The translations under genes were made by a program, and so were the position numbers. A model generated the notes under the pieces. The model was given only the letters and a program-made list of their open reading frames with translations, was not told where the DNA came from and searched no databases. Below, piece by piece: positions 1-64,000 of a stretch of 64,000 nucleotides of DNA. How positions within the stretch are numbered: the first letter of the stretch is position 1; each line of letters opens with the position of its first letter. Origin of the DNA: an uncultured Clostridia bacterium (GTDB lineage Bacteria; Bacillota; Clostridia; TANB77; CAG-508); the NCBI GenBank assembly GCA_934133005.1, contig CAKPAI010000002.1, positions 132,657 to 196,656 of the forward strand. The letters are read 5' to 3'.

Positions 1-101
1 TGTTTATGCTTAGGATTTTCGCATATTACTCTAATGACACCTTTTCTTTTGATAACTTTGCACTTATCGCAAATCTTTTTAACTGATGGTCTTACCTTCA
101 T
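1..101 (-). CDS. rpmJ: 50S ribosomal protein L36 (partial, 3' end beyond window start)
   Basis: Reverse-strand translation from ATG at 99-101 gives [34 protein letters not shown], a Zn-ribbon L36. AGGAGG sits 9 nt upstream. The position downstream of infA is canonical. Confidence 0.8.
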
Positions 102-146
102 TATCATACACCTCCTGAATAATTTTTATTGTTATAGTATTAGATA

Positions 147-365
147 TTATTTTGCTCTCCAAGTAATTCTTCCTTTAGTTAAATCATATGGTGAAAGTTC
201 TACTTTAACCTTATCTCCAGGAAGAATTTTGATGTAATTCATTCTTAACTTTCCAGAGATGTGAGCTAATATCTGATGACCATTTGCTAACTCTACTTTG
301 AATGTTGTGTTTGGTAATGATTCAACAACAACACCTTCAACTTCAATAACATCCTCTTTTGACAT
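147..365 (-). CDS. infA: translation initiation factor IF-1
   Basis: ORF 147..386 translates to [13 protein letters not shown]...GRITWRAK (S1-like IF-1). The internal ATG at 365 is preceded by GGAGG, so the shorter 72-aa form was chosen. Confidence 0.88.
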
Positions 366-527
366 TATTTTTCCTCCAATTTTCATTTTTCTTTACAATA
401 AGAAATTTTTTTCTTAAAAATAAAGTTTAAGAAAATCAGATTTCTTATTTATATTCTAGTTTTTTCTAGAAATTAAATGCAAATTTAGCTATTATATCCA
501 TAATAGCTAATATAGTATATCAAATTT

Positions 528-1298
528 CTATAATAATGTCAATATTTCTGGTTCATTTTCTGTAATTAAAATTGTATTTTCATAGTGTGCTGCATTTGTT
601 CCATCCTCAGAAATAATTGTCCATCCATCATCTAATTCTAGAATTCCATTTTTCCCCATTATTACCATTGGTTCTATTGCTAAAGTCATACCCGGTTCTA
701 GTCTAATTCCTCTTCCAGCTTTTCCGTAATTTGGTATTCCTGGATCTTCGTGCATTTCTTCTCCTATTCCATGTCCTTGGAATTCTCTTACTACACTATA
801 TCCATTTTTTTCTACAAATTCTCCTATCGCATGACAAATATCGCCTAGTCTATTTCCTGGTTTTGCATATTTTATACCTTCAAAAAATGCCTGTTTTGTA
901 ACTTCAACCAATCTTTTAGTTTTTTCATCAACATTTCCTACTAAGTATGTTCTTGCACAATCTCCATTGTAGCCGTCTTTATATGCAACTAAGTCAACAC
1001 TTATAATATCTCCATCTTTTAGAATTTCTCTTTTTGATGGAATTCCATGAATTACTACATCATTTACAGATGCACAAATTGAACCTGGAAATGGTGGTAC
1101 TCCTTTTACTCCACTTGGATATCCTTTTTCAGCAGGAATTGCACCATTTTCTCTCATAGTTCTTTCTGCAATTTTATCTAATTCATAAGTTGAAATTCCT
1201 GGTCGTATTGCTGCTTCTATTGCCTTTTGTGCAAGATTTGCAACTCTACATGCCTCTCTCATTTTTTCAATTTGATGTTTATTTTTAATACTTACCAC
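528..1298 (-). CDS. map: type I methionine aminopeptidase
   Basis: 256-aa ORF. MetAP metal-ligand motifs (VDLVAYKDGYNGD, HGIGEEMHE) are present. Its position after adk is conserved. Confidence 0.9.
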   Translation of the reverse strand: MVSIKNKHQIEKMREACRVANLAQKAIEAAIRPGISTYELDKIAERTMRENGAIPAEKGYPSGVKGVPPFPGSICASVNDVVIHGIPSKREILKDGDIISVDLVAYKDGYNGDCARTYLVGNVDEKTKRLVEVTKQAFFEGIKYAKPGNRLGDICHAIGEFVEKNGYSVVREFQGHGIGEEMHEDPGIPNYGKAGRGIRLEPGMTLAIEPMVIMGKNGILELDDGWTIISEDGTNAAHYENTILITENEPEILTLL

Positions 1299-1315
1299 TG
1301 TAATTACTTCCTTTT

Positions 1316-1984
1316 TTACATTTCTTTTATTTTATTTAAAACATCTTCTGCTGCATCTTTTCCAAGTCTATTTATTTTTTCACTAATTTCTTCAGTAATT
1401 AGTACACCTTTTTGTGTATAAAAATCTATTAATGGACTTGTTTTTTCATCATATATTGCAAGTCTTTGTTTTATTGCATTTTCATCGCTGTCATCTTCTC
1501 TTTGAACTAGTTTTGAACCACATATATCACAAATACCTTCAACTTTTGATGGATGCATTGTCAAATTGTATGTTGCTTTACATTTTGAATTTGAGCAAAC
1601 TCTTCTATTTAAAATTCTTGTTATTATTTCATCTCTTGGAGTTGTTAGATTTATTACTAAATCAACTTTTTTTCCTTTTCCGCTAAGAATTTCTTCTAAT
1701 TTTTCTGCTTGCTCTACAGTTCTTGGGAATCCATCTAATATAGCACCATTTGCTGCATCTTCTTCATTTAATCTATCTACAACCATTGGAACTGTTATTT
1801 CATCTGGAACAAGTTGTCCTTTTGAAATATATTCATTTGCTTTTATTCCAAGTTCTGTTTTGTTTGAAATATTTGCTCTAAATATATCCCCTGTTGATAT
1901 TTGTGGCCATCCTGTTTCCTTGCTTAAAATTCCTGCAACTGTACCTTTTCCTGTGCCTTGAGCACCTAACATAATTAAATACAT
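1316..1984 (-). CDS. adk: adenylate kinase
   Basis: 222 aa. P-loop GAQGTGKGT, Zn-binding lid CSNSKC...CDICGSK. Canonical position between secY and map. Confidence 0.92.
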   Translation of the reverse strand: MYLIMLGAQGTGKGTVAGILSKETGWPQISTGDIFRANISNKTELGIKANEYISKGQLVPDEITVPMVVDRLNEEDAANGAILDGFPRTVEQAEKLEEILSGKGKKVDLVINLTTPRDEIITRILNRRVCSNSKCKATYNLTMHPSKVEGICDICGSKLVQREDDSDENAIKQRLAIYDEKTSPLIDFYTQKGVLITEEISEKINRLGKDAAEDVLNKIKEM

Positions 1985-2100
1985 ATATTATTCTCCTTTC
2001 AGCTTTTGCTTAAAATCATACATTATTTTAGTTCATTTTTACCGATTTGTCAATGCACTAGAAAATAACTATTTTATGGTGTGATGTTTTCTAGTTGTTG

Positions 2101-2133
2101 AACTAAAAAATAACACTCCTTTTAAGAAGTGCT
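2101..2133 (-). promoter_or_regulatory. terminator/attenuator-like hairpin between secY and adk
   Basis: On the minus strand, AGCACUUC-UUAAAA-GGAGUGUU (8 bp, 2 G-U pairs) followed by AUUUUUUAG. A second 8-bp inverted repeat CTAGAAAA/TTTTCTAG lies at 2061..2097. Confidence 0.35.
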
Positions 2134-2143
2134 ATTTTTGTTT

Positions 2144-3457
2144 TTATTCTAAGAATCCTTTGTAATGTCTTGTTACAAGTTGTGATTCTAATTGTTGTAC
2201 TGTTTCTAATGCAACACCTACTATAATTAATATTGATGTTCCACCAAATGCTATATTTAATCCTGTAAATCTTGTTAACATTGGGATTATTGCAATAGCT
2301 GCTAAGAATACTCCACCAACTAATGTTAATTTTGATATTACTGATGATAAATATTCAGTTGTTGGTTTACCAGCTCTTATTCCTGGTATAAATCCACCAT
2401 TTCTTTTAATTGTTGCAGATATTTCTGCTGGGTTGAATGTTGCATAAGTGTAGAAATATGTAAATCCTAGGATTAATAGTAAATAAACTATTGCATTTGC
2501 TATTGTATATCCTATTCCTACACTTGAAGAAGATGTTGCAATTGAGAAATTATATAATACTCTCCAAAATCCTGTTGGGTTTTGTGTAAATATTTGAATT
2601 ATCATTGCAGGAAATGTCATGAATGATGATGCAAATATTATTGGCATAACTCCTGCCATTGCAAGTTTTAATGGTATATTTGTGTTCTGAGCACCTACCA
2701 TTTTTCTTCCTACTACACGCTTTGCATATTGAACAGGTATTCTTCTTTCTGCATTTTGTACAAATACAACTGCTGCAACAAGTGCAAGCATTCCAACAAC
2801 TAAGCAAACTGCTTTAATTAGTCCTAATGTACTAAATGTTCCTGTTCCAAATATTAGATTCCATACATCTGTTATTCCAGATGCTAAACCTGATACTATA
2901 CCTACAAATATAATTATTGAAATTCCGTTTCCAATACCTTTATTTGTAATTTGTTCTCCGAGCCACATAAGTAATGCTGTACCAGCCATCAAAGATATGA
3001 CTGTTATTGCTCCACCTAAGAATGTTGTATCTAAGAATATTCTTGATGATTTATATGAGAAGAATATTCCTAGTCCTTCAATTAGAGCAAGAATAATAGT
3101 TACAATTTTAGTGTATTTATTAACTTTATTCTTTCCCTCTTCTCCACCTTCTTTAACTAAACGTTCAAGACTTGGTATTACCATCGATAATAATTGAATT
3201 ACTATTGATGCTGTAATATATGGTGTTATCGACATTGCAAATATTGAAAGTCTTGAGAAAGCACCTCCAGATATTGTATCAATTAATCCTGTAACACCAT
3301 TTGTTGCTGAATTCATTTGGTCAGCAAGTGTTATTGTATCTACTCCTGGTACTGTTATATAGCAACCTAATCTAAAGATTACAATTAACAATAATGTATA
3401 AAGTAGTTTTTTTCTAACTTCAGGTGTTTTTAAAGCATTTTTTATTGTCTTAAACAA
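2144..3457 (-). CDS. secY: preprotein translocase subunit SecY
   Basis: 437-aa polytopic membrane protein at the canonical position after rplO. SecY-like helices are visible. Confidence 0.92.
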   Translation of the reverse strand: MFKTIKNALKTPEVRKKLLYTLLLIVIFRLGCYITVPGVDTITLADQMNSATNGVTGLIDTISGGAFSRLSIFAMSITPYITASIVIQLLSMVIPSLERLVKEGGEEGKNKVNKYTKIVTIILALIEGLGIFFSYKSSRIFLDTTFLGGAITVISLMAGTALLMWLGEQITNKGIGNGISIIIFVGIVSGLASGITDVWNLIFGTGTFSTLGLIKAVCLVVGMLALVAAVVFVQNAERRIPVQYAKRVVGRKMVGAQNTNIPLKLAMAGVMPIIFASSFMTFPAMIIQIFTQNPTGFWRVLYNFSIATSSSSVGIGYTIANAIVYLLLILGFTYFYTYATFNPAEISATIKRNGGFIPGIRAGKPTTEYLSSVISKLTLVGGVFLAAIAIIPMLTRFTGLNIAFGGTSILIIVGVALETVQQLESQLVTRHYKGFLE

Positions 3458-3458
3458 A

Positions 3459-3893
3459 TTACATCACCTCTGCCTTTCCACCTAAAGCTTCGATAGCTTC
3501 TTTAGCAGACTTTGTAAATCTTGCAGCTTTAACATTAACTTTTTTCTCTAATTTTCCTGTTCCAAGAATTACAATTCCTGCATTTGCTTTTCTTATAATT
3601 CCGTCAGCAATTAAAGATTCTGCAGTAACATCTTCTGATTTTGATTTTGAAAGCATTGTTAATGTTACTTCTGTATATTCAAGAGCATGGATATTTGTGA
3701 ATCCTCTCTTTGGTAATCTTCTATATAATGGTGTTTGACCACCTTCAAATCCACGTCTTACTCCGCCACCAGATCTTGCTTTTTGACCTTTGTGACCTTT
3801 ACCAGATGTTTTTCCAAGACCAGATCCAACTCCACGTCCAACTCTTCTTCTTGATTCATTTTTTTGTGCTGGTTTTAATTCGTCTAACTTCAT
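3459..3893 (-). CDS. rplO: 50S ribosomal protein L15
   Basis: 144 aa, Gly/Arg-rich N-terminus ([24 protein letters not shown]) typical of uL15. Confidence 0.92.
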
Positions 3894-3926
3894 TTCGTGA
3901 TTGCACCTCCTTATCTTTATACAAAA

Positions 3927-4415
3927 TTATAATATTTCTTCTACTTTTTTACCTCTTTTTGCAGCTACAGTTTCTGCTGTTTGCATGCTCTTTAGGCCTT
4001 CAATTGTAGCATATACAACATTTCTAGGGTTGTTTGTTCCTAGTATTTTTGTTCTTATGTCTCTATATCCAGCTAGTTCTAGAACAGGTCTAACGCTTCC
4101 ACCTGCTATAATTCCAGTACCTTCTGCAGCTGGTTTTAACATAACACTTGCACTTCCGAACTTTCCTATAATCTCATGTGGTATAGTAGTATCTACTATT
4201 GATACTTCTATTAAGTTCTTCTTTGCATCTTGAATTGCTTTCTTTATTGCATCTGGAACTTCTGCAGCCTTTCCGTTTCCAACTCCAACGTGTCCAGCTC
4301 CATCTCCAACTACAACAACTGCACTAAATCTGAAATTTCTTCCACCTTTAACAACTTTTGCAACTCTATTTAAAGCAACTACTTTCTCTTTTAATTCTGT
4401 AGTATTTTCTTGCAC
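3927..4415 (-). CDS. rpsE: 30S ribosomal protein S5
   Basis: 162 aa; [24 protein letters not shown] motif of uS5. Confidence 0.92.
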
Positions 4416-4454
4416 TATTTTTCCCTCCTAACTTAAAAAGTCTTTTATGTAATA

Positions 4455-4814
4455 TTAGAACTCTAATCCTGCTTCTCTTGCAGCTTCAGCTAATGCTTTG
4501 ATAACTCCATGATATAAGTATCCTGATCTATCAAATACAACTGTTTTTATTTTATTGTCTTGAGCTCTTTTTGCAATTAATGCTCCTAATTCTTTAGCAG
4601 CTTCAACATTTGCATGTTTTTCTTTTACTTCTTTATCTAAAGTAGAAGCACTTACTAATGTTGTAGCATTTACATCATCAATTACTTGAACAAATAAATT
4701 TTTATTACTTCTATATACACATAATCTTGGACGTTCAGCAGTTCCACTAACTTTTGTACGTACACGAAGATGTCTTCTCTCTCTATCAGCTTTTCTATTT
4801 ACTTTTCCAACCAT
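4455..4814 (-). CDS. rplR: 50S ribosomal protein L18
   Basis: 119 aa; [34 protein letters not shown] typical of uL18. Confidence 0.92.
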
Positions 4815-4886
4815 TTTCTTACTCCTCTCTAATCAATGTAACAGCATTGATTTATTTAGTAATTTAGTTTTCTTTTATTTTAAGAA

Positions 4887-5426
4887 TTATTTCTTACCAG
4901 CTTTACCTTCTTTACGTCTAATATGCTCTGTAGCATACTTGATACCTTTTCCTCTATAAACTTCTGGTGGTCTCTTGCTTCTTACTACTGTAGCTGTTTG
5001 ACCAACTAATTCTTTATCAATTCCTCTTACTGTGATATGGTTTGCATCAGCTAAATCAAATGTTATTCCTTCTGGTGCTTCCATTTCTACTGGATGAGAA
5101 TATCCAAGGTTCATAACAAGTTTATTTCCTTGTTTTTGAGCTCTGTATCCAACTCCGTTTATTTCAAGTTCAACTTTGAATTCATTAACAACACCTTCAA
5201 CCATGTTATGTATTAATGCTCTAGTTGTTCCATGTAAGCTTCTATTAAGTTTTGAATCATCTGGTCTTGTAACTTTTATTTCATTTCCGTCTAATTCAAC
5301 TTTTATGTTTGGGTGAATATCTCTTTCAAGACTTCCCTTAGGTCCTTTTACAGTAATATGTTGTCCGTCGATTTTAACTTCAACTCCAGCTGGTACTGCA
5401 ACAGGCATGTTTCCTATTCTTGACAT
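4887..5426 (-). CDS. rplF: 50S ribosomal protein L6
   Basis: 179 aa; MSRIGNMPVAVPAGVEVKIDGQHITVKGPKG typical of uL6. Confidence 0.92.
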   Translation of the reverse strand: MSRIGNMPVAVPAGVEVKIDGQHITVKGPKGSLERDIHPNIKVELDGNEIKVTRPDDSKLNRSLHGTTRALIHNMVEGVVNEFKVELEINGVGYRAQKQGNKLVMNLGYSHPVEMEAPEGITFDLADANHITVRGIDKELVGQTATVVRSKRPPEVYRGKGIKYATEHIRRKEGKAGKK

Positions 5427-5456
5427 TTTGGTTTCTCCTTTCTATATCTTAATGTA

Positions 5457-5858
5457 TTACCATACATAAGCTAAAACTTCTCCACCAAGGCCTAAATTAC
5501 GAGCTTCTTTGTCTGTCATTATTCCTTTTGATGTTGAAATTAATGCTATTCCTAATCCGTTTAATACTTTTGGTAATTCGTCTTTAGATGCGTAAACTCT
5601 TAATCCTGGTTTACTAATTCTTTTTAGTCCATCTATTACTTTATTACCTTTTTCTGTATATTTTAATGTAATTCTGATTACACCTTGATTATTTTCCTCT
5701 TTTATTTCTTCAAAAGATTTTATATATCCTTCTTTAAATAGAATTTCAGCTATTGCTAATTTCATATTTGAAGATGGTACATCAACAGTCTTATGCTTAG
5801 AACTGTTTGCATTTCTTATTCTTGTTAGCATATCTGCTATTGGATCTGTAGTAACCAT
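5457..5858 (-). CDS. rpsH: 30S ribosomal protein S8
   Basis: 133 aa; [14 protein letters not shown]-terminus and C-terminal GGEVLAYVW typical of uS8. Confidence 0.92.
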
Positions 5859-5893
5859 TTTTACCCTCCTTTTTCCAAATATTTATTTATATT

Positions 5894-6079
5894 TTACCAA
5901 CTTGCTTTCTTAACTCCTGGTATTTCTCCATCATGAGCTAATTTTCTAAAGCACTCACGGCAAAGTCCAAATTTTCTGATATATGCATGTGGACGTCCAC
6001 ATAATTTGCATCTATTATATTCTCTTGTTGCATATTTTTGTGGTCTTGCTTGCTTTACTTTTAAAGATTTTTTAGCCAT
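5894..6079 (-). CDS. rpsZ: 30S ribosomal protein S14, type Z (zinc-binding, 61 aa)
   Basis: 61 aa with CKLCGR...CRECFR, the short Zn-ribbon S14 form typical of Firmicutes spc operons. Confidence 0.92.
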
Positions 6080-6100
6080 CAGCTTTCTCCTTTCTTTAAC

Positions 6101-6640
6101 CTAAGCTTTAAAAGGCATTCCTAATAACTTAAGAAGTTCTTTTGCTTCTTCATCAGTATTAGCTGTAGTTACGAATATAATATCCATACCTCTTACTTTA
6201 TCTACCTTTTCATATTCAATTTCTGGGAATATTACTTGCTCTTTTATACCCATTGAGTAGTTTCCTCTACCATCGAATGAATTTGCTGGAACTCCTCTAA
6301 AATCTCTAACTCTAGGAAGAGCTACATTAAATAACTTTTCAGCAAAGTCATACATTTTTCCTTGTCTTAAAGTTACTTTGCATCCAATTGGAACACCTGC
6401 TCTTAATTTAAATGCAGCTATAGCTTTTTTAGATTTTGTTATTATTGGTTTTTGTCCTGTTATTTGAGCTAGCTCACTAACAGCATTTTCTAATGATTTA
6501 GGATTTTCTTTTGTATCACCTAAACCTATATTTATAACTATTTTATCTAGTTTTGGAACTTCCATAACTGATGTATAATTAAATTTTTTCATCATTGCTG
6601 GAACTACTTCTTTTTCGTATTGTTCTCTTAAAATTTCCAT
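6101..6640 (-). CDS. rplE: 50S ribosomal protein L5
   Basis: 179 aa; uL5 signature KITLNIGLGD-like (IVINIGLGD); operon position. Confidence 0.92.
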
Positions 6641-6668
6641 AAGTCTTATATAGACCTCCTTTCTTCAA

Positions 6669-6977
6669 CTATTTTAATTTTGCATTACATTTTTTGCATA
6701 CACGTACTTTCTCATCTTTTTCTACTATGTATCCAATTCTTGTAGCTTTACCACATTTAGGGCATACTACTTGTGCTTTGCTTGAATGTATAGCTGCTTC
6801 TGAAGATATAATTCCGCCTTCTTCACCTTGTTTTCTTGGCTTTACACTCTTTTTTCTTATATTGATACCTTTAACGATTATTTTTTCTGTTTTTGGTATT
6901 ACTTCTAGAACTTCTCCAGTCTTTCCTTTATCATTTCCAGATAAAATTTTAACTGTATCACCCTTCTTTATATTCAT
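6669..6977 (-). CDS. rplX: 50S ribosomal protein L24 (C-terminal Cys4 Zn-ribbon variant)
   Basis: ORF 6669..6998. The ATG at 6977 (MNIKKGDTVKILSGNDKGK, KOW motif) has GAGGTG 9 nt upstream. The C-terminus carries CPKCG...CKKCN. Confidence 0.9.
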   Translation of the reverse strand: MNIKKGDTVKILSGNDKGKTGEVLEVIPKTEKIIVKGINIRKKSVKPRKQGEEGGIISSEAAIHSSKAQVVCPKCGKATRIGYIVEKDEKVRVCKKCNAKLK

Positions 6978-7031
6978 TATTATTTTCACCTCACTCACTA
7001 TAATTTGTGATTTTTTAAGTTTTAATTATTA

Positions 7032-7400
7032 CTATAAAACTTCTGGTGCAAGAGATAATATCTTCATGTAGTTTTTCTCTCTTAATTCTCTTGCTACTGG
7101 TCCGAATATACGTGTTCCCTTTGGTTCACCGTCTTCTTTTATTATAACTGCTGCATTTTCATCAAATCTTAAGTATGATCCGTCAGCTCTTCTGATAGGT
7201 TTCTTTGTTCTAACAACAACTGCTTTAACAACATCACCTTTTTTTACAACGCCACCTGGTGTAGCACTTTTTACAGAAGCTACTATTACGTCTCCAACTC
7301 TAGCATATTTTCTATATGATCCACCTAATGCTCTGATACACATTATTTCTTTTGCACCTGTATTATCAGCTACATTTAGTATAGTTTGTTGCTGTACCAT
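7032..7400 (-). CDS. rplN: 50S ribosomal protein L14
   Basis: 122 aa; [17 protein letters not shown] typical of uL14. Confidence 0.92.
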
Positions 7401-7424
7401 TAGATTAGTACCTCCCTCTTAAAA

Positions 7425-7688
7425 TTATTTTATAATTGCTTTTTCTACAATTTCTACAACTCTCCATCTCTTATCTTTTGATAGAGGTCTTGTTTCCATG
7501 ACTTTAACTTTATCGCCTATTTTACAAGCATTTTCTTCGTCATGAGCTTTTAATTTATATGTTCTTTGCTTGATTTTTCCATAATTTTTGTCCATTACTT
7601 TTTCTTCAACAGATACAACTACTGTTTTATCCATTTTGTCAGAAGTAACAACACCAATCATAGTTTTACGAAGATTTCTTTCTTCCAT
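7425..7688 (-). CDS. rpsQ: 30S ribosomal protein S17
   Basis: ORF 7425..7712. The internal ATG at 7688 ([14 protein letters not shown]...) is preceded by AGGAGA. OB-fold uS17. Confidence 0.88.
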
Positions 7689-7762
7689 AAGTATCTCCTT
7701 TCTTAATTTCAAGGTGCAACTTTAATGTTGCTTTCTCATAGTTAATATGTACTTAACTTTAA

Positions 7763-8077
7763 TTATTCTTCATCTTTCTTTTCAGCTACTTTTTTAGTAG
7801 TTCTTTTTCTTGTTGTAGTAGCTTTTTTCTTTGTTTCTTCTGTCTTAACTTCTTCTTTAACTGCTGGAGTAGCTACTACTTCTTCTCCTGACATTTCTCT
7901 TTGAGTTAATACAGTCTTTATTTTTGCAATGTCTTTCTTAACTTCTTTAATTTTCATAGGATTGTCTAATCCATTTGTAGCTAAGCTGAATCTTAGTTTG
8001 AATAGTTCTGACTTTAACTCTCCTAATTCTTTCTCTAAGTCTGGTGAAGACATTTCTCTTATTTTATTTATCTTCAT
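7763..8077 (-). CDS. rpmC: 50S ribosomal protein L29 with ~40-aa Lys/Thr/Glu-rich C-terminal extension
   Basis: The N-terminal 65 aa is classic uL29 ([30 protein letters not shown]). It overlaps the rplP 3' end by 14 nt, the canonical arrangement. Confidence 0.88.
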
Positions 8078-8507
8078 CTAATTCACCACCTACTTCAGTT
8101 TCTTTCTTTACAAATTTACATTTTACTGATAGCTTGTTTGCAGCAAGTCTTAGAGCTTCTCTTGCAACATCTTCTGTTACTTCGTCTAACTCAAATAATA
8201 TTCTTCCTGGTTTTACTAATGCTACCCAGTATTCAACAGATCCTTTTCCTTTACCCATACGAGTATCAGCTGGTTTCTTTGTTATAGGCTTATCTGGAAA
8301 AATTTTGATCCAAACCTTTCCACCTCTTTTTATATATCTTGTCATAGCAACACGGGCTGCTTCTATTTGATTAGAAGTGATTTGTCCAAGCTCTAATGCT
8401 TGTAAACCATATGTTCCATTTGATATTGTATTTCCTCTTGTTGCTTTTCCTCTATTTCTACCTTTTTGTTGTTTTCTGAACTTTGTTCTTTTTGGCATTA
8501 ATGGCAT
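8064..8507 (-). CDS. rplP: 50S ribosomal protein L16
   Basis: 147 aa; [17 protein letters not shown] typical of uL16. An ATGA start/stop overlap with rpsC sits at 8507. Confidence 0.92.
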
Positions 8508-9169
8508 TATTTATCTCCTCCTTCCATTTGCTTTTTCTTAGCTGGAAGAACTTCTCCTTTATATATCCAAACTTTAACACCAACTTTTCCATAAGTTGTA
8601 TTTGCTTCTGCAAATCCATACTCTATGTTAGCTCTTAATGTTTGAAGAGGTATTGTTCCTTCTTTATAGAATTCTGTTCTTGCCATATCAGCTCCACCTA
8701 AACGGCCTGAGCAAGCTGTTTTAATTCCTAGAGCTCCCATCTTCATTGTTTTTTGCATACATTGTTTCATTGCTCTACGGAATGAGATTCTTCTTTCTAG
8801 TTGTCCTGCTATATTTTCAGCAACTAATTGTGCATCTAAATCTGGTGATTTAACTTCAACAATATTTAGATTTACATCTTTTCCTATCATTTTTTGTAAT
8901 TCTTCTTTTAAGCTTTCAGCTAAATTTCCACCTTTTCCTATTACTAGACCTGGTTTAGCTGTGTAAACGTTAACTTTTACAAACTTTGCTGTTCTTTCAA
9001 TTTCAACTTTTGAAATTCCGCTAGCATAAAGTTTTTTCTTAACATATTCACGGATTTTGTGATCTTCAACTAGATAATCTGCAAAATGCTTTGAATCTGC
9101 ATACCATTTTGAGTTCCAGTCTTTTATGATTCCAACTCTAAGTCCGTTTGGATTCACTTTTTGTCCCAT
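8507..9169 (-). CDS. rpsC: 30S ribosomal protein S3
   Basis: 220 aa; KH domain and [17 protein letters not shown] motif of uS3. Confidence 0.92.
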
Positions 9170-9191
9170 TTTATATTATCCTCCTTCTAGA

Positions 9192-9566
9192 TTAGTCTCT
9201 TTCTTTAAGAACTATTGTTATATGACTTGTTCTCTTTCTAATTCTAACAGCTGAACCTTTTGCAGCTGGTCTTATTCTTCTTAATGTTGGTCCTTGGTTT
9301 GCATATATTTCAGCAACATATAATTTGCTAACATTCATACCATGGTTATTTTCTGCATTTGCCATTGCTGATTTTAATAATTTCTCTATTATTTCAGATG
9401 ATGCTTTTGGTGTAAATTTAACTATTGCTAAAGCATCTTCAGCATTTTTTCCTCTTATTAAATCTGCTACAATTTTAACTTTTCTACTTGAAATTCTAGC
9501 ATATTTTAAAGTAGCTACTGCTTTCTTTTCTTCTACTACTTGTAGATTCTCTTGCTTATCTGCCAC
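9192..9566 (-). CDS. rplV: 50S ribosomal protein L22
   Basis: 124 aa; [29 protein letters not shown] typical of uL22. Apparent GTG start, with AAGGAGG upstream. Confidence 0.9.
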
Positions 9567-9657
9567 TTTTTTTACCTCCTTAATTAGTATTTAGAGAGTT
9601 GTTCTTGGTAGAAGTTTTTTCTCAAAACTTCTACTTTGATACTCTTTTTATTTATTA

Positions 9658-9933
9658 TTATTTTGTTGTTGTTTTATCTCCTGCATGACCTTTGAATGTT
9701 CTTGTTGGAGCAAATTCTCCTAATTTATGTCCTATCATTTCTTCAGTAACATAAACTGGAACATGTTTTCTTCCATCATGAACAGCTATTGTATGGCCAA
9801 CCATTTGTGGATATATTGTTGAAGCTCTTGACCATGTCTTTAAAACTTCTTTTTTACCACTTTCATTCATTGCTTCGATTCTTTTTAATAATTCTGGAGC
9901 AACAAATGGTTTCTTTTTGCTAGATCTTGACAT
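9658..9933 (-). CDS. rpsS: 30S ribosomal protein S19
   Basis: 91 aa; [38 protein letters not shown] typical of uS19. Confidence 0.92.
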
Positions 9934-9948
9934 ACCTTATTCCTCCTT

Positions 9949-10773
9949 CTACTTTCTTCTCTTAGCTATGAACTTATCAGTTCTAGAGTTCTTTCTTGTC
10001 TTATATCCAAGAGCTGGTTTACCCCAAGGAGTCATTGGTCCTGCGTGTCCTACTGGAGCCTTTCCTTCACCACCACCATGAGGGTGATCTACTGGGTTCA
10101 TTGCAGATCCTCTAACTTCTGGTCTCTTACCTAAGTGTCTTGTTTTTCCTGCTTTACCTAATTTAACGTTTTCTTGTTCAGCATTTCCAACAGTTCCTAT
10201 TGTAGCTCTACAATTTAGCATTATTAATCTCATTTCTCCTGATGGAAGTCTTAAGTTTGCATATTTTCCTTCTTTAGCCATAAGTTGTGCTTCTTGTCCT
10301 GCACTTCTAACTAATTTTCCACCTTGACCAGGATTTATTTCTATGTTGTGTAACATTGTACCAACTGGGATTTCTGATAACATTTTGCAGTTTCCTGGTT
10401 TAATATCTGCTTTAGAACCAGACATAACTGTGTCACCATCTTTTAGTCCTTTTGGTGCTAATATGTAAGATTTTGTTCCATCTTCATATTGTACTAAAGC
10501 TATGTTTGCTGTTCTATTTGGATCATATTCAACTCCTATTACAGTAGCTGGCATATCATCTTTTTGACGTTTAAAATCAATTATTCTATATTTTTGTCTG
10601 TTTCCTCCACCTTGGTGACGAACTGTTATTCTTCCGTAGCTATTTCTTCCTGCTTTTTCTTTCTTTACATCTAGTAAAGATTTTTCAGGAGTCTTTTTTG
10701 TTACTTCAGCAAAATCAGAAACTGTCATATTTCTTAATGATGGAGTTACTGGATTAAATTTCTTTGTTGCCAT
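9949..10773 (-). CDS. rplB: 50S ribosomal protein L2
   Basis: 274 aa; [16 protein letters not shown] and the C-terminal HPHGGGEG motif of uL2. Confidence 0.93.
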
Positions 10774-10875
10774 TTTTAATTATCTCCTTAAAATTATATT
10801 CGTGAATTTTTTCCTGCTTCACTTACAGATATTTTTTATTATCCGAGTTATCTCTCGATATTATTTTATTCTTAA

Positions 10876-11223
10876 TTAAGCTCCCATGAACTCGTCGATT
10901 GAAGTCTTATATTTCTTAGAAATTTTAACTTCTTTTCCACCTTTTGCTTGGTAAGATTTATCACTTGGATTTGTATCTATAGTAACTATAGCTTTTTTCC
11001 AATCTGATGTTCTTCCAACACTTCTACCAACTCTTTTTTCTTTTCCTTTAACAGTGATAGTATTTACTTTTAAAACTTTTACTTCAAATAGTTTTTCTAC
11101 TGCATTTGCAATATCAACCTTTGTAGCTTTTTTGTTTACTTTGAAAGTGTACTTTCCTTCTTGAGTTGCTTCGTTTGAAGCTTCTGTTATTATAGGTTTT
11201 ATAATTATATCTTCTGGTCTCAT
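10876..11223 (-). CDS. rplW: 50S ribosomal protein L23 (with ~20-aa C-terminal extension)
   Basis: 115 aa. The uL23 core ([10 protein letters not shown]...KKAIVT) is followed by extra Lys-rich residues. It starts at the rplD stop. Confidence 0.88.
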
Positions 11224-11846
11224 TATGCGTACACCTCCTCTAATTTCTTTATAGTATCTTCTGTTACAACTAATTTGTTGTATTTTAATAAATCATAAAT
11301 ATTTATTGTTCCAACTAGTGTTGTTTTTACATTTTCAATGTTTCTTGCAGATTTTTGAACATTTTCGTTCTTTTCAGGAAGCATTATTAATGTTTTTCCT
11401 TCTACTTTTAAGTTTGAAAGAGTTTTTACCATTTCTTTAGTCTTTATTTCTTTCATTGGTATAGAATCAACTACTACTAATTCATTATCTAATACTTTTG
11501 AACTTAATACTGATTTAACAGCTAAAGCTCTTTCTTTCTTATTTACAGTATATTTGTAAGAACGAGGTTTTGGTCCTAATGCTATACCACCTTTAATCCA
11601 TTGTGGTGCTCTAGTACTTCCTTGTCTTGCACGTCCTGTTCCTTTTTGTCTCCATGGTTTTCTTCCACCACCTGAAACTTCTGCTCTTGTTTTTGTACTT
11701 TGTGTACCTTGTCTTTGATTTGCTAAAAAGTTAATTAAAACACTATGTACAACTTCTTCATTTGGTTCAATTCCAAATATAGATTCGTTTAGTTCTAATT
11801 CTTTAACTTTCTTTCCGTTTATATCGTATACATCTATTTTAGGCAT
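11223..11846 (-). CDS. rplD: 50S ribosomal protein L4
   Basis: 207 aa; [34 protein letters not shown] typical of uL4. Confidence 0.92.
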
Positions 11847-11863
11847 ATTCTATTCCTCCTTCC

Positions 11864-12493
11864 TTAAGCTCTTGCACTTGATTTTACTTTTAATATTGAG
11901 CCTTTAGCTCCTGGAACGCTACCTTTTACTAAGATTACGTTCTTATCTAAATCAACTGATATTACTTCTAAGTTTTGTATTGTTATTGTATTTCTTCCCA
12001 TATGTCCTGGAAGTTTTTTACCCTTGAATACTCTACCTGGTGTTGATGTTGATCCCATTGATCCTGGTCTTCTATGATACATAGAACCATGTCCCATAGG
12101 TCCTCTTGATTGACCATGACGTTTTATAACACCTTGGAATCCTTTTCCTTTTGATGTTCCTTGGATATCAACTTTATCTCCTGCTACAAAAGTATCAGCT
12201 TTAACTTCATCTCCAACTTTAACTTCTGCTACAGCTTCTGTTCTGAATTCTCTTAAATGTTTCTTTAATGCTAATTTAGATTTTGTAAAATGTCCTATTT
12301 CTGGTTTGCTTAATTTGCTTTCCTTAACATCTTCAAATCCTAATTGGATTGCATTGTATCCATCTGATTCTACAGTTTTAACTTGTGCAACTACACAAGG
12401 TCCAGCTTCGATTACTGTTACTGGAATAACTTTTCCTGCTTCGTCGAAAATTTGTGTCATTCCGACTTTCTTTCCTACTATTGCTTTGTTCAT
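11864..12493 (-). CDS. rplC: 50S ribosomal protein L3
   Basis: 209 aa; uL3 motifs ([21 protein letters not shown]). Confidence 0.92.
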
Positions 12494-12616
12494 TTTTAAT
12501 TTTCCTCCTACTACTATTGGCTAACATATTAATGCTAGCATGGCGTCAACTCTTTTTAGTCTTGTTGCTAGACTTTAAAATTTATGGATTTTACTTTCGT
12601 TTAATTGGTAACGAAA

Positions 12617-12946
12617 TTATTTTATTTCTATATTTACACCAGCTGGTAGCTCCATTTTGCTTAAGCTTTCAACTGTTTTTTGTGTTGGGTATAGAATATC
12701 TATAACTCTTTTATGTGTTCTCATTTCAAATTGTTCTCTTGAATCTTTATGTTTGTGTGGAGAACGTAAAATTGTTACTATTTCCTTTTCTGTTGGTAAT
12801 GGAATAGGTCCTGAAACTTTAGCTCCTGTTCTTTTAGCAGTATCTACTATTTTTTCAGCAGACTGTTCTAAAAGTTGTGCATCATAAGCTTTAAGTCTTA
12901 TTCTGATTTTACCGTTTGTTACCTCTGTTGTTTTTGTGTTTGCCAT
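12617..12946 (-). CDS. rpsJ: 30S ribosomal protein S10
   Basis: 109 aa; [17 protein letters not shown] typical of uS10; first gene of the cluster. Confidence 0.92.
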
Positions 12947-13170
12947 GCAATTTCCCTCCTTAAATATTTTTGTTTGTACGGAAGTTATAAACGCACCCTG
13001 GTGTTCTATGTATTACCATTATAAAAACCCAAGTTTGCATGATTCTTGGGATAAGTGCTAATTTATTCTTACCGCCTGGTCTAAGCCACGACATGCTCCA
13101 CAAGAGTTCCCTCCAACCTAGATTATTACTAGTTGTAGCCACATCTTGTTTCAACGCTATCATTACATGC
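12947..13170 (-). promoter_or_regulatory. 5' leader of the S10 operon with terminator-like attenuator hairpin (CCCAAG-N11-CTTGGG + U-run at 13020..13050)
   Basis: Read directly: GC-enriched ~220-nt untranslated region between the promoter and rpsJ. A 6-bp GC stem is followed by TTTTTAT on the transcribed strand. Confidence 0.5.
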
Positions 13171-13176
13171 TTTTCT

Positions 13177-13205
13177 ATTATATACTCTTTCTAGTTTATT
13201 GTCAA
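13177..13205 (-). promoter_or_regulatory. sigma-A type promoter of the S10 operon (TTGACA-17 nt-TATAAT)
   Basis: On the minus strand, TTGACA (13205..13200) is spaced 17 nt from TATAAT (13182..13177). It sits ~230 nt upstream of rpsJ. Confidence 0.6.
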
Positions 13206-13240
13206 TATTTTTTCTAGATATTTTTTATCTTAATACTCTT

Positions 13241-13916
13241 TTATCTAACTTCTACTTCTTCTTTCTTCTTCTCTTGCTCTGCAATTTTTATTTCTGGATA
13301 CATTTTGTATAATGTTTCTTCTGCAGAATATGTATGTAGAATTCCTCCAACCACCTCAAAATATTGTGGTAAATTATTCAAAACATCAGCTCTATCATAT
13401 TTTATTTCATCCATTACTCTCAAAAATTCAGATTTCTTATAATGAGAGTATGACAACATTCCATTTACACAATCTTTTTCTACTTCTTTATTCCAATATT
13501 GAACTTCAACTTCCGGAAATAAATTTCTATCAAGCTGTCTTCTTTTTAATACTTCATCTTTCATATGTACCATTTGGTGTAACCCTTTATAATTTGTTTT
13601 TAATTTTTTCTTGTGGTCTTTAATTTGGTCTACCTCAAAAAACCTTTCTAGCTCTTCTATTATAATTTGTAATTCGCTTTCTTGTGCTATAATTCTTACT
13701 CCAAAACAGTCATCTAATTTTTTTCCTTTTTTTACATTTCCGCATTGCTGACCTATAACTTTTTATTCTTCCTGTAACTTTTACATTCTCAGATATTCTC
13801 CCTGCTTTTTGTAATGCTTGTATTACACGGCCTATCATCATTATTGTTGCCTTATATCCATTCTCTTGCCCTGCTATTTTGCTTTCATATTGACTCCTCG
13901 TATAACCGTCTTCCAA
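13241..13916 (-). pseudogene. small alarmone synthetase (RelQ/RelP/YjbM-like RelA_SpoT-domain GTP pyrophosphokinase), interrupted by a frameshift in an A7 homopolymer
   Basis: Two ORFs (13710..13982 and 13241..13573) join into one ~225-aa product if one A is removed near 13713. The fused sequence VTGRIKSYRSAMRKCKKRKKLDDCFGVRIIAQ matches the RelA/SpoT synthetase motif GRxKxxxSIxxKxxRK...GxRI. Downstream motifs EVEVQYW / HYKK align to EVQIRTW / HWAYK of Rel. A TTG start at 13916 has AGGAGAGGTG upstream. Confidence 0.55.
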
Positions 13917-14033
13917 ATTATTATTCACCTCTCCTTTTTTTGGCGCGTCATTTATTATACAACAAGTCTTTGTATTTTTCAATTATTTCTTATCTTCAAA
14001 ATTCGACATTTTATATCATTTTTCAACTATAAT

Positions 14034-14066
14034 ATAAAAAAAATACTCCTTAATGGAGCATTTTTT
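14034..14066 (-). terminator. rho-independent terminator downstream of spoVG
   Basis: On the minus strand, ATGCUCC-AUUAA-GGAGUAU hairpin followed by U8. Confidence 0.5.
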
Positions 14067-14074
14067 ATTATATA

Positions 14075-14371
14075 TTATTCAACATCTTGGTTTTCTGACT
14101 CAGCTATAGGCATTGGATCCTCTGCTTTATCATAAGCTTCAAGTATAGCTTCTTGTATCATATTTCTTACATCTTGATTGATTGGATGAGCTATATCTAT
14201 AAACTTTCCATTTTTTTCTCTTCTAGGCATAGCCATGAATAAACCATCTTTACCTTCTATTACTTTAATTTCATGAACAACAAATCCACCATCAATTGTT
14301 ATAGAAGCAATAGCTTTCATTCTATTTCCTGAATTTACTTTTCTTATTTTTACGTCTGTGATTTCCATCTG
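14075..14371 (-). CDS. spoVG: septation/sporulation regulator SpoVG
   Basis: ORF 14075..14416. The conserved 97-aa SpoVG begins at the internal ATG ([11 protein letters not shown]...). Confidence 0.88.
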
Positions 14372-14529
14372 AGCACCGCCTTCCAAAAGTTTATTTTTGT
14401 ACATTCCTATGTACATTTATATTATTCTCCATTAACTTGTTTTTTCCTTCTATATTTTTACAAAAATTTATCTTTTTTATTATTATAATTTTTGAGCACT
14501 TAGCTATTCGAAATTTAGCAAAAGAGGTA

Positions 14530-14558
14530 TTGAAAAATAAGTGTTTTGAGTATATAAT
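14530..14558 (+). promoter_or_regulatory. candidate sigma-A promoter for murC (TTGAAA-17 nt-TATAAT)
   Basis: TTGAAA at 14530-14535, TATAAT at 14553-14558. Confidence 0.4.
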
Positions 14559-14636
14559 ATACCAAGTAAAAATATAATAGTATAAATTTATGAGAAAGGA
14601 TGTTTAGCATATTATTGCTAACAGGTATTAACAAAA

Positions 14637-16028
14637 TTGACAAATTTAGATGAACTAAAACAATATAAGCATATTCATATGCTTGGTATCGGCGGAACAA
14701 GTATGAGTGGTATAGCTGCCCTTCTTAAAAACTATGGTTTCTATGTAACAGGCTCTGATGCTAACTCATCTGAACTTACAAATAAACTAATTGATAATGG
14801 TATTCATGTTGTAATAGGCCACAATCTTGAGGATTTACGTACTGCCAACCTAGTTGTATATAGTGCAGCAATCAACTATGATGACCTCGAAATGCAAGAA
14901 GCTCGTAGATTAAATATCGAAACAATTGAACGTTCAGCTTTTCTAGGTTTACTTACTAAATATTTCAATAATACCATTTGTATTTCTGGAACTCACGGAA
15001 AAACAACTACAACTTCTATGATCTCACTTGCTTTTCTAGAGGCTAAAAAAGATCCCACAATACAAGTTGGAGCAATTTTAAAGCCTATAAATGGAAATTA
15101 TCGTGTTGGAAATAGTGATACATTTATTTTAGAATCTTGTGAATATTGTGAACAATTTCTAAAATTTCATCCACAAACAGCTGTTGTTTTAAATATTGAT
15201 AATGACCATTTAGATTATTACAAAGATTTAGATCATATAAAACTTGCTTTTGAACATTTTGTAGAACTACTACCAAATGATGGAATTTTAGTATTAAATA
15301 TGGATGATCAAAACTCTTCTGATCTTTACAAATACACAAAAGCCAGAACTGTTACAATTGGTATTGAAAGTGATAGGTGTAATTTTATAGCAAGAAATAT
15401 ATCTTTCGATAATAATGGCTTTCCAATATTTGATGTATATAGAAACAATGCATTTTATAAAAGTTTCCATCTTTCAGTTCCTGGAAAGCACAACATATAT
15501 AATGCTTTAGCTTGTATTGCAGTATGCTATGAGTATGGGATAGATAAAGAAACAATAAAAGATTCTCTTTCAAAATACACAGGTGCGCATAGAAGATTTG
15601 AATTTGTAGGTTCTTCAAATGGAGCTAATATTTATGATGATTATGCTCATCATCCAACAGAGATAAGAGCAACATTTAATGCAATGAAAAACAAAAAATT
15701 CAATAGATCATGGGTTGTTTTTCAGCCCCATACATACTCTAGAACTAAAAATTTATTACAAGACTTTGCTCAAAGTTTATCAGGATTTGATAATATAATT
15801 ATTACCGATATATATGCAGCAAGAGAAGTTGATAATCATGAAGTTTCTTCAAAAGATTTAGTAAATTTAATCAACGTAAATAGAGTTGGTAAGCCAGCAA
15901 TTTATATGTCTGACTTTAATGAAATTTCAAAATATATTCGTGACAGAGTTATGCCTAATGATATAGTTTTAACTATCGGTGCTGGAACTGTTACAAATAT
16001 TGGAGCAATGATAATAAATAATAAATAA
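14637..16028 (+). CDS. murC: UDP-N-acetylmuramate--L-alanine ligase
   Basis: 463 aa. N-terminal HMLGIGGTSMSGIA nucleotide-binding motif and Mur ligase central and C-terminal domains. The annotated start is TTG with no clear SD; the start could lie at the downstream ATG. Confidence 0.85.
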   Translation: MTNLDELKQYKHIHMLGIGGTSMSGIAALLKNYGFYVTGSDANSSELTNKLIDNGIHVVIGHNLEDLRTANLVVYSAAINYDDLEMQEARRLNIETIERSAFLGLLTKYFNNTICISGTHGKTTTTSMISLAFLEAKKDPTIQVGAILKPINGNYRVGNSDTFILESCEYCEQFLKFHPQTAVVLNIDNDHLDYYKDLDHIKLAFEHFVELLPNDGILVLNMDDQNSSDLYKYTKARTVTIGIESDRCNFIARNISFDNNGFPIFDVYRNNAFYKSFHLSVPGKHNIYNALACIAVCYEYGIDKETIKDSLSKYTGAHRRFEFVGSSNGANIYDDYAHHPTEIRATFNAMKNKKFNRSWVVFQPHTYSRTKNLLQDFAQSLSGFDNIIITDIYAAREVDNHEVSSKDLVNLINVNRVGKPAIYMSDFNEISKYIRDRVMPNDIVLTIGAGTVTNIGAMIINNK

Positions 16029-16033
16029 GGTCG

Positions 16034-16056
16034 AAGCATTCCGCTTCAACCTTATT
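16034..16056. terminator. bidirectional rho-independent terminator between convergent murC and transglutaminase-like gene
   Basis: GGTCGAAGC-ATTCC-GCTTCAACC hairpin with U/A-runs on both sides. Confidence 0.55.
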
Positions 16057-16057
16057 T

Positions 16058-17209
16058 TTAATATACCCCATTTATATAACTCGTTTCAGAAAGTGTTGGA
16101 TAAACAAATTCTTTTCCTTGATTTGTTATCTTTCCATTTGGATAATGGTTCTTATTTATAGTATCTGCTCCTTTTAGAAAATACTTATATTTTATGTTAT
16201 TTGTTATTTTTCCGTTTCCTGTTATAATTGGATCGTCCCAAGTGCAATCAACCGCATACCACTTTTCGTTTATTTTTACATAATTCCATTCATGATTTTC
16301 TGTATCTCCATTGCTATTTGTAGCAGATCCTACAACTAAAATACAAGGAACACCAGCGTAATCCATTAAATATTTAAAAGCCTCTGCATACCCTTCACAC
16401 ACAGCTTTCCTTGATACTAAAGCGCCATATAAATTATATATATAACTATCATTTAAAGTTGTATCATATTCTACATTATCTACAAGCCAATCATGTGCTT
16501 TTAAAACTTTATCATAATCACTTCCAACTAAAGTTTTTACAATTTCATCTCTTTTATTTTCTATTTCTTTTACCATACTGTCAACAGTACTTCCATTAAA
16601 TATATCATCCAATAAATATCCAGAACTATCTCTTGGTTTCATTGCAAGCTTATATGAAGTTGACTTAACAAATGTAGTTTTAGTAACTATCATATTTACT
16701 TTTGACACGTCCATAAAGAATAAATCCACTCTATCTAATCCAATTGCATCCCAAGCTGATTGAAAATTTATATTTAATGCCTCATCTCCACCATCTTGTT
16801 TTAGAATATCTGAAACACTACTTGGCAAATCAATCGTATACTGTCCTGACTTTAAGTTTTCTATATTTTTCTCAATTTCATCATATATTAATTTTGCATT
16901 ATCATTTAGTTGGTTATAGAAATATTTATTATTTAATCCATTAGTTGTATATGATGTGCCATTACTCGGATTATCCTTTACCAATGGTATTACTTCTTCA
17001 GTATTTTTTGTTTCATTATTATTCAGTAAATTACCACTTGTAGTATTCTCTCTAACTACTTGTGATTCCTGATTATTATAACTTGCATATTTATCATCAT
17101 TTGCATCTTTTATTAATATGTACATATATAAAAATACCATTATTACTAATGAAATAAGTATAATTTGCAATAGTATATATAATTTAGTTTCTTTTGTATT
17201 ATTTTCCAT
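16058..17209 (-). CDS. membrane-anchored transglutaminase-like cysteine protease domain protein
   Basis: N-terminal TM. The C-terminus carries a Cys...His...Asp transglutaminase core (VCEGYAEAF, ENHEWNYV, AVDCTWDD). Confidence 0.7.
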   Translation of the reverse strand: MENNTKETKLYILLQIILISLVIMVFLYMYILIKDANDDKYASYNNQESQVVRENTTSGNLLNNNETKNTEEVIPLVKDNPSNGTSYTTNGLNNKYFYNQLNDNAKLIYDEIEKNIENLKSGQYTIDLPSSVSDILKQDGGDEALNINFQSAWDAIGLDRVDLFFMDVSKVNMIVTKTTFVKSTSYKLAMKPRDSSGYLLDDIFNGSTVDSMVKEIENKRDEIVKTLVGSDYDKVLKAHDWLVDNVEYDTTLNDSYIYNLYGALVSRKAVCEGYAEAFKYLMDYAGVPCILVVGSATNSNGDTENHEWNYVKINEKWYAVDCTWDDPIITGNGKITNNIKYKYFLKGADTINKNHYPNGKITNQGKEFVYPTLSETSYINGVY

Positions 17210-17235
17210 ACTTTCCTAGGTTCCTCTCTCATAAA

Positions 17236-17952
17236 TTAGTAAAGTCTCACAATTGCATGTAATACTTTATTATCTTTAGACTTTATTGTGACTATATCTT
17301 TTCCATCTTCTATTGTATACTTACACATAATGTCATCATTTAGTTTTATTTGTTTCTTATATGTTATTTCTATATTATCTTTTTCTTCTCCATAATAAAT
17401 ATCTTCTGGTAAAATTTCATAAGCAATATCTAAATAGTACAAATTATGTACATGTCTATTTACATCTATTTGACTTCTTAAAATTTTATAGTCATTTTCC
17501 TTAATAACTGATTTAGGTTCTTTTAATTTTTCAATTTCTTCTTCAAAAACACTCTTATTAAAAAATGTATATTTACTTCTTACTTCTTCTGATATTCCTA
17601 CTAACTTTAGTGTTCTAATATCAACCAATGTCCACTTACTAGTTGCAATAACACAAAGATTTCCATTAGAGTCATAAATTTCATAATCTCTATATGTAAA
17701 AATTTTATTACCGTCTCTTGCCCATGTCCTTGCTATAACTTCCTCATTATATATTGGTCTTCTTAGTACTTTTACCTTCCAAGCAAGAAGAACCCAACTA
17801 AGATTATTTTCTTCAATTTCATTTAAGCCATATCCTGCTTTTTCAGACTCTATTCCCCCAACATCTTCTAACATTTTTATTATTGCTTTATTACTTATTT
17901 TATTTTTTCTGCCTACGTCAGTTAGTCCTAATGTATATTTTTTTTCTTCCAA
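17236..17952 (-). CDS. acyl-ACP thioesterase
   Basis: 238 aa. Double hot-dog fold motifs (LSWVLLAWKVKV, NRHVHNLYYLD) typical of the FatA/B-type acyl-[ACP] thioesterase family. Confidence 0.7.
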   Translation of the reverse strand: MEEKKYTLGLTDVGRKNKISNKAIIKMLEDVGGIESEKAGYGLNEIEENNLSWVLLAWKVKVLRRPIYNEEVIARTWARDGNKIFTYRDYEIYDSNGNLCVIATSKWTLVDIRTLKLVGISEEVRSKYTFFNKSVFEEEIEKLKEPKSVIKENDYKILRSQIDVNRHVHNLYYLDIAYEILPEDIYYGEEKDNIEITYKKQIKLNDDIMCKYTIEDGKDIVTIKSKDNKVLHAIVRLY

Positions 17953-18028
17953 TTTCTATCTTCTCCTTTTTAATTATAAATCTATATACATATTTTTTCA
18001 ACTTTTTTATACTGGTATTTTATTCCTC

Positions 18029-18946
18029 TTAAAAATCCGGAACATATTCTTCTTCATGTTCTCCTAAGTCTTGCATATATCCGTTTTCTATATCTAGTAT
18101 GAATAAATATTTTTCAATTTCTGAATATTCTTTTTTATTTATCTTTCTATTTAATAAATTATCTTCTCTTGCTTTATATGTTGGAAAATATTGTGCCATA
18201 ACACTAATATATGCTTTTCCCTCAAGATTTTCCTTAAACCATTTAAGTATATTTTTTGAATTTTGAATATGATTTGGTAATACTAAATGTCTTACTATTA
18301 CTCCTTTTTTTATTATTCCATTTTCATCAAACTCTGGACATCCAACTTGTTCTATCATTTCTTTTATTGCAGATGTTGCAATATTAAAATATTCTGGTGC
18401 TTTTGAATATTTTATTGCAAGTTCATTTGAATAATACTTTAAATCTGGCAAATATACATCAATATATCCTTTTAAATTTTTAATTGTTTCAATATTTTCA
18501 TATCCATTACTATTATATATTATTGGAATGTTTAATCCCCTCTTTTTTGCAATCTTAATAGCTTCAATTATTTGATAAGCATACATAGTTGGTGTTACTA
18601 AATTTATATTATTTGCACCTTTTTTTTGTTGTTTTAAAAATATATCAGCAAGCTCTTCTATTGTTATTTCATATCCTTTTCCTTCACTACTTATTTTGTA
18701 GTTTTGGCAATATATACAATTTAGATTACAATTAGAAAAAAATACTGTTCCAGAACCATTTTTACCGCTTATGCATGGTTCTTCATAATAGTGTAACGAA
18801 TATAGTGCAATTTTTATTTTATTATCACATTTACATCTTCCTTTTTCTCCATTTAGTCTATTTACTTTACACTCAAATGGACATACTTTACATTTGCTAA
18901 GTTCCTCTAACATTTTTATCACCTTTCTTCCACATTTTATCATCAA
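18029..18946 (-). CDS. radical SAM protein (PflX-like glycyl-radical activase family)
   Basis: CNLNCIYCQNY CxxxCxxC cluster plus an N-terminal Cys-rich region (CKVCPFEC...GRCKC). Confidence 0.65.
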   Translation of the reverse strand: MMIKCGRKVIKMLEELSKCKVCPFECKVNRLNGEKGRCKCDNKIKIALYSLHYYEEPCISGKNGSGTVFFSNCNLNCIYCQNYKISSEGKGYEITIEELADIFLKQQKKGANNINLVTPTMYAYQIIEAIKIAKKRGLNIPIIYNSNGYENIETIKNLKGYIDVYLPDLKYYSNELAIKYSKAPEYFNIATSAIKEMIEQVGCPEFDENGIIKKGVIVRHLVLPNHIQNSKNILKWFKENLEGKAYISVMAQYFPTYKAREDNLLNRKINKKEYSEIEKYLFILDIENGYMQDLGEHEEEYVPDF

Positions 18947-19031
18947 TTTAACCTCTTTACAACTTTAATTTGACAAAACTTAACAAACATTGTAAAATAT
19001 TTATGTTATTATAATAAAAGGGAGATTTAAA

Positions 19032-19883
19032 ATGTTTGGTCATAGAAGTGATGGTAGAAGACTAAAACACCTTCCACCATTTTTTAAGGTTATACCTAAT
19101 ATAATGCCAACGCGTAATGACGCACAGGTATTTTTTAAGCAAGATATTGTACTATCTGGTATAGATGAATATATCGCAAAAAAAGCAACTGAAGGAATAA
19201 GGCTTTCTTATATGAATATAGTTTACGCCTCTTTAGTTAGAGTAATATCACAAAAACCTGCTTTAAACAGATTTACTATGAATGGACTTACTTATGCACG
19301 TGATGGAATTTATGTATCTTTAGCTATAAAAAAAAGCCTTACAGATGAAGGTCAAGAAACCACTACAAAAATTAGATTTACTGGTAATGAAAATATTTTT
19401 GAAATTAAAGAAAAATTAGATAGTGTAATTGGTGAAAATAAACAACAATCTACCGAAAATAATACAGATAATGTAGCTAAATTTCTTGGTCATATTCCAG
19501 ATTCTTTAGCAAGAAAAATAGTAAAATTATTATTTTTCTTTGATAAACATGGAATTTTACCAAGAGCAATTATTGATGCAAGCCCATTTCATACAAGTGT
19601 GTTTTTGACAAATGTTGGTTCTCTTGGAATTGACAGTATTTATCATCATTTATATAATTTTGGTACAACTAGTTTATTTTTTGCAATGGGTAAAAAAAAG
19701 AAAAGCTTTATTTATGATGATGATGAAATCTTTGAGGAAAAATGTTTTTCGATTGCTTTTGTTGGTGATGAAAGAATTTGTGATGGTTATTACTACGCTT
19801 CTTCTTTCAAATTGCTTTGTAAATATCTAAAAAAGCCTGAATTGTTAGAAGAAAATGTTGTAGTAAAGCAAGACATTGAATAA
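19032..19883 (+). CDS. 2-oxoacid dehydrogenase E2 acyltransferase catalytic-domain-like protein (CAT-like fold, catalytic His replaced by Glu)
   Basis: The C-terminus aligns to the E2 catalytic core (TNVGSLGIDS ~ ISNLGMFG; FVGDERICDGYYYASSF ~ SYDHRLIDGREAV). There are no lipoyl or E3-binding domains. DHR has become DER. Confidence 0.45.
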   Translation: MFGHRSDGRRLKHLPPFFKVIPNIMPTRNDAQVFFKQDIVLSGIDEYIAKKATEGIRLSYMNIVYASLVRVISQKPALNRFTMNGLTYARDGIYVSLAIKKSLTDEGQETTTKIRFTGNENIFEIKEKLDSVIGENKQQSTENNTDNVAKFLGHIPDSLARKIVKLLFFFDKHGILPRAIIDASPFHTSVFLTNVGSLGIDSIYHHLYNFGTTSLFFAMGKKKKSFIYDDDEIFEEKCFSIAFVGDERICDGYYYASSFKLLCKYLKKPELLEENVVVKQDIE

Positions 19884-19888
19884 ATTTT

Positions 19889-19920
19889 AAGTGAATCCAA
19901 TTTATACACTGGATTCACTT
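19889..19920. terminator. bidirectional terminator hairpin between convergent genes
   Basis: AAGTGAATCCA-N10-TGGATTCACTT perfect 11-bp stem followed by TTTATTT. Confidence 0.55.
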
Positions 19921-19926
19921 TTATTT

Positions 19927-22251
19927 CTATCTTTTTATTAGATCATATTCAAATACTTTTACATTTTTTATGAAATGTTCAAAATCGTCTTTTTCTACAT
20001 TCATATTAAATTCGTCTTGTCCTTTTAATTGTAAATTATATAAGTCCATGTCTATTAGTCCTTCTTGAGATACATCCATTCCTAATGGAAGTGTCTTATT
20101 TTCATTTTCAAAAAATGTAATATTTGAATAAAACATCATTTTTGTATTTTCTGGTACATTTACTTTATATAAGTATGTTTCCTTTGATGGTTCTATCTCT
20201 TCTAATTTATCTAGTGTTTCATATGGATTTAAGCTAAATTTGCAAAAACCATATGGTTCAATTTTTTCATTTGATGCTTTATACAAACTTATATTACATG
20301 GTACTTCAACCATTTCTTCTTCTTTATTTAATATTTCATGAATGTCTTTTAATTTTTGTATGAATTCTGGTAGCTCTGTCTGTAAATTCACATTTAATAC
20401 CTTAAATTTATCTTTTTCAACTTCTCTATGTTTATTATTTTTTAATGTTTTTATTTTTGTTTTATCTTCAGTAACGTTTCCAAATATATCAAAATCTTTT
20501 GCTTCAATCTTTTCTATATCTTTTTTATAATCCTCTTTTAGCTTGTTTAATATCGCTTCCAATTTATCATTTTCTTCACTTTTATTATCTATAATGTTAA
20601 TTCCATCTAATACAAAGTTTGAAGCAAATACTGCATCTTGGGCACTATGTGACATTTTTTCCCTCTGCCTTGTATCAATGTTTGCAGCCAATGTCTCCAT
20701 ATCTTCTTCATAATTAAAATTCTTTTTTATTTTCTCTTTAGAAGTTTGTTCTTCAGTAACACCTTCTACAAGCATTTTTGATTCATCCTGGTTTGCATAT
20801 TTCCAAAAGTCAAATATACTCTTTCTATGCTCTTGTATTTCCTCTAAATAATTATTTGCAGAATCTACCCTTTTTTGAATACTTGCAATTTTCATTTTCA
20901 AAGCATTCATATCTAATATAGTATTTTTATTTTCTCTTTGAGCATCTCTTACTTCTTTTCCATATTTTATTACATCTTCAACTGTATATTTCTTCATTTC
21001 AAGTTCTGCTTCTGAAAAGTGTTCTTCTTTTGTTTTATCTCCATCTAGAATATCTTTCATTCTACTTTTATTCATTTCAGAATGTATTTCTTCTTTTTGA
21101 TTTTTGTCTCCTTTGAAGAAATATTTAAGTTTTCCTATAAAACTCTTTTTACACTCTTGAAAGTGTGAAATTTGAGCTTGTTTATTCATATACTCCTCTT
21201 CTAGTTCTTTTTCTCTTTTTTGAAAATCTTTTATGTCCGCTTTTAATTGCTTATTTTTTGTTTTTAGTCTTTCCGCTTCTCTTATTTTTTGTATAGCTTG
21301 ATCCTTTAAAAATTCGGGAAGTGTTTCATATTCAATTTTCATATCTTCAAAGAAAAATTCTAGTCCGCCTTTACTATCTACACGTAACTTAAATTTATAT
21401 TCGTTTGTAAGTTCATAAGCTAATATGAATAATGCTTTAATTAACTTATATGTATTACTTGCCTCTTTTTTATCAGATAATTCAATTTTATATTTGCTTG
21501 TCATTTTATCAAATATTGTGGTTTCTCCAACAATATGAATACTTAAATTTTGATCCTTATTTGTAACTTCATAAACTTGTGCCCAATTTTTTGTAAAATA
21601 CCATAAATAATTAATTATATCCTCTATTTCTGATTTTTTTAAAATTCTTTCACTATATTCTTCATTACTTATTGGTACAAAAATATGTCTACTATCACTA
21701 GACTTATGTTGTTCTATTTTTTCTTTCATTAGATAAAACATTGGTGCATTATCATTTTCTTCAATAGATGCCAGCATAAAATATTTTTTTGCATAATCAG
21801 AATAAAAAATTTGCCACTTGAAATTATTACTAAATTTTATATCAAATGGTATCTGTTTAGAAAATTCTGCTTGTTCTTCTTCTATTTTTTTAATATCTTC
21901 TAAATTTGTTTGATTCATCATTCTTAAAAAATAAGCATACTTTTCTAAATTTTCCTTATTCTGTTCCATATAAGTTGATACAGGACTTGCAAATTTATAT
22001 CTTTCTGAAAGTTCAGCTAATCTGTCTTTAGGTGTTACTAAAATTTCAACATCACTTACATCTATATACTTATATATTTTATAAGACTTTTCATCATATA
22101 CTTTTGGAAGTCTATAATTTAATGGTTCAAATTCTTGTAACACTTCCGGTACTTTTCCCAATTCAAATCCTATATATTTTACTTTGTTCGTTAATATATT
22201 TAAATTTTCAGTTGTTCCTTCAACTTTTTTTCTTTGCATTATTTCCTCCAT
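19927..22251 (-). CDS. hypothetical 774-aa protein, coiled-coil rich
   Basis: Long ORF in the AT-rich codon style. No motif recognised. Central Lys/Glu-rich heptad-like segments. Confidence 0.5.
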   Translation of the reverse strand: MEEIMQRKKVEGTTENLNILTNKVKYIGFELGKVPEVLQEFEPLNYRLPKVYDEKSYKIYKYIDVSDVEILVTPKDRLAELSERYKFASPVSTYMEQNKENLEKYAYFLRMMNQTNLEDIKKIEEEQAEFSKQIPFDIKFSNNFKWQIFYSDYAKKYFMLASIEENDNAPMFYLMKEKIEQHKSSDSRHIFVPISNEEYSERILKKSEIEDIINYLWYFTKNWAQVYEVTNKDQNLSIHIVGETTIFDKMTSKYKIELSDKKEASNTYKLIKALFILAYELTNEYKFKLRVDSKGGLEFFFEDMKIEYETLPEFLKDQAIQKIREAERLKTKNKQLKADIKDFQKREKELEEEYMNKQAQISHFQECKKSFIGKLKYFFKGDKNQKEEIHSEMNKSRMKDILDGDKTKEEHFSEAELEMKKYTVEDVIKYGKEVRDAQRENKNTILDMNALKMKIASIQKRVDSANNYLEEIQEHRKSIFDFWKYANQDESKMLVEGVTEEQTSKEKIKKNFNYEEDMETLAANIDTRQREKMSHSAQDAVFASNFVLDGINIIDNKSEENDKLEAILNKLKEDYKKDIEKIEAKDFDIFGNVTEDKTKIKTLKNNKHREVEKDKFKVLNVNLQTELPEFIQKLKDIHEILNKEEEMVEVPCNISLYKASNEKIEPYGFCKFSLNPYETLDKLEEIEPSKETYLYKVNVPENTKMMFYSNITFFENENKTLPLGMDVSQEGLIDMDLYNLQLKGQDEFNMNVEKDDFEHFIKNVKVFEYDLIKR

Positions 22252-22473
22252 ATATTTTTATGTGGCATTAGTATATCATAACATTTTTAAATTATCTATA
22301 AAAATTAAATGTTTTTTAGAATTATGTATCTTTAACATACATAATTTTTTTAAAATTTTACAATATATTTATTATATCTACAAAAAATCTAATTTTTTCT
22401 TTATTTACTATTTATATTTTTATCAAGTTATGTTAGAATTCAAATTAATAATTTATAGATTGGAGGATTCTTT

Positions 22474-22749
22474 ATGAATTTAAATAAATGTGAACGTTGT
22501 GGTTGTTTCTTTTCAGCAAAAAATTCTGTATGCCCTAACTGTCAAGCAAAAGATGTTAATGATATAAATTGCTTAAAGAAATTTTTAAGTGAACAAGAAG
22601 CTCATATATCTGTTGAAAGTCTTTCTTATGGAGCAGGTGTATCTGTAAAAAATATTAACAGATATTTGCAAGATAAAAAATTATGTTCTACTTTTTCTGA
22701 TTTAGGTTTATCTTTTGAAAAGCAAAATAATATTGAAATAAAAGCATAA
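22474..22749 (+). CDS. small zinc-ribbon protein (YvyF/TIGR03826-like)
   Basis: GGAGG RBS. CxxC...CxxC at the N-terminus (CERCG...CPNC), followed by an FL-rich segment resembling the flagellar-operon protein YvyF family. Confidence 0.45.
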   Translation: MNLNKCERCGCFFSAKNSVCPNCQAKDVNDINCLKKFLSEQEAHISVESLSYGAGVSVKNINRYLQDKKLCSTFSDLGLSFEKQNNIEIKA

Positions 22750-22755
22750 TTTTAA

Positions 22756-22786
22756 AAGTCTTTGTATAAAAACAAAGACTTTTTTC
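22756..22786. terminator. bidirectional terminator between zinc-ribbon gene and rnhB
   Basis: AAGTCTTTGT-ATAAAA-ACAAAGACTT hairpin flanked by T-runs on both strands. Confidence 0.55.
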
Positions 22787-23418
22787 TATATAAATTTTTT
22801 TATGAATGAATTTCTGTGAAGTGAACATGGACCATATTCTTTTATTGCAGCAATATGAGCTGCTGTTCCATATCCTTTATGTTTGATAAATCCATATTGA
22901 GGATAGATTTCATCCCATTGTCTCATTATTCTGTCCCTAGTAACTTTTGCTATAATTGATGCTGCTGCAATTGAATAACATTTAGCATCTCCTTTAATCA
23001 TTGATTCATATGGTATTCCATCTGTATCAATGCCTTTTAAAGCATCAACTATTATTAAGTCTGGTCTTATGCTTAGTTCTTTTACTGCCATCGTTAAGCC
23101 TTCTTTAGTTGCATTTAAAATATTTATTCTATCAATTTCCTTTTGGTCTATTATTCCAACACCATAACTTATTGCTTCTTCTGTAATTTTTTCAAATAAT
23201 TCCTCCCTTTTCTTTTCTGAAATTTTCTTAGAATCATTTACTCCTTCTATCATCGAATTTCTTGGCATTATTGCACAAGCTACTACTACGGGTCCAGCAA
23301 GTGGTCCACGTCCAGCTTCATCTATTCCACATATATATTTAAAATTTGGATTCTTCAAATATATTTCCTCTTCTATTTTTTTTAGCTCAATTAGTCTTTG
23401 TTCTTCTTTTTCTTTCAT
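22786..23418 (-). CDS. rnhB: ribonuclease HII
   Basis: 210 aa; GIDEAGRGPLAGPVVVACAI catalytic motif. Confidence 0.9.
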   Translation of the reverse strand: MKEKEEQRLIELKKIEEEIYLKNPNFKYICGIDEAGRGPLAGPVVVACAIMPRNSMIEGVNDSKKISEKKREELFEKITEEAISYGVGIIDQKEIDRINILNATKEGLTMAVKELSIRPDLIIVDALKGIDTDGIPYESMIKGDAKCYSIAAASIIAKVTRDRIMRQWDEIYPQYGFIKHKGYGTAAHIAAIKEYGPCSLHRNSFIKKFI

Positions 23419-23421
23419 TTA

Positions 23422-23955
23422 TTATTCTACCTCTGACATCTCATTATTTTCAGTGTTGTTTTCCTCATTTTTTACACTTTTGCTTGTTTCTTTTTCTATA
23501 TCTGAAAGTTTATACAATATTTTGCTATCTGAAATTTTGCATCCTCCTGTAAGAATTATTTCATAGCTATTATAATCTATTAAATAATAATTTCCTTCCG
23601 GACTCGTAATCTCTAGTTTTGCTTCTGCCAAGTCTTCGTCACTTAGTACATAATACTTTTCCTTTTCTTCTTCTGTTAAAATATCTTTTTCTAAAAAGTT
23701 TTTGACTATTTCATCATTTTGCATATCTTGTAGCTTTTTTCCTAAATAGTTTATATTTTCAACTTTGTCCGCAGTTTGACTATCTACATAGCTTTTCAAT
23801 TTCCACTCTACTAACAACATATCAGTCTTTATTGTTTCTATTCTTGCTTCATTATATTTAAGTCTTACAAAATATACAGCTGTACCAGCAATAATTGCAA
23901 TTACTATGACTATACATATAAGACTTATTATTCCCATTCCTTTATTGTTTTTCAT
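23422..23955 (-). CDS. hypothetical membrane-anchored protein
   Basis: N-terminal TM (IISLICIVIVIAIIAG), acidic C-terminus. 3 nt upstream of rnhB. Confidence 0.5.
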   Translation of the reverse strand: MKNNKGMGIISLICIVIVIAIIAGTAVYFVRLKYNEARIETIKTDMLLVEWKLKSYVDSQTADKVENINYLGKKLQDMQNDEIVKNFLEKDILTEEEKEKYYVLSDEDLAEAKLEITSPEGNYYLIDYNSYEIILTGGCKISDSKILYKLSDIEKETSKSVKNEENNTENNEMSEVE

Positions 23956-24040
23956 TTTTTTCTCTCCTTTTAGTCTTTTTTTATTTTACTAAAATTATCT
24001 CCAAATATCAAGTATCATGCTAAATTACATTATATTTTTG

Positions 24041-24079
24041 TAAAAAAAATAGATTACCTCTCACTCATGAGCGGTAATC
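24041..24079 (-). terminator. rho-independent terminator in htrA 3' region
   Basis: On the minus strand, GATTACC-GCTCATGAGTGAGA-GGTAATC followed by T8. Confidence 0.55.
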
Positions 24080-24186
24080 TTCGAAAATAAAAGGGGATGT
24101 TTTTGTTTTTTAGTAAGTTTGGTATTACTTACTATGTTTATATATTACCAATAATTTTTGTCCATTTTGTGAACTAATTGTAAATA

Positions 24187-25428
24187 TTATTGTTCTTTTA
24201 ATGTTAAAGTAAATGTTTTTTCAGAGCCTTTTCTATTTACTGTTATCGTCATTTCATCACCTATTTGATGTGAATTTTTTATTTCGTTTAAAGTATCCAT
24301 TGTTTTTACTTCTTTGCTATCTGCTGAAATTATAACATCTCCGGCCTTTATTCCTGCAATTTCTGCTGCAGAGTATTCTTCAACAGAAACAACATAAATT
24401 CCTTCTACTATATTATTTCTTTTTGCAGTTTCTTCATCAACGTCTCTTCCTGTTATTCCTATATATGGTCTTTTTACTTTGTTATATTCAATTAGTTGCT
24501 CTATTATTGGCTTTGCAGAATCTATTGGAATCGCAAATCCCATTCCTTCAACACCTGTTGATGATACTTTTAATGTATTTATTCCTATTACTTGACCTTT
24601 ACTATTTACTAATGCACCTCCACTATTTCCTGAGTTAATAGCTGCATCAGTTTGTATTAATGTATATGTCTTTCCTTCAGAGTCTGTAACTTTTCTATTT
24701 AATGCAGAAATCATTCCTCCTGTAACAGTATTCTGCATTCCTAGAGGACTTCCCACTGCCATTGCAAATTCTCCTACCTGTACTGAACTAGAACTTCCAA
24801 GTTCAGCAGCTGTAAGTCCTGTTTTTTCAATTTTAATTACAGCTAAATCTGTTTGTGCATCTGTTCCAACTATTGTAGCATCATATTTTGTTTCATCTCC
24901 TTCAAGAGTTACTTTTATTGAATTGGCTTCGCCAATTGAGTAATATGATGAACTAGATGTAGAATTAGAATTTATTACATGATTATTTGTAATTATATAT
25001 CCATCTTCACTTATAATTATACCTGAACCTGTTGCAGTTGCTGTACTTGTTTGATTAAAGAACATTGAATTTACAGTATAATTTACTTCTATACCAACTA
25101 TAGAAGGTAATACTTTTTGTGCTACTGCAATTCCTGTATCAGAATAATTTTCTAATGATATTTGTGTTGTATTTATTGAACTAGATGATGTACTTGTATC
25201 AACAACAGCATTATTAGTATCTGTATTCAAAATATTATTTCTTATTTCTGGAACTCCAAGACATGTACCTAATACTATTCCAGCGCCTAAAACTCCACTT
25301 AAAAATGGAATTCCTATATTCTTTCCAAAATCATATTTCTTTTCTTTTTTCTCAGTGAAATTAACTGCTTTAAATTCCTTTCCTGTTTTATCAATAACTT
25401 GGTCTGGTCTTTTTTCTTCCATTTCCAA
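24187..25428 (-). CDS. htrA: HtrA/DegP-family serine protease with PDZ domain
   Basis: Trypsin-like catalytic motifs (ITNNHVI, GNSGGALVN), C-terminal PDZ, N-terminal TM anchor. Confidence 0.88.
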   Translation of the reverse strand: MEMEEKRPDQVIDKTGKEFKAVNFTEKKEKKYDFGKNIGIPFLSGVLGAGIVLGTCLGVPEIRNNILNTDTNNAVVDTSTSSSSINTTQISLENYSDTGIAVAQKVLPSIVGIEVNYTVNSMFFNQTSTATATGSGIIISEDGYIITNNHVINSNSTSSSSYYSIGEANSIKVTLEGDETKYDATIVGTDAQTDLAVIKIEKTGLTAAELGSSSSVQVGEFAMAVGSPLGMQNTVTGGMISALNRKVTDSEGKTYTLIQTDAAINSGNSGGALVNSKGQVIGINTLKVSSTGVEGMGFAIPIDSAKPIIEQLIEYNKVKRPYIGITGRDVDEETAKRNNIVEGIYVVSVEEYSAAEIAGIKAGDVIISADSKEVKTMDTLNEIKNSHQIGDEMTITVNRKGSEKTFTLTLKEQ

Positions 25429-25580
25429 TTCTTCCTTTCTTTATACATAATAATATTATTTTCAAATTCATAATTATAATACAAAACTAATGTGAATAAT
25501 GTGTGAAAATTTTATTATTTTTGACGTAATTTGTGATATAAAAAAAAAAGCATTTATAAAATTTATAAATACCTTTTCTA

Positions 25581-26603
25581 TTATTTATATAAATATTTTT
25601 GTGGGTTTATTGTTGAACCATTTAATCTTATTTCGAAGTGTAAGTGATTTCCTGTTGAATTTCCTGTTGATCCAACTCTAGAAATTACATCTCCAGCTTC
25701 TACTTCATCTCCGACATTTGCAATTAAACTACTACAATGTCCATAATATGATTCTACACCATTTCCATGGTCTATTATTATTAAATATCCATATCCACTT
25801 TGCCATCCAGAATATGTTACTGTTCCAGATGCTGCAGCTTTTATTTCTGTTCCATATGGAGCTGCTATATCCATACCACTGTGAGCATGGTTTCTTACAC
25901 TTGACTCATATACACCATATCTTGATGTAATGTTTCCAATTACTGGTGTTACTGCAAAATATACACCATTAAAGGTTGCAGATTCAATTCTTTCTTGTTC
26001 ATCCATCAAGCCTCTTAATTCAGTGTTTATACTTGCCTCTGCAGTTTGTAATTCTACAGTTCCAATTTCATCAATATTTTTTGTATATTCCTCAACAATT
26101 GCTATTTCTAAATTATCTAATTTTTCATATTCAGATTTCATCTCGTCTGAAATTTGTTGTGCTTCTTCATAAGTATTTACATAACTTTTATTTTCCCCAT
26201 TTACATTTATTGAGTATACTTTATATAAAGTTGTAACTTCATTTGATAGACTTGCTACAACTTCTTCTTGATTTTCAAGATTTTTATTTGCTAAAACCAA
26301 ATTATATGTTGGCTCTACATCTAAAGTAGATAATACAGCACATTCATGTTCTGATTTTAATAATTCTTCATTTATTATTTTTTCAATTTCTTCTTTGCTT
26401 TTTACATAGCCTATTGTTTCATCGCCAAGTTTTACCTCATATACTGGTTCAAACTTTATAAATATTATTAAAAATAGTGTAAATAGTGCTACTATAAATA
26501 CTGCAAATAACTTTATTATATCTTTCGTGCAATAGTTTATTTTATTGCTAAAAATAATTTCACTCTCCTTTTTCTTTAAGCGACAATATTTATTATAACA
26601 CAT
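25581..26603 (-). CDS. M23 family metallopeptidase (membrane-anchored)
   Basis: HxxxD and HxH M23 motifs (HSGMDIAAP, GNHLHFEIR). N-terminal TM. Confidence 0.85.
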   Translation of the reverse strand: MCYNKYCRLKKKESEIIFSNKINYCTKDIIKLFAVFIVALFTLFLIIFIKFEPVYEVKLGDETIGYVKSKEEIEKIINEELLKSEHECAVLSTLDVEPTYNLVLANKNLENQEEVVASLSNEVTTLYKVYSINVNGENKSYVNTYEEAQQISDEMKSEYEKLDNLEIAIVEEYTKNIDEIGTVELQTAEASINTELRGLMDEQERIESATFNGVYFAVTPVIGNITSRYGVYESSVRNHAHSGMDIAAPYGTEIKAAASGTVTYSGWQSGYGYLIIIDHGNGVESYYGHCSSLIANVGDEVEAGDVISRVGSTGNSTGNHLHFEIRLNGSTINPQKYLYK

Positions 26604-26644
26604 ATTTTATTCAAATGCAAATTTTTTATACATTTTGCCATTTT

Positions 26645-26683
26645 ATACATAAAAATAAAGACAAATCCTGTTAAAATTTGTCC
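26645..26683 (-). terminator. rho-independent terminator of thrS
   Basis: GACAAAT-N9-ATTTGTC hairpin followed by TTTATTTTT on the minus strand. Confidence 0.55.
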
Positions 26684-26693
26684 TTATTTTTTG

Positions 26694-28622
26694 CTATTTT
26701 TCAAAGTTTTTAACTTCTTCTTCTATTTTGTTTGCAAATTCAGTAAGATTCATTTGGCCAACATCACCTTCGCCTCTTTTTCTTACTCCTACAGCGTTTA
26801 CTTCTTGCTCTTTATCTCCAACTACTAACATGTATGGAACTTTTTTAAGTTGAGCTTCACGAATTTTGTAGCCTATCTTTTCAGCTCTTGAATCTACTTC
26901 AACTCTTATTCCTTTTTGCTCTAGAACTTCTCTTACTTTTTCAGCATATTCTACATGTTTTTCTGAAATTGGAAGAACTTTTACCTGAACTGGTGCAAGC
27001 CATGTTGGGAAAGCTCCTTTTGTTTCTTCAATTAAGAATGCCATAAATCTATCTAAAGTTCCAAGTATTGCTCTATGAATTACAACTGGTCTATGCATTT
27101 CTCCATCTTCGCCAACATATTCAAGTTCAAATCTTTGTGGTAATAAGAAATCTAATTGGCAAGTTGAAACTGTTACATCATGTCCTATTGCAGATTTTAA
27201 TTGAACATCTAGCTTTGGTCCATAGAAAGCCGCTTCTCCTTCTGCCTCATAGAATGGAATTCCTATTTCTGTAAGAATTTCACGAAGTTCAGATTCTGCT
27301 TTTTCCCACATTTCATCATCATCAAAATATTTATGTTTATCGTTTTTATCTCTTAAAGATAATCTAAATTCATAATTTTCAAATCCAAAGTCTTTGTAGA
27401 CTTCAAGTATTAGTTTAACTACCTTAGCAACTTCTTCTTTTATTTGGTCAGGTCTTACAAATAAATGGGCATCATTTTGACACATTTGTCTAACTCTTTC
27501 AATTCCACAAACAGTTCCACTATCTTCAAATCTAAAGTCATGAGCAAGCTCACCTATTCTTATTGGTAAATCCTTATAAGAACGCATTTTGCTCTTATAA
27601 ATTAACATGTGATGTGGACAGTTCATTGGTCTTAAAACTAATTCTTCATTATCCATTTTCATTACTGGGAACATGTCCTCTTTGTAGTGATCCCAATGTC
27701 CTGATGTTTTATATAATGCAACATTTGCAAGGGATGGTGTATAAACATGTTTATATCCCATTTTTATTTCTTTATCTTGAATATATCTTTCTAGTAATCT
27801 TCTTACTGTTGCACCATTTGGTAAATACATTGGAAGTCCTGAACCTACTAATTTATGTGTCATAAATAGCTCTAATTCTTTTCCAAGTCTTCTATGATCT
27901 CTTGCTTTTGCTTCTTCTAATGCTTGCAAATGTTCTTCTAACATGCTTGCTTTAGGGAATGAAATTCCATAAATTCTTTGAAGCATTTTATTGTTTTCAT
28001 TTCCTCTCCAATAAGCTCCTGCAACAGATAATAATTTTACACATTTAACTTTTCCTGTGCTCATTAAATGTGGACCTGCACATAAATCTACATATTCACC
28101 TTGTTTATAAAATGATAAAACTTCGTCTTCTGGTAAGTCTTCTATTAATTCTACTTTATAATCTTCTCCTGCATCTTTCATTAATTTGATAGCTTCATTT
28201 CTTGGAAGTTCAAATCTTGTTATTTCTAAATCTTCTTTTATGATTTTTTTCATCTCTTCTTCGATTTTTTCAAAGTCAGATTCTGAAAATCTATAGTCTG
28301 TGTCAAAGTCATAATAGAAACCGCCATCTATTGCTGGTCCTATTGCAAGTTTTACATCTTTATATAATCTTTTTATAGCTTGAGCCATTATGTGTGATGT
28401 TGTATGCCAATAAGCCTTTTTTCCATCTAAATCATCAAATGTTAAAATCTCTAATTTGCAGTCTTTTTCTACTTTAAATCTTAAATCTTCTACTTTTCCA
28501 TCAACTCTTCCAGCCATTGCATTTCTTGCTAGACCTTCACTAATTGATTTTGCAATTTCAAGTACACTTAAGCCACTTTCAACTTCTCTTTTGCTTCCAT
28601 CTTTTAATTCAATTGTAATCAT
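26694..28622 (-). CDS. thrS: threonine--tRNA ligase
   Basis: 642 aa. N-terminal TGS domain, editing domain, class II core and C-terminal anticodon-binding domain. AAAGGAGGA RBS. Confidence 0.92.
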   Translation of the reverse strand: MITIELKDGSKREVESGLSVLEIAKSISEGLARNAMAGRVDGKVEDLRFKVEKDCKLEILTFDDLDGKKAYWHTTSHIMAQAIKRLYKDVKLAIGPAIDGGFYYDFDTDYRFSESDFEKIEEEMKKIIKEDLEITRFELPRNEAIKLMKDAGEDYKVELIEDLPEDEVLSFYKQGEYVDLCAGPHLMSTGKVKCVKLLSVAGAYWRGNENNKMLQRIYGISFPKASMLEEHLQALEEAKARDHRRLGKELELFMTHKLVGSGLPMYLPNGATVRRLLERYIQDKEIKMGYKHVYTPSLANVALYKTSGHWDHYKEDMFPVMKMDNEELVLRPMNCPHHMLIYKSKMRSYKDLPIRIGELAHDFRFEDSGTVCGIERVRQMCQNDAHLFVRPDQIKEEVAKVVKLILEVYKDFGFENYEFRLSLRDKNDKHKYFDDDEMWEKAESELREILTEIGIPFYEAEGEAAFYGPKLDVQLKSAIGHDVTVSTCQLDFLLPQRFELEYVGEDGEMHRPVVIHRAILGTLDRFMAFLIEETKGAFPTWLAPVQVKVLPISEKHVEYAEKVREVLEQKGIRVEVDSRAEKIGYKIREAQLKKVPYMLVVGDKEQEVNAVGVRKRGEGDVGQMNLTEFANKIEEEVKNFEK

Positions 28623-29057
28623 TAAAAATCCTCCTTTTAAATTATTAGCTCATGTTTTTGGAAACTGTTCATCTGGTTAGAAACTGTGAAATTATATTTT
28701 TACAATTATGATTCAATCTTTTTGGCCAGGCGTTTATTGGTACAAAAATTGAATTTTTAATTTGAAAATGAATGAACAGTTATAAATCATAAATAGCTAC
28801 TTCATTTTAAAATAATTTAATGCAATTAAAAATACACCCCACAAGTGCATTTTTTGCACTTAGGAGTGTAATATTATTTACACGGTTCCATCCTAATTTT
28901 TAACTTAATTTATACTACTCAGCTTGTTGCCAAAGATTATTCTTTGTGGGGTAGTTTTTCAAATATGTTTTCCGCAGGTTAGCTTTCAGCCCATGACTAA
29001 CTTCTCTTTCTTGGTAACCTTTATTTTACTTTGTCCCATAAGTAATTAATATTTACA
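28623..29057 (-). promoter_or_regulatory. T-box riboswitch leader (Thr-specific) of thrS
   Basis: On the minus strand, AAUUAGGAUGGAACCGUG (plus coordinates 28881..28898) matches the T-box consensus AAUUAGGGUGGUACCGCG. A terminator hairpin lies at 28834..28870 with a U-run. Stem I carries an AGAGA motif and ACC codons (GCUAACCUG, AAACUACCCC). Confidence 0.8.
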
Positions 29058-29063
29058 TTGTTT

Positions 29064-29092
29064 ATAATAAACCTTTTTTTACTTTATGTCAA
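29064..29092 (-). promoter_or_regulatory. candidate sigma-A promoter for thrS leader (TTGACA-17-TATTAT)
   Basis: On the minus strand, TTGACA (29092..29087) and TATTAT (29069..29064). Confidence 0.45.
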
Positions 29093-29103
29093 TAGATTTT
29101 TTA

Positions 29104-30420
29104 TTATTTTTCTGTATATCCAGGTTTTTCTAGTAGTCTAAACATATTCTTTTTGTATTTTTCAACACCTGGTTGGTTAAATGGATTTACTCCTAATATT
29201 TTTCCACTCATTGCACAAGCAAGTTCAAAGAAATAGATTAATTTTCCTAAGTTTAATTCGTCTAATTTTTCCATTTCAATTAATATATTTGGAACATCTC
29301 CTGCGACATGTGCTTCTATTGTTCCCTCCATAGCTTTTTTATTGATATAATCAATAGATTTTCCTGTTAAATAATTTAGTCCATCTAAGTCATCCTCATC
29401 AAGACCTACTTTCATATCATTTTCAGGTGTATTTATTTTTATTACTGTTTCAAATAAATTTCTTCTTCCCTCTTGGATATATTGACCTAGTGAGTGTAAA
29501 TCAGTTGTAAATTCTGCTCCTGTTGGGAAAATTCCTTTTTCATCTTTTCCTTCACTTTCACCATATAATTGTTTCCACCACTCTGTCATATAATGCATTT
29601 TAGGTTCATAATTTACTAATATTTCAATATTTTTGTCATTTCCATATAAAATATTTCTTGCAACAGCATATTTATAACATTCATTATATTTTAAGCTACT
29701 ATCACTGTATTTTTCTCTTGCTTGTCTTGCACCTTCCATAAGTTTATCAATTTTTATACCAGCAACTGCTATGGGAAGAAGTCCAACTGCTGTTAATACA
29801 GAGTATCTTCCTCCTATATTATCTGGTATAACGAAAGTTTGATAATTTTCTTTTATTGCAAGTTTTTTTAGAGCTCCTTTTTCCTTATCTGTTGTAACAA
29901 AAATTCTTCCTCTTGCTTCTTTTAAATCATATTTTGCTTCTAGTAATTCTCTAAAAATTCTAAATGCTACTGCAGGTTCTGTTGTTGTTCCAGATTTTGA
30001 TATTACATTTATAGAAAAGTCTTTGTCTTCTATTAACTCTATTACATCATGAATATAATTTGGACTTAAAGTATTTCCTACATATATTATTTGTGGAGTT
30101 TTTCTTTTTCCTTTTTCTTGCATATTGTAGAAAGAATTTGTTAAACTCTCAATTACCGCTCTTGCACCTAAATAAGAGCCACCTATTCCTATTACTAAAA
30201 GTACATCTGAGTCTTTTTGAATCTTCTTAGCAGCTTTCTTTATTCTTTCAAATTCTTCTTTATCATAGTTTTCAGGTAAGTCTATCCATCCTAAAAATTC
30301 ATCTTCATTATTTTTATTTTTTTGTAACTCTTCATGAATTTCTTTTACTTTTTTTGAATATTCTTGAATTTCTTTAGTATCTATTCCTGAATTTTGTAAA
30401 TCTAATTTTAAGTTTTCCAT
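29104..30420 (-). CDS. pgi: glucose-6-phosphate isomerase
   Basis: 438 aa. Firmicutes-type PGI motifs ([26 protein letters not shown]). Confidence 0.9.
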
Positions 30421-30489
30421 AATATCACTCCTTTGTTTTTTATTATCATATAATAAACTTTAAATTTATTCAACTATCTATATAATAAA

Positions 30490-30531
30490 AAACTTAAATT
30501 ATTAAACTTTTGCCTAATAATTTAAGTTTTT
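30490..30531 (-). terminator. rho-independent terminator closing the F1-like ATPase locus
   Basis: 14-bp perfect stem AAACTTAAATTATT/AATAATTTAAGTTT with a 12-nt loop, followed by T5 on the minus strand. Confidence 0.55.
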
Positions 30532-30534
30532 GTT

Positions 30535-31191
30535 CTAGTCTTTCACTACATAGTCATTTATATCTGGCTCAGAAAATACAGATTCGTCTATATTTTCAAA
30601 ATCATATTCTTTAACAGTTACACTATCTTCCCATTTTTGACCTATTAAAAGTCCTGTGTCTTTATTTATATACATTGTATTTTTTCCATTGTTAAATAAT
30701 ATATCAAAAATAGATCCATAATTTACTGCATAACATTCTTCATTATTGTAAATTGTTTTCCAAATAGTTGATGTCATTCCTGTTATAATAGCTTGTAAAT
30801 TATTTGAAAAAGCAAATTGATTTTCAACTGATGGAGCAAGAATTACGTTTTCAGTATTTATTTTAACACTTTTTTCAGTTTCAGTATTTACATACATCCT
30901 TTTACTTTCACTATACCAAGAAAGTTTTACTTTTTTTCCGTCTTTGTCAGTCTTTTCAAGAAGTGTTACTTTCTTATTGCCTTTTTTATAACTATCTATT
31001 ACTAAATCATATTCATTCATTGTTGTTACAGATTTTACATGATAATTTTCCTTACTACAATAATCCGCTGCTTCCACTTGCAAAGCTGAAAGTATAACAA
31101 AATTTCTTCCTGTATGCAATACTAATAATACCAATATTACTAAAACTACAATTCCTACAATTTGGGGCCATTTTCTTTTTTTCTTCTCCAT
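30535..31191 (-). CDS. hypothetical membrane-anchored protein (last gene of F1-like ATPase locus)
   Basis: N-terminal TM (IVGIVVLVILVLLVL), otherwise no recognised motif. 23-nt gap from the upstream gene. Confidence 0.5.
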   Translation of the reverse strand: MEKKKRKWPQIVGIVVLVILVLLVLHTGRNFVILSALQVEAADYCSKENYHVKSVTTMNEYDLVIDSYKKGNKKVTLLEKTDKDGKKVKLSWYSESKRMYVNTETEKSVKINTENVILAPSVENQFAFSNNLQAIITGMTSTIWKTIYNNEECYAVNYGSIFDILFNNGKNTMYINKDTGLLIGQKWEDSVTVKEYDFENIDESVFSEPDINDYVVKD

Positions 31192-31214
31192 AATAATCCT
31201 CTTTTCTTTAGTTT

Positions 31215-32024
31215 TTAATATTTATATTCTTTTAAATCATTTATGCTTTTTATCAATAATTGCTCTCCTTTTGATGTTGAAAGTGAGTCAATACTCATAT
31301 TTATTGAATATTTATTTGATATTCCTGTTGCAAGTACATCAAATTTTAAAGATTCATCATCATTTATTGTTATATAATCATCTTTTTCATAATCATAAAT
31401 TTCGATGCTTGTTCTATAATTTACAATAGCATATGATAATGGTGAAACAACATATTGATTTGCACCTATAGTAATAGTAGTAGTTTCTAAGAAAAAGTAC
31501 ATATCATTTCCATCATATAAAAAACTTCCGTTTACTTCTTCTTGATTATTCTTATTAAACTTTTTAATTTTTGATGTATAATTTTCTCTTATTATATTAG
31601 TAAATTTATCTAACTTATATATATCTCCAGTTGGCATTACAAGTTCCACCTGTGCTGGAATTAAAGCCTTACCTAAAACATCAGTATAATACATAGGTGT
31701 TGAATCTAAATACACCGTTTTTCCACCCTCTAGTACTAATTTTATATCATCATTTATTTGCTGAACATCCATAGAACCAGAATATTCTTGCTTTATTCCT
31801 GCAAAATATTGATAATATGATCCTCCTGATAAGTTAATTTTAGTTTGACTTGATACTATTGCATTAAATATTTGATATATTATAAATACAAAAGCTATAA
31901 TCACTGCAACAAGTGCAATTCTAATTACTTTATCATTACTTCCAAATTTTTTAATTTTTCTTTTGCTCTGTGATTTCTTTATTCTGTTTGCCAACTTTAT
32001 TTGCACTTCCTTTCTCTTTCTCAA
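31215..32024 (-). CDS. hypothetical membrane-anchored protein (F1-like ATPase locus)
   Basis: Basic N-tail plus one TM. Apparent TTG start with a 74-nt out-of-frame overlap with the upstream gene; the start is uncertain. Confidence 0.45.
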   Translation of the reverse strand: MRKRKEVQIKLANRIKKSQSKRKIKKFGSNDKVIRIALVAVIIAFVFIIYQIFNAIVSSQTKINLSGGSYYQYFAGIKQEYSGSMDVQQINDDIKLVLEGGKTVYLDSTPMYYTDVLGKALIPAQVELVMPTGDIYKLDKFTNIIRENYTSKIKKFNKNNQEEVNGSFLYDGNDMYFFLETTTITIGANQYVVSPLSYAIVNYRTSIEIYDYEKDDYITINDDESLKFDVLATGISNKYSINMSIDSLSTSKGEQLLIKSINDLKEYKY

Positions 32025-32541
32025 ACTCTTTATTTACTCTATCTTCCGATATCAAATCTATATCTCTTAGGAATATGTATGCTATTAGCATTAACACAAA
32101 TACAACTAAACATGTCTTAATTGTTAAAATTACAATAGAGTACTCAATATCTGCTAAATAATTATCCATTACATATACAAAGTATATCATTACAATCTGC
32201 ATCGCTGTACAAATTACTTGGTATACAATTCTTTTTCTAGTTATTATTACGTTTATTGCCGTCAATATAACAAGCATTATAAAACATACCCACATAGAAA
32301 ATTCTTGTATTGTTATTATAGCATAACATGCCAGAAATGTCTTTAGTATGACTATAGAAATTTTTAAAATATCAATTTTTTTCATTCTCAAAAATAGTCC
32401 ATATATGAATATCTTTGATTTTTTATCTTGCCTAAAGTTTCTTATTGCTAGATAACTTATACCTCCAATAAGAAACATTAGTACTAAGAAAGATATGAGT
32501 AGCCATCTAGACTCTTGTATATAATATAATACTAGTTCCAT
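31951..32541 (-). CDS. hypothetical polytopic membrane protein (F1-like ATPase locus)
   Basis: 4-5 predicted TM helices. Follows the epsilon-like gene after a 25-nt gap. Confidence 0.5.
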   Translation of the reverse strand: MELVLYYIQESRWLLISFLVLMFLIGGISYLAIRNFRQDKKSKIFIYGLFLRMKKIDILKISIVILKTFLACYAIITIQEFSMWVCFIMLVILTAINVIITRKRIVYQVICTAMQIVMIYFVYVMDNYLADIEYSIVILTIKTCLVVFVLMLIAYIFLRDIDLISEDRVNKEFEKEKGSANKVGKQNKEITEQKKN

Positions 32542-32566
32542 ATCTTATGTTTTTAACCTTTCTTTT

Positions 32567-34190
<1,624 letters not shown>

Positions 34191-34226
34191 TTATTTTTCT
34201 TCCTCTCCTCTTTATCTTAAGAAAAC

Positions 34227-35012
34227 TTATGAATTCAAGTTTACCTTATTTATGTTATCTAGCTGTTTCTTTAAACTCTTCATTTGTCTTTCTTTACGTT
34301 CTTCTCTAGTCTTTTCTTCTTCAATTTCATCAATTTTTTTCAAAGATTCTTTTGTTATCATTTGTCTCATGATATTTTCAGAAGCATAACTATTTTCAAC
34401 AGCAACTTTTATTTCATAACCTAAATATAATGCAATTATATTTAATAATATACTGTTAATATTTCCTTCAACAGCAAAGTCATCTTGATAATCTTCTGCC
34501 TTTGCCTTTGTTTTATCTAGTGGTAATATTTTTTGCTTTACACGCTCAATTCTACTTACATTATAATAATGATTATAAACTAGGTTTATTGTTTTATATT
34601 TTTTATCTCTAATACTTTCAAACATTATTCTATTTATTTCATTATTATTTTCAAAATATTCATCTTTTGACATTGATAATAGAACATTTGAATAAGTTTT
34701 ATCCTTTATTACTTTTTTACCTATTATAATTTTATCATTTTCTGTATCTTTTTTTAGCATTTCTGTAATATTAGAATTGAAGCTTCCACAGAACCCTAAA
34801 TCATTTGCTATATAAATGTTCAGTTCTTTTCCTTGATCATTCATTTGTATCATTTTTTTATCTAATATTAAGTTACTGTTATTTAATATATTATCAATAA
34901 AATCTCTTACTGATTGTTCATATCCAGAATATTTTTCTGCTTTTTTCTTAGAAGAGTCAACTCTTAGTAGTGAATGAAAGTTCATAACTTTTACTACACT
35001 TTTTATTCTCAT
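34227..35012 (-). CDS. atpG: F1 ATPase gamma subunit homolog
   Basis: 261 aa. DLGFCGSFN (cf. DRGLCGGLN) and a C-terminal ASENIMRQM helix (cf. ASEQAARM). Confidence 0.7.
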   Translation of the reverse strand: MRIKSVVKVMNFHSLLRVDSSKKKAEKYSGYEQSVRDFIDNILNNSNLILDKKMIQMNDQGKELNIYIANDLGFCGSFNSNITEMLKKDTENDKIIIGKKVIKDKTYSNVLLSMSKDEYFENNNEINRIMFESIRDKKYKTINLVYNHYYNVSRIERVKQKILPLDKTKAKAEDYQDDFAVEGNINSILLNIIALYLGYEIKVAVENSYASENIMRQMITKESLKKIDEIEEEKTREERKERQMKSLKKQLDNINKVNLNS

Positions 35013-35030
35013 TTCCTTGTCTCCTCTCTT

Positions 35031-36365
35031 TTATTCTGCAAAATCTTCAAATCTTTCTATAATTTCTTCATTTGAAAGTGGATCGAATTTTTCTTGTCTT
35101 AATAACATTTCAATTTTCTTTCCTTCTTTTAATTTTTCTTTCAAATCTTCACTTAATTCATCAGTATTTGCAAGTTCATAAACATCTCTAGTTTCTAGAT
35201 AATTTAAAAGTTTCATTCTTACTGTTGCACCTAATTTTTTAATTTCTTTAGTTTGAACGGCACCACCAAGTCTTGATACTGAAATTCCATAGTCAATAGC
35301 TGGTTTTTGTCCTTTTAAGAATGATTTATTTGATAAAACAATTTGTCCATCTGTTATAGAAATTATATTTGTAGAAATATAGTCTGTTATATCTCCACCT
35401 TTAGTTTCAACTATTGGAAGTACTGTTATAGATCCACCATTTTTATGTTGACAGCCTTTTTCAAGAAGTCTTGAGTGTGTATAGAATATATCTGCTGGAT
35501 ATGCTTCTCTACCCGGAGTTTTGTTTGATGTTAAACTTATTTCCCTGTATATTTCAGCATGTCTTTTTAAATCATCTATTACAACTAACACATCTCTTCC
35601 TTTTTCCATGTATTCTTCCGCAATTGACATACCTACATAAGGAATTAAGCTTATTACTGGTGTTTTATCATCATTTGTTGCAACAACCATTATAGTATAG
35701 CTTAAAGCATTTCTTTTTAGTAATTCATTATAAATTGACTTTATTTCCTTTTTAGTTTTTCCTACTGCAACATATATACATATCATTTGTCCATTTCCAT
35801 CAGGTTTTACTTTTCCTTGGTTTACAATTGTATCTAGCGCAATTTGAGTTTTACCTGTTCTTTTATCTCCTAGAATTAATTGTCTTTGTCCCTTTCCTAT
35901 TGGGTATATTAAATCGATTCCAGCAATTCCTGTAAGAAGTGGTCTACATACTGCTGTTCTATCAATTATTGGAACATTTGGTTTTTCTATATCTATATAT
36001 TTATATTTTTCAAATGGTTTTCCAGATAGTTGATCTGTTCCAAATATATCTGTTATTCTTCCCATTGCATCTTCTGAGAATATTGCTCTAAATATCTCTC
36101 CTGTTGAATTAACAACATCTCCAATTTCAATTTTTGAACTTTCTTTTACTATAGCTATACTTACAGAATTTTCATATATGGCATTTACATATCCCATTCC
36201 CTTTTCCATAATTACAACTTTTTCAAAGTACATAACATTTTCTAGTCCTGCAACTTCTACTATATAGTCTTTTATCTTTATAACTTTTCCTGAATCAAAA
36301 ATATTGTTTTTTGATTTTATTTTTTCAACTTTTTCATTAACAAGATTCGTTATATGTGTTTCCAT
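35031..36365 (-). CDS. atpA: F1 ATPase alpha subunit homolog (C-terminally shortened)
   Basis: 444 aa. PIGKGQRQLILGDKRTGKTQIALDTIVNQ (Walker A), GREAYPADIFYTHSRLLEK, TNIISITDGQIVL and the arginine finger SVSRLGG. About 60 aa shorter than canonical alpha at the C-terminus. Confidence 0.85.
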   Translation of the reverse strand: METHITNLVNEKVEKIKSKNNIFDSGKVIKIKDYIVEVAGLENVMYFEKVVIMEKGMGYVNAIYENSVSIAIVKESSKIEIGDVVNSTGEIFRAIFSEDAMGRITDIFGTDQLSGKPFEKYKYIDIEKPNVPIIDRTAVCRPLLTGIAGIDLIYPIGKGQRQLILGDKRTGKTQIALDTIVNQGKVKPDGNGQMICIYVAVGKTKKEIKSIYNELLKRNALSYTIMVVATNDDKTPVISLIPYVGMSIAEEYMEKGRDVLVVIDDLKRHAEIYREISLTSNKTPGREAYPADIFYTHSRLLEKGCQHKNGGSITVLPIVETKGGDITDYISTNIISITDGQIVLSNKSFLKGQKPAIDYGISVSRLGGAVQTKEIKKLGATVRMKLLNYLETRDVYELANTDELSEDLKEKLKEGKKIEMLLRQEKFDPLSNEEIIERFEDFAE

Positions 36366-36382
36366 TTACTTTTATCCTTCCT

Positions 36383-37204
36383 TTATATACTATAATCATA
36401 GATTTTATCTCTATATTTAATAATTATTCCTTCTGACATATTATTATAAGGTTTTACAACAATATCATCATCTATTAAATCATATCTACTTTCTACATTA
36501 TTCGTGTAAATATACACTGTAGGTTCGATTTTTTCTAGTCTCTCATCTAAAGCTTCTATAAGTTTTCTTACATCAAATTTTTTCATTTGACTCATTTTTT
36601 CAAAATCAATTGTGCTTTTTTCCTTTGCAGTTAATACTTCGCTTAATACTTGTATTTGCTCATTAGGCTCTAATGTTAGTATATTATAAATAGCCTCTTC
36701 ATCAAATTTATCTCTGATTTTCTTTAATGCTTTGTATTCTTTGTTTTCGGATTCATTTCTATGCTCAGCAATAAAACTTTTTATAATCTTTTCGTTATTT
36801 ACAGTAAATACTCTTTTGACCTCTTTATAATTATTAAAAAATTGTGTCTCTCTGTAATCTGGAACATTTAAATTATATTTTATTTCTTCTGTTTGCTCTG
36901 CTTTAGCATCTTCTACTATGCTCTTTTTCTTCTTTTTACTGTTTTCTAATTCTGCAAATTCAGCTTCTTCTTCATCACTTTGTAAAATATTTTTATTAGC
37001 AGATTTTATTTCATCTATTTGTATTTTTATTTCATTTAGTTTTGATTGCTTTTCATCTAATATATAATCATAATCTTGCATCTTATTTACAAAATATTTT
37101 TTTGCATTATCATCCATTCTTTTAATAATGTTACTGAAAAGAATAAATACAAACACAAGCATTATTGCAATTAGTATCACTGCTACAATTACTAAACTTA
37201 ACAT
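36383..37204 (-). CDS. b/delta-fusion-like stalk protein: N-terminal TM + long coiled coil + OSCP/delta-like C-terminus
   Basis: 273 aa. TM at residues 1-25, then a Lys/Glu-rich helix. The C-terminal GIIIKYRDKIYDYSI resembles the delta C-terminus GGLVVRIGDKVIDGSV. It occupies the atpF-atpH position between the c-like gene and alpha. Confidence 0.55.
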   Translation of the reverse strand: MLSLVIVAVILIAIMLVFVFILFSNIIKRMDDNAKKYFVNKMQDYDYILDEKQSKLNEIKIQIDEIKSANKNILQSDEEEAEFAELENSKKKKKSIVEDAKAEQTEEIKYNLNVPDYRETQFFNNYKEVKRVFTVNNEKIIKSFIAEHRNESENKEYKALKKIRDKFDEEAIYNILTLEPNEQIQVLSEVLTAKEKSTIDFEKMSQMKKFDVRKLIEALDERLEKIEPTVYIYTNNVESRYDLIDDDIVVKPYNNMSEGIIIKYRDKIYDYSI

Positions 37205-37317
37205 ATTCTTTTCCTTTCACTTATGATATTTATATATCATATTTTATACATTAGTATTATTACATTTAGCCTATATTTGCTTAATACTAAATTAAGAAAA
37301 TATAGGCTCCTTGTTTT

Positions 37318-37575
<258 letters not shown>

Positions 37576-37618
37576 TTACCTCGGAGAAAACTTTTTTAAG
37601 CTTTCTCCTATCCTTTCT

Positions 37619-39151
37619 TTAATAATTTATTATTTTTGAACTTAAATATTTGTTTATCTCTTGTCCATTATATTTTAAATTTTGTAGTTCTATTTTTATA
37701 GCACCATTTGAAGTTTTATACTCATTTGGTATAGCAAAACTACCTGTATAACCGTTAACACCTGCTTGTTCTAGTTCACTGCTTGTAAGTGTTATAATGT
37801 TATCTGCAGTTTCTTGATTATTTACATACACTGCAATTTCGGCTCCAGAATCATACACAAATTCACTATCTAATTTTAATGAATAATATACTTTATCTGT
37901 TGATACTCTTGTAATTTTCAAACTTTCCACTGGAGATTTAGTTCTAGTTACCATAGTATCTTCAATCATTTCTTCTACAGATGCGTCTGCAAATATTGTT
38001 TTATATCCCATTTCAATATAATAGTTAGTATTTGGAGAAAGTCCTGTTACTCTATAAGATGTATTTGATTTATCAAGTGAAATATTGTATGGTGTTATAT
38101 TATCACCAGATATTCTTAGATATACAACATTATATTTACTTTCAGGGTCAGTTACTGAATAATTTACATCTATGTAAGTAACTCCTGAACTTAAACTATT
38201 TAATTTTATGCTTTTTGCAAGTGTTGCGTCATCTTTCTTGCCACTATTGCCATTATATATACTATCAAATCCTGCTGCGACATCTTTTATCCATTTATTT
38301 AAATCATCTACCCAAGTTGTATCCATTTTAGTTCCAGGAGTAATATTGCTATTATTTCCAACATTTCCTGTTGTTCCCGAACCACCATTTATAATAGTTG
38401 TAGATGAATTATTATTATTTGTAGTAGAATTAGATGCATAATTTCCACCTTGATTTGGAATTGTGTTTTGATTTTCTTCAGTATTTTTCTCTTCTTCTTT
38501 TTCTACTTTTACATACTCGTTTGTACTTCCAAGTATCCTTTTTAAATTGATTGATGCTTCTTCTTGTTTAAATGTAAGTTGTTCATTTGCAACATCAAAA
38601 TCAAAATCGCTTGTACTTATAACCATTTCATTTATAGTTTTAGCATCAATTTGGTTATTTAATAATTGAGCATTTCCTAATCTGTCCACTATTACAATTA
38701 AATAATTTTTAGTAGATAGTGAACCTGTGTTGTTTTCTATGTTTGGAGCTACTATCAAATATTTTCTATCTGCAATTTTATAAAATTTACAATCATTGGT
38801 TCCATTAATTGTATTGTAGTTGGTTAGTTTATTAACATTTCCTCCTTCGAAGACTTGGTAAAAGTCTCCGAAAAGAGTTAATGAATTTCTGTTTTTATCA
38901 AATGCTACTGAATAGCTTCCTAAATTGTATTCTTTGTCCGTTTGGCTTTCTTTTAAATAATATCCACCTGTCCATTTTTTAGACACTGTTCCTATATTTT
39001 CCAGCTCTATATAATTATAATCAGAGTCATATACACATATAGAACTTGATACTTCATACTCTGTTTTACCATTTTGCAATACTATAACTACTGCTCCTGC
39101 AAGAATTAGTAAAATTATTATTACTATAAACGTAAATATTGTAAAATTCAT
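37619..39151 (-). CDS. membrane-anchored surface protein with FN3-like domain, paralog of the N-terminal module of the giant proteins
   Basis: ORF 37619..39178 (TTG). The RBS-supported ATG at 39151 begins MNFTIFTFIVIIILLILAG (TM). KIADRKYLIVAPNIE matches KISATKYLILANNMK of the 1950-aa protein. Shared N/T/G-rich linker TNNNNSSTTIINGGSG. FN3-like LSPNTNYYIEMGYK. Confidence 0.65.
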   Translation of the reverse strand: MNFTIFTFIVIIILLILAGAVVIVLQNGKTEYEVSSSICVYDSDYNYIELENIGTVSKKWTGGYYLKESQTDKEYNLGSYSVAFDKNRNSLTLFGDFYQVFEGGNVNKLTNYNTINGTNDCKFYKIADRKYLIVAPNIENNTGSLSTKNYLIVIVDRLGNAQLLNNQIDAKTINEMVISTSDFDFDVANEQLTFKQEEASINLKRILGSTNEYVKVEKEEEKNTEENQNTIPNQGGNYASNSTTNNNNSSTTIINGGSGTTGNVGNNSNITPGTKMDTTWVDDLNKWIKDVAAGFDSIYNGNSGKKDDATLAKSIKLNSLSSGVTYIDVNYSVTDPESKYNVVYLRISGDNITPYNISLDKSNTSYRVTGLSPNTNYYIEMGYKTIFADASVEEMIEDTMVTRTKSPVESLKITRVSTDKVYYSLKLDSEFVYDSGAEIAVYVNNQETADNIITLTSSELEQAGVNGYTGSFAIPNEYKTSNGAIKIELQNLKYNGQEINKYLSSKIINY

Positions 39152-39207
39152 TTTATTTCCTGCTGCTAAGTTTCTCAAATGGTCTCACCTCCTATTTTCT
39201 ATATTCT

Positions 39208-42200
39208 CTAATTATTTTTGTTTATATATGCTGTATTATTTATTGTGCCTACTAATGTGTTTCCTACAAACAAGTTCATTTGAATTGTATACGTTCCGCT
39301 TGACTTGAATGTCTCTGGTAATATTACTTTATAATATGAAACTCCAGAATTCTCGCTATCTTCTTCTTGTCTCCACGTAGGTGTAAATGTACCACTTTGT
39401 GTTTGGCTATTCGTTAAATTATACATTGTGTATGTTATTTTATCAATTTTTGTAATATTGTAATAGCTATCATAGAATCTCATTTCACAAGAATTTTCAT
39501 TTTGTACTAATGCTGTACTTCCTATTGCAACATCTTGATCATTTTCAATCTTACTTATACTATATTTTTCTTCTTTATCTTCTGTATTTCCATCATTGTT
39601 CCTGTCATATTTTAATTTTATAACTGCTATATAGCTATAAGTTCTATAATCAATACTGCTTTGTTGTACATACACTGAGAAATTTGTTCCATAGTCATTT
39701 ATATTGAATTTTTTCTCAGTTATAGCACTTCCTCCAATTGGAGTTGAATATATTGGAACTTCATTTTCTTCTGTAAATTCTGGAGAACCTCCTTTATATC
39801 TATATACATGTAATTCATATTCTCCATATTCTTGTCCTTGAATCATTGCATCTGGATCTTGAACGGTAGTTGTTACTCTGATGTAATCAATTTCATTATT
39901 ATTTTGATTTACTTTTTGTCTTCTCATTGTCAAACCTATCTTTGGCTCCTGCAATGTATCTAAAGTAAATTCTGCTTCTTCTGTTTCAATTTCAACAAGT
40001 GCTCCATTATAAGTAACCATTGGTGTTATCTTTAATATATATTTCTTATTTATGCTGAATGTATTATAATCTGGACTTATTGATATTTTTTCATTTATAG
40101 CATTTATTAAGTTTTCTGTTTCATATTTTGCATTAGTTACAATAAGCTCTCCATTTTCATTTATCTCATATTTTGAATTTTCGCCTCTAACTACATTATT
40201 ATCAGTAAGTGGTACTAATGTTGTACCATCAGCTTCATAGAATGCATATTTTGTAAATTCATACATATTTGACCTGTTTTGAGTTATTTTATAATCTATG
40301 TCTATATACTTTTCTTTATATTTTACAGCATCATACTTAATTGATATTGAATTAATTCCTATAGTTGCTAATGTTTCAAATTGATAAACAGCTCCAACTT
40401 CTTTTGTATCCATATCATATAAATATACATCGCTTACACCATCATTGTATCTGAATCTTATATAGTAATATTCAGCAGGTGATAAATCATCTAATACTAT
40501 AGTATTTTCAAATTCATTTTCTTGTAATAATTTTGTTATTACTGTATCACTTTTCCAATTTGGTTTAGCATCTTTATCTTTTGTATGGTATATCTCTATC
40601 GTTATTCCACCTGGAATTGTCATACTATTTGGTTTTATAAGTGAAGCACTAATTTCTGCTTTCTTTATACTTGTTTCTATTTTATTCATTTTTATTCCAG
40701 CTCTTAAACTTTGAATTGAAATAGTTTTTTCTGTTGCAAATTCTGTTTTTGCAATTTCTTTTTGAGTTATTATCATATCATTTTGTTTTAAGCCAGATTC
40801 AGTATATTGCATACTTAAAGTTACACCAGCAGTTCCATTGTTTATTGCATCAATGTTTGATATTCCAAGTCTTGCTTCGCTATTCTCTGCTGAGAAAGAA
40901 TAGTTATACATATTTCCTCCAATTTTATCTACTACTTCAAAGTTTGCATCATTTAAAGCTACATATGCGCCATTTGCATTTGTATATGCTGAATATTCAA
41001 ATGCATTTGTAGGAGCATATCCAATTACTCCATCATCATAATATAGAATTACTTCTATATTTGATTGTTTTCCTATAAAACTATCAAAATTACTATTTGT
41101 AGCTGCAAGTTCTAGTAAATCAACATCAAAGTAATAGTTATCATCATCGTTCACTTTTAATAACTTACTTGTCATTGTTTCTCCATTTTGTGTAAATTTA
41201 ACTTGAGCTGCTGCAATTCTTGAAGCTTTATCTCCGCTGAGCTTTAACCTAATACTATTAGGACTTTTATCATTATCATAAGCTATGCTTTCAATACTCA
41301 CATCATTACAATTTACAATTCCTTCAAATTTTTGTGTAACCATTGTTACAGTTTGATATACTTTTCCATTTTTTGCTTTATTTACGTTTTTATTATAGCT
41401 TAATGTAAATGTAACATTTTTCTGTGGTATATATATGCTTAGATTATCTAATTTTCCATCAGTTTTTACTTGAATATCACTATTTTGTATTGAACCATTT
41501 ACAGCAAGTATTAAATGAGCATATTCTCTTGTATCATTTTCGTTATATTGTAGAGCCGCATCCACATCTTTGCAAGAATATTTGTATGTTACTGTCGTAT
41601 CATCAGATGTTATTGGATACATTACAAAACTTGGATCTTGTTTTTGTGGATATAATATTTCTGTCTTTAATGTTTGTGTTGTATATTTTGAACTACCATC
41701 ATCTTCAGTTATATTAAGTGGCCATATTATATCATTTCCATTATTATCAGTATATGTTACTGTATATGAGAAGATATATCCATCACCTCTATGCAATTTT
41801 CCTGTTTCATTATCTTTTTCGATTGTATCAATTGTACCATAATCCAATTCGAATATTGCTGATGGAGCTTTATCTTGTGTCACAAAATTTAGTGTTTGTT
41901 TTAATTGTACTCTATTTCCATTATCGTCTGTTACATATTTTCCACTCTCATCTTTTTCATATATTGGATTTCCTTCAGCATCCCATACATAATATGTTAC
42001 AGATTTAGCACTTAAAGAACCAGTATTTGCAAACTTAGTTGATACAAAGTATCCAACTGCTGTGTTGTCTAATAAATTACTATCTTTTTCTAGACCATAT
42101 CTATTGGCTTCAGCATTTGTAATTACAGTAGCTGTTGGTCTTGCAGTATCTTCTGTAATATCTGCAGTCGTTCCTTTTCCTTTCACTATTATATATGCTG

Positions 42201-45060
42201 CTGTATATGTTTCTTTTGTTGATTTATTAGTATATGTTGTATCTCCTGTATTTATATCATCATCGTCAGCAGATTTAACTGGAATTTTATTTGTATACTG
42301 TGTTCCATCAACAGTAGCTGTTACAACAACTTGATAGTTTGCTTCAGTATAACTACTTTCATATCCACCACCTATTAAAGATGGAGTTACAACTAAGCTA
42401 TTTTCAAAGAATAAGTCTTGCAAACTGGCTACTTCTGTTGGATATTTTGCATTATCCACAACTTGATCAAAATTATTATTTGTTATTGTTCTTGACCAGC
42501 TATTATATTCACCACTATTTATGTCTCCAGATCCCTCATATACCATTATGTCTACACTAGATAAACTTTCTTCTGAGGAAATTGTATCAGCATCAAAACT
42601 AAGGTCAACAGTAAATGCGTTTCCAGCAGGTGCATTTTCTGGTACAGATAAATTAGCTGTTATTGGACTATACTTATCTGTTGTAATTATGCTACTTCCA
42701 ATATAAGCATTCTTATATCCTCCTGAAGTACTTTCTTCATCTTGTAAATCTACAGTTCCATATGCTGAGAATGTATATGATGTTTGTGCTTTTAATCCGT
42801 CTTTCTTATTTCCTTCTTTACCAAGATCAACGTTAATTCTTATTACACTATTTCCATCAACATCTTCTGTCTTTCCATATAATTTTCCATCTCCATATGC
42901 ATCAAGATTTGTTATTTTTAAATATGTTGTATTTTCAACTACGTCACTATAATAGCTTATTGTTAATGGATTTTGGTCATCTACTACTATTGTATTTTGG
43001 TTATCGATTATGTCTAAGTATCCAATTATTTCTGTTGTTTCAAAGTCATTGTTTGTTGCTTTTGTAAATTTAACCGTTGGGAAAGTTTTTCCATTTAATG
43101 AGAAAGCTCCTGCAATTGTACTCTCTACATCAACATATTTCTCATTGTCATATGTTGTCGCAATTACTTTAAATCCATATGATTTTCCTCTTATAATCGA
43201 ATCATTTGATTGCTCATTTCCTACATCTATAACAATATTTCTATCTGTTGTTTGTTTTTGATAAACAGGATTTTTTACATCATATGTTGTCTCATATAAA
43301 CCATCATCATTTAATATAGTTTTAAATTCATATACATAATATTCATATGATTTAATCGCAGAATCTTTATCTGTTACTTCATCAATATATAATGTAAATG
43401 TTCCATCTCTTTTATTTACAGCATAATTTAGCTTATCAATGCTTGCTTTTTCTTTTAAAGTTTGGCAGTTATAATATATTGCCCAATTTTCACCTTCTTG
43501 AACTGCTCCATTGTAACTTATATTTTTTACTTTTACTATATAATTTGTATTTGCCTCAAGTCCAGTAAATTCAACTTCTTCAATTCCGCCACTGTTTTTC
43601 TTTGTTTGATTTTGATTTATAATTTCATTACCATTAGCATCTAATAAATATATTTCCGCACTATCAACATTTGAATCTTTAAATTCTAGATTGAATGTAA
43701 GTGAATTTGCAGTATAAACTTCCTTGCTTATTTCAACACCTATTGAAGATGTTACAAATGTTTTATATAAGAAATTTTTTGTATATACATTGTCATTTAA
43801 AGTATATGTTGCAGTTGCTACTATTGAATAGCTTGTATCAGGTAATAATGTTTGAACATCTATTGGTATACTAAATGTTCCATATGCCTCTTCATCCATG
43901 TATACAACTTTTCCAGTTGCATTGTTTGTAATTTTTATAGTAACATTATCATTTTTTGATAATAAGTCTTCATCATCAGTAATTTGAACTGTTGCTTTTA
44001 TTCCTACTGAAGATATATCCATATCCTCTAATTTAAACTTAGGTTCAGTCTTTGATACTGTTTCATCAACTTTTGTTTCATTATTTTGTATATATTGATA
44101 AATAATATTTACTATTTCAAGGTTTACTTTAGTTTCATCATTTTCTATATTTGTATCAGTTGTTGTTCCTGCATTTGAACCACCATTTGTTCCACCGTTT
44201 CCACCATTTATTATTGTTGTTCCTGAATTGTTGTTATTTGTAGTATTTGTAATTGTTGTGCTACCGCCATTTCCGCCTGTAGTATTATCTATTTCTGTAT
44301 TTTCTTCTGTATTAGTGTTAGTATTTTTATTTTCATTTAAATCAATTAATGTAACATTATCATTAGAATTTATTACCATATCTTCTAAACTCATTTTGTT
44401 TTCATCATTTACACTAACAATTTTTGTTCCTAAATTTAACTTAACACCACTGCTTAATTCTATAAAAGAGTCTGAAGAAATTGTTTGATAACTGAATTCT
44501 TGATTATAAATATTAACAACCTCGCTATCAGAATACTCTACTTCTAGATATCCTGTTACATCTTTTGTATTTCCATTATTAAGTGTTACTTTCATATTAT
44601 TTGCTAAAATCAAATACTTTGTAGCAGATATTTTCCATATTGCTTCTTCAAAATTAACATCTTCTTTTAAATTTTGTACAGTATATCTATTTGAGACTTT
44701 TTTTATCTCTTTATTTGAAGCTACATTATAGTATACAATTGGATCATCATTTATTTTTGACAAATCTAATAAAACACCATCTTGTAACGATATAATATTT
44801 CCACTTGTATAGTGAATAAAATTATCATTACCTAGTGTAACCTTTGTTCCCTCTGTATCATTAAAAACTATTTGTTTATCATAAGATGTTGTATATTTCT
44901 CTTTTTCATAGAAATAATACCTATCTGATGAACCGTTTAAAATATATCCAGATTCAGCAAATTCCATCCTCTTACTTTTTTGTACATTTATTACATTAAA
45001 TGTAAGTACTGTTCCTAATATTAGTCCTATCATTATAAAAAATACAATATACTTTTTCAT
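39208..45060 (-). CDS. giant secreted/anchored surface protein (1950 aa) with multiple FN3-like/Ig-like repeats
   Basis: AAGGAG RBS, N-terminal signal/anchor MKKYIVFFIMIGLILGTVL, N/T-rich linker, repeated L-P-x-T-x-Y-x-[IV] FN3-like strands (LLPDTSYSIVATATY, LEANTNYIVKVKN). No C-terminal TM. Confidence 0.8.
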   Translation of the reverse strand: MKKYIVFFIMIGLILGTVLTFNVINVQKSKRMEFAESGYILNGSSDRYYFYEKEKYTTSYDKQIVFNDTEGTKVTLGNDNFIHYTSGNIISLQDGVLLDLSKINDDPIVYYNVASNKEIKKVSNRYTVQNLKEDVNFEEAIWKISATKYLILANNMKVTLNNGNTKDVTGYLEVEYSDSEVVNIYNQEFSYQTISSDSFIELSSGVKLNLGTKIVSVNDENKMSLEDMVINSNDNVTLIDLNENKNTNTNTEENTEIDNTTGGNGGSTTITNTTNNNNSGTTIINGGNGGTNGGSNAGTTTDTNIENDETKVNLEIVNIIYQYIQNNETKVDETVSKTEPKFKLEDMDISSVGIKATVQITDDEDLLSKNDNVTIKITNNATGKVVYMDEEAYGTFSIPIDVQTLLPDTSYSIVATATYTLNDNVYTKNFLYKTFVTSSIGVEISKEVYTANSLTFNLEFKDSNVDSAEIYLLDANGNEIINQNQTKKNSGGIEEVEFTGLEANTNYIVKVKNISYNGAVQEGENWAIYYNCQTLKEKASIDKLNYAVNKRDGTFTLYIDEVTDKDSAIKSYEYYVYEFKTILNDDGLYETTYDVKNPVYQKQTTDRNIVIDVGNEQSNDSIIRGKSYGFKVIATTYDNEKYVDVESTIAGAFSLNGKTFPTVKFTKATNNDFETTEIIGYLDIIDNQNTIVVDDQNPLTISYYSDVVENTTYLKITNLDAYGDGKLYGKTEDVDGNSVIRINVDLGKEGNKKDGLKAQTSYTFSAYGTVDLQDEESTSGGYKNAYIGSSIITTDKYSPITANLSVPENAPAGNAFTVDLSFDADTISSEESLSSVDIMVYEGSGDINSGEYNSWSRTITNNNFDQVVDNAKYPTEVASLQDLFFENSLVVTPSLIGGGYESSYTEANYQVVVTATVDGTQYTNKIPVKSADDDDINTGDTTYTNKSTKETYTAAYIIVKGKGTTADITEDTARPTATVITNAEANRYGLEKDSNLLDNTAVGYFVSTKFANTGSLSAKSVTYYVWDAEGNPIYEKDESGKYVTDDNGNRVQLKQTLNFVTQDKAPSAIFELDYGTIDTIEKDNETGKLHRGDGYIFSYTVTYTDNNGNDIIWPLNITEDDGSSKYTTQTLKTEILYPQKQDPSFVMYPITSDDTTVTYKYSCKDVDAALQYNENDTREYAHLILAVNGSIQNSDIQVKTDGKLDNLSIYIPQKNVTFTLSYNKNVNKAKNGKVYQTVTMVTQKFEGIVNCNDVSIESIAYDNDKSPNSIRLKLSGDKASRIAAAQVKFTQNGETMTSKLLKVNDDDNYYFDVDLLELAATNSNFDSFIGKQSNIEVILYYDDGVIGYAPTNAFEYSAYTNANGAYVALNDANFEVVDKIGGNMYNYSFSAENSEARLGISNIDAINNGTAGVTLSMQYTESGLKQNDMIITQKEIAKTEFATEKTISIQSLRAGIKMNKIETSIKKAEISASLIKPNSMTIPGGITIEIYHTKDKDAKPNWKSDTVITKLLQENEFENTIVLDDLSPAEYYYIRFRYNDGVSDVYLYDMDTKEVGAVYQFETLATIGINSISIKYDAVKYKEKYIDIDYKITQNRSNMYEFTKYAFYEADGTTLVPLTDNNVVRGENSKYEINENGELIVTNAKYETENLINAINEKISISPDYNTFSINKKYILKITPMVTYNGALVEIETEEAEFTLDTLQEPKIGLTMRRQKVNQNNNEIDYIRVTTTVQDPDAMIQGQEYGEYELHVYRYKGGSPEFTEENEVPIYSTPIGGSAITEKKFNINDYGTNFSVYVQQSSIDYRTYSYIAVIKLKYDRNNDGNTEDKEEKYSISKIENDQDVAIGSTALVQNENSCEMRFYDSYYNITKIDKITYTMYNLTNSQTQSGTFTPTWRQEEDSENSGVSYYKVILPETFKSSGTYTIQMNLFVGNTLVGTINNTAYINKNN

Positions 45061-45267
45061 ATTTTTTTATCTCCTTGCATTTGTTCAAAAATCTTCTTTT
45101 ATAGCTTATCATACTGGTTTTGAAATTTCAATACACATTTTTTCCATTTTTTTTAATTTTATACCATTAATGTGTAAACCTCTCTATTTTTCAAGCATTT
45201 TCGAGCTTATTTTGCAATTTCTCTCATTATTTTTTTTTCATTTCATTTTTGTTACAAAAAAATTACA

Positions 45268-45295
45268 CTATCCTCATTGTGATAGTGTAACTTTA
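45268..45295 (-). terminator. rho-independent terminator after the 3484-aa gene
   Basis: TTACACTATC-N8-GATAGTGTAA 10-bp stem immediately after the stop, followed by T7 on the minus strand. Confidence 0.6.
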
Positions 45296-45298
45296 ATA

Positions 45299-48200
45299 TT
45301 ATCTATTACTTTTTCTATACATTACAATCAAAGCTAAAATTATTACTAAAACTATAATTGAAATCAATATAGTTCCTATATTTTGCATTGTTTTCTTTCC
45401 AGTAGATATGTTATTGTAATAGTTTGTTAATTCTTGACTCTTATTTATCTTTGCATTTTCTGTAGTTATAGTTGATGTTGTTGTATCTAAAAGTTCATTT
45501 GCACTATATACTACATAGTTTTGTGAATTTGAATCATATGCAGTTACATAACCTGCACTTGCGTTATTATTGCTACTTTGATTTGAGTTCGAAGGTTTTT
45601 CTCCTGTTGTATTTGTCTCAGTCATAGTATTATTCGAATTGCCACTATTTCCTGTTTCACTATTTTCAGTATTTTGCTTTAATTCAATTTCACTTGTTGC
45701 ATCAGCAATAGATTTTTTCTCTAATTTTTGTACTAACTCTTGAGCCTCTTTATAATCTTTTTCATCAATTTTATATGATAGATTTTCTAAACTCAATCCA
45801 TTTAATAAGTAACTTACAAAGTTTGTACTTTCATTATTTACTCCATTATCATATATTTCTTCACCAGTTATATAATTAAATCCATATACATTTCCTGTCG
45901 CAGAATATATTAAAACTATTTCACTGTCATTATTTAAGTTATTAGTCATTTGTATAATCTTTTCATTTTTAAAGTTTACTGGATATTTAATATCAGTTAG
46001 AAGATTATATATTTTACCATCAGTACCAAGAGTTGATTCATACTGCTTATTATTGTATGAATCTATTACTACAGAAGTTCCTACATTAGAGAACTTTCCA
46101 TCAATTACATACATAGTACCTTTTTTGATAAATATTTGTCCATCTTTGAATACATTTGTTCCATCTTCTTCTGTTACTTTTGTACAATGATAGAATGTTT
46201 GAACTTTTTTACCTAAATATGTGCTTTCTGTTATTGGAGTAATATTATCTAATAATTTCATTCCAGATACATTTCTAATATTTTTCATAGAACTTAAATC
46301 ATAAACATTTCCATTTGAATCTAGTACTTCGCTCTCATATAAGTTTGTAAAAGTTCCTTTTATTGTTCTTTTATTTGAATTTAGACTTCCATCTGATAGA
46401 TAGAAATATTCATCATTAGATATTGCAAGCATATTTCTTATATCATCTGCTTCAAAATCTTTTGTATCCCAATAATTAGCATTTGTAATTCTTATAGTAA
46501 ATGGAGATTTAAAATCATATTCAAAAGTATATACTCTTTGATTTATTTTTTGCTTTTCACTTATAATTTCGCCATTTGAAGTTACAGAAAATGTTGCACT
46601 TGTATTTGCCTTGCTAAATTCAATATTTATTTTATCTGCTCCTACAGTATATACATAAACTTGTGGCAAGTCTTCTTCCAATTGATCATCCTCATAATAT
46701 GCTACTGGCATAATCTCATCATCTAAAAGCATTAAATTTGCTAACGTTGCTTCACTTGCTAGTTGTTCACTAAACAATCTTATTGTAGCTTCACTATAAG
46801 TTATTGTTCTTTCTGGTATTGCAAATTCTTTAATAGTTACTCCCATTTCACTCCAATAAGTTTGTGCTGAATAATTTGGTTTTAGTGTTGGAAAATATCC
46901 AGATTTATAATTGTATCTTCCTGTACCAAAGTTTAAGCCTTCATTTCCTACAGCAACTTGTCCTATAACAGTAGAACCAATTATATTTCCTTCTTCATCA
47001 TACTCATACTCGTATTCATCCTCATAGATTCTTACATTTTTAGTATAATTACTTACAACTTTTAGCTCATCACTAGTTATCATTTTATAGTTTTCATTTT
47101 CTTCTACAATTCCTGATACTTGTGTTTTTGTAGCTAATAATTGGTTTTGCAAATTGCTTCCATTATATATGTAAATATTATTCATATATTTTGCTTGAAA
47201 TAACCCATAGTCAGAATTTTTAATTGATGCAATTCCCATATCAGCATATTTGCTTGATGTAGATATAACATCTGTTGCAATTAAATTACACTCAATAATA
47301 TTATATTTTTCAACATCAGGATCATAATTTATTTCTTTATATATTTCACCAATTAAGCCTCCTGCTGAACTTTTAGCAGATATATTTATTGTCTCATCAC
47401 TGTTTGCAATATAGTTATATTTTATTGTAGCTTTATATTGTAAGTTATTTAATTTGCTATTATCAAAATATCCTACTATTCCACCGGCGCCTTCTCCTGT
47501 TGCTGTTACATCAGTATTTACAGCATAACAGTATTGGATATTTCCAACTTGGCTTCCTCCTGCGATTCCACCAACATAATTTGCTCCTTTTACATAGCTA
47601 TCTTCTATATATGAATGCCACAAATAGTAATTGCTAGATTTTATTGAATTTGCTGAAGTTCCAACATAACCTGTATAGTATCCAACAATTCCTCCAACAT
47701 AATTTCCTCTTCCTGTAACTGTAGTATTATTAGTTACAGCTCCACCATGTATTGTTCCTCTCTCATATCCTGCAATTCCTCCAACATAACCAGAACCAAT
47801 AATCGTTACATTTGATACATATGCTCCAGCAGTTGAATAATTTGAATTATTAGATGTTGATATTGAAGTATTAGTATACTCATTATATCCAACAGCTCCA
47901 CCTACATAATTTCCAGAAGCCGTTACTTGGCAGTTCTCAACTTTTAATTCTTTTATTCTTCCATTTGTCCATCCAACAGAACCAGATACATAGTTTCTAC
48001 CTATTATTTCTTGGTTTGTTCCTGTAGATAGTGAGTTATTTAAAGTAGCATTATTGTTATTTAGTCTTCCTACATTTCCTGCTACATAATCTAATCCTTT
48101 AATATAATTGTTTCTAGATACAGGGTTTGAAACTGATGACCAACCAGTATTTCCATAATTTCCACCTACATAAGAACCCGTTGCACTCTTTGTTTTGTAG

Positions 48201-51200
48201 TCACTTACTTTATTTAGATTATTTGTTGCAATTATTATGTTATTTTCTGAAGTTGCACTTATGCCACTCCATCCTCCTTGTTGACCATTGTTGCCTCCAA
48301 CATAATTTGCTCCAAGTATAATATTATTTGTTGAAACCATATTATTGGTTGAACTTGCACCATTTCCACAATTTGCACCTACATAATTTCCAGTTCCTAA
48401 AATTATACTATTGCTTACTTTTGAGTTATAGAAAGTTGATCCACTTCCACCATATTCACCAATCGCTCCTCCAATGATACTTCTTCCTTTTATTAAGTAA
48501 TCGGTTTCTTCATCGCTATCTTTTTTACCATTTTCAGAATATTGATATGCATAAACTCCATTGATTGTATTTTGTGTACTTCCGAATATTCCACCAGCAT
48601 AATCGCCCGATGCAGTTACCTGTAAATATGTTCCTTTTATGTTACTTGTTGATCCCAATGACGCTGTATATCCACATAATGAACCAACATAGCTTTCACC
48701 TGTAACATTCATTCTATTTAGTGTAATATTATTAAATCTACCAGAAACTGCTCTTGATACTACTCCGACGTAATTCTTTCCGCCTTCGATAGTTATGTTA
48801 TCAAAAGTACAATCCTTCATTTCTCCTCTTAGTATGCTAATGATTCCACTATAATTTCCAGTACATGTAATCTTAGAATCTTTAAAGTGAATATTTTCGC
48901 AATTTGTTTTTATTTCTTTTATAAGACCAGAACTATCTCCTACTGATATATTTACATTTTTAAATGAATATTCTGTACTTCCTTCTAGTCTACCAATTAC
49001 AACATTTGTTACAATATGATCAACTGTACTAAAATCAATATCTCCAGTTATTCTTACATTTTGACCTATGTAATTTTTTCCTGAATTTTCAAAAAAGTCA
49101 TTCCACTCATCAGCATTTGAAATACCTTTATATAATGTAACTTTTATTTTCGTTGATATTTCTTTTTGTACAAAGTTTGTTCCATCTCTTGTATAAATTA
49201 TATTTTCAATTTTATAACTTTCAAAAGCTTTATTTGGAGTTGCAACAAATTTTGCTATTGTAAGTCCTGTTCCTTCCTCCTTTGATGTAGTCCAGCTTCC
49301 ATCAACAACAGACATATCATTGTCTTCTATTGTTACACCTGTTAAACTTAAATCATTAGGATTTTCAAATTTCATTTCTACTGTAACATTTGTTTTGTCT
49401 TCTGATGGTGTAGAAGTAATACTATATAGTTTTAAATCATTATCAAGTGTAATTAGTTTTTGATTTGCAAGCAATCCACTCTTTGATGTATTCATTAATT
49501 GTGGGAAATATCTATTATTTAATAAATTCATTTCTTGACCATTTTGAACTATCGTTCTTGCAAAATTATCATCAAATTTTAACAAGTTTGCAAAAGTATT
49601 GTCTGTAAATATTTCATTATCTTTTAATAGTTTAGTTGCTCCATATAAATCTGTTTTCTTTTCGCCACTCATTAATTGGTCTGCATAAGCATAGTTATTA
49701 TATGAAGTAGTTCCGCCATTGTTTCCTAAAATTCTATTGAAGTTATATATACCTGTGTTTCCTGCTATATAAATATTTCCTAAGAATAAACAGTTTTGTA
49801 CTCCTGAAGCACCAGTATCACTATAACCTGCAATACCTCCAAAGTAAATATTTCCACTTGTAGTTTTTGTATTTAAGTTAATCAAACTATAACAATTCTT
49901 TACATAGCAAGAACCATATTTTCCAAATCCTAAAATTCCTCCTGCATTTGTAAATGTATTTATCCTTCCTGTAGTATAACAGTTTTGAATATAGAATACT
50001 GGTGAACCTGCTTTTACTCTTTCATCTGAGTCATGTCTTTTATAACCAACAATTCCTCCGATACCATCTACTTGAGTTACACTCGTTGCTTCAACATTAT
50101 AATTTTGTACATAACAGTTTTGTATATATGTAGTAACACCACCAAATGCATATAAGTTTCCAACAATTCCTCCTGCATCAATATACAATGAATTTGGAGA
50201 ATTAAATGTCAAATCAAATCCTTGAACAGAACAGTTTTGTACTTTTATACTGTCAGCTGGATTACTACTTCCACTACTAATTGAACCTACTATTCCTCCA
50301 TATTTTCCATTGTCTTTATTATATGACACATTCATTTCCATATTTGATATACTAACATTATCAATTAGTATATTATCAGTCATATCTGCTCTAGCAATCA
50401 TTCCTGCATATTGAGAATTTGTATTTATTGTAAAGTTATTTATATTAAGATTTTTTATTTCACCTTCTGCAAATCCTGCAAATAACGATTCTGTTCCACT
50501 TATGTTATTTATAGTGTGCACTTTTCCTTCATATTCGCCATCTAAGTAGCCTGTAAATGTTCCTGTTATATATGGGCTATATTCAGAATCAGCAAAATTT
50601 AAATCATTAACTAATCTATAGTTTTGTATTAATCCACTTACGCCATTTTCATCAGTTTGATCTATATTTGTCCAGTCTTTTTCGTTTGCTATCTTCTTTA
50701 CAAATCTTACATCAATATATCTTGTTCCCATTGCTTCATTTTCACCATATACTGATGTTTTTATGACACCATTTGCCTGCTTACTTTGAATCTTTGATAC
50801 ATTGTAAGTATCTAAGAATGAAGTTGGATTATTTAATAACATATATACTGTACTTACTCTCTTGCTATATGATTGGCTTAAAATTACTTCATCCAAATAA
50901 TCAACATCAATTACACTTATTGTTGTTCCTGCAGGGTTATAAACTCTAAATGAAACAAGTTTTGTATTTTCATCGGTCAAATCAACATTATTTAATGTAA
51001 TATATGAATTTATTTCATTTCTAACCTTATCTGTTATATCTAATGAACTTATATCATTATTTTCTATTACAGAACCTGAAAGTATATCAATTATTTCATT
51101 ACCTGTAATATCTATTTTTACATTGTCTTGTTTAGGCATACAATAATTTAGTTTTAATTGAGGATAATATCCATTTGAAACTAAATTTTCAACAGTAAAG

Positions 51201-54200
51201 TTTTTATAACTATTAGCATTTAATATTACTTCTTGAACCCCTGGTTCGTAAAGTCCTGTTGATGCTGTTTTAGTATTATAATCACTGTCATCATACATTA
51301 CTTCACAGAAATAGTAACAATCATTTACATTTGTTCCTGCATTTTTATTCAAAATACTTGGTCCTAAATATTGTTCTTTATTTTCTGCATCTAATTCTCC
51401 TGAATATTCAAAATCTTCATATGCAGTAATAATTGACATTACAGAATATACATTTCTTATAGTAGCACTGCATGATGGTCTTGATATTATCTGTCCTAAG
51501 TTATTAGTTACAGGTGGATATCCTAAATCATATACAATATTTCCTGCATAAGAATATGTTCCACTTGTATGATTTATTTTTATTGTTGTTGTATTAAATA
51601 TATTTTGCATTAGTCCATTATTTCCATCTAATTGAACTGCTACTCCTCCAATATATCTATAGTCATATGCAGCTATATCTCCATATGTTTCAATTCCTTG
51701 CCCATAAATATATCCATTTTGTATTGTTCCATGTGAATATAAGCAAACTCCTGCTATATATTGTGATGCATATAATGGTACTTCATAATCTATGATAAAG
51801 TTATCTATTTTTCCTGAATTGTCATATCCAAGTAAAGCGACATTTGCTCTTGCTTTTTGAGTTGCCTTCTTTAGTCTAACAATTACATTATCTATGTTTC
51901 CTTCATTATATAAGAATAGTGAATAATATCCATCTTCTTTTGCAGCTGGTACTTCAACAATTTTATCTCCAACTACAGTTACTGTCATTTTAGGAGATAC
52001 ACTATTTAAAGAATAATCTATTACAATATTCTTTAAATCAGCTTCTGCTCCTAATTTATAGAATATATATGAAGTTACTTCTCTTTTTGTTGTTAGCGAA
52101 TAAGTATCTTTAGTTATGGTTTTTCCATTGAAGTCTATTGTTCCATTAAATGTTATATTTGGATTTCCAAATGTATAAGATGTTGCTCCTCCAGCATTAC
52201 TTAAATCTATATCATTTAATAGTATATAATTTCCATTAGGTTGTATCTCTAGAAATTCATCAATTGTTGATATACTCTTAATTTCAGTTTTAGCATTTAC
52301 GTCATATTCAAAAGTTACTTGTGACAATACATATTCCCTACTATATTGCCTTATTATAAGCTCTACTGTGTAATCAATAGTATCATTTCCACTTTCTTCA
52401 ATAATATATTTTTTCACTTCTTCGATCATAGTTACAGAATCATAATTATAATCAAATTCTTGTACTTTTGTTTGATTTGAAGAATTTTTAGAAGTTATTT
52501 TTATATAATATTTACATGAATTTGCACTTTCATCAAATGTAACATGTTTTTCATCTATAAATTTAACATCCATATTTGCATAGAATGTATATTTATATTT
52601 TTCATAACTTGTCGCAGAATTTCCTTTTTCTGCTTGTAAATCTTTTACTTTCAAATAATAGTCTTTTTGATTTATAACTTCTTCATCATCAGTTATTTTT
52701 TCACCATCTTCATTGGTCTCGCCAGGAATTATATCCACTTGTGAATAATCTTCTAGGTAAAAACCTACAAAACCATCATCTGGTACAGTTATTGTTTGTA
52801 CAAATTCTGCCCAATTATCAGTTGTTATTCCACTAAGTTCAGTTATATTTCTGCCAATTCCTTTTCCTAATTGCATATATATTTTTGGTGTTCCTGTTGC
52901 TACAGGATTGTTATCTTTCCATTGATATTGTGCCTTAAACGATAATGTAACTTTTTCACCCACATAATTTCCTAAATCATAAACATAACATTGATTTGAT
53001 AAGAATGTAATTTGATTACTATTTTCATCATATGTCTTACCATAATTATACTTAGATCTTGTTTCATAATTTACAACATCATTATCTAATACATACTCTG
53101 TCTCTAGTACACCAAATGTTTTTGCATACCAATTGTTGTTAGATGATACATCTATAAGATTCTTTCCATTATCTGCAATTTCTCTTTGAAGTCCTATTAA
53201 ATCTATACTTCCTCCAAGACCACTTGTAGTAAACTCTTTTTTACCAATTTGATAATTGTTTTGAACTTTATTAGCATTATTAGTCTCATTATACGAAGCC
53301 GCCTCACAAGTGAATGTATAAATTTCATTTTCTGTTAAGCCTTCATATGTTAATCTTATCCATCTGTTTGTAGGAATTTTAGTTGTGCTTTTTACTTCTT
53401 CTTTGTTCTCATCTATTACTTCTATAGTTGGCAAATATTCTTTTGAAAATCTGTCAACCAATCTTACTATTGTTAGATTATCAGCAACTGCTCCATCTTC
53501 ATCGTCAATATAAATATCCATATCAATTAAGTTTGTAGTTGCAATTACATTTCTTATTTGAAGGGTTGCTGTTTTCTTGTTTGTCATAAAACTATTTGTA
53601 GTATATGATGTTACAATTTCTTTTTCTACACTTCCTTGTTTTGCTACTGCCTTTAACTCAATTTTATATGTTGTATTTGATTCCAAGTTTTCAAATAAAT
53701 TTGCAATTCCATCAGTTTTTAATGAATTTATATCGTCCATAAATACTGATTTAATTTCATTATTCTTACTATCTCTTATAATCATAGTGACATTTTGTAA
53801 AATATTAACTAGCCTATGATCTGTTTTGTCTGTATTTATTGTGGTCCTTAGATTTGCACTACTTGATGTTATATCATTATCTATATCATATGTTACTTCT
53901 AATTTTAAACTACCTAATTTACTTAAACTTAATGTAGTAAATGTTGCACTTCCAATTTCTTGATCTTGTTTTATTCCATTACCATCACCTATATCAAAGT
54001 CACCAAAAACTCTAATTGTATAAGTATTTTCTGGATCTAAATCGCTAAATTCTAATTTATTATCACCTATTTCTAAGTTATCTCTTTTTACTACTTCACC
54101 ATTACTTGATAATAAAATATATCTATAATTATCTATCGTTACTTTATCTTCATTTATTAAAGATACATTTATCGTTACACTTGTTACATTTTGTGCATTT

Positions 54201-55753
54201 ACATTAACTTTTGTAGCTGGAGCTTTCTTAGAAGTTTCTGTATTTCCTGTATTATTCTTTACATTCATTTTATTTCCAGCAGTGTCATATAAGTTAATTT
54301 CGTAGCTGTACTTAGAATTTGATTTTAATCCTTCTGGCGATTGATATGTAATACTTCCTCCATTTATAATATTTCTTAATAGTCCAGAAGATATTGAATA
54401 TGTTGCTCCATTTATGATTATTTCACCTTTTGAAATTCCAAAAACTGCTTCATCTTTAATATCTGAACTAATTTTTATATCTTTTATTTCTATTTTATTT
54501 GAGTATCTTTGTCCATTTTCAAAACTTAGTTCTATTGGATTTAATATATCAATCCCTTTTGTAGTTATTTCTTGTTCATATAATGTATTTTCAATTAAGC
54601 TTCCTTCTTTATTTCGATATTGATATTTTGCAACAATTGTATATGTGGTATCTGGTAATAATTTGGTTACACTTACTGTTCCAGATGAAGTTGCAGAAGT
54701 TCTAAATGCAAGTTGTCCATTTTTATAAAAAGCATATGTTACACCCTTCATTACTCTACTTGGATCTTTAATCGACACTTCAGCATATGATGTATATACA
54801 TTAGCTGTAAATTTAGAACTTTCGACTGTAGGTGCAATCCATTTTACTTCCGGAGTAGGTCTGTCATTATTCTTATTATCATCTTCACTTGGAGTTGTTG
54901 GAATTACTTCTGTATTTGTTTCTACATTATTTTCTGGTTTTTGTTCTGTATTATTTTCTGATTCAGTATTTTTTTCAGTATTTGCCTCTACATTATTATT
55001 TTTATCTTCTCTTGGTTTGCTTTCTTTTATAATCTTTAATCCAATTAAAAATTGTTTATATGTATATTCTTTATTATAGTCTTCTAGTTTTATTATAGAA
55101 TTTTCATCAATATCAATTACTTTATTATATATAAACTCATCATTTTTTAATGTGTAGTAAGTTATAAAACTATTTGTAAAATTTATAATACTATTCATTG
55201 GAATTGTATATTCATTAAACATTGTTTTAATTTTGATTTCTTTTGCATTTACATATAAATTATCTTTGTTTTTCATTAAAATATAGTCATAATAATCAGC
55301 TCTTTCAAGAGTATTTGAATTATATAATGCCCCTGATGTAAGAGTAAAACCTGAATATCCCTCTATTTCCTGAAAATCATCAGTTATTAGAGTGACATCA
55401 GAAGATAAGTTATACACAGCTAATGATCCATTTATATATATAGGATAATTCAAATTTATATTATCTTGCTTGCTAGCACCCAAATAATATGAATTCAAAT
55501 TTTGATATATTGAATCCTGCTCACTTACCTTTAACGCCTTTACCGTATTATCTACATTAAATGTTGAATTTAATAAATTACTTGTTATATCTTTTCCAGA
55601 TACTGCATATCCATTATATTCCATCGTCATATATGGTATGAATCTCAAATATATTATATATATAACTAGCAATATTATAATTAAAAAACTTAATAATGTG
55701 ACAAAAAATAATGGTGTCTTTGTCAATTTTCTTTTTGTTCCTCTATTTTTCAT
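45299..55753 (-). CDS. giant surface protein (3484 aa), N- and C-terminally membrane-anchored, FN3-like repeats plus GLUG/beta-helix-like repeat region
   Basis: AGGAG RBS. N-terminal TM (LFFVTLLSFLIIILLVIYIIYL) and C-terminal TM (IGTILISIIVLVIILALIVMY + RKSNR). FN3-like LLPDTTYTIVAKYQY and NTYTIRVFGDFD. The central region has repeated (I/V)(Q/K)NC(Y/S) ... GGI(V/A)G rungs. Confidence 0.8.
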   Translation of the reverse strand: MKNRGTKRKLTKTPLFFVTLLSFLIIILLVIYIIYLRFIPYMTMEYNGYAVSGKDITSNLLNSTFNVDNTVKALKVSEQDSIYQNLNSYYLGASKQDNINLNYPIYINGSLAVYNLSSDVTLITDDFQEIEGYSGFTLTSGALYNSNTLERADYYDYILMKNKDNLYVNAKEIKIKTMFNEYTIPMNSIINFTNSFITYYTLKNDEFIYNKVIDIDENSIIKLEDYNKEYTYKQFLIGLKIIKESKPREDKNNNVEANTEKNTESENNTEQKPENNVETNTEVIPTTPSEDDNKNNDRPTPEVKWIAPTVESSKFTANVYTSYAEVSIKDPSRVMKGVTYAFYKNGQLAFRTSATSSGTVSVTKLLPDTTYTIVAKYQYRNKEGSLIENTLYEQEITTKGIDILNPIELSFENGQRYSNKIEIKDIKISSDIKDEAVFGISKGEIIINGATYSISSGLLRNIINGGSITYQSPEGLKSNSKYSYEINLYDTAGNKMNVKNNTGNTETSKKAPATKVNVNAQNVTSVTINVSLINEDKVTIDNYRYILLSSNGEVVKRDNLEIGDNKLEFSDLDPENTYTIRVFGDFDIGDGNGIKQDQEIGSATFTTLSLSKLGSLKLEVTYDIDNDITSSSANLRTTINTDKTDHRLVNILQNVTMIIRDSKNNEIKSVFMDDINSLKTDGIANLFENLESNTTYKIELKAVAKQGSVEKEIVTSYTTNSFMTNKKTATLQIRNVIATTNLIDMDIYIDDEDGAVADNLTIVRLVDRFSKEYLPTIEVIDENKEEVKSTTKIPTNRWIRLTYEGLTENEIYTFTCEAASYNETNNANKVQNNYQIGKKEFTTSGLGGSIDLIGLQREIADNGKNLIDVSSNNNWYAKTFGVLETEYVLDNDVVNYETRSKYNYGKTYDENSNQITFLSNQCYVYDLGNYVGEKVTLSFKAQYQWKDNNPVATGTPKIYMQLGKGIGRNITELSGITTDNWAEFVQTITVPDDGFVGFYLEDYSQVDIIPGETNEDGEKITDDEEVINQKDYYLKVKDLQAEKGNSATSYEKYKYTFYANMDVKFIDEKHVTFDESANSCKYYIKITSKNSSNQTKVQEFDYNYDSVTMIEEVKKYIIEESGNDTIDYTVELIIRQYSREYVLSQVTFEYDVNAKTEIKSISTIDEFLEIQPNGNYILLNDIDLSNAGGATSYTFGNPNITFNGTIDFNGKTITKDTYSLTTKREVTSYIFYKLGAEADLKNIVIDYSLNSVSPKMTVTVVGDKIVEVPAAKEDGYYSLFLYNEGNIDNVIVRLKKATQKARANVALLGYDNSGKIDNFIIDYEVPLYASQYIAGVCLYSHGTIQNGYIYGQGIETYGDIAAYDYRYIGGVAVQLDGNNGLMQNIFNTTTIKINHTSGTYSYAGNIVYDLGYPPVTNNLGQIISRPSCSATIRNVYSVMSIITAYEDFEYSGELDAENKEQYLGPSILNKNAGTNVNDCYYFCEVMYDDSDYNTKTASTGLYEPGVQEVILNANSYKNFTVENLVSNGYYPQLKLNYCMPKQDNVKIDITGNEIIDILSGSVIENNDISSLDITDKVRNEINSYITLNNVDLTDENTKLVSFRVYNPAGTTISVIDVDYLDEVILSQSYSKRVSTVYMLLNNPTSFLDTYNVSKIQSKQANGVIKTSVYGENEAMGTRYIDVRFVKKIANEKDWTNIDQTDENGVSGLIQNYRLVNDLNFADSEYSPYITGTFTGYLDGEYEGKVHTINNISGTESLFAGFAEGEIKNLNINNFTINTNSQYAGMIARADMTDNILIDNVSISNMEMNVSYNKDNGKYGGIVGSISSGSSNPADSIKVQNCSVQGFDLTFNSPNSLYIDAGGIVGNLYAFGGVTTYIQNCYVQNYNVEATSVTQVDGIGGIVGYKRHDSDERVKAGSPVFYIQNCYTTGRINTFTNAGGILGFGKYGSCYVKNCYSLINLNTKTTSGNIYFGGIAGYSDTGASGVQNCLFLGNIYIAGNTGIYNFNRILGNNGGTTSYNNYAYADQLMSGEKKTDLYGATKLLKDNEIFTDNTFANLLKFDDNFARTIVQNGQEMNLLNNRYFPQLMNTSKSGLLANQKLITLDNDLKLYSITSTPSEDKTNVTVEMKFENPNDLSLTGVTIEDNDMSVVDGSWTTSKEEGTGLTIAKFVATPNKAFESYKIENIIYTRDGTNFVQKEISTKIKVTLYKGISNADEWNDFFENSGKNYIGQNVRITGDIDFSTVDHIVTNVVIGRLEGSTEYSFKNVNISVGDSSGLIKEIKTNCENIHFKDSKITCTGNYSGIISILRGEMKDCTFDNITIEGGKNYVGVVSRAVSGRFNNITLNRMNVTGESYVGSLCGYTASLGSTSNIKGTYLQVTASGDYAGGIFGSTQNTINGVYAYQYSENGKKDSDEETDYLIKGRSIIGGAIGEYGGSGSTFYNSKVSNSIILGTGNYVGANCGNGASSTNNMVSTNNIILGANYVGGNNGQQGGWSGISATSENNIIIATNNLNKVSDYKTKSATGSYVGGNYGNTGWSSVSNPVSRNNYIKGLDYVAGNVGRLNNNNATLNNSLSTGTNQEIIGRNYVSGSVGWTNGRIKELKVENCQVTASGNYVGGAVGYNEYTNTSISTSNNSNYSTAGAYVSNVTIIGSGYVGGIAGYERGTIHGGAVTNNTTVTGRGNYVGGIVGYYTGYVGTSANSIKSSNYYLWHSYIEDSYVKGANYVGGIAGGSQVGNIQYCYAVNTDVTATGEGAGGIVGYFDNSKLNNLQYKATIKYNYIANSDETINISAKSSAGGLIGEIYKEINYDPDVEKYNIIECNLIATDVISTSSKYADMGIASIKNSDYGLFQAKYMNNIYIYNGSNLQNQLLATKTQVSGIVEENENYKMITSDELKVVSNYTKNVRIYEDEYEYEYDEEGNIIGSTVIGQVAVGNEGLNFGTGRYNYKSGYFPTLKPNYSAQTYWSEMGVTIKEFAIPERTITYSEATIRLFSEQLASEATLANLMLLDDEIMPVAYYEDDQLEEDLPQVYVYTVGADKINIEFSKANTSATFSVTSNGEIISEKQKINQRVYTFEYDFKSPFTIRITNANYWDTKDFEADDIRNMLAISNDEYFYLSDGSLNSNKRTIKGTFTNLYESEVLDSNGNVYDLSSMKNIRNVSGMKLLDNITPITESTYLGKKVQTFYHCTKVTEEDGTNVFKDGQIFIKKGTMYVIDGKFSNVGTSVVIDSYNNKQYESTLGTDGKIYNLLTDIKYPVNFKNEKIIQMTNNLNNDSEIVLIYSATGNVYGFNYITGEEIYDNGVNNESTNFVSYLLNGLSLENLSYKIDEKDYKEAQELVQKLEKKSIADATSEIELKQNTENSETGNSGNSNNTMTETNTTGEKPSNSNQSSNNNASAGYVTAYDSNSQNYVVYSANELLDTTTSTITTENAKINKSQELTNYYNNISTGKKTMQNIGTILISIIVLVIILALIVMYRKSNR

Positions 55754-55965
55754 TTTATTACTCCTATGTTTTATATAATTTTCCTTCTAAAATTTTAACA
55801 CAAGCAAAATAAAAAGGCAATAAAAATTACCCTATTTTTTCAATTTCCGTAAGGTAAAATTATACCAAATGAAACATGTTTTTACATAAATTTATATTAT
55901 TCATATTTTTATAATTTAAGCATATATTATTGTATGCTTGTACACTTTTTGAAAGGACTATTATT

Positions 55966-57075
55966 ATGATAGTTTTAAATTTTAGAAAAAAAATCAATAA
56001 ATTTTTTATATGTTGTATTTTTTTAGTTTTGCTATGTATCTTATGCTCACATCTTTCTAACTATATCACCTCTTTCAATGAGACTAGTATAAACTATATC
56101 CCAATTTCAAATTACATTCTTGCTTCATCCCTTCCAGCAATGGAACAAGTATCTTTTGATCAATCCATTTCCGACGCAAATAATAATTTTCTTTACTCTG
56201 TTTTAAATTTGCAACTTCCGATTTTAAATTCACTAAATTACATTGCTGAAATGGATGAAAATGATGAAGATCTGCTTACTCAGGAAAGTCAAAATTTAGA
56301 ATCAAAACATGCAGAAGTTGGTGCAAACACTCAAGTTGTTGAAACCAATGTTCCAAATACATATACCGATAGTAACAATGGAGTTTTTATAAAAAATGGA
56401 ACAAACTATGAAATTTCACAAGACATTTGGGATACTTCAAACTTAAATATAAATAAAAATGATATAATTATTTTTCATTCTCATACTTGTGAAAGTTATA
56501 CTCCAACAGAAAATTATAGTTATGATGAATCTGGAAATTTTAGGACTACTGACTTAAACTATTCTGTTGCAAAAGTAGGTTCTGTACTCTCTGACCAACT
56601 GCTTTCTTATGGTTTTAATGTAACACATGATACAACTTATCACGATTACCCAAATTATTCAGGTTCTTATGGCCGTTCAATGGCAACTGTTGAAAATGTT
56701 CTCCTTTCTCATAGTGGAACTGACATAATAATTGATTTACATAGAGATGCAATTGCAGATTCAAGCTATGCCCCATCTGTTATAATTGGCGAGGAAAAAG
56801 TTGCACAACTCATGTTTGTTATTGGAACAGACGGCGGTGGACTAGAACATCCTAACTGGAAAAACAATTTAAAATTTGCAATAGCAATTCAACAAAAAGC
56901 AAATGAATTATACCCAGGACTATTTCGTTCAATATTACTTAGAAATAGCAGATACAACCAACAACTTGGAAATGCAGCTTGTATAATTGAAGTGGGTGCT
57001 ACTGGAAATACTTTAGAAGAATCTATGGGAGCCATGAAATATTTAGCATTAGTGCTAAATTCAGTGCTACACTAG
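55966..57075 (+). CDS. spoIIP: stage II sporulation protein P (SpoIIP-family amidase/peptidase)
   Basis: ORF from 55930. The AAAGGA-supported ATG at 55966 gives a signal-anchor (MIVLNFRKKINKFFICCIFLVLL). SpoIIP motifs are present (FHSHTCESYTP, IIDLHRDA, IIEVGATGNT). Confidence 0.75.
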   Translation: MIVLNFRKKINKFFICCIFLVLLCILCSHLSNYITSFNETSINYIPISNYILASSLPAMEQVSFDQSISDANNNFLYSVLNLQLPILNSLNYIAEMDENDEDLLTQESQNLESKHAEVGANTQVVETNVPNTYTDSNNGVFIKNGTNYEISQDIWDTSNLNINKNDIIIFHSHTCESYTPTENYSYDESGNFRTTDLNYSVAKVGSVLSDQLLSYGFNVTHDTTYHDYPNYSGSYGRSMATVENVLLSHSGTDIIIDLHRDAIADSSYAPSVIIGEEKVAQLMFVIGTDGGGLEHPNWKNNLKFAIAIQQKANELYPGLFRSILLRNSRYNQQLGNAACIIEVGATGNTLEESMGAMKYLALVLNSVLH

Positions 57076-57093
57076 TTGAAGATAATTGTATTA

Positions 57094-57183
57094 GAAAAGT
57101 ACTTATAGAATTTTAAAATATAGACCTATTCTGAACGAGTTCATCTTTAGCGGTCATATTTGTAAAATTTATAAGTACTTTTC
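57094..57183. terminator. large inverted-repeat structure between convergent spoIIP and hisS (likely bidirectional terminator)
   Basis: 13-bp perfect inverted repeat GAAAAGTACTTAT / ATAAGTACTTTTC flanks a 64-nt core with nested GACC...GGTC and GAACGAGTTC palindromes. Confidence 0.4.
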
Positions 57184-57221
57184 TTCAATATATTTTACCT
57201 GTTTTGATAGCTTTTAATTTT

Positions 57222-58532
57222 TTATTTTATTAATGCTTTAATCTCTTTTGTATCAAAGCTTGCATCCTTTTCTTCCCCTGTTTCCATGTTTTTTACTTTT
57301 AGTTTATTAGCTTGTACTTCGTTTTCGCCAACTACTATTACATAAGGAATTTTTAATCTATCGGCATATTTCATTTTTGCTTTTATTTTTTTGTCATTTA
57401 AGTAAATTTCTGTATTTATTCCAGCATTTCTTAAATTTGTTCCTAAAGCAATTGCTTCTTTCATATCATCCATCATTGGAACTATTAGTACATCTGCTAC
57501 CGATTTTTTAGTAGCTTTTATTAGCCCTAATTCATTTAATTTATAGAATAAACGAGTTAAACCTATTGATATTCCTACACCTGGAAGCTTTTTATCTGTA
57601 TAATTTTCAGCTAGATTTTCATATCTTCCACCTGAACATACGCTTCCAAGTTCTCTATACTCATTTAAGAAAGTTTCATAAACTGTTCCTGTATAGTAAT
57701 CAAGACCTCTTGCTATTGTAAAATCAACAGTAATGTTTTCTTCTGGCAAACCAAACATACGAATATATTTTATAACATCTTTTAATTCATTTACACCTTT
57801 TTGATAAGTTTCATTTTTAATATTCATTTCGTCTAGTTTTGCAAGCTTTTCATCAGTTGTTCCTTCTATTTTTATAAAGCTTACTAGCTTGTCTACTATT
57901 TCGTTTGAAACACCTAGTTCAGAAATTTCTTTTCTTACTTTTTCTTCTCCAATTTTATCTATTTTATCAATAATTCTCATTATATCAACAGAATTTTCTT
58001 TTTGACCTAAGCCTTCATATAATCCGTTTAATATTTTTCTATTATTAATTTTTATAGTAAAATTGCTAAATCCTAAATTTTTAAATGTTGTGCTAATTAC
58101 AACTGGAAGCTCAGCATCATGTATTATAGATAGCTCTCCATCTCCAATAATATCAATGTCACATTGATAAAATTCTCTATATCTACCTTTTTGAGCTTTT
58201 TCGCCTCTATAAACTTTTCCTATTTGATACCTTCTAAATGGAAAACTTAAATCGTTGTAATTTTTAGCTACAAATTTTGCAAGTGGTACAGTCAAGTCAA
58301 ATCTTAAAGATAAATCTGTTTCACCTTTATTAAATCTGTATATTTGCTTTTCTGTTTCGCCACCGGCTTTTGCAAGTAGAACTTCTGATAGTTCAATTAC
58401 AGGTGTATCTATTGGCAAAAATCCAAATTTTTGGTAACTTTCTTCTATAGTTTTTTTCATTTGATTGAACAATATTTGTTCATTAGGAAGTAGTTCCATA
58501 AATCCTGGCAATGTTCTTGGTTCTGTTTTCAT
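57222..58532 (-). CDS. hisS: histidine--tRNA ligase
   Basis: 436 aa. Class IIa motifs (GRYREFYQCDIDIIG) and a C-terminal anticodon-binding domain (KYADRLKIPYVIVVGENE). Conserved relA-MBL-hisS neighbourhood. Confidence 0.8.
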   Translation of the reverse strand: MKTEPRTLPGFMELLPNEQILFNQMKKTIEESYQKFGFLPIDTPVIELSEVLLAKAGGETEKQIYRFNKGETDLSLRFDLTVPLAKFVAKNYNDLSFPFRRYQIGKVYRGEKAQKGRYREFYQCDIDIIGDGELSIIHDAELPVVISTTFKNLGFSNFTIKINNRKILNGLYEGLGQKENSVDIMRIIDKIDKIGEEKVRKEISELGVSNEIVDKLVSFIKIEGTTDEKLAKLDEMNIKNETYQKGVNELKDVIKYIRMFGLPEENITVDFTIARGLDYYTGTVYETFLNEYRELGSVCSGGRYENLAENYTDKKLPGVGISIGLTRLFYKLNELGLIKATKKSVADVLIVPMMDDMKEAIALGTNLRNAGINTEIYLNDKKIKAKMKYADRLKIPYVIVVGENEVQANKLKVKNMETGEEKDASFDTKEIKALIK

Positions 58533-58547
58533 TTTTTATTTCCTTTC

Positions 58548-59195
58548 TTAAAATTCTCTTGGTTTTAATTCTAAATAAATCGGTTTTTCCTCTTTTATTT
58601 CGGTTGGCTTGCCATGTCCTGGATATACAATAGTCTCATCAGGTAATTTCAATAGCTTGTTTGTTATTGAATCTATTATACTCACAAAAGAACTAGTTGG
58701 AAGATCAGTTCTTCCCCAAGTTCCCCTAAATAATGTATCTCCAGAAAATAATAGTCCTTCTTCTTTACAATACAAACTACTGCTTCCTATTGTATGACCA
58801 GGAGTTGCAATAATATCAAATTCTAAGTCTCCAATATGAATTTTATCTCCATCATCAACTCTTGAATCCGCTTCTAATTCAATATCTCCCATATTTATAC
58901 ATTCACTTAAATTTATATCTTCATTATAAAGTCCTTCAGCATCAGCTCTTAAAATCAGTATCTTTCCACCCTTTGCTTTTTTTAATTCAGTTACTGCTCC
59001 AATATGATCAGCATGACAATGTGTTAAATAAATATATTTTAGCCTTGCCTCTAATATATCTAGCATTTCTATTATTTTTTCTGGTTCTCCACCAGGATCA
59101 ATCACCATTGTCTCTTTTGAAATTTCATCTTCTACTATATAACAGTTCGTAGGTTCTCCTAAAGCTGTTTCAACCTTTAATATTTTTAATATCAT
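58548..59195 (-). CDS. MBL-fold metallo-hydrolase
   Basis: HCHADH motif (THCHADHIGAV), 215 aa. Conserved position between rel and hisS. Confidence 0.8.
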   Translation of the reverse strand: MILKILKVETALGEPTNCYIVEDEISKETMVIDPGGEPEKIIEMLDILEARLKYIYLTHCHADHIGAVTELKKAKGGKILILRADAEGLYNEDINLSECINMGDIELEADSRVDDGDKIHIGDLEFDIIATPGHTIGSSSLYCKEEGLLFSGDTLFRGTWGRTDLPTSSFVSIIDSITNKLLKLPDETIVYPGHGKPTEIKEEKPIYLELKPREF

Positions 59196-59205
59196 CTTTT
59201 GCCTC

Positions 59206-61407
59206 TTATTTATTTCTTCTTACTTCGTACACGCTATCAACTTTTCTTAATTGTTTTATTACATCATTTAATCTTGAAATATCACTTACCTCTATAGTTA
59301 ATTCTGTAATAACAATTCTTTCTTTTGAAACTCTTGAATTTACATTAATCATTGGTATTTTTTCAGTTGTTACAGCATTTATTATATCTGCAAGTAATCC
59401 ATCTCTATCATTTGAAAGTATTGTAATATCAACATTGTAACTTGATGGTTTATCTGTATACCAAGCAACATCAATCATTCTTCCTTGCTCTGTACCAAAC
59501 AAGTCGCCTATATTTTTGCAATCTTTACGATGAACAGAAACGCCTCTTCCTTTTGTAATGTAACCAACAATTTCATCGCCTGGTACAGGGTTACAACATT
59601 TAGAAAGTTTTACTAGGCAGTTATCTATTCCTTTAACTATTACTCCACTATTAGATGGTTTAATTGTATTTTTCTTTTCTTTTGAAAGCTCTGCTATTTT
59701 TTGTTCAATATTTTCTTCTTTATGATCTTTTCTATATTCTTCTAATAATTTGGAAATTATTTTATTAGCAGTTATAGCTCCAAATCCTAAAGCTGAATAC
59801 ATATCATCCTCAGTTTGATAATTATATCTTGCCATTGCAACTTTTAAATATTCATCTTTTAAAAGCTCTTGATGACTTCCACCTAATTTTTTAACTTCTT
59901 TTTCAAGAATTTCTTTTCCTTTTATAATGTTATCTTCACGTTCGTTTTTCTTAAACCAACGTTGAATTCTTGTTTTTGCAGTTGTACTTTTAACAAATTT
60001 TAACCAATCTCTACTTGGTCCTTTTGAATTGTCTGATGTCATTATTTCAATAATATCACCATTTTTAAGGGATGTAACAATTGGCATCATTTTGCTATTT
60101 ATTTTGCAACCCGTCATTTTGTTTCCAACTTCTTCATGTATGCTGTATGCAAAGTCTATTGGTGTTGCTCCCCTTGGTAGTACTAAAATTTTTCCTTTTG
60201 GAGTAAACACATAAACTTCATCTTCAAATAATTCTGTTTTTAATGTATTTAAAAACTCTTGTGGGTCTTCTATATCTTTTTGCCATTCCAAAGTTTCTCT
60301 TAACCATGAAAGCTTATCTTCAGATACTTTTACGTTTGCCTTTTTTCCGCCCATGAAGCTTGCTTCTTTGTAAGCCCAATGCGCAGCAATACCAAATTCT
60401 GCAATTCTATGCATATCCCATGTACGAATTTGAACTTCAAATGGAGTTCCTTTTGGTCCAATTAAAGTTGTATGTAATGATTGGTACATGTTTGGCTTTG
60501 GCACAGATATATAATCTTTAAATCTTCCTGGCATTGGATTATATAATTCATGAACTACACCTAAAGCTGCATAACAATCTTTTACTGAATTTACAATTAT
60601 TCTTAATGCAAATAAATCATATATTTGGTCAAGAGTTTTATTATCTCTTTGCATTTTTCTATATATACTATATAAATGTTTTGCACGACCTGTAATTTCG
60701 GCATCAATTTTTTGTTTTTTTAATTGGACTCTTATTTCATCTATAATTTGGTCAATAAATTTTAATCTTTCTTCACGCTTTTTATTTATTCCTTCAACTA
60801 GTTCTCTGTAATCTTCTGGATATAAATATTTGAAAGATAGATCTTCAAGCTCCCATTTTAATGTGTACATACCAAGTCTATTTGCAAGTGGTGCATACAA
60901 ATCCATTGTTTCTCTTGCATTTGCAATTTGTCTATCTCTTGTTAAAAATTTAAGAGTTCTCATGTTATGAAGTCTATCTGCAAGTTTTATCATAATTACT
61001 CTTATGTCTTTTCCCATTGCCAAGAACATTTTTCTGTAATTTTCAACCTGTTCTTCTTCTTTACTTGTATAATTTAACTTTCCAAGCTTAGTAACACCAT
61101 CAACCATTTCAGCAATTTCTTCTGAAAATGTTTTTGCAAGTTCTTCTCTAGTTACTTCTGTATCCTCTACAACATCATGTAAAAGGGCTGCAGATATTGT
61201 GCTTTCATCAAGTCCAAGCTCTGCTAAAGTGTAAGCTACTTGCACTGGATGAATTATATATGGTTCTCCTGAACGTCTTAATTGGTCACCATGTTTTTCT
61301 TTTGCAAAATCATAAGCTTTTCTTATTTTTTTTAAATCAGCTCTTCTATTCATTTTTTTAGCTGTTTCTAATACCTCTTCTATTGTATGATTTATAACTT
61401 CTGACAA
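59206..61407 (-). CDS. rel: bifunctional (p)ppGpp synthetase/hydrolase Rel
   Basis: 733 aa. HD domain (HDVVEDT), synthetase motifs (GRAKHLYSIYRKM, EVQIRTWDMH), TGS and ACT regions. Confidence 0.92.
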   Translation of the reverse strand: MSEVINHTIEEVLETAKKMNRRADLKKIRKAYDFAKEKHGDQLRRSGEPYIIHPVQVAYTLAELGLDESTISAALLHDVVEDTEVTREELAKTFSEEIAEMVDGVTKLGKLNYTSKEEEQVENYRKMFLAMGKDIRVIMIKLADRLHNMRTLKFLTRDRQIANARETMDLYAPLANRLGMYTLKWELEDLSFKYLYPEDYRELVEGINKKREERLKFIDQIIDEIRVQLKKQKIDAEITGRAKHLYSIYRKMQRDNKTLDQIYDLFALRIIVNSVKDCYAALGVVHELYNPMPGRFKDYISVPKPNMYQSLHTTLIGPKGTPFEVQIRTWDMHRIAEFGIAAHWAYKEASFMGGKKANVKVSEDKLSWLRETLEWQKDIEDPQEFLNTLKTELFEDEVYVFTPKGKILVLPRGATPIDFAYSIHEEVGNKMTGCKINSKMMPIVTSLKNGDIIEIMTSDNSKGPSRDWLKFVKSTTAKTRIQRWFKKNEREDNIIKGKEILEKEVKKLGGSHQELLKDEYLKVAMARYNYQTEDDMYSALGFGAITANKIISKLLEEYRKDHKEENIEQKIAELSKEKKNTIKPSNSGVIVKGIDNCLVKLSKCCNPVPGDEIVGYITKGRGVSVHRKDCKNIGDLFGTEQGRMIDVAWYTDKPSSYNVDITILSNDRDGLLADIINAVTTEKIPMINVNSRVSKERIVITELTIEVSDISRLNDVIKQLRKVDSVYEVRRNK

Positions 61408-61432
61408 CTTTAACCAGCCCCTTTCACTGTTA

Positions 61433-63121
61433 TTATATACTATGTCTTATATCTTTTAAGTTTACCTGTATATTTTCAATTCCTCTAAATTCATTTATCT
61501 CTAAGTTTCCAATTATATCTATTTTACTTCCAATTGGATAATCTGTAGCTAAGTTTCCTAAATTGAAACCTATACAATCTATTCTTCTATTCTCATCTTT
61601 TACTGTTAATTTTAAATGCTTTCCTTCAGATAAAGTTCTTATTGATTCTATTTTTACATTATTTATTTGGAATATTGGCATTTTATTTGCTTCACCATAA
61701 GGTTCTAATAATTCTAATGATTTAATATCTTGTATGCTTATCTCTCCCATTGCAATTTTTTGATCTATTTTTATTATTGGTACAATAGAATCTACTTTCA
61801 TCTTCTTTGCATAATTTTCTAATGATTTTTTGAACTCATTAAATTTTTTCGACTCAATAGTTAGTCCTACTGCCATACTGTGTCCACCAAATTGTTTTAT
61901 ATTTTCTTTACAATTTTCTAAAGCTTCGTGTAAATCAAAACCTTGTACACTTCTTCCAGACCCTTTTGCGTCTTCTCCTTCAAAACATAAAAGCAAACTT
62001 GGTTTAGAATACATATCAGTTATTTTTGATGATACAATTCCAATGACTCCGTGATGCCAATTTTGCCCTCCAAGCACTATACAAGGAAGTTCTTGTTCTT
62101 GTTTATTTTCCATCATTACTTGCGCTTCCTTAAAAATTTGCTTTTCTATATCTTGCCTTTGAGTATTGTATTCATTTAATTTTATAGTCAAATTTCTTGC
62201 TTCGTCTAAATTATCTGTCAAAAATAATTTTAAAGCTTCATCTTCATGTCCCATTCTTCCACAAGCATTTATTCGTGGTGCTAGGCCAAATGACACTGCA
62301 GTAGAATCAATTTTTTTATATCCAGTACTTTCTATCAATGCTTTTAATCCTGGATTTTTTGTTTGATTTAATAATCTTAAACCTAACTTTGAAATTGTTC
62401 TATTTTCATCTTCTAATGGAACTATATCTGAAATAGTTCCGACACACACTATATCTAAATATTTTAATGCTTTCTCTTCTGGTAATTCTAGTCTTTTAGA
62501 TATTCCTTGGGCAAGCTTAAATGCTACTCCACAACCAGCTAGGCCATTAAATGGATAAGTATTATCTTTTCTTTTGCAATCAACTACAGCTACCGCTTCT
62601 GGTAATACTTCTCCTGTCTCATGATGATCTGTAACTACGGTATCTATTCCTAAAGACTTGGCAAGTTTAACTTCTTCTATTCCTGTTATTCCACAATCAA
62701 CAGTTATTATCAGACTTGTTCCTTCCTCTGCAATTTTTCTTACTGCATTTTCATTTAGTCCATAACCTTCTGTTATTCTGTTTGGAATATAAATTTTTGT
62801 CTCTAATCCACATTCCTTCAAAAATCTGTGTAAAATACTAGAACTTGTAATCCCATCAACATCATAGTCCCCAAATATTGTTACTTTTTCTTTGTTTTGA
62901 ATTGCCTTTACAACTCTATCTACAGCCTTTTCCATGTCAGGCATTAAAAATGGATCGTGAAAATCCCCTCTTCTTGGACTTAAAAATACTTCTATCTCAT
63001 CATCACTATTCAATCCCTTATTTACTATTGCCTTTGCAACTAACTTACTTATATTGAATTTACTTGCAATTTTTATTGCTTCATCTTCATCTACGTTAAT
63101 TAATTCCCATTTCTTATTCAA
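61433..63121 (-). CDS. recJ: single-stranded-DNA-specific exonuclease RecJ
   Basis: 562 aa. DHH motifs (DYDVDGITS, TDHHE) and a DHHA1 region. Immediately upstream of rel, as in many Firmicutes. Confidence 0.88.
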   Translation of the reverse strand: MNKKWELINVDEDEAIKIASKFNISKLVAKAIVNKGLNSDDEIEVFLSPRRGDFHDPFLMPDMEKAVDRVVKAIQNKEKVTIFGDYDVDGITSSSILHRFLKECGLETKIYIPNRITEGYGLNENAVRKIAEEGTSLIITVDCGITGIEEVKLAKSLGIDTVVTDHHETGEVLPEAVAVVDCKRKDNTYPFNGLAGCGVAFKLAQGISKRLELPEEKALKYLDIVCVGTISDIVPLEDENRTISKLGLRLLNQTKNPGLKALIESTGYKKIDSTAVSFGLAPRINACGRMGHEDEALKLFLTDNLDEARNLTIKLNEYNTQRQDIEKQIFKEAQVMMENKQEQELPCIVLGGQNWHHGVIGIVSSKITDMYSKPSLLLCFEGEDAKGSGRSVQGFDLHEALENCKENIKQFGGHSMAVGLTIESKKFNEFKKSLENYAKKMKVDSIVPIIKIDQKIAMGEISIQDIKSLELLEPYGEANKMPIFQINNVKIESIRTLSEGKHLKLTVKDENRRIDCIGFNLGNLATDYPIGSKIDIIGNLEINEFRGIENIQVNLKDIRHSI

Positions 63122-63190
63122 TGTTTTCTTACCTACTTCTATATTTTCATATATATTTTATAACAAAGCAGTTGAAATTACAAGATGTTA

Positions 63191-63229
63191 TATATAAAAA
63201 GAGCCTAGAATAGTAAACTTCCAGGCTTT
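63191..63229 (-). terminator. rho-independent terminator of lysS
   Basis: AGCCUGGAA-N8-UUCUAGGCU 9-bp stem followed by CUUUUUAUAUA on the minus strand. Confidence 0.55.
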
Positions 63230-63244
63230 TGATATATTTAATAA

Positions 63245-64000
63245 TTAATTTAATGGTTTCATTAAAGGGTATAAAACTACGTCTCTAATGTTATCACTAT
63301 TTGTTAAGAATTGTAGGAATCTATCAATTCCTAATCCCCAACCTGAGATTGGTGGCATACCATATTGCATAGCTCTTATATATTCATTATCTATACTCAT
63401 CGCTTCTTCGTCACCGTTTGCTTTTAATTCTGCTTGTTCAATAAATCTTCTTTCTTGTTCATCACAATCAACAAGTTCTGAATATCCATTAATAATTTCT
63501 TGTCCATTTACTACTAATTGGAATCTATCTGTTATTTTTGGATTTTCATCATTACTTCTTGCAAGTGGTGATAAATCTATTGGATGCTTAATTAAATATG
63601 TTGGATTTATTATGTTTGGTCTACTTACTTTTTTGTATAATGTATCAATTAGATTTCCTCTTCCTAATTGCTCTAGGTTATCTGCTTCTAGCTTGATTCC
63701 TTTTGCTTTTATTTCAGCAAGTAAACTTTCTGCTGTTTCAAATTCATCAATATCAATTCCGCAATCTTTAAGTATTAAATCTCTAAATGATACTATTTGC
63801 CATTCTCCACCAAAGTCAATTTCTTGTTCTCCGATTTTGATATTCAAGTTTCCATCAAATAATTTTGATAATATGTATATAATCATTTCTCTCAAGAATT
63901 TCATATTATCTTTATAGCACCAGTAGGCACTATATCCTTCAACCATTGTGAAGTCTTGTAAATGGTTTGAATCCATTCCTTCATTTCTGAAGTCTCTTGC
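63245..64000 (-). CDS. lysS: lysine--tRNA ligase, class II (partial, 5' end beyond window)
   Basis: Class IIb motif 2/3 region FQLVVNGQEIINGYSELVDCDEQERRF...GMPPISGWGLGIDRF. The frame is open to the window end. Confidence 0.8.
   Translation of the reverse strand, partial: ARDFRNEGMDSNHLQDFTMVEGYSAYWCYKDNMKFLREMIIYILSKLFDGNLNIKIGEQEIDFGGEWQIVSFRDLILKDCGIDIDEFETAESLLAEIKAKGIKLEADNLEQLGRGNLIDTLYKKVSRPNIINPTYLIKHPIDLSPLARSNDENPKITDRFQLVVNGQEIINGYSELVDCDEQERRFIEQAELKANGDEEAMSIDNEYIRAMQYGMPPISGWGLGIDRFLQFLTNSDNIRDVVLYPLMKPLN

Follow-up and report, generated by a model that had tools for sequence, protein, structure and literature searches.

A gene for a small RelA/SpoT-type synthetase in an uncultured Clostridia bacterium is interrupted by a frameshift that is real and species-wide; fusing its two parts gives the frame shared with its homologues, and purifying selection acts on both frames. 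On balance, and with moderate confidence, we favor the view that the full-length enzyme would still be produced from this frameshifted gene through recoding at its first A7 run, the invariant one. The gene lies in a stretch of 64,000 nt (assembly GCA_934133005.1, contig CAKPAI010000002.1, positions 132,657-196,656 of the forward strand), which was analyzed as a whole and is called the window below.

The gene and its break

On the minus strand of the window, a 224-codon gene runs from 13916 to 13241 and changes frame by +1 inside AAAAAAAGGAAAAAAA, at 13733..13718. Its parts and neighbors are as follows:

14075..14416: spoVG, the neighbor on the upstream side of the gene
14038..14066, minus strand: intrinsic terminator of spoVG, 5' of the frameshifted gene
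13954..13982, minus strand: sigma-70-type promoter of the gene (TTGAAA, 17-nt spacer, TATAAT; 11 of 12 consensus matches)
13926..13934, minus strand: Shine-Dalgarno-like GGAGAGGTG, 9 nt 5' of the TTG start, read directly from the sequence
13710..13916, minus strand: frame-0 part, encoding the N-terminal helix, strand beta-1 and the ATP-binding motif GRIKSxxS
13718..13733, minus strand: shift site AAAAAAAGGAAAAAAA, with run 1 at 13733..13727 and run 2 at 13724..13718
13241..13726, minus strand: +1-frame part, from GGA 13726 (or TTA 13717 if the slip occurs in run 2) to TAA 13243..13241
12617..12946: rpsJ, of the S10 ribosomal-protein operon, the neighbor on the downstream side of the gene

Frame 0 comprises 68 codons, from TTG 13916 to TGA 13712..13710, and the +1 frame is open from 13762 to its TAA. 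The two frames can be joined in one way only, by a +1 shift within 13762..13713, the overlap that holds A7-GG-A7, and deletion of one A in either run restores the 224-codon open reading frame. The catalytic motifs DDCFGVRII, YKGLH, EVQ and HYK belong to the +1-frame part, as does a C-terminal helical/beta extension. The initial annotation had described two ORFs (13710..13982 and 13241..13573), which are indeed present on the minus strand, and had placed the break between them in a poly-A tract, where we also find it. The TTG at 13982, given there as the start of the first ORF, is the -35 box of the promoter and not a start codon; judging from the alignment with the initiator Met of the orthologues, translation most likely starts at TTG 13916 behind GGAGAGGTG. 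The two promoter hexamers are identical in all the conspecific sequences aligned, the spacer alone being variable, and one conspecific haplotype has GGAAAGGTG in place of the Shine-Dalgarno-like GGAGAGGTG. The presence of a terminator after spoVG indicates that the frameshifted gene is a separate transcription unit.

Predicted nature of the fused product

As far as its sequence tells, the fused product is a divergent single-domain nucleotide pyrophosphokinase of the RelA/SpoT type, i.e. a small alarmone synthetase (SAS) in the broad sense, its activity being predicted. A search with PF04607 (RelA_SpoT), the check proposed with the initial annotation, matched the fused 224-aa product over profile positions 1-111 of 113 (E=9.3e-5), with a score (23.1 bits) below the gathering cut-off of 27; with either fragment alone, the Pfam search matched no family. 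Intact homologues (216-250 aa, 26-40% identity) align straight through the junction, and RelA_SpoT was matched by 29 of 30 aligned family members at E<0.01 (best E value 3.8e-10). The two ORFs are parts of one SAS-type protein with a RelA/SpoT synthetase domain, as originally suggested, and the motifs recognized in it (GRIKSxxS, DDCFGVRI, EVQ and HYK) correspond to conserved positions of the family.

Residues of the RSH active site are present in the window protein (R50, K52, S56, D69, G72, R74, Y109, H113, E137, Q139, Y159 and K160) and are invariant or nearly so over 30 family members. When compared with the PDB, the family profile matched RelSeq (1vj7, E=5.4e-7), RelQ/YjbM (5dec, E=4.8e-6), RelP (6fgj, E=6.3e-6) and FaRel2 (8pu3, E=5.4e-5). 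The AlphaFold2 model of the fused protein (pLDDT 92, pTM 0.88) has a central sheet to which the frame-0 part contributes strand 46-51 and the +1 part strands 71-76, 93-100, 112-118 and 136-141. All 50 of the Foldseek PDB matches listed for it are proteins of the RSH family (RelP, RelQ, Rel/RelA, SpoT, CapRel), with a probability of 1.00 and E values down to 7e-7. For the 68-aa frame-0 product by itself, no fold is predicted.

In comparisons with PDB structures, NCBIfam, PHROGs and PADLOC, the gene represents a small SAS-like family that had no name so far and has a fixed place beside the S10 operon; Jimmy et al. distinguish 30 SAS subfamilies (PMC7229694). Like RelQ and RelP (SAS1/SAS2, Firmicutes), the window protein is a single domain with the RelA/SpoT synthetase fold (top structure matches RelP 6ex0 and RelQ 5dec, Foldseek probability 1.00), and the conserved motifs R-x-K-x3-S, D-x2-G-x-R, Y-x3-H, E-x-Q and Y-K can all be read in it. 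Unlike them, the family has E[IV]Q[YF][WK] in place of EIQIRT, an N-terminal helix of its own and a conserved C-terminal extension (LP..Y/W....LS..ETL.K.YP), the window protein scores under the Pfam gathering cut-off, and the family is distinct and small: searching 1.84 billion cluster representatives exhaustively with HMMER returned just 70 relatives. Membership of RelQ/RelP was rejected, as no NCBIfam model matched the window protein at E<=1 and identity to the RelQ/RelP structures is 13-19%. The label 'RelQ' used in the initial annotation is therefore dropped: besides the missing NCBIfam match and an identity of 15-18% to RelQ/RelP structures, the family is about equidistant from RelQ, RelP, long Rel and FaRel2.

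The family also resembles the toxSAS (FaRel, FaRel2, PhRel, CapRel; PMC7229694) in being a divergent SAS subfamily, with FaRel2 and CapRel among its sequence or structure matches, and a potentially growth-inhibiting enzyme that has to stay at a low dose may suit a frameshift that throttles expression. It differs from them in lacking a bicistronic toxin-antitoxin layout. A toxSAS module was rejected given that the spoVG-S10 position is strictly conserved, the neighbors in ~20 species being spoVG with its own terminator upstream and the S10 leader and operon downstream, and that PADLOC, like PHROGs, gave no match for the window protein. Note that distant relatives lie in operons with Peptidase_U32 and methyltransferase genes.

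Occurrence of the frameshift within the species

All 35 sequences of the species, namely the window and 34 independent metagenome assemblies, have the identical junction; the assemblies were produced by MEGAHIT, SPAdes and Logan and cover the Hadza and several other cohorts. All 13 variants of the N-fragment, carried by 49 contigs, end in ...KIR*, and ~270 further contigs hold C-fragments of 108-140 aa only; no intact allele of the species was found among the representatives of 15 billion proteins. The frameshift is common to diverged lineages (murC pS=0.23 between the window and locus L027, ~95% nucleotide identity), and its conservation together with selection on two frames was encountered within the species and the sister lineage of ~95% identity only. 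A scan of a metagenome contig collection for DNA patterns of junction variants gave 0 matches, which indicates that the species is absent from that collection.

Orthologues in other species

A pattern scan of GTDB species genomes based on alignment A4 (A2 and A3 were too variable to serve) identified orthologues in 21 related species, all of them intact across the junction; a scan of species-genome contigs with the single fused protein as query gave no matches. All 21 come from uncultured human-gut Clostridia assemblies (e.g. Clostridium sp. CAG:245 and CAG:780), and the G+C content of the retrieved loci is 27-32%. The interpretable contigs from another 69 metagenome loci carry intact genes as well. 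The gene order is kept: murC (on the opposite strand), spoVG, the gene, then rpsJ-rplC-rplD. This conserved synteny argues that the gene has been inherited vertically in the clade and is not a member of a toxin-antitoxin pair. In the nearest genome, L006, the ribosomal proteins are 96-100% identical to those of the window and MurC 89%, and the protein of the gene ~53-55%; such a low identity beside near-identical ribosomal proteins indicates that the family evolves fast.

The comparison of orthologues that the initial annotation had called for thus sets 21 intact species against a species whose own copies are all split. The rule that came with it, according to which split orthologues would point to a pseudogene, is too simple: the conspecific copies are all split and yet both frames are under purifying selection, while other species have the gene intact.

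Several apparent disruptions elsewhere were discarded. P0057/L002, at first sight a second frameshifted relative, is a 550-nt scaffold, a chimera that joins infC to the gene; the contigs L092-L095 and L099 have low coverage and continue into unrelated sequence, and are thus no frameshifts; and L087, from another species, was set aside since it shows two compensating poly-A frame errors, which we read as a putative homopolymer sequencing error. P0010, P0016 and P0038 are fragmentary or internally deleted copies in other species and say nothing on the junction site.

Purifying selection on each half

Segregating substitutions were classified frame by frame using only haplotypes that carry the frameshift (a smaller sample agrees), and binomial P values were calculated against the 18-20% of synonymous changes expected by chance. 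The upstream part in frame 0 has 12 synonymous and 12 non-synonymous changes (pN/pS 0.25, P=0.001), the downstream part in the +1 frame 21 and 21 (pN/pS 0.22, P=2e-6), and the 45 codons between the junction and the first ATG of the +1 frame 9 and 5 (pN/pS 0.12, P=1e-4). In the other two frames of either part, there is no synonymous excess. The 66 segregating substitutions create 0 stop codons, compared with 3.8-4.6 expected (P ~0.01-0.02), and the only length variants are in-frame ones, of +3 and -2 codons, in the acidic tail. With pN/pS values of ~0.02 for murC and ~0.12 for spoVG, the gene is less constrained than these neighbors, but it is clearly not neutral.

All the invariant residues of the family are kept in the fused protein. 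Seven strongly family-conserved positions are changed in the species (e.g. N60K and L196Y), which makes some relaxation of constraint possible. Relative to the intact sister orthologue L006, no significant rate acceleration was observed: there are 15 versus 11 lineage-specific changes at family-conserved positions (P=0.56), a relative-rate test that says nothing on the age of the lesion.

The shift site

Run 1 is A7 in all 35 sequences, and run 2 is A7 in 29 of them and GA6 in 6. This run-2 variant, the only common one at the junction, turns GGA into GGG, which is synonymous in the +1 frame, and AAA into GAA in frame 0, where K is replaced by E. A variant that is silent in the +1 frame only is as expected if decoding has already shifted at run 1. 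An in-frame A7 (Lys-Lys) occurs at exactly the junction spot in many orthologues, and K-G-K at the junction position in three relatives, L021 (SIKGKKVDD), L016 (KLKGKVIDD) and P0006 (KKGKEIED); the latter favors CKKGKKLDD, produced by a slip in run 1, over KKRKKLDD, produced by a slip in run 2. The fused reading first proposed, KKRKKLDD, is thus a possible one, and KKGKKLDD agrees better with both the orthologues and the population data. The junction peptide itself would read CKKGKKLDDCFGVR or CKKRKKLDDCFGVR.

The frame-0 codon that follows run 1 is AGG, used 1.8 times per 1000 codons versus 26.9 for AGA. Four codons upstream of the site stands CGG, which nevertheless accounts for 0 of the 17,026 codons in the other genes of the window. 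The rare Arg codons AGG, CGG and AGG lie within ~10 codons of the slip site; rare codons make up 5 of the 16 Arg codons of the gene (P=0.003). On AAA-AAA-AGG, tRNA-Lys can re-pair from AAA to AAA after a +1 slip. Between the two runs lies a Shine-Dalgarno-like AAGGA, 3 nt before the second possible slip codon, a prfB-like spacing with respect to run 2. No significant RNA structure was detected around the site (z-scores -0.86, -0.07 and -0.17), Rfam gave no matches at gathering thresholds over the whole window, and there are no tRNA genes in its 64 kb.

How full-length protein may be made

Recoding, the route by which it would occur and the substrate of the enzyme are what we infer here, and two routes can be envisaged. 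RNA polymerase might slip on the A run and leave out one A in a fraction of the transcripts. Alternatively, a ribosome delayed with the rare AGG in its A site might slip by +1, its tRNA-Lys re-pairing from AAA to AAA. Either route would yield ...CKKGKKLDDCFG..., the default product would be the 68-aa fragment, and the frameshift would set a low, possibly condition-dependent, enzyme level.

Recoding is favored because the frameshift is fixed, is shared by diverged lineages and leaves both halves selected in their own frame; because there is no further damage and no significant rate acceleration, and the family residues, the promoter and the Shine-Dalgarno sequence are kept; and because the central sheet interleaves both halves, run 1 is invariant, AGG and CGG are rare, and IS1447 provides a precedent. 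Counting against it are the confinement of the frameshift to one species (classical programmed frameshifts are usually conserved more widely), the absence of a stimulatory RNA structure, the shortness of the A7 run, recombination within the gene and a diversity far above that of spoVG.

A run of seven A lies at the lower limit for efficient transcriptional slippage. In IS1447, an IS3-family element of Clostridium thermocellum, the +1 frame is reached by transcriptional loss of one A, a loss seen in ~17% of cDNA clones, and seven A in a row are sufficient for slippage (PMC6211511); both A7 runs of the window gene reach this published threshold of an A/T run of at least 7. The two cases have in common a Clostridial host, the need of a +1 change to join two ORFs, an A run at the join, and a short upstream ORF as the default product (PMC6211511). 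However, IS1447 encodes a mobile-element transposase and has A9, an adjacent stem-loop and a site conserved across many elements, whereas the window gene encodes a chromosomal housekeeping-type enzyme and has A7-GG-A7, no detectable structure and a site confined to one species, where slippage is only proposed.

As for the ribosomal route, prfB (RF2) undergoes a programmed +1 frameshift at CUU-UGA-C with an upstream Shine-Dalgarno sequence, and yeast Ty1 a +1 frameshift at CUU-AGG-C that involves a rare tRNA-Arg(CCU). The window site resembles that of Ty1 in that the P-site tRNA would re-pair perfectly after the +1 slip and the A-site codon is the rare AGG (Ty1-type heptamers are mentioned in PMC2790909). 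It resembles that of prfB through the Shine-Dalgarno-like AAGGA ahead of the second possible slip codon. Unlike prfB, it has neither a stop codon in the A site nor an RF2-like autoregulatory logic. The window site is not conserved across genera. A further parallel is offered by bacterial 'pseudo-pseudogenes', or translationally corrected indels, in which decoding errors at the lesion may let a gene called disrupted yield a low amount of complete protein (PMC9122581; reviewed in PMC5009743); in those studies expression was measured, whereas the present case is built on population-genetic signatures.

A more specific variant of the ribosomal route, which we regard as quite doubtful, would make the gene a starvation sensor: when charged tRNA-Arg for the rare codons near the site is scarce, the ribosome would stall at AGG, and the +1 slip on AAA would produce the full-length synthetase.

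Alternative explanations

The most serious alternative, which we consider unlikely although it deserves careful weighing, is that the gene is a recently fixed pseudogene: an A6-to-A7 insertion would have spread in a sweep accompanied by recombination, or would have arisen again and again through slippage, the polymorphism would predate the lesion, and no full-length protein would be made. A young frameshift that has been moved onto older haplotypes, or that has arisen repeatedly, could mimic the selection signal. In keeping with this, the frameshift is found in one species only, mosaic haplotypes indicate that recombination occurs inside the gene, and sequences that differ by 5-9% in the gene are 99-100% identical in spoVG (nucleotide diversity pi is 0.02-0.06 in the gene, and spoVG is nearly invariant). 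There is also a mild dip in diversity at the junction, the 50-nt bin that contains it having a pi of 0.008 versus 0.017-0.027 in the adjacent bins. The several window-specific replacements at conserved positions and the damage sometimes seen in family members elsewhere (P0010, P0016, P0038) likewise speak for it, and alarmone synthesis could be covered by the long Rel at 59206..61407, whose identification in the initial annotation is borne out by its HD_4, RelA_SpoT, TGS, AH/RIS and ACT domains. However, polymorphic sites are found 3-50 nt on either side of the junction in every haplotype class, including all the deep ones, so that a young lesion could have spread only through very short recombination tracts or repeated identical mutations. 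Moreover, no second lesion is present in the 35 sequences or in ~40 protein variants, where ~4 stop codons would be expected and the only indels are in frame; no intact allele survives in the protein collections; the gene shows no significant rate acceleration; and its promoter and Shine-Dalgarno sequence are preserved. If this explanation were nonetheless true, the locus would be just a young pseudogene of little interest.

Phase variation at the DNA level, one of the possibilities raised by the initial annotation, appears improbable. According to this scheme, slipped-strand mispairing in the A tracts would switch the gene ON (A6) or OFF (A7), the gut having been sampled almost always in the OFF state. 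Two adjacent homopolymer tracts do lie exactly at the break, and occasional ON phases would keep selection on both frames. Yet 0 of the 35 sequences differ in total tract length, and no in-frame allele appears among the ~270 contigs or the 15 billion proteins. In addition, in-frame A7 runs are common and stable in the window, with 30 of them in ORFs, as well as at the junction site of the orthologues. Generally, A7 is shorter than the typical hypermutable contingency tracts.

It is even harder to conceive of a split enzyme, in which the 68-aa N-fragment and a separately initiated C-fragment would assemble non-covalently, and we give this scheme very little credence. In its favor, both halves are under selection, and the C-terminal ORFs proposed by gene callers measure 110 or 137 aa. 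However, the +1 frame of the window haplotype lacks any ATG, GTG or TTG from the junction up to Met-115, and no Shine-Dalgarno sequence precedes the C-fragment; these 45 start-less codons hold the catalytic DDCFG and YKGLH and are still the ones with 9 synonymous versus 5 non-synonymous changes, and the predicted central beta-sheet interleaves strands of both halves.

Finally, a homopolymer sequencing or assembly error in the window, also considered initially and in line with the location of the break in a homopolymer and with the two compensating poly-A frame errors of L087, is refuted by the same frameshift in 35 of 35 sequences, the 34 independent assemblies having come from three assemblers and several cohorts.

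Significance

Few bacterial cellular genes need a frameshift for their expression, prfB and dnaX being the usual examples, along with copA, and to our knowledge none of them encodes a stringent-response alarmone enzyme. In the literature searched, no SAS gene is described as frameshift-dependent, and the sole mention of a frameshift in such a gene concerns a strain-specific 32-bp deletion in relP* of C. glutamicum. The analysis also shows that homopolymer 'pseudogene' calls in metagenome-assembled genomes can hide genes that are still under selection, and it provides a reusable method, the assessment of purifying selection per frame, restricted to haplotypes in which the frameshift is already present.

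If the gene is recoded, as we favor, its site, A7GGA7, would be a compact cassette of 16 nt suited to reporter tests. Were the starvation-sensor reading true, alarmone synthesis would be linked to tRNA charging with no need of a RelA-type sensor bound to the ribosome, in a gene that immediately precedes the S10 operon. More generally, recoding would mean that gut Clostridia of a reduced-genome lineage use a frameshift to set or modulate how much of a potentially growth-arresting enzyme is present.

Diversity at the frameshifted gene and probable sequencing errors in an orthologue

The frameshifted SAS-type synthetase gene (13241..13916, minus strand) is a hot spot of within-species diversity (pi 0.02-0.06) at which deep mosaic haplotypes are found, whereas the adjoining spoVG gene (14075..14416) shows almost no variation within the species (pi 0.003 or less). 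When the window is compared with L001, a locus of the same species, spoVG is 100% identical, while the part of the frameshifted gene upstream of the junction differs by about 9%.

The orthologue of another species at L087:1300-2060 (398-kb contig VOFC01001312.1) carries two mutually compensating frame errors, both at poly-A runs, one of which falls at the same Lys-Lys site as the junction. We read these as homopolymer sequencing errors; the Lys-Lys site would therefore be error-prone in some assemblies.

A second overlapping pair of reading frames

Two ORFs overlap by 74 nt elsewhere in the window, the overlap lying around the A-rich stretch CAAAAGAAAAATTAAAAAATTTGG:

31215..32541, minus strand, ORFs of 196 and 269 aa

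Neither has a Pfam match. The pair probably corresponds to neighbouring genes for membrane proteins, the start of the downstream one having been mis-set at a TTG further upstream; alternatively, the overlap may represent a second A-run frame change in the window.

Downstream and other features of the window

A promoter and then a leader match precede the S10 ribosomal-protein operon, downstream of the frameshifted gene:

13205..13177, minus strand, perfect-consensus promoter (TTGACA, 17-nt spacer, TATAAT)
13162..13069, minus strand, sequence matching RF03136, the S10-Clostridia ribosomal-protein leader (32.4 bits, E=1.7e-4, slightly below the gathering score of 35.1)

Since no terminator was predicted between the stop of the frameshifted gene (13241) and this promoter, transcription could possibly read through into the S10 operon.

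The window also contains:

two very large neighbouring ORFs of 1950 aa (39208..45060) and 3484 aa (45299..55753), both on the minus strand
58548..63121, minus strand, a metallo-beta-lactamase-fold protein (58548..59195) and RecJ (61433..63121) on either side of the long bifunctional Rel (59206..61407)

Distant family members

P0017 and P0026 are distant members of the SAS-like family (about 30% identity), whose loci (L101:165-1657 and L102:120-2223, respectively) display a 1-4 nt overlap with a downstream Peptidase_U32 gene; at L102, an O-methyltransferase gene (PCMT/Methyltransf_3) additionally precedes the family member. This pairing resembles the tRNA/rRNA hydroxylation-methylation operon of Bacilli (trmR-trhP type), a likeness that hints at a link between the SAS-like family and RNA modification.

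What the first reader, a model, noticed from the sequence alone, without database searches (positions are those of the whole stretch)
30535..55753. About 25-kb same-strand locus coupling an F1-like ATPase module to giant FN3-rich surface proteins
Twelve consecutive minus-strand genes with tiny gaps, closed by a strong terminator at 30490-30531:
- A 3484-aa double-anchored surface protein with its own terminator.
- A 1950-aa surface protein and a 510-aa paralog.
- A c-like proteolipid, a b/delta-like stalk protein, and alpha, gamma, beta and a truncated epsilon.
- Three small membrane proteins.
The ATPase genes keep canonical atp order but lack subunit a, and the c-like protein lacks the proton-binding carboxylate. 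The module therefore looks like a membrane-tethered rotary ATPase not coupled to ion translocation. It is genetically linked to enormous extracellular proteins.
The closest analogy is the mycoplasma Type 2/Type 3 F1-like X0 ATPases (M. mobile gliding motor with Gli349/Gli521 legs; MIB-MIP associated clusters). Those are described in wall-less Mollicutes. This window also encodes murC, M23 and HtrA peptidases, SpoIIP and SpoVG, which indicates a walled, sporulation-lineage Firmicute.
Basis: partly seen in the sequence, partly recalled or inferred. Interest (0 to 1): 0.93.

Follow-up and report, generated by a model that had tools for sequence, protein, structure and literature searches.

The report
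Ion-uncoupled F-type ATPase beside giant surface proteins
A common group of human-gut Clostridia carries a rebuilt copy of the rotary ATP synthase that can no longer move ions and is always encoded next to enormous cell-surface proteins, so it probably burns ATP to move or reset those proteins, something so far described only in wall-less mycoplasmas.

Summary
Window 30535-55753 carries twelve minus-strand genes in two transcription units:
- a 3484-aa protein anchored in the membrane at both ends, with its own terminator;
- an 11-gene unit: 1950-aa protein, 519-aa protein, c-like, b-delta fusion, alpha, gamma, beta, short epsilon, a 4-5-TM protein, and two single-TM proteins.

F1 looks catalytically intact. 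The c-like protein keeps its ring-packing glycines and R-N-P-E loop. However, it has Ala/Thr/Ser at the ion-binding carboxylate in 119 of 119 family members. No subunit a lies in any of about ten related loci.

The 273-aa protein is a b-delta fusion by structure: the top 27 Foldseek hits are all delta/OSCP. Alpha keeps the stalk-binding N-terminal helix.

Gene order and the flanking giant genes are conserved in genomes of 26-58% GC. One host is named from a strain, Clostridium sp. OF03-18AA. The stalk protein family has 434 representatives.

Alpha and beta form their own long branch. They fail the NCBIfam models for N-ATPase and for mycoplasma Type 2 and Type 3.

Best reading: an independently derived, ion-uncoupled F-type rotary ATPase that powers giant surface proteins. 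The mechanical role is inferred, not shown. I found no description outside Mollicutes.

The parts
45299..55753 (-). Giant surface protein B (3484 aa). It has an N-terminal TM helix (aa 16-34), a conserved juxtamembrane domain, an FN3-like region, GGIxG-repeat regions with a Peptidase_M26_N-like segment, and a C-terminal TM helix (aa 3459-3477) with a short basic tail. The whole body is predicted to be extracellular, held at both ends.
   Evidence: ORF. TM helices. fn3 29.5 bits and Peptidase_M26_N 35.5 bits when the protein is split. GGIxG repeats and no HExxH. Homologues lie downstream of the ATPase module in L012-L014, L090-L094. No PDB or NCBIfam hits.
45256..45290 (-). Intrinsic terminator of the 3484-aa gene: a 10-bp core stem (up to 14 pairs in the predicted fold), an 8-nt loop and a U7 run.
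   Evidence: Sequence. Scan. Fold dG -15.6 kcal/mol, z -5.0.
39208..45060 (-). Giant surface protein A (1950 aa). It has an N-terminal TM or signal-anchor helix, a conserved N-terminal beta domain homologous to that of the 519-aa protein, an Asn/Gly/Thr-rich linker and a long beta-rich body.
   Evidence: N-domain versus the 519-aa family: hhalign 97.2%, E 3.8e-11. A giant gene sits in this position in L008-L014, L087, L090-L094.
37619..39178 (-). 519-aa membrane-anchored surface protein. It has a TM helix (aa 6-36), an all-beta N-domain (aa 40-211), a disordered linker, one helix and two FN3 domains.
37318..37569 (-). c-like proteolipid (83 aa). The hairpin keeps the glycine-rich helix-1 motif and the R-N-P-E loop. 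It has Ala where every ion-translocating c subunit has Glu or Asp.
   Evidence: PF00137 E 1.6e-7. Alignment A1. 119 of 119 family members have A/T/S at that column.
36383..37204 (-). b-delta fusion-type peripheral-stalk protein (273 aa). It has an N-terminal TM helix continuing as a long helix (aa 2-70), a flexible linker and a delta/OSCP-like C-terminal domain (aa 120-273).
35031..36365 (-). Alpha-like subunit (444 aa). The N-terminal H1 helix is retained and the C terminus is about 65 aa shorter than canonical.
   Evidence: ATP-synt_ab E 5.9e-73. atpA 419 bits, below the 484 cutoff. Alignment.
34227..35012 (-). Gamma-like central shaft (261 aa).
   Evidence: PF00231 E 1.5e-28. TIGR01146 62 bits against a cutoff of 194.
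32820..34190 (-). Beta-like catalytic subunit (456 aa) with intact Walker A, catalytic Glu, Walker B and a DELSDED motif.
   Evidence: atpD 480.9 bits against a cutoff of 462.85. Motifs.
32567..32830 (-). Short epsilon-like subunit (87 aa). Only the N-terminal beta-sandwich is present.
   Evidence: It sits after beta and overlaps it by 11 nt. The family profile's two best PDB hits are Bacillus PS3 epsilon, colinear 9-86 to 2-79, but weak (E 0.29). hhalign versus canonical epsilon is colinear with P 0.009.
31951..32541 (-). 4-5-TM membrane protein (196 aa). A protein of this kind is conserved in position after epsilon in all family loci. It is a candidate membrane partner of the stalk and c-ring, and it is not a subunit a homologue.
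   Evidence: TM helices. Position. hhalign versus subunit a: 1.4% probability. No invariant TM arginine.
31215..32024 (-). Single-TM protein (269 aa; 263 aa as called in public assemblies) with a basic cytoplasmic N terminus and a ~220-aa external domain. It is conserved in all family loci.
   Evidence: No Pfam or PDB match.
30535..31191 (-). Single-TM protein (218 aa). It is co-oriented and lies before the terminal hairpin, but it is found only in this species, so its membership in the system is doubtful.
   Evidence: No homologue in L007-L016.
30488..30531 (-). Terminal hairpin closing the 11-gene unit: a 20-bp stem, almost entirely A-U, then a U-rich run.
   Evidence: Sequence. dG -18.1 kcal/mol, z -7.7. 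The GC-requiring scan missed it.

Best explanation
The locus encodes an F-type rotary ATPase that has been rebuilt as an ATP-consuming mechanical motor and no longer works as an ion pump or ATP synthase.

**Shown or strongly supported**
- An alpha3beta3-type catalytic head with intact catalytic residues.
- A gamma shaft and a short epsilon.
- A c-like proteolipid that keeps the ring-packing motif and the gamma/epsilon-contacting loop.
- A b-delta fusion stalk, with the alpha H1 helix that would bind it.
- No subunit a in the cluster, and no ion-binding carboxylate in c.
- The module is conserved as one block with a 4-5-TM protein, a single-TM ectodomain protein, a ~500-aa FN3 protein and two giant surface proteins.

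**Inferred**
- ATP hydrolysis turns gamma, epsilon and the c-ring against a stator made of alpha3beta3, the b-delta stalk and the 4-5-TM protein.
- With no ion path, the torque or cyclic conformational change passes through the membrane to the N-terminal TM and juxtamembrane modules of the co-encoded surface proteins.
- This would drive movement, tensioning or resetting of those proteins outside the cell, for example in surface motility, adhesion and release, or surface remodelling.
- The system arose from an ordinary atp operon. It keeps the c-b-delta-alpha-gamma-beta-epsilon order, has lost a, and has fused b with delta. It arose independently of the mycoplasma Type 2/3 F1-like ATPases.
For: **Subunit identities.**

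**Catalytic motifs and alpha H1.**

**Carboxylate absent.** In 8 of 8 aligned members and in 119 of 119 family members. The c-like protein is 63-88% identical across the family, whereas the stalk is only 20-30% identical between distant members, so c is under strong constraint.

**No subunit a.** None in the window or in about ten related loci. The 196-aa protein is not a-like.

**Linkage to the giants.**
- Same gene order, with giant genes on one or both sides, in loci of 26-58% GC.
- Giant B sits downstream in most lineages. It is relocated upstream with its own terminator in the window, yet remains adjacent.
- The N-terminal membrane-proximal domains are the best conserved parts of the surface proteins. 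They are homologous between the 519- and 1950-aa proteins.

**Separate lineage.**
- Family alpha and beta are monophyletic in 100 of 100 bootstraps. Canonical sequences are monophyletic without them in 99 (alpha) and 90 (beta) of 100.
- They score lower than canonical betas on the Type 2, Type 3 and N-ATPase models.

**Precedent.** F1-like ATPases act on surface proteins in mycoplasma: PMC11864180 (gliding) and PMC12994834 (MIB-MIP).
Against: - Nothing here shows expression, assembly, ATPase activity, rotation or physical contact with the surface proteins.
- How torque would be used without a defined membrane stator is unknown. Force transmission through a Gram-positive wall has no precedent.
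- Epsilon and the b part of the stalk are supported only weakly at sequence level. The delta-like fold rests on an AF2 model of mean pLDDT 74.5, and Foldseek E-values are only 2.6e-3 and weaker.
- I could not check whether the host genomes also have a canonical F- or V-type ATPase.
- The tree is neighbour-joining on a biased sample and contains no mycoplasma Type 2/3 sequences, so long-branch artefacts are possible.
Confidence: 0.55

Rival explanations
1. The ATPase serves the biogenesis of the giant proteins, not their operation. It would energise export, membrane insertion, folding or extraction of the 2000-3500-aa proteins. This is loosely comparable to the way the F1-related FliI/SctN ATPases serve type III export.
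For: The genetic linkage fits this as well as it fits a motor. Beta also hits FliI/SctN models, as any F1 beta does. Exporting very large proteins anchored at both ends is a plausible special need.
Against: The module keeps everything a rotary machine needs: a hetero-hexamer, a gamma shaft, a c-like ring subunit, a peripheral stalk and alpha H1. It has no export-gate or translocon-like component. The giants carry ordinary N-terminal signal-anchor helices that suit Sec or YidC.
Confidence: 0.15
2. The adjacency is incidental. The ATPase module has its own, unknown function, for example regulated ATP dissipation or acting as a scaffold, and the giant adhesin-like genes are simply neighbours.
For: The 3484-aa gene has its own terminator and is probably a separate transcript. 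Nothing here shows an interaction.
Against: The same kinds of neighbours, with homologous N-terminal domains, flank the module in every lineage examined, from 26 to 58% GC. They remain adjacent even after rearrangement. Giant A and the 519-aa gene are separated from the ATPase genes by only 29-49 bp.
Confidence: 0.1
3. It is still an ion-translocating F-type ATPase or synthase. It would use an unrecognised a-like subunit (the 196-aa protein, or a gene elsewhere in the genome) and an unconventional ion site.
For: Beta just passes the atpD equivalog cutoff, at 480.9 against 462.85. Public annotations call the c-like protein 'F0F1 ATP synthase subunit C'. The gene order is canonical.
Against: Helix 2 of c has no acidic residue at all in any of 119 members. 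The 196-aa protein has no similarity to subunit a and no conserved TM arginine. Alpha, gamma and c all fall far below their equivalog cutoffs. From established knowledge, every characterised F, V or A rotor needs the carboxylate.
Confidence: 0.04
4. It is a decaying remnant of a duplicated atp operon with no function.
For: Subunit a and the carboxylate are lost, alpha and epsilon are truncated, and the branches are long.
Against: - The ORFs are intact on hundreds of independent contigs.
- Catalytic residues are conserved.
- The c-like protein is 63-88% identical across a family with 434 stalk-protein representatives at 50% clustering.
- Gene order is conserved across distant hosts.
Confidence: 0.02

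Closest known systems
Mycoplasma Type 3 'F1-like X0' ATPase, linked to the MIB-MIP antibody-cleaving surface system (Beven 2012, PMC3369863; Berlureau 2026, PMC12994834)
   Same: Both are F1-derived alpha, beta, gamma and epsilon without an ion-translocating Fo. Both are encoded next to, and co-inherited with, surface proteins. Both are proposed to convert cytoplasmic ATP hydrolysis into conformational work outside the membrane.
   Different: - Window beta scores 400.7 (cutoff 570) and alpha 308.2 (cutoff 520) on the Type 3 models; canonical betas score higher than this family does.
- Gene order differs.
- Type 3 has a 12-TM protein where this cluster has a c-like subunit, has no peripheral stalk, and its alpha lacks the H1 helix (PMC12994834).
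- Here c, a b-delta stalk and H1 are all present.
- No Pfam or NCBIfam family of any kind matched the accessory proteins, so nothing resembling MIB or MIP was picked up; no MIB/MIP-specific model was run.
- The host is a walled Clostridia, not a Mollicute.
Mycoplasma mobile Type 2 'G1-ATPase' gliding motor with the Gli349, Gli521 and Gli123 surface proteins (Toyonaga 2025, PMC11864180)
   Same: Both pair an F1-like rotary ATPase with very large membrane-anchored surface proteins of thousands of residues. Both call for a rotary-to-mechanical transmission across the membrane.
   Different: - MMOB1670 and MMOB1660 model scores are 394 (cutoff 850) and 384 (cutoff 600).
- There is no beta N-terminal extension. 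No GliD, PGK, twin-motor or chain components were detected.
- In M. mobile the gli genes are described as lying apart from the ATPase genes (recalled, not checked here). Here they are adjacent.
- The giants here match no known family in NCBIfam or the PDB.
Canonical bacterial F1Fo ATP synthase, including the mycobacterial form with a b-delta fusion
   Same: The gene order c-b-delta-alpha-gamma-beta-epsilon is the same. The catalytic motifs and alpha H1 are the same. The c hairpin has the GxGxGxG motif and the RxPE loop. The stalk with a delta/OSCP fold matches, among others, M. smegmatis b-delta (7nkd_d).
   Different: - There is no subunit a and no atpI.
- c has no carboxylate.
- Alpha and beta are about 39-42% identical to canonical ones, whereas canonical sequences from different phyla share 65-71%.
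- Extra membrane and giant surface proteins are present.
N-ATPase (alternate F1Fo, atpDCQRBEFAG)
   Same: Both are a divergent F-type cluster. N-ATPase operons are reported to occur in addition to the housekeeping enzyme (PMC3369863).
   Different: The N-ATPase has subunit a, a c subunit with an ion-binding site, AtpQ/AtpR and a different gene order. Scores here are 409 (cutoff 752) for beta and 363 (cutoff 750.5) for alpha.

Membership tests
Canonical F1Fo ATP synthase (Type 1) | The c subunit has a conserved Glu or Asp in helix 2 (E. coli D61). | tested here: not met
   The column is Ala in the window protein. It is A/T/S in 119 of 119 family members, and helix 2 has no acidic residue anywhere.
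Canonical F1Fo ATP synthase (Type 1) | Subunit a (atpB), with its conserved arginine, is encoded in the operon. | tested here: not met
   There is no a-like ORF in the window cluster or in about ten related loci. The 196-aa TM protein shows 1.4% hhalign probability against subunit a. A copy elsewhere in the genome could not be checked.
Canonical F1Fo ATP synthase (Type 1) | Alpha, beta, gamma and c pass the NCBIfam equivalog cutoffs. | tested here: not met
   Beta scores 480.9 against 462.85, a bare pass; family members L013 (460.9) and L016 (455.3) fail. Alpha scores 419 against 484, gamma 62 against 194 and c 25.5 against 43.95.
Canonical F1Fo ATP synthase (Type 1) | A peripheral stalk (b plus delta) and the alpha N-terminal helix that binds it. 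| tested here: met
N-ATPase | Alpha and beta pass TIGR03324 and TIGR03305, the order is atpDCQRBEFAG, and AtpQ/R and subunit a are present. | tested here: not met
   Scores are 409.1 against 752 and 362.9 against 750.5. The gene order differs, and there is no a, Q or R.
Mycoplasma Type 3 F1-like X0 ATPase (MSC_0618/0619 family) | Beta and alpha pass NF045934 and NF045936. | tested here: not met
   Scores are 400.7 against 570 and 308.2 against 520. Canonical betas score 438-454 on the same beta model, higher than this family's 380-401.
Mycoplasma Type 3 F1-like X0 ATPase (MSC_0618/0619 family) | A seven-gene cluster with a 12-TM protein, no c, no peripheral stalk, and an alpha without H1. | tested here: not met
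   Here there are a c-like subunit, a b-delta stalk and alpha H1, and no 12-TM protein. The family description comes from PMC3369863 and PMC12994834.
Mycoplasma Type 2 G1-ATPase (MMOB1660/1670 family) | Beta and alpha pass NF045858 and NF045863, and beta has the long N-terminal extension. | tested here: not met
   Scores are 394.4 against 850 and 384.1 against 600. Beta is 456 aa and aligns only to model positions 241-685 of 705.
Functional class: F1-like ATPase coupled to surface proteins (works like Type 2/3) | Conserved genetic linkage of an ion-uncoupled F1-like module with surface proteins. | tested here: met
Functional class: F1-like ATPase coupled to surface proteins (works like Type 2/3) | ATPase activity is required for the function of the surface proteins, or the two contact each other physically. 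| not testable with these tools
   This needs genetics, co-purification or cryo-ET.

The most novel reading that the evidence does not exclude
Walled gut Clostridia, and possibly some Coriobacteriia, possess a previously unrecognised ATP-driven rotary machine. A c-ring that no longer binds ions would act purely as a mechanical rotor. Its torque would move giant surface proteins, one of them anchored at both ends, giving a new kind of Gram-positive surface motility or an adhesion and release apparatus. It would have evolved from the ATP synthase independently of the mycoplasma gliding and MIB-MIP motors, and it preserves an intermediate F1Fo-to-'F1-X0' architecture.
Probability: 0.4. Interest if true: 0.95.

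Novelty: new variant of a known kind. Interest (0 to 1): 0.85.

Why it matters
[quoted passage not shown] The 2026 survey looked only at Mollicutes (PMC12994834). This family would take the principle to abundant, walled human-gut Clostridia.
- **Convergent evolution.** It would show that the exaptation happened at least twice.
- **An intermediate design.** It keeps the c-ring and peripheral stalk but lacks subunit a and the carboxylate. That makes the old question of how rotary torque can be put to uses other than ion transport directly testable.
- **Giant orphan proteins.** It gives a possible role to very large gut-bacterial surface proteins that currently match no family.
- **Experimental access.** One host species carries a strain-style name, Clostridium sp. 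OF03-18AA, so cultured material may exist. Its c-like protein is indexed in 3367 blocks of the collection and seen on at least 1000 contigs.
- **Annotation.** Current pipelines call these genes ordinary F0F1 ATP synthase subunits. That could mislead metabolic reconstructions.

Tried and rejected
- **196-aa TM protein as a diverged subunit a.** hhalign gave 1.4% probability against 16 canonical a subunits, and there is no conserved TM arginine. Rejected.
- **Giant proteins.** No PDB sequence hits, no NCBIfam hits and no HExxH motif, so they are not recognisable Gli proteins or M26 proteases.
- **269-aa protein.** No Pfam or PDB match.
- **Rfam.** Nothing in the whole window at gathering thresholds.
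- **Promoter scan.** No enrichment over shuffles, so it was not used.
- **AFDB50 fold library.** Unavailable.
- **Second ATPase in the same genome.** I could not test this.
- **Tree with Type 2/3 sequences.** I could not obtain mycoplasma Type 2/3 sequences, so I used NCBIfam model scores as a proxy.
- **Literature.** Five searches found no description of such a cluster outside Mollicutes. The library does not cover most subscription journals.

Full report
**1. What is in the sequence**

Window 30535-55753 holds twelve consecutive minus-strand ORFs of the stated sizes.

Two stable hairpins followed by U-runs divide them into two units:
- 45263-45290 plus U7: dG -15.6 kcal/mol, z -5.0.
- 30488-30531: dG -18.1 kcal/mol, z -7.7.

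The first unit is the 3484-aa gene alone. The second is an 11-gene block, 45060 to 30535, with gaps of -74 to 113 bp.

The surroundings are core chromosomal genes: pgi, thrS, hisS, relA, recJ, an M23 peptidase, an HtrA-type protease, MurC and SpoIIP. The host is therefore a walled Firmicute of a sporulating lineage.

The same proteins, residue for residue, occur on 60-265 independent contigs, including Hadza and other human gut samples, some up to 254 kb long. The giant ORFs are therefore real. Related genome records are titled 'uncultured Clostridia bacterium' or 'Clostridium sp.'. The window is about 25-33% GC.

**2. The ATPase module**

*Catalytic head and shaft.*
- Beta (456 aa) and alpha (444 aa) hit ATP-synt_ab at E 3.5e-71 and 5.9e-73. 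Gamma hits PF00231 at E 1.5e-28.
- Beta keeps Walker A (GGAGVGKT), the catalytic VGERSREG, Walker B and a DELSDED motif.
- Alpha keeps its N-terminal H1 helix, which binds the peripheral stalk. It ends about 65 residues earlier than canonical alphas.

*The c-like subunit.*
- The 83-aa protein is a c-type hairpin (PF00137, E 1.6e-7) with the glycine-rich helix-1 motif and an R-N-P-E loop.
- At the column of E. coli D61, PS3 E56 and Ilyobacter E65 it has Ala.
- All eight family members first aligned have Ala or Thr.
- Of the 120 best database matches, the 119 that belong to this family have A, T or S. The one exception is a canonical Na+-type c, pulled in by the Ilyobacter reference sequence that I had placed in the query alignment.

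*Epsilon.* The 87-aa gene overlaps the end of beta. The family profile's best PDB matches are the N-terminal domain of Bacillus PS3 epsilon, aligned end to end but weakly (E 0.29).

*The stalk.*
- The 273-aa protein has no sequence-level family.
- Its AF2 model shows a TM helix continuing as a long helix (aa 2-70), a disordered linker, and a confident C-terminal domain with pLDDT about 88.
- In Foldseek against the PDB, the top 27 hits are all delta/OSCP chains. The best has E 2.6e-3 and prob 1.00. They align over about 140-170 columns and include the M. smegmatis b-delta fusion.
- I read this protein as a b-delta fusion.

*What is missing.* No subunit a gene exists in the cluster. The 196-aa 4-5-TM protein that follows epsilon is unrelated to subunit a and has no conserved TM arginine.

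**3. The surface proteins**

*The 3484-aa protein (giant B).*
- It has TM helices at both ends. A basic N terminus and a basic C-terminal tail predict that the whole body is extracellular.
- When the protein is split for searching, it shows an fn3 hit (29.5 bits) and a Peptidase_M26_N segment (35.5 bits, cutoff 27.7).
- It also has two blocks of GGIxG repeats and no HExxH motif.

*The 1950-aa (giant A) and 519-aa proteins.*
- Each has an N-terminal TM helix, an all-beta juxtamembrane domain, an Asn/Gly/Thr-rich linker and beta-rich domains.
- Their N-domains are homologous once profiles are built from more family members (hhalign 97.2%, E 3.8e-11, 187 columns).

*The 269-aa protein* is a single-TM protein with an unknown ectodomain.

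None of these proteins match PDB or NCBIfam families.

**4. Conservation**

*Discrete clade.* A scan of one genome per species with beta found ten loci at 60-93% identity. Below that came canonical betas at 48% or less.

*Constant gene order.* In every locus long enough to judge, the order is:

giant A - ~500-aa FN3 protein - c - b-delta - alpha - gamma - beta - epsilon - 4-5-TM protein - 269-like protein - giant B

This is seen. In the window's species, giant B has moved upstream of giant A but stays adjacent. The 218-aa gene is specific to this species.

*Breadth.*
- The loci span 26-58% GC.
- Record names include Lachnospiraceae, 'Clostridiales Family XIII', 'Coriobacteriales' and Clostridium sp. 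OF03-18AA.
- The c-like protein of that last species is indexed in 3367 blocks of the collection.
- The stalk-protein profile finds 434 representatives at 50% clustering in 1.84 billion proteins.
- A member at the bottom of the listed hits (E about 1e-15) has the identical gene order.

*Rates of change between close relatives.*

| Component | Identity to window protein |
|---|---|
| alpha, beta, c | 85-89% |
| gamma | 79-85% |
| epsilon | 66-77% |
| stalk (b-delta) | 58-61% |
| 519-aa protein | 54-67% |
| 269-aa protein | 46-54% |
| 196-aa protein | 43-56% |
| giant A | 32-53% |

This is the pattern expected of a conserved engine with fast-evolving exposed parts. In distant relatives the membrane-proximal N-domains are the best conserved part of the surface proteins.

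**5. Relationship to known rotary ATPases**

*NCBIfam beta-model scores.*

| Model (cutoff) | Canonical betas | This family |
|---|---|---|
| atpD (462.85) | 790-847 | 455-481 |
| N-type beta (752) | 573-607 | 409-416 |
| MMOB1670, Type 2 (850) | 525-559 | 382-395 |
| MSC_0618, Type 3 (570) | 438-454 | 380-401 |

The family is not a member of the N, Type 2 or Type 3 groups. It has no special affinity to the mycoplasma types.

*Tree.*
- In a paralogue-rooted neighbour-joining tree, family alpha and beta are each monophyletic (100 of 100 bootstraps).
- They lie outside the sampled canonical sequences, which are monophyletic in 99 (alpha) and 90 (beta) of 100 replicates.
- Window beta is 42% identical to canonical betas, which share 71% with each other across phyla.
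- Caveats: neighbour-joining, long branches, and no mycoplasma sequences in the tree.

*Origin.* The retained atp gene order, the c-like subunit, the stalk and alpha H1 point to direct descent from an ordinary atp operon. The mycoplasma clusters have a different order, a 12-TM protein, no stalk and no H1 (PMC3369863, PMC11864180, PMC12994834).

**6. Mechanism**

*Shown.*
- Every part of an F-type rotor and stator is present except subunit a.
- The rotor subunit cannot bind a coupling ion.
- The module is inherited together with giant surface proteins.

*Inferred.*
- The enzyme can only hydrolyse ATP. It turns gamma, epsilon and the c-ring against the stalk-held head.
- The work is taken up in the membrane by the TM and juxtamembrane modules of the co-encoded proteins, and it appears outside as movement or resetting of the giant proteins.
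- The protein anchored at both ends invites a crank or winch picture, with one end on the stator side and the other on the rotor side. That is speculation.

Precedents are the M. mobile gliding motor and the Type 3 ATPase needed for MIB-MIP (PMC11864180, PMC12994834).

*Confidence.*
- About 0.9 that this is a real, conserved, ion-uncoupled F-type ATPase module linked to surface proteins.
- About 0.55 that it works as a mechanical driver of them.

Rivals, with my estimates: biogenesis or export of the giants (0.15), incidental adjacency (0.10), a still ion-coupled enzyme (0.04), and a decaying remnant (0.02).

**7. Novelty and limits**

Five full-text searches found F1-like, non-Fo ATPases described only in Mollicutes. 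[quoted passage not shown] The 2026 survey covered only Mollicutes. Public annotation either leaves these proteins unnamed or calls them ordinary F0F1 subunits.

I classify this as a new variant of a known kind. It is not a member of any described family. It has an architecture not reported before, with a carboxylate-less c subunit and a b-delta stalk but no subunit a, and it sits in a different class of bacteria.

Not done:
- a check for a second ATPase in the same genomes;
- a maximum-likelihood tree that includes Type 2/3 sequences;
- any test of expression or interaction.

Noticed in passing
L060:11254-11520 and L064:11254-11520 (canonical atp operons of Acutalibacteraceae and Oscillospiraceae MAGs): These otherwise canonical operons have subunit a, c, b and delta. 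They also have an 88-aa epsilon and shortened alpha (471-496 aa) and gamma (269-272 aa). A truncated epsilon alone therefore does not mark the unusual family.
   Followed up: partly
L091:1728-7927 and L091:16075-20261 (NCBI GCA_027669665.1): In this assembly both giant genes are split, into 778 + 1270 aa and 487 + at least 1912 aa. Metagenome contigs of the same species (L090, L092) have them intact at 1952-2062 and 3561-3566 aa. The cause could be phase variation, decay or sequencing error.
   Followed up: no
L016 (JAISMZ010000084.1, 57.6% GC); proteins P0526 and P0543: Family members sit in high-GC MAGs labelled Coriobacteriales, whereas the window clade is 26-30% GC. This means either transfer between phyla or mis-binning.
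   Followed up: no
window 50348-50587 (aa 1723-1802 of the 3484-aa protein), and aa 1819-1972 and 2658-2798: A segment matches the N-terminal region of streptococcal M26 IgA1 metalloproteases (35.5 bits, cutoff 27.7), but only when the protein is searched in pieces. GGIxG repeats flank it. There is no HExxH catalytic motif. The precomputed Pfam list for homologues shows faint Glug and Peptidase_M26_N hits.
   Followed up: partly
window 37318-37569: The c-like protein ends in F-Y-N-P-L, resembling the Y-A-N-P-F end of the Ilyobacter Na+-type c subunit. Its nearest reference is that protein, at 26% identity. This hints that the module descends from an F-ATPase of that type.
   Followed up: no
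window 19927-22251 (minus strand): A 774-aa ORF among housekeeping genes has no Pfam match at E <= 1e-5.
   Followed up: no
window 1-13000 (minus strand): A dense run of small co-oriented ORFs plus a 437-aa ORF has the look of a ribosomal-protein, secY, adk and map cluster. This was judged from ORF sizes only and was not searched.
   Followed up: no
window 30535-31191: The last gene of the unit (218 aa, single TM) has no counterpart in any related locus, including close relatives at 85-93% beta identity. It looks like a recent, lineage-specific addition.
   Followed up: partly

Follow-up and report, generated by a model that had tools for sequence, protein, structure and literature searches.

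Does the F-type ATPase operon at this locus still encode a working enzyme and, if it does, what might that enzyme be doing beside a set of very large surface proteins? The window, a stretch of 64,000 nucleotides from a contig of an uncultured Clostridia bacterium, was the subject of an earlier note that took its alpha and beta subunits to be parts of a functional rotary ATPase rather than of a decayed operon. Our analysis supports this view, as catalytic residues are, with one exception, invariant among related genomes and the rotor and stator parts appear to have been kept. The best reading of the locus is a complete, selectively maintained F-type rotary ATPase in which ion translocation has been given up.

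The ATPase genes belong to an 11-gene module (Table 1) encoding two giant proteins, the single-pass protein p519, a c subunit, a b-delta-like fusion (p273), alpha, gamma, beta, an epsilon N-domain, a 5-TM protein (m196) and p269, and the order c, b/delta, alpha, gamma, beta, epsilon is the canonical one. Synteny of the whole module holds across ~80 genomes at species level, in which alpha is as little as 56% identical. Its accessory proteins are all membrane-anchored and have tiny cytoplasmic parts. Pfam, NCBIfam and PDB-profile searches returned no match for p273, epsilon, m196 or p269 and at most a weak fn3 match for p519 and the giants; epsilon and p273 were identified only through structure prediction. 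No minus-strand terminator-like sites were found between 30 and 46 kb in the window, a weak indication that fits co-transcription, and a promoter scan yielded a number of sites not above that of shuffled controls. We found no earlier description of the module in open-access papers and preprints. It is doubtful that the neighboring p218 is a member, and this gene has no homologue in 80 loci, its ~700 bp being absent from the closest locus, L001. The window also encodes SecY, as well as a MurC-like ligase and SpoIIP, and because of the latter two the host organism appears to be walled and sporulating.

Table 1. Genes of the ATPase module and the adjoining p218, with positions in the window.
Feature	Position	Strand	Description
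3484-aa giant protein	45299..55753	-	TM helix at N- and C-terminus; N/T/S/Y-rich
1950-aa giant protein	39208..45060	-	N-terminal membrane anchor, large extracytoplasmic part
p519	37619..39178	-	Single-pass membrane protein, extracytoplasmic domain, weak fn3 match
F-type c subunit homologue	37318..37569	-	83 aa; PF00137 31.9 bits against a cutoff of 24
p273, putative b-delta-like fused peripheral stalk	36383..37204	-	From predicted structure; TM helix, linker, delta/OSCP-like domain
F1 alpha	35031..36365	-	444 aa; non-catalytic site and Arg finger intact, N-terminal helix kept, C-terminal domain shortened
F1 gamma, divergent	34227..35012	-	261 aa; PF00231 E 1.5e-28
F1 beta	32820..34190	-	456 aa; catalytic site complete
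Epsilon N-domain	32567..32830	-	87 aa; N-terminal beta-sandwich, C-terminal helical hairpin absent
m196	31951..32541	-	Five-helix membrane protein, directly after epsilon
p269	31215..32024	-	Basic cytoplasmic N-terminus, one TM helix, ~200-aa ectodomain
p218	30535..31191	-	Single-pass membrane protein, strain-specific

All seven motifs quoted in the earlier note are present in the alpha and beta ORFs. Alpha carries GDKRTGKT at residue 166, TNIISITDGQIVL at 332 and SVSRLGG at 362, while beta carries GGAGVGKT at 152 and DELSDED at 384, with two further quoted motifs at 241 and 292. Positions 35031-36365, to which the note had assigned both subunits, do contain the alpha ORF, but the beta ORF (32820-34190) lies outside them. 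Matches to PF00006 are far beyond chance for both proteins (alpha, E 6e-73; beta, E 4e-71), and the best PDB matches of alpha and of beta are to canonical F1Fo enzymes of the Bacillus PS3 / Caldalkalibacillus type (E 2e-123 to 1e-113 for beta). Alpha residues 5-433 align with residues 7-430 of the 501/502-aa alpha of Bacillus PS3 (E 8e-99). Since the alignment ends at PS3 residue 430, ~60 C-terminal residues are missing relative to canonical alpha, and Pfam matches positions 1-63 of the 126 in the alpha C-terminal domain and no more, so that the shortening of about 60 residues noticed earlier is borne out. Scored against the F1Fo equivalog models of NCBIfam, beta passes with 481 bits, just over the atpD cutoff of 463, whereas alpha (419 bits against 484 for atpA, where PS3 alpha reaches 787), gamma (62 against 194 for TIGR01146) and c (25.5 against 44) all fall short. 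One source labels alpha as "F-type H+-transporting ATPase subunit alpha."

The conservation of these proteins is what would be expected of genes in use. Among 73-79 species-level sequences, beta K158, T159, E184, R185, D246 and Arg250 and alpha K172 and R365 are invariant, a set that covers the Walker A Lys and Thr, the catalytic Glu184 and Arg185 of beta, the Walker B Asp and the Arg finger of alpha. The sole exception among the catalytic residues checked is beta Tyr301, which is replaced by Phe in 2 of 73 sequences. A dN/dS comparison with orthologs had been proposed in the note as a check; run against six orthologous loci, it gives 0.07-0.10 for alpha and 0.05-0.10 for beta, which supports function, along with 0.075-0.145 for gamma and 0.03-0.095 for c, dS being near saturation in every comparison but that with L001. 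Frameshifts or stops in other strains, which had been named as evidence that would count against function, do occur, if marginally. The alpha ORF is intact in 78 of 80 MAG loci and split in two; beta is intact in 72 and split in one, the remaining shortfalls being contig ends or count artefacts; and gamma is split in 2 of the 80. The shortened subunit lengths are kept family-wide.

The membrane sector is where the locus departs most visibly from an ATP synthase, and the earlier note had described this Fo as degenerate. The description fits insofar as there is no a subunit, with PF00119 matched neither in the cluster nor in the other window ORFs scanned against Pfam, and there are no separate b and delta genes in the cluster. 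It does not fit the c subunit and the b-delta-like fusion, which are both present and conserved. The c protein is among the best conserved genes of the cluster and keeps the GxGxGxG motif of helix 1 and the GRNPE loop, yet the membrane carboxylate is absent, its position being occupied by a hydrophobic residue in the alignment. In 76 of 77 sequences, neither the helix-1 nor the helix-2 core contains a D or E; the exception is an Asp in the helix-2 core (1/77, against 0/77 for Asp in the helix-1 core). Besides this D/E count, HMMER alignments with PDB chains independently back the absence seen in the alignment. The best PDB match of c is 4bem, the c1/c2 ring of A. woodii (E 2e-10). Because c is highly conserved yet lacks the ion-binding carboxylate, Fo, as judged from its sequences, is remodelled rather than decayed.

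The remaining parts of the enzyme were recognized from structural models. In the AF2 model of p273 (mean pLDDT 73), an N-terminal TM helix continues as a long helix and is followed by a disordered linker and a C-terminal domain with a pLDDT of 85-90. Its best 34 Foldseek matches in the PDB are all to delta/OSCP or to the b-delta fusion of mycobacteria, at E-values of 2e-3 to 0.6, and this mid-confidence model, with marginal leading E-values (2e-3 to 5e-2), suggests that p273 may be a delta-like stalk. Its family comprises 425 clusters at 50% identity. For epsilon (model pLDDT 89), the best 50 Foldseek matches are all to F-ATPase epsilon, the mitochondrial ones being its homologue, with TM scores of 0.59-0.80 (0.69-0.79 for the best 20) and an rmsd of ~2 Å. 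An hhalign comparison of the epsilon family with a PS3 epsilon sequence is weak (E 0.027), with the register as expected. In one lineage, epsilon is fused with a response-regulator receiver domain.

The five-helix protein m196 is a candidate for the membrane stator or a coupling piece. It is invariably encoded next after epsilon, a position conserved across ~70 loci, and it shows no conserved intramembrane charge, including no conserved Arg. Neither PF00119 (0 of 30 members) nor the PDB or hhalign, the latter with an E. coli a-subunit query, gave a signal, and by these searches m196 is not recognizably an a subunit. These observations bear on the possibility that the enzyme still translocates ions, as an ATPase or a synthase, by a path through m196, through polar c-ring residues or with an a subunit encoded elsewhere in the genome. 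The canonical operon order would agree with this, as would the atpD equivalog score of beta, the constant presence of a 5-TM protein and the H+-transporting label given to alpha. Nonetheless, we consider continued ion transport unlikely, given a c carboxylate that is gone in 76 of 77 sequences and has not moved to helix 1, an m196 with neither conserved intramembrane charge nor a-subunit signal, and alpha, gamma and c scores under every F1Fo equivalog cutoff.

One feature of the locus that is absent from the earlier note is the conserved linkage of the ATPase to giant surface proteins. A homologue of either giant adjoins the ATPase in 57 of 67 informative loci, defined as those in which a giant homologue was found or at least 8 kb of flank was available on each side. 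The other 10 loci all come from one subclade and lack a giant gene in the surrounding 8-10 kb, so the link is not obligatory at the level of the locus. The 3484-aa giant has one weak fn3 match and falls outside any known family; in most related loci, its homologues flank the ATPase genes on the upstream or the downstream side, and it evolves fast, with a dN/dS of 0.31-0.54. In the 1950-aa giant, the N-terminal ~225 residues are the best conserved. The smaller membrane proteins also keep their places: in related loci, immediately downstream of p519 comes either the c gene or p269 and then c, and p269 is conserved in the cluster either after m196 or before c, with an analogue of the same architecture in CAG:302-like loci. 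The giants, p519, p269 and p218 show neither significant paralogy with one another nor internal repeats.

The adjoining genes for giant membrane-anchored proteins might suggest that the F1 hexamer is a secretion or assembly ATPase for these proteins, similar to FliI/FliJ, with the c ring and m196 forming a platform instead of a rotor. F1 and the type III export ATPases are homologous, and alpha and beta both match FliI/SctN models. We find this improbable, however, because the hetero-hexamer keeps gamma, epsilon, the c ring and a putative peripheral stalk, the full rotary set, while the giants carry ordinary N-terminal signal-anchor helices and the SecY encoded in the window is available for their export. 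Alternatively, the complex could be an anchored ATP hydrolase whose c ring does not rotate productively, serving regulation or ATP homeostasis, with the giants unrelated to it. The 10 loci without adjacent giant genes would be expected under such a scheme, and the fusion of epsilon to a receiver domain suggests signal control in that lineage. Against this, c is conserved to an extreme degree, its gamma- and epsilon-contacting loop included, and a putative stator has been retained, neither of which is easy to explain in a passive anchor, and the synteny with the giants, p519 and p269 is kept down to 56% alpha identity; we accordingly give this scheme a low probability. A decaying remnant of an ATP synthase operon in a genome under reduction, which the lost a and separate delta genes, the shortened alpha and epsilon and the split alpha, beta or gamma ORFs of a few MAGs might have suggested, is effectively refuted by the conservation data (alpha and beta dN/dS of 0.05-0.10, invariant catalytic residues, mostly intact ORFs and shortened lengths that are family-wide).

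We lean towards a rotary motor that is driven by ATP hydrolysis, transports no ions and drives a surface apparatus, a reading that we regard as moderately probable on the strength of the sequences. The rotor parts are present in the form of gamma, the epsilon N-domain and a c subunit with its polar RNP loop. A stator is suggested by the fused b-delta-like protein and by the retained N-terminal helix of alpha, which in canonical enzymes binds delta. In canonical bacterial enzymes, the C-terminal helices of epsilon inhibit hydrolysis, and an enzyme working in the hydrolysis direction only, as we propose here, would fit the loss of these inhibitory helices. With ATP hydrolysis, gamma, epsilon and the c ring would rotate relative to a stator that the b-delta-like protein and m196 together form. 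More speculatively, the resulting torque or cyclic displacement may be passed via the membrane to the TM anchors of p269, p519 and the giants, and these anchors might in turn make the surface apparatus undergo conformational or mechanical cycling that serves adhesion, movement or the interaction between cells, much as has been proposed for the mycoplasma F1-like X0 ATPases.

A broader reading, which we offer tentatively, is that the module represents an independently evolved and widespread rotary motor in which an ion-free c ring drives a giant-protein surface machine in walled bacteria, for motility, adhesion or contact between cells, and that it is found among uncultured gut Bacillota, the RF39- and TANB77-like clades included, in hundreds of clusters at 50% identity. 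If true, F1Fo would have been converted into a force generator a second time, outside the mycoplasmas, and, since the c ring and stalk are kept, the module would illustrate an intermediate between ATP synthase and the F1-like X0 motor. F1-like ATPases turned force generators have been described as mycoplasma-specific (PMC3369863, PMC11864180), and the idea would be widened by a separate version from uncultured Clostridia and Bacilli of the gut in which rotor and stator are still recognizable. The c-subunit carboxylate has been called universally conserved (PMC6063947), and together with the a-subunit arginine it is treated as universal in F-type rotors. A large family under strong purifying selection without either of them would serve as a natural experiment on the role of an ion-free c ring. 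The hosts are abundant, uncultured human gut bacteria, and metabolic reconstructions that count this module as an ATP synthase would misjudge the energy metabolism of genome-reduced gut lineages. The giants diverge fast between close strains and may mediate host or microbe interactions.

How does the module compare with rotary ATPases already known? With the canonical F1Fo of Bacillus PS3 and Caldalkalibacillus it shares the gene order atpE-(F/H)-A-G-D-C, the epsilon N-domain and probably a delta-like fold. It differs in having no a subunit, a c subunit without the carboxylate, b and delta that are apparently fused and shortened, shortened alpha and epsilon, and extra conserved membrane and surface proteins. 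In the A. woodii c ring (4bem), the c1 hairpin has a Gln at the carboxylate position. There, the site is missing from a single hairpin, and the remainder of the ring binds Na+ and works against the a subunit, whereas in the module every c would be without a site. The N-ATPases (atpDCQRBEFAG) are a second divergent F-type lineage and, like the module, are thought to be hydrolysis-directed, but they keep an a subunit, an ion-binding c and AtpQ/AtpR, while the module has no a subunit. None of the alt_F1F0 NCBIfam cutoffs is reached by alpha (363/750), beta (409/752), gamma (38/282) or c (21/131).

[quoted passage not shown] Hydrolysis by the mycoplasma F1-like X0 complexes has been proposed to pass across the membrane to surface effectors (PMC3369863, PMC11864180, PMC12994834), gliding being the proposed output of the type 2 ATPase and MIB-MIP function depending on the type 3 (PMC11864180, PMC12994834). 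The mycoplasma complexes have no c and no b homologue, and the type 3 alpha lacks the N-terminal helix; in the module, by contrast, c, the N-terminal helix of alpha and a putative b-delta-like stalk are kept, and the genes stand in the canonical order. Its accessory proteins differ as well, as the seven genes of the type 2/3 cluster include those for a protein with 12 TM helices, a small protein of the cytoplasm and a large one with two TM helices at its C-terminus (PMC12994834), in place of which the module has 5-TM and single-pass proteins. A "leg" mechanism in the mycoplasma style is also harder to picture here because the organism appears to be walled. Against the NCBIfam models MMOB1660/1670 and MSC_0619/0618, alpha and beta all score below cutoff (384/600, 394/850, 308/520 and 401/570), no better than the canonical subunits of Bacillus or Caldalkalibacillus do. 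A shared origin with mycoplasma types 2 and 3 is thus unsupported, and these scores point to a module derived independently of them, whose resemblance to the mycoplasma F1-like X0 complexes is one of function and not of membership.

The F-type ATPase encoded in the window is very probably functional, as its catalytic sequences and their conservation suggest. The earlier note had claimed that alpha and beta keep their catalytic signatures, indicating a functional rotary ATPase rather than a decayed operon, and each motif it named was recovered where it was expected: GDKRTGKT (residue 166), TNIISITDGQIVL (332), and SVSRLGG (362) in alpha, and GGAGVGKT (152), an 11-letter motif (241), a 15-letter motif (292), and DELSDED (384) in beta. 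Both subunits match the alpha/beta nucleotide-binding domain in Pfam (E ~1e-72), and their closest solved relatives are the F1 complexes of Bacillus PS3 and Caldalkalibacillus (alpha E 8e-99, beta E 2e-123 to 1e-113). Residues 5-433 of alpha align with 7-430 of 501/502 in PS3, so alpha keeps its N-terminal helix and is missing about 60 C-terminal residues, a shortening also proposed in that note. There are no in-frame TGA codons, and the genetic code is therefore standard. Across 73-79 sequences, K172, T173, D264, and the arginine finger R365 of alpha and K158, T159, E184, R185, E188, D246, and R250 of beta are invariant, with beta Tyr301 kept in 71 of 73. Alpha K203 occupies a position that is Gln in canonical alpha (AIGQK) and the catalytic Glu in beta; it is Lys (AVGKT) in 79/79 family members.

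Genes of the ATPase locus in transcription order, all on the minus strand
Feature	Position	Strand	Remarks
Giant, 3484 aa	45299-55753	-	TM helix at each end
Giant, 1950 aa	39208-45060	-	N-terminal anchor
p519	37619-39178	-	Single-pass membrane protein
c-subunit homologue, 83 aa	37318-37569	-	PF00137, 31.9 bits
p273	36383-37204	-	Between c gene and alpha
Alpha, 444 aa	35031-36365	-	ORF and motifs
Gamma	34227-35012	-	PF00231, E 1.5e-28
Beta, 456 aa	32820-34190	-	ORF and motifs
87-aa protein (epsilon-like)	32567-32830	-	Predicted structure match
m196	31951-32541	-	5-TM protein
p269	31215-32024	-	Single-pass membrane protein
p218	30535-31191	-	Single-pass membrane protein; followed by pgi, thrS

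A database search recovered alpha proteins 440-449 aa long from gut metagenomes by the hundreds, at 70-100% identity, and when one genome per species was scanned, 80 related loci turned up in MAGs of uncultured gut Clostridia, Bacilli, and 'Tenericutes', among them Clostridium sp. CAG:914, CAG:302, Ca. Merdicola, and Ca. Coprovivens. Alpha identity across these loci falls from 95% to 56%, and the entire module is syntenic apart from one rearranged subclade with its own conserved order (p269, c, p273, alpha, beta, epsilon, m196, gamma). This second order, in which gamma has shifted behind the 5-TM gene and p269 in front of c, occurs in L048-L051, L054-L056, L058-L070, L072-L076, and L078-L080.

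Selection was estimated as dN/dS (Nei-Gojobori) between the window and six of these loci, giving 0.07-0.10 for alpha, 0.05-0.10 for beta, 0.075-0.145 for gamma, 0.03-0.095 for c, and 0.08-0.67 for the accessory and giant proteins, with dS near saturation except against L001, the closest relative. Against L001, where dS is unsaturated, dN/dS comes to 0.068 (alpha), 0.052 (beta), 0.075 (gamma), and 0.030 (c). Split reading frames are rare, affecting alpha in two loci (L020, L053), beta in one (L020), and gamma in two (L018, L019), and may be assembly errors or real pseudogenes; in L020 the affected stretch is 9986-13570. Low dN/dS, the check proposed in the earlier note, and the scarcity of splits, which the note had named as a ground for refutation, both favor a functional complex and support the reading of the module as functional, not decayed.

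Some loci carry fusions or extensions. An epsilon-like protein in L077 (13718-14413) carries a fused response-regulator receiver domain (PF00072, E 8e-20), alpha in several Bacilli MAGs is lengthened at the C-terminus by 170-650 aa of unannotated sequence, and beta is extended by about 230 aa in L017 (coordinates of fusions and extensions: L030 9902-13174, L028 8814-11486, L024 9980-11821, L017 12106-14181). These lineage-specific fusions hint at regulation or at additional attachments where the alpha C-terminus is truncated.

Other rotor and stator parts emerged from structure prediction. The 87-aa protein has no annotation at the sequence level; its AlphaFold model (pLDDT 89) has F-ATPase epsilon for all of its top 50 Foldseek matches (TM 0.59-0.80, rmsd ~2 Å), and it is predicted to be the epsilon N-terminal beta-sandwich alone. 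Epsilon C-terminal helices inhibit hydrolysis in canonical bacterial enzymes, and they are missing family-wide here, since the homologues are only 82-98 aa long. In the p273 model, a TM helix extends as a long helix (residues 2-69) and is followed by a disordered linker and a well-predicted C-terminal domain of helices and beta structure. The top 34 Foldseek matches of this model are all delta/OSCP or mycobacterial b-delta fusions, and because they are wholly consistent despite modest leading E-values (2e-3 to 5e-2), we read p273 as a putative compact b-delta fusion, the delta-like assignment being of modest strength. Used as a marker, p273 defines a family of 425 clusters (50% identity) in a set of 1.84 billion representatives. 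With epsilon, p273, c, gamma, and the alpha N-terminal helix retained, the complex would hold all parts for rotation of gamma, epsilon, and the c-ring against a stator, and none recognizable for ion transport.

The membrane sector is remodeled, not decayed. The c homologue is among the most conserved module genes and retains the helix-1 glycine packing motif and a GRNPE loop; in canonical c this loop reads RQP and is where gamma and epsilon make contact. Aligned to reference c sequences, it has a hydrophobic residue at the position of PS3 Glu56 and E. coli Asp61, and the same carboxylate loss is seen when HMMER aligns it to the c rings of A. woodii and chloroplasts. Asp occurs in the helix-2 core in 1 of 77 sequences, and an acidic residue in the helix-1 core in 0 of 77. 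The 5-TM protein m196, which directly follows epsilon in about 70 loci, evolves fast, has no conserved intramembrane charge, and bears no resemblance to a subunits in Pfam (30 members), PDB profile, or hhalign searches. Neither an a subunit nor a separate delta gene was found at the locus or among the other window ORFs scanned against Pfam, and the complex probably does not translocate ions. Against the F1Fo equivalog cutoffs of NCBIfam, alpha (419 vs 484), gamma (62 vs 194), and c score below, and beta alone passes (481 vs 463). The proteins also score far below the NCBIfam cutoffs of the N-ATPase family.

A giant homologue adjoins the ATPase in 57 of 67 loci, counting those that have such a homologue or that are flanked by 8 kb or more on each side. 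None lies within 8-10 kb in 10 loci of one CAG:302-like subclade, where a p269-like single-pass protein is still found upstream of the c gene; these loci (L054, L060-L063, L066, L067, L072, L074, and L075, Clostridium sp. CAG:302 included) possess the ATPase core. The accessory proteins are all membrane-anchored with minimal cytoplasmic parts, so any coupling to the motor must occur within the membrane, and neither they nor the giants match any known family. The complex is about as likely as not to drive the neighboring surface proteins.

Module DNA (31207-46414) is only 76% identical to L001 (8-15153), compared with 93% for pgi and 97% for thrS in the flank (26684-30495), and synonymous divergence is 0.39 for alpha and 0.74 for beta versus 0.05 for thrS. 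Like many surface-antigen loci, the module appears to be an island of divergence or recombination. At its end, p218 is a strain-specific insertion, having a homologue in 0/80 related loci and lying in about 700 bp missing from L001. Elsewhere in the window, SecY, Mur ligase, SpoIIP, M23 peptidase, and RelA indicate that the host is probably one of the Bacillota that has a cell wall and sporulates; minus-strand ORFs of 774 aa (19927-22251) and 177 aa (23422-23955) have no Pfam match. GC content is 25-33%. Across 1-64000, GC skew is uniformly and strongly negative and almost all genes are on the minus strand, placing the window inside a single replichore whose genes are co-oriented; neither an origin nor a terminus signal was seen in that span.

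The fuller picture would be a conserved, ion-blind F-type motor module, apparently undescribed. Its nearest concept is the mycoplasma F1-like X0 ATPases, described as mycoplasma-specific (PMC3369863, PMC11864180); the type 2 enzyme is the proposed motor of M. mobile gliding, and the MIB-MIP antibody-cleavage system requires type 3 (PMC11864180, PMC12994834). Like both types, the window module has an intact F1, no recognizable ion path, and surface proteins linked to it, and it occurs in an organism that is genome-reduced and host-associated. Unlike X0, the window module combines a c subunit and a putative b-delta fusion with a 5-TM protein and single-pass proteins, whereas X0 clusters encode a 12-TM protein, a small one located in the cytoplasm, and a third with two TM helices at its C-terminus. 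Membership in the X0 families was ruled out by this gene content, by scores under the family thresholds (far below the NCBIfam cutoffs of the mycoplasma gliding and MSC_0618/0619 families), and by mycoplasma-model scores no better than those of canonical PS3/Caldalkalibacillus subunits (alpha 384 vs 418 and 308 vs 308; beta 394 vs 525 and 401 vs 423). Since these scores do not exceed the canonical ones, an independent derivation from the canonical operon, whose gene order the window module still keeps, is the favored reading.

Follow-up and report, generated by a model that had tools for sequence, protein, structure and literature searches.

The 64,000-nt stretch of DNA analysed here (the window) is an ordinary piece of chromosome from a walled spore-former, with murC, spoIIP, relA, recJ, hisS, and thrS present. 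Within the window, a cluster of genes on the minus strand encodes proteins that resemble subunits of an F-type ATPase, together with several membrane proteins and two giant proteins (Table 1). The member of the cluster considered here is an ORF, confirmed from the sequence and starting with ATG, which encodes a protein of 273 aa. Its neighbors are the c-like gene on one side and the gene for the α-like subunit on the other; thus, as the initial annotation of this DNA had proposed from the letters alone, a single protein occupies the slot that otherwise belongs to atpF-atpH.

The 273-aa protein belongs to a large family for which neither Pfam nor NCBIfam has a model and for which the sources give no functional name. 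Among 5.8 billion proteins, a search finds 128 homologues (clustered at 90%); they have no Pfam domain, and their names are uninformative. An identical copy of the protein, also unnamed, is present on 170 contigs. When a profile made from its C-terminal 166 residues is run against 1.84 billion cluster representatives, at least 282 family representatives at 50% identity are retrieved at E<=1e-3, of which 151 reach E<=1e-10. With few exceptions, the matches are proteins of 240-290 aa (the family median is 253 aa), in which the matched domain is C-terminal. One family entry bears the label ComGC. Since the homologues are plentiful, their layout is common, and the synteny is strict, the ORF is not a product of chance. 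The analysis given here provides a route to annotation for this family, which lacks one.

The family is found at 25 genome loci, all of them from uncultured gut Clostridia (human, rabbit, and chicken hosts); one of these is a closed chromosome of 1.70 Mb (OZ006978.1). Together with five metagenome contigs, there are 30 loci long enough to show the order c, 273-aa protein, α, γ, β (27-58% GC), and this order is present in every one, even though the members of the 273-aa protein family are only 23-40% identical among the more distant of these loci. The cluster as a whole consists, in order, of a giant protein (~1750-2225 aa), a single-pass protein (~470-690 aa), c, the 273-aa family, α, γ, β, an ε-sized protein, a protein with five transmembrane (TM) helices (~180-200 aa), and another single-pass protein (~230-277 aa). 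A second giant protein (>3400 aa) lies either upstream or downstream of the rest. A full-text search of the literature found no description of this cluster.

Table 1. Positions in the window of the 273-aa protein, its segments, and the other genes of the cluster
Feature	Positions	Strand	Evidence and remarks
Whole ORF, 273 aa	36383..37204	(-)	Membrane-anchored δ-like protein: TM, helix, linker, δ/OSCP-like unit
Single N-terminal TM helix, residues 4-24	37133..37195	(-)	Hydropathy 3.67 over residues 4-22; helical, pLDDT 89-94
Membrane-proximal cytoplasmic helix, residues 25-70	36995..37132	(-)	Conserved motif NAKKYFVNKMQDYDYILEEKQ; alignments, block conservation, modelled helix 2-70
Variable charged linker, residues 71-111	36872..36994	(-)	Low-confidence model, pLDDT 41-50; alignment occupancy 0.07-0.5
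Helical bundle, residues 112-205	36590..36871	(-)	Matches δ/OSCP N-terminal domain; domain model pLDDT 93.8, Foldseek ~160 columns to full-length δ/OSCP chains
One helix and four-stranded unit, residues 206-273	36386..36589	(-)	Matches δ/OSCP C-terminal domain; model, Foldseek, Pfam in P0262, hhalign
C-terminal motif GIIIKYRDKIYDYSI	36386-36430	(-)	End of the 273-aa protein
c-like subunit, 83 aa	37318..37569	(-)	PF00137 E=1.6e-7; GxGxGxG motif and GRNPE loop kept
α-like subunit, 444 aa	35031..36365	(-)	N-terminal helix kept; ~60 C-terminal residues of E. coli α missing
γ-like subunit, 261 aa	34227..35012	(-)	PF00231 E=1.5e-28
β-like subunit, 456 aa	32820..34190	(-)	Walker A, GERSREG, DELSDED loop; TIGR01039 480.9 bits vs cut-off 462.85
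87-aa protein in ε position	32567..32830	(-)	Assigned by position; conserved in loci
196-aa membrane protein, about five TM helices	31951..32541	(-)	Conserved in cluster
269-aa single-pass membrane protein	31215..32024	(-)	Conserved in cluster; bulk predicted extracellular
519-aa single-pass protein	37619..39178	(-)	Weak fn3 signal; conserved directly upstream of the c gene
1950-aa giant protein, N-terminal anchor	39208..45060	(-)	Conserved in cluster
3484-aa giant protein, N- and C-terminal TM segments	45299..55753	(-)	Conserved in cluster; upstream in the window's clade, downstream in the other

Judged by its sequence, the F1 module of the cluster looks catalytically competent. In F-ATPases, the N-terminal domain of δ/OSCP binds the N-termini of the α subunits, and in E. 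coli, δ is bound by the N-terminal helix of α. The corresponding helix of the α-like subunit is conserved across the loci and aligns to this δ-binding helix of E. coli α. The c-like protein is 81-98% identical across species. An ion-translocating F1Fo would have a membrane-embedded carboxylate in c and an a subunit that bears the essential Arg. Here, Asp or Glu is present in TM2 in none of 27 c-like sequences (Ala62 aligns to D61 of E. coli), and no similarity to ATP-synt_A is found in the window. Indeed, no a subunit is recognizable in the cluster or in the whole window by Pfam, by hhalign, or with E. coli a as the query, which agrees with the earlier remark that this F1 head has none. For the 196-aa protein, with its five or so TM helices, neither Pfam nor hhalign detects a similarity to subunit a, and no Arg is invariant; the 87-aa protein in the ε position receives no support as ε from Pfam or hhalign. 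When E. coli a, b, δ, ε, and AtpI are used as queries, nothing is found within the window. Likewise, there is no other ATPase within the window, no second b-like gene in the cluster, and no long cytoplasmic part able to form a stalk in any other cluster protein.

A divergent δ/OSCP-like unit at the C-terminus

In the predicted structure, residues 112-273 form a complete but very divergent δ/OSCP unit. The AlphaFold model of this domain, made with a diverse alignment of 60 sequences, has a pLDDT of 93.8 and a pTM of 0.79 and contains seven short helices and a longer one, together with four strands. When the model is compared by Foldseek with 350,542 PDB chains, the top 36 matches are all δ, OSCP, or mycobacterial b-δ. 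These include chains from P. aeruginosa (9o19_W), E. coli (6oqr_W), cattle (6yy0_S), chloroplast (6vmb_d), Bacillus PS3 (6n2y_I), and M. smegmatis (7njn_d), and the chain identities agree with the chain names given by the depositors. The full-length model gives the same ranking. The probability of the δ-type matches reaches 1.00, and the alignments extend over about 140-165 columns; consequently, both δ domains are covered, in order. The E-values of these matches are modest (2e-3 to 0.3), as are the TM-scores (0.42-0.45), presumably because the angle between the two domains differs.

Three independent lines of sequence comparison point in the same direction. A distant family member, P0262 (23% identical), has a δ-like domain that scores 23.6 bits against PF00213 (cut-off 22.3, E=6e-5). 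Residues 119-160 of this domain align to positions 120-161 of the 172 positions of the Pfam model, and the match is thus colinear. Weak OSCP matches (E<=10) are seen in 13 of 119 family members, and of all the Pfam families matched, only one is more frequent than OSCP. With hhalign, the C-terminus of the family profile aligns to residues 141-167 of E. coli δ with a score of 19.1; the controls reach at most 14.3 with 60 shuffles of δ and at most 14.4 with the five other E. coli Atp subunits tested. This alignment places the final motif, GIIIKYRDKIYDYSI, on GVIIRAGDMVIDGSV of E. coli δ (residues 150-164).

The 273-aa protein itself lies below the Pfam threshold and has no match to OSCP (PF00213) even at E<=10, and a scan with the NCBIfam models likewise gives no OSCP match. 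HMMER profiles of the family retrieve no δ chain from all PDB sequences, whether they are built from close members (A1), from 119 diverse full-length members (A3), or from 60 diverse members trimmed to the domain (A4). A full-length profile run against the PDB sequences drew only coiled-coil noise, such as the haemagglutinin HA2. The domain profile of close members (A2) aligns with E. coli δ by hhalign over just 8 columns. However, a weak sequence signal is normal for the δ family, since E. coli δ detects the mycobacterial b-δ at no better than E=2.7e-4, with a match confined to that same C-terminal region. The protein is assigned to δ by its fold and the position of its gene, with the window protein below the Pfam score threshold. 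The profile search with PF00213 and PF00430 that the initial annotation had called for is negative for this protein. The δ-like C-terminus that it described is borne out by the alignment of the motif to E. coli δ, with a change of scope: the similarity extends over a whole two-domain δ (residues 112-273) rather than the final motif alone.

The membrane anchor and its linker

At the N-terminus there is, as expected from the first reading of the sequence, one TM helix, which by hydropathy extends from residue 4 to residue 22 to 24. In the full-length AlphaFold model, a single helix runs from residue 2 to residue 70. Confidence is low for residues 71-119 (pLDDT below about 50). From about residue 120, short helices pack into a compact bundle, after which come four strands. 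Both the TM helix and the membrane-proximal motif are conserved throughout the family. The consensus of the motif is KxYFxxKLQxYDxLIxxK, of which NAKKYFVNKMQDYDYILEEKQ is the version present in the window protein.

The linker (~71-111) is the least conserved segment of the protein and is variable in length. Among 119 members, the connector between the TM helix and the δ-like domain ranges from 53 to 105 residues (median 66; 87 in the window protein), and in L022, P0133, P0238, and P0258 the linker contains roughly 110-190 extra residues, which are rich in Gly/Ser/Asp or in Asn/Ser. As modelled, the connector is a flexible, partly disordered tether rather than a long coiled coil. The Lys/Glu-rich helix of ~170 aa that had been described for this region is absent from the model; the predicted helix stops near residue 70, and a variable, disordered linker comes after it. 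A rigid, b2-like stalk was also considered and was rejected because the linker is variable and disordered. For the same reason, "tether" is a better fit than the compact minimal stalk suggested earlier.

Similarity to subunit b was sought by several routes. With hhalign, the score of an N-terminal profile against E. coli b does not exceed that obtained with shuffled b; E. coli b used as a query against the window gives only E=2.2 (phmmer); chloroplast b matches the profile of 119 members, run against PDB sequences, at only E=0.25; and Pfam/NCBIfam scans give no match of the 273-aa protein to ATP-synt_B (PF00430). By sequence comparison, then, the b-likeness of the N-terminus appears to be one of layout only, i.e., one TM helix and a conserved membrane-proximal helix. 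Of the b-δ fusion that the initial annotation had envisaged, the δ/OSCP-like part in the b plus δ slot stands (from the model, P0262, the weak OSCP matches, and the gene order), and homology to b finds no support in either the PF00430 scan or the N-terminal alignments. The protein is best described as a membrane-anchored δ, not as a b coiled coil that bears a δ motif.

Comparison with known F1-type systems

The 273-aa protein has a fold in common with δ/OSCP (PF00213; e.g., E. coli AtpH, 6oqr chain W, and bovine OSCP, 6yy0 chain S), in which a helical bundle is followed by a helix and a small sheet. Also shared are the C-terminal motif, the place of the gene just upstream of α, and the N-terminal helix of α. 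Identity to the solved δ/OSCP chains is 10-17%. Unlike δ/OSCP, the 273-aa protein is fused to a TM anchor, and it stops at the last strand, whereas E. coli δ has an additional helix after the motif (residues about 165-177). The likeness to subunit b (PF00430) consists of a single N-terminal TM helix, a cytoplasmic helix, and a gene located directly after c. However, no sequence similarity is detectable, and nothing points to a coiled-coil dimer. In b, one long, unbroken helix leads from the membrane to the F1 crown, whereas the helix of the 273-aa protein is predicted to stop ~45 residues past the membrane.

The concept of a single chain by which an F1-like ATPase ring is leashed to a platform in the membrane is shared with FliH, which acts as a stator-like partner to the export ATPase of the flagellar type III system. 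FliH is not known to have a TM helix, and its gene context differs. FliH has been proposed to be a homologue of b plus δ (bioRxiv 10.1101/2021.01.01.425057).

A fusion of b and δ has been reported in Gordonia (PMC5709465). The mycobacterial b-δ (AtpH; chain d of 7jg5, 7njn, and 7nkd), like the 273-aa protein, combines an N-terminal membrane helix and a C-terminal δ in one chain. The mycobacterial protein is 445 aa in length, has a long b-type helix, works with a separate b' subunit, and belongs to a normal, proton-driven F1Fo. In contrast, the 273-aa protein is shorter, its connector is short or disordered, and its cluster contains no partner b gene, no a subunit, and no c carboxylate.

The F1-like X0 ATPases of mycoplasmas (Type 2 and Type 3) comprise the gliding motor of M. 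mobile and the partner of the MIB-MIP system (PMC3369863, PMC11864180, PMC12994834). Their clusters have seven genes in the order P1 (12 TM)-P2-γ-ε-P5-α-β, contain no c, b, or δ, and encode an α without the N-terminal helix (PMC3369863, PMC12994834). As in the cluster described here, an F1-derived α/β/γ/ε module is encoded together with membrane proteins that are not Fo subunits, there is a tie to large surface proteins, and the machine is presumed to be driven by hydrolysis. However, for the α and β subunits of the present cluster, the canonical models (atpA and atpD) give higher scores than those of mycoplasmas. Assignment of the cluster to mycoplasma Type 2 or Type 3 was rejected because the gene order and content differ, with c and a δ-like protein present.

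A proposed leash-type stator and its alternatives

On balance, the 273-aa protein is probably a membrane-anchored δ that serves as the leash-type stator of an F-type machine that runs on ATP without pumping ions. The binding to α, the role as stator, the rotation, and the machine's output are inferred along the following lines. One copy of the 273-aa protein would cap the α3β3 head, gripping the N-terminal helices of α, while its TM helix and juxtamembrane motif would fix the other end in the membrane. There, the partner would likely be the conserved 5-TM protein, or else another membrane protein of the cluster. The head would thus be held still while ATP hydrolysis turns γ, the ε-sized protein, and the c-ring. 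Since the tether is slack and variable in length, it would resist torque only as a rope does under tension, i.e., in one direction, which would be enough for a motor that only hydrolyzes ATP. Such a geometry requires an extended linker or a low-lying head, since a median connector of 66 residues built as pure helix (~100 Å) falls short of the top of a standard F1. Because the c-ring is without an ion-binding carboxylate and no a subunit is recognizable, the machine is unlikely to pump or use ions; its output would more probably be mechanical work on the giant extracellular proteins encoded with it. A broader and more tentative possibility is that the cluster encodes an undescribed ATP-driven rotary machine of walled gut Clostridia, in which a leashed F1 spins an ion-free c-ring and the torque passes through membrane partners to the giant extracellular proteins, with surface movement, adhesion, or remodelling as the outcome.

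Several features could also be explained if the δ-like domain simply caps or assembles F1, with the TM helix acting as a torque-free pin and the c-ring as a static anchor. There would then be no sustained rotation, and the complex might be a switch or an unfoldase-like device. The disorder and great length variation of the linker fit such a pin, as does the lack of a recognizable a-like stator partner, and F1-like ATPases of mycoplasmas function without a homologue of δ or b (PMC3369863, PMC12994834). However, the cluster retains what a rotor needs (γ, the loop of c that contacts γ/ε, and the DELSDED loop of β), the high identity of the c protein across species indicates a strong constraint, and the conservation of the juxtamembrane motif family-wide suggests a specific membrane partner. 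We therefore regard a pin of this kind as rather unlikely.

It is less probable still, and indeed improbable, that the cluster encodes the organism's own, very divergent F1Fo ATP synthase, in which the b-δ fusion forms the stalk, the 196-aa protein is a degenerate a, and ions pass by an unrecognized site. All of the c sequences lack a membrane Asp or Glu, with Ala at the position of D61; the 5-TM protein has neither similarity to subunit a nor an invariant Arg; giant extracellular proteins accompany the cluster in every case; and a slack linker of variable length would make a poor stator for ATP synthesis. These observations outweigh, in our opinion, a gene order that mirrors atpE-F-H-A-G-D-C, a β score above the cut-off of the atpD equivalog model (Table 1), the canonical GRNPE loop and glycine motif of c, and the lack of another ATPase within the window.

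Finally, it is very improbable that the resemblance to δ is convergent or an artefact of prediction, with the protein serving as an unrelated scaffold (single-pass) for the machinery of giant proteins or as a tether of the FliH type. In favor of this are that HMMER detects no similarity to solved δ chains, that the Foldseek E-values are never below 1e-3, that FliH appears for the full-length model, at E=5 only, and that a helical bundle is a common fold. Against it, the first 36 structural matches are exclusively δ, OSCP, or b-δ with both domains in order, P0262 gives an independent, above-threshold OSCP match at colinear positions, the alignment of the C-terminal motif falls where it should and outscores every one of the 60 shuffles, the gene occupies the exact position of atpH, and E. 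coli δ and the mycobacterial b-δ are themselves linked only weakly, over the same C-terminal stretch.

The peripheral stalks of rotary ATPases are viewed as stiff, elastic stators. A δ anchored in the membrane through a slack linker whose length varies, beside a c-ring unable to bind ions, represents a different kind of stalk, and this combination suggests a stripped-down design for hydrolysis only. The cluster makes it possible to ask directly how much of a stator is required by a rotary motor, and the system to which the 273-aa protein belongs deserves attention in its own right. To our knowledge, repurposed F1 motors have until now been found only in mycoplasmas, where they serve in gliding and antibody cleavage, and we know of no equivalent of these F1-like X0 motors outside that group. 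If the cluster, which is common, does encode such a motor, repurposed F1 machines would reach the abundant, uncultured Clostridia of the gut; and if the rotary-machine reading is correct, the cluster would stand, as a living intermediate, between F1Fo and the F1-like X0 motors of mycoplasmas.

Alpha, beta and c-like subunits

The c-like subunit of the window, whose features are collected in the table, is strongly conserved across species (81-98% identity) and keeps both the GRNPE loop and a conserved FYNPL motif at the C-terminus. Within its second TM helix, neither Asp nor Glu is present in any of the 27 sequences, and the position of E. coli D61 is occupied by Ala62.

The alpha subunit retains the N-terminal helix and is missing about 60 residues at the end of E. 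coli alpha, a C-terminal truncation that is common to all of the cluster alphas examined. Elsewhere, the beta ORF is extended by a long, low-complexity tail in two relatives. At locus L015 (12967-15012) this tail carries Lys/Glu-rich repeats (five copies of EEARKAKEKAKQE), giving a protein of 681 aa; at locus L014 (13018-14738) the tail is acidic and continues past the end of the contig.

Features of the cluster and its flank
Feature	Length (aa)	Position	Strand	Remarks
Single-pass protein	218	30535-31191	-	between cluster and pgi
5-TM protein	196	31951-32541	-	conserved; downstream of 87-aa protein
Epsilon-slot protein	87	32567-32830	-	conserved
Alpha subunit	444	35031-36365	-	
c-like subunit		37318-37569	-	also in related loci L001-L024, L027, L029, L031
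Single-pass protein	519	37619-39178	-	
Giant protein	1950	39208-45060	-	
Giant protein	3484	45299-55753	-	

Length variation in the membrane-anchored delta-like family

Some members of the delta-like family contain a linker insert of ~110-190 residues that follows the membrane-proximal helix and precedes the delta-like domain, bringing their total length up to 319-385 aa. In these proteins (locus L022, 9416-10573, and representatives P0133, P0238 and P0258) the insert is acidic and rich in either Asn/Ser or Gly/Ser/Asp. Four other representatives, P0127, P0149, P0174 and P0234, consist of the delta-like domain alone (162-170 aa), with a Met start near the domain boundary; these could be delta-like proteins that genuinely stand alone, or gene calls that were cut short.

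Accessory, flanking and surface proteins

Neither the 87-aa protein nor the 5-TM protein could be linked to epsilon or to subunit a using Pfam or hhalign, and no Arg is invariant in the 5-TM protein. The 218-aa single-pass protein, which has a counterpart in none of the related loci, probably lies outside the conserved cluster. A faint match (E=0.026) connects the 269-aa protein of the cluster (31215-32024, -) with MAG1140, a mycoplasma family. Separately, a 383-aa ORF (16058-17209, -) is hit by a mycoplasma model, 'MAG6410 family transglutaminase-related lipoprotein', at E=1.2e-34, short of that model's cut-off, and a search of NCBIfam (E<=1e-5) found nothing for a 774-aa ORF (19927-22251, -).

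Weak fn3 signals are the sole matches of the two giant proteins and of the 519-aa single-pass protein. In L027, a GC-rich relative, the giant version is 2225 aa long and contains collagen repeats, and its neighbour reaches 4274 aa. The giants and the 519-aa protein are always co-encoded with the ATPase genes.
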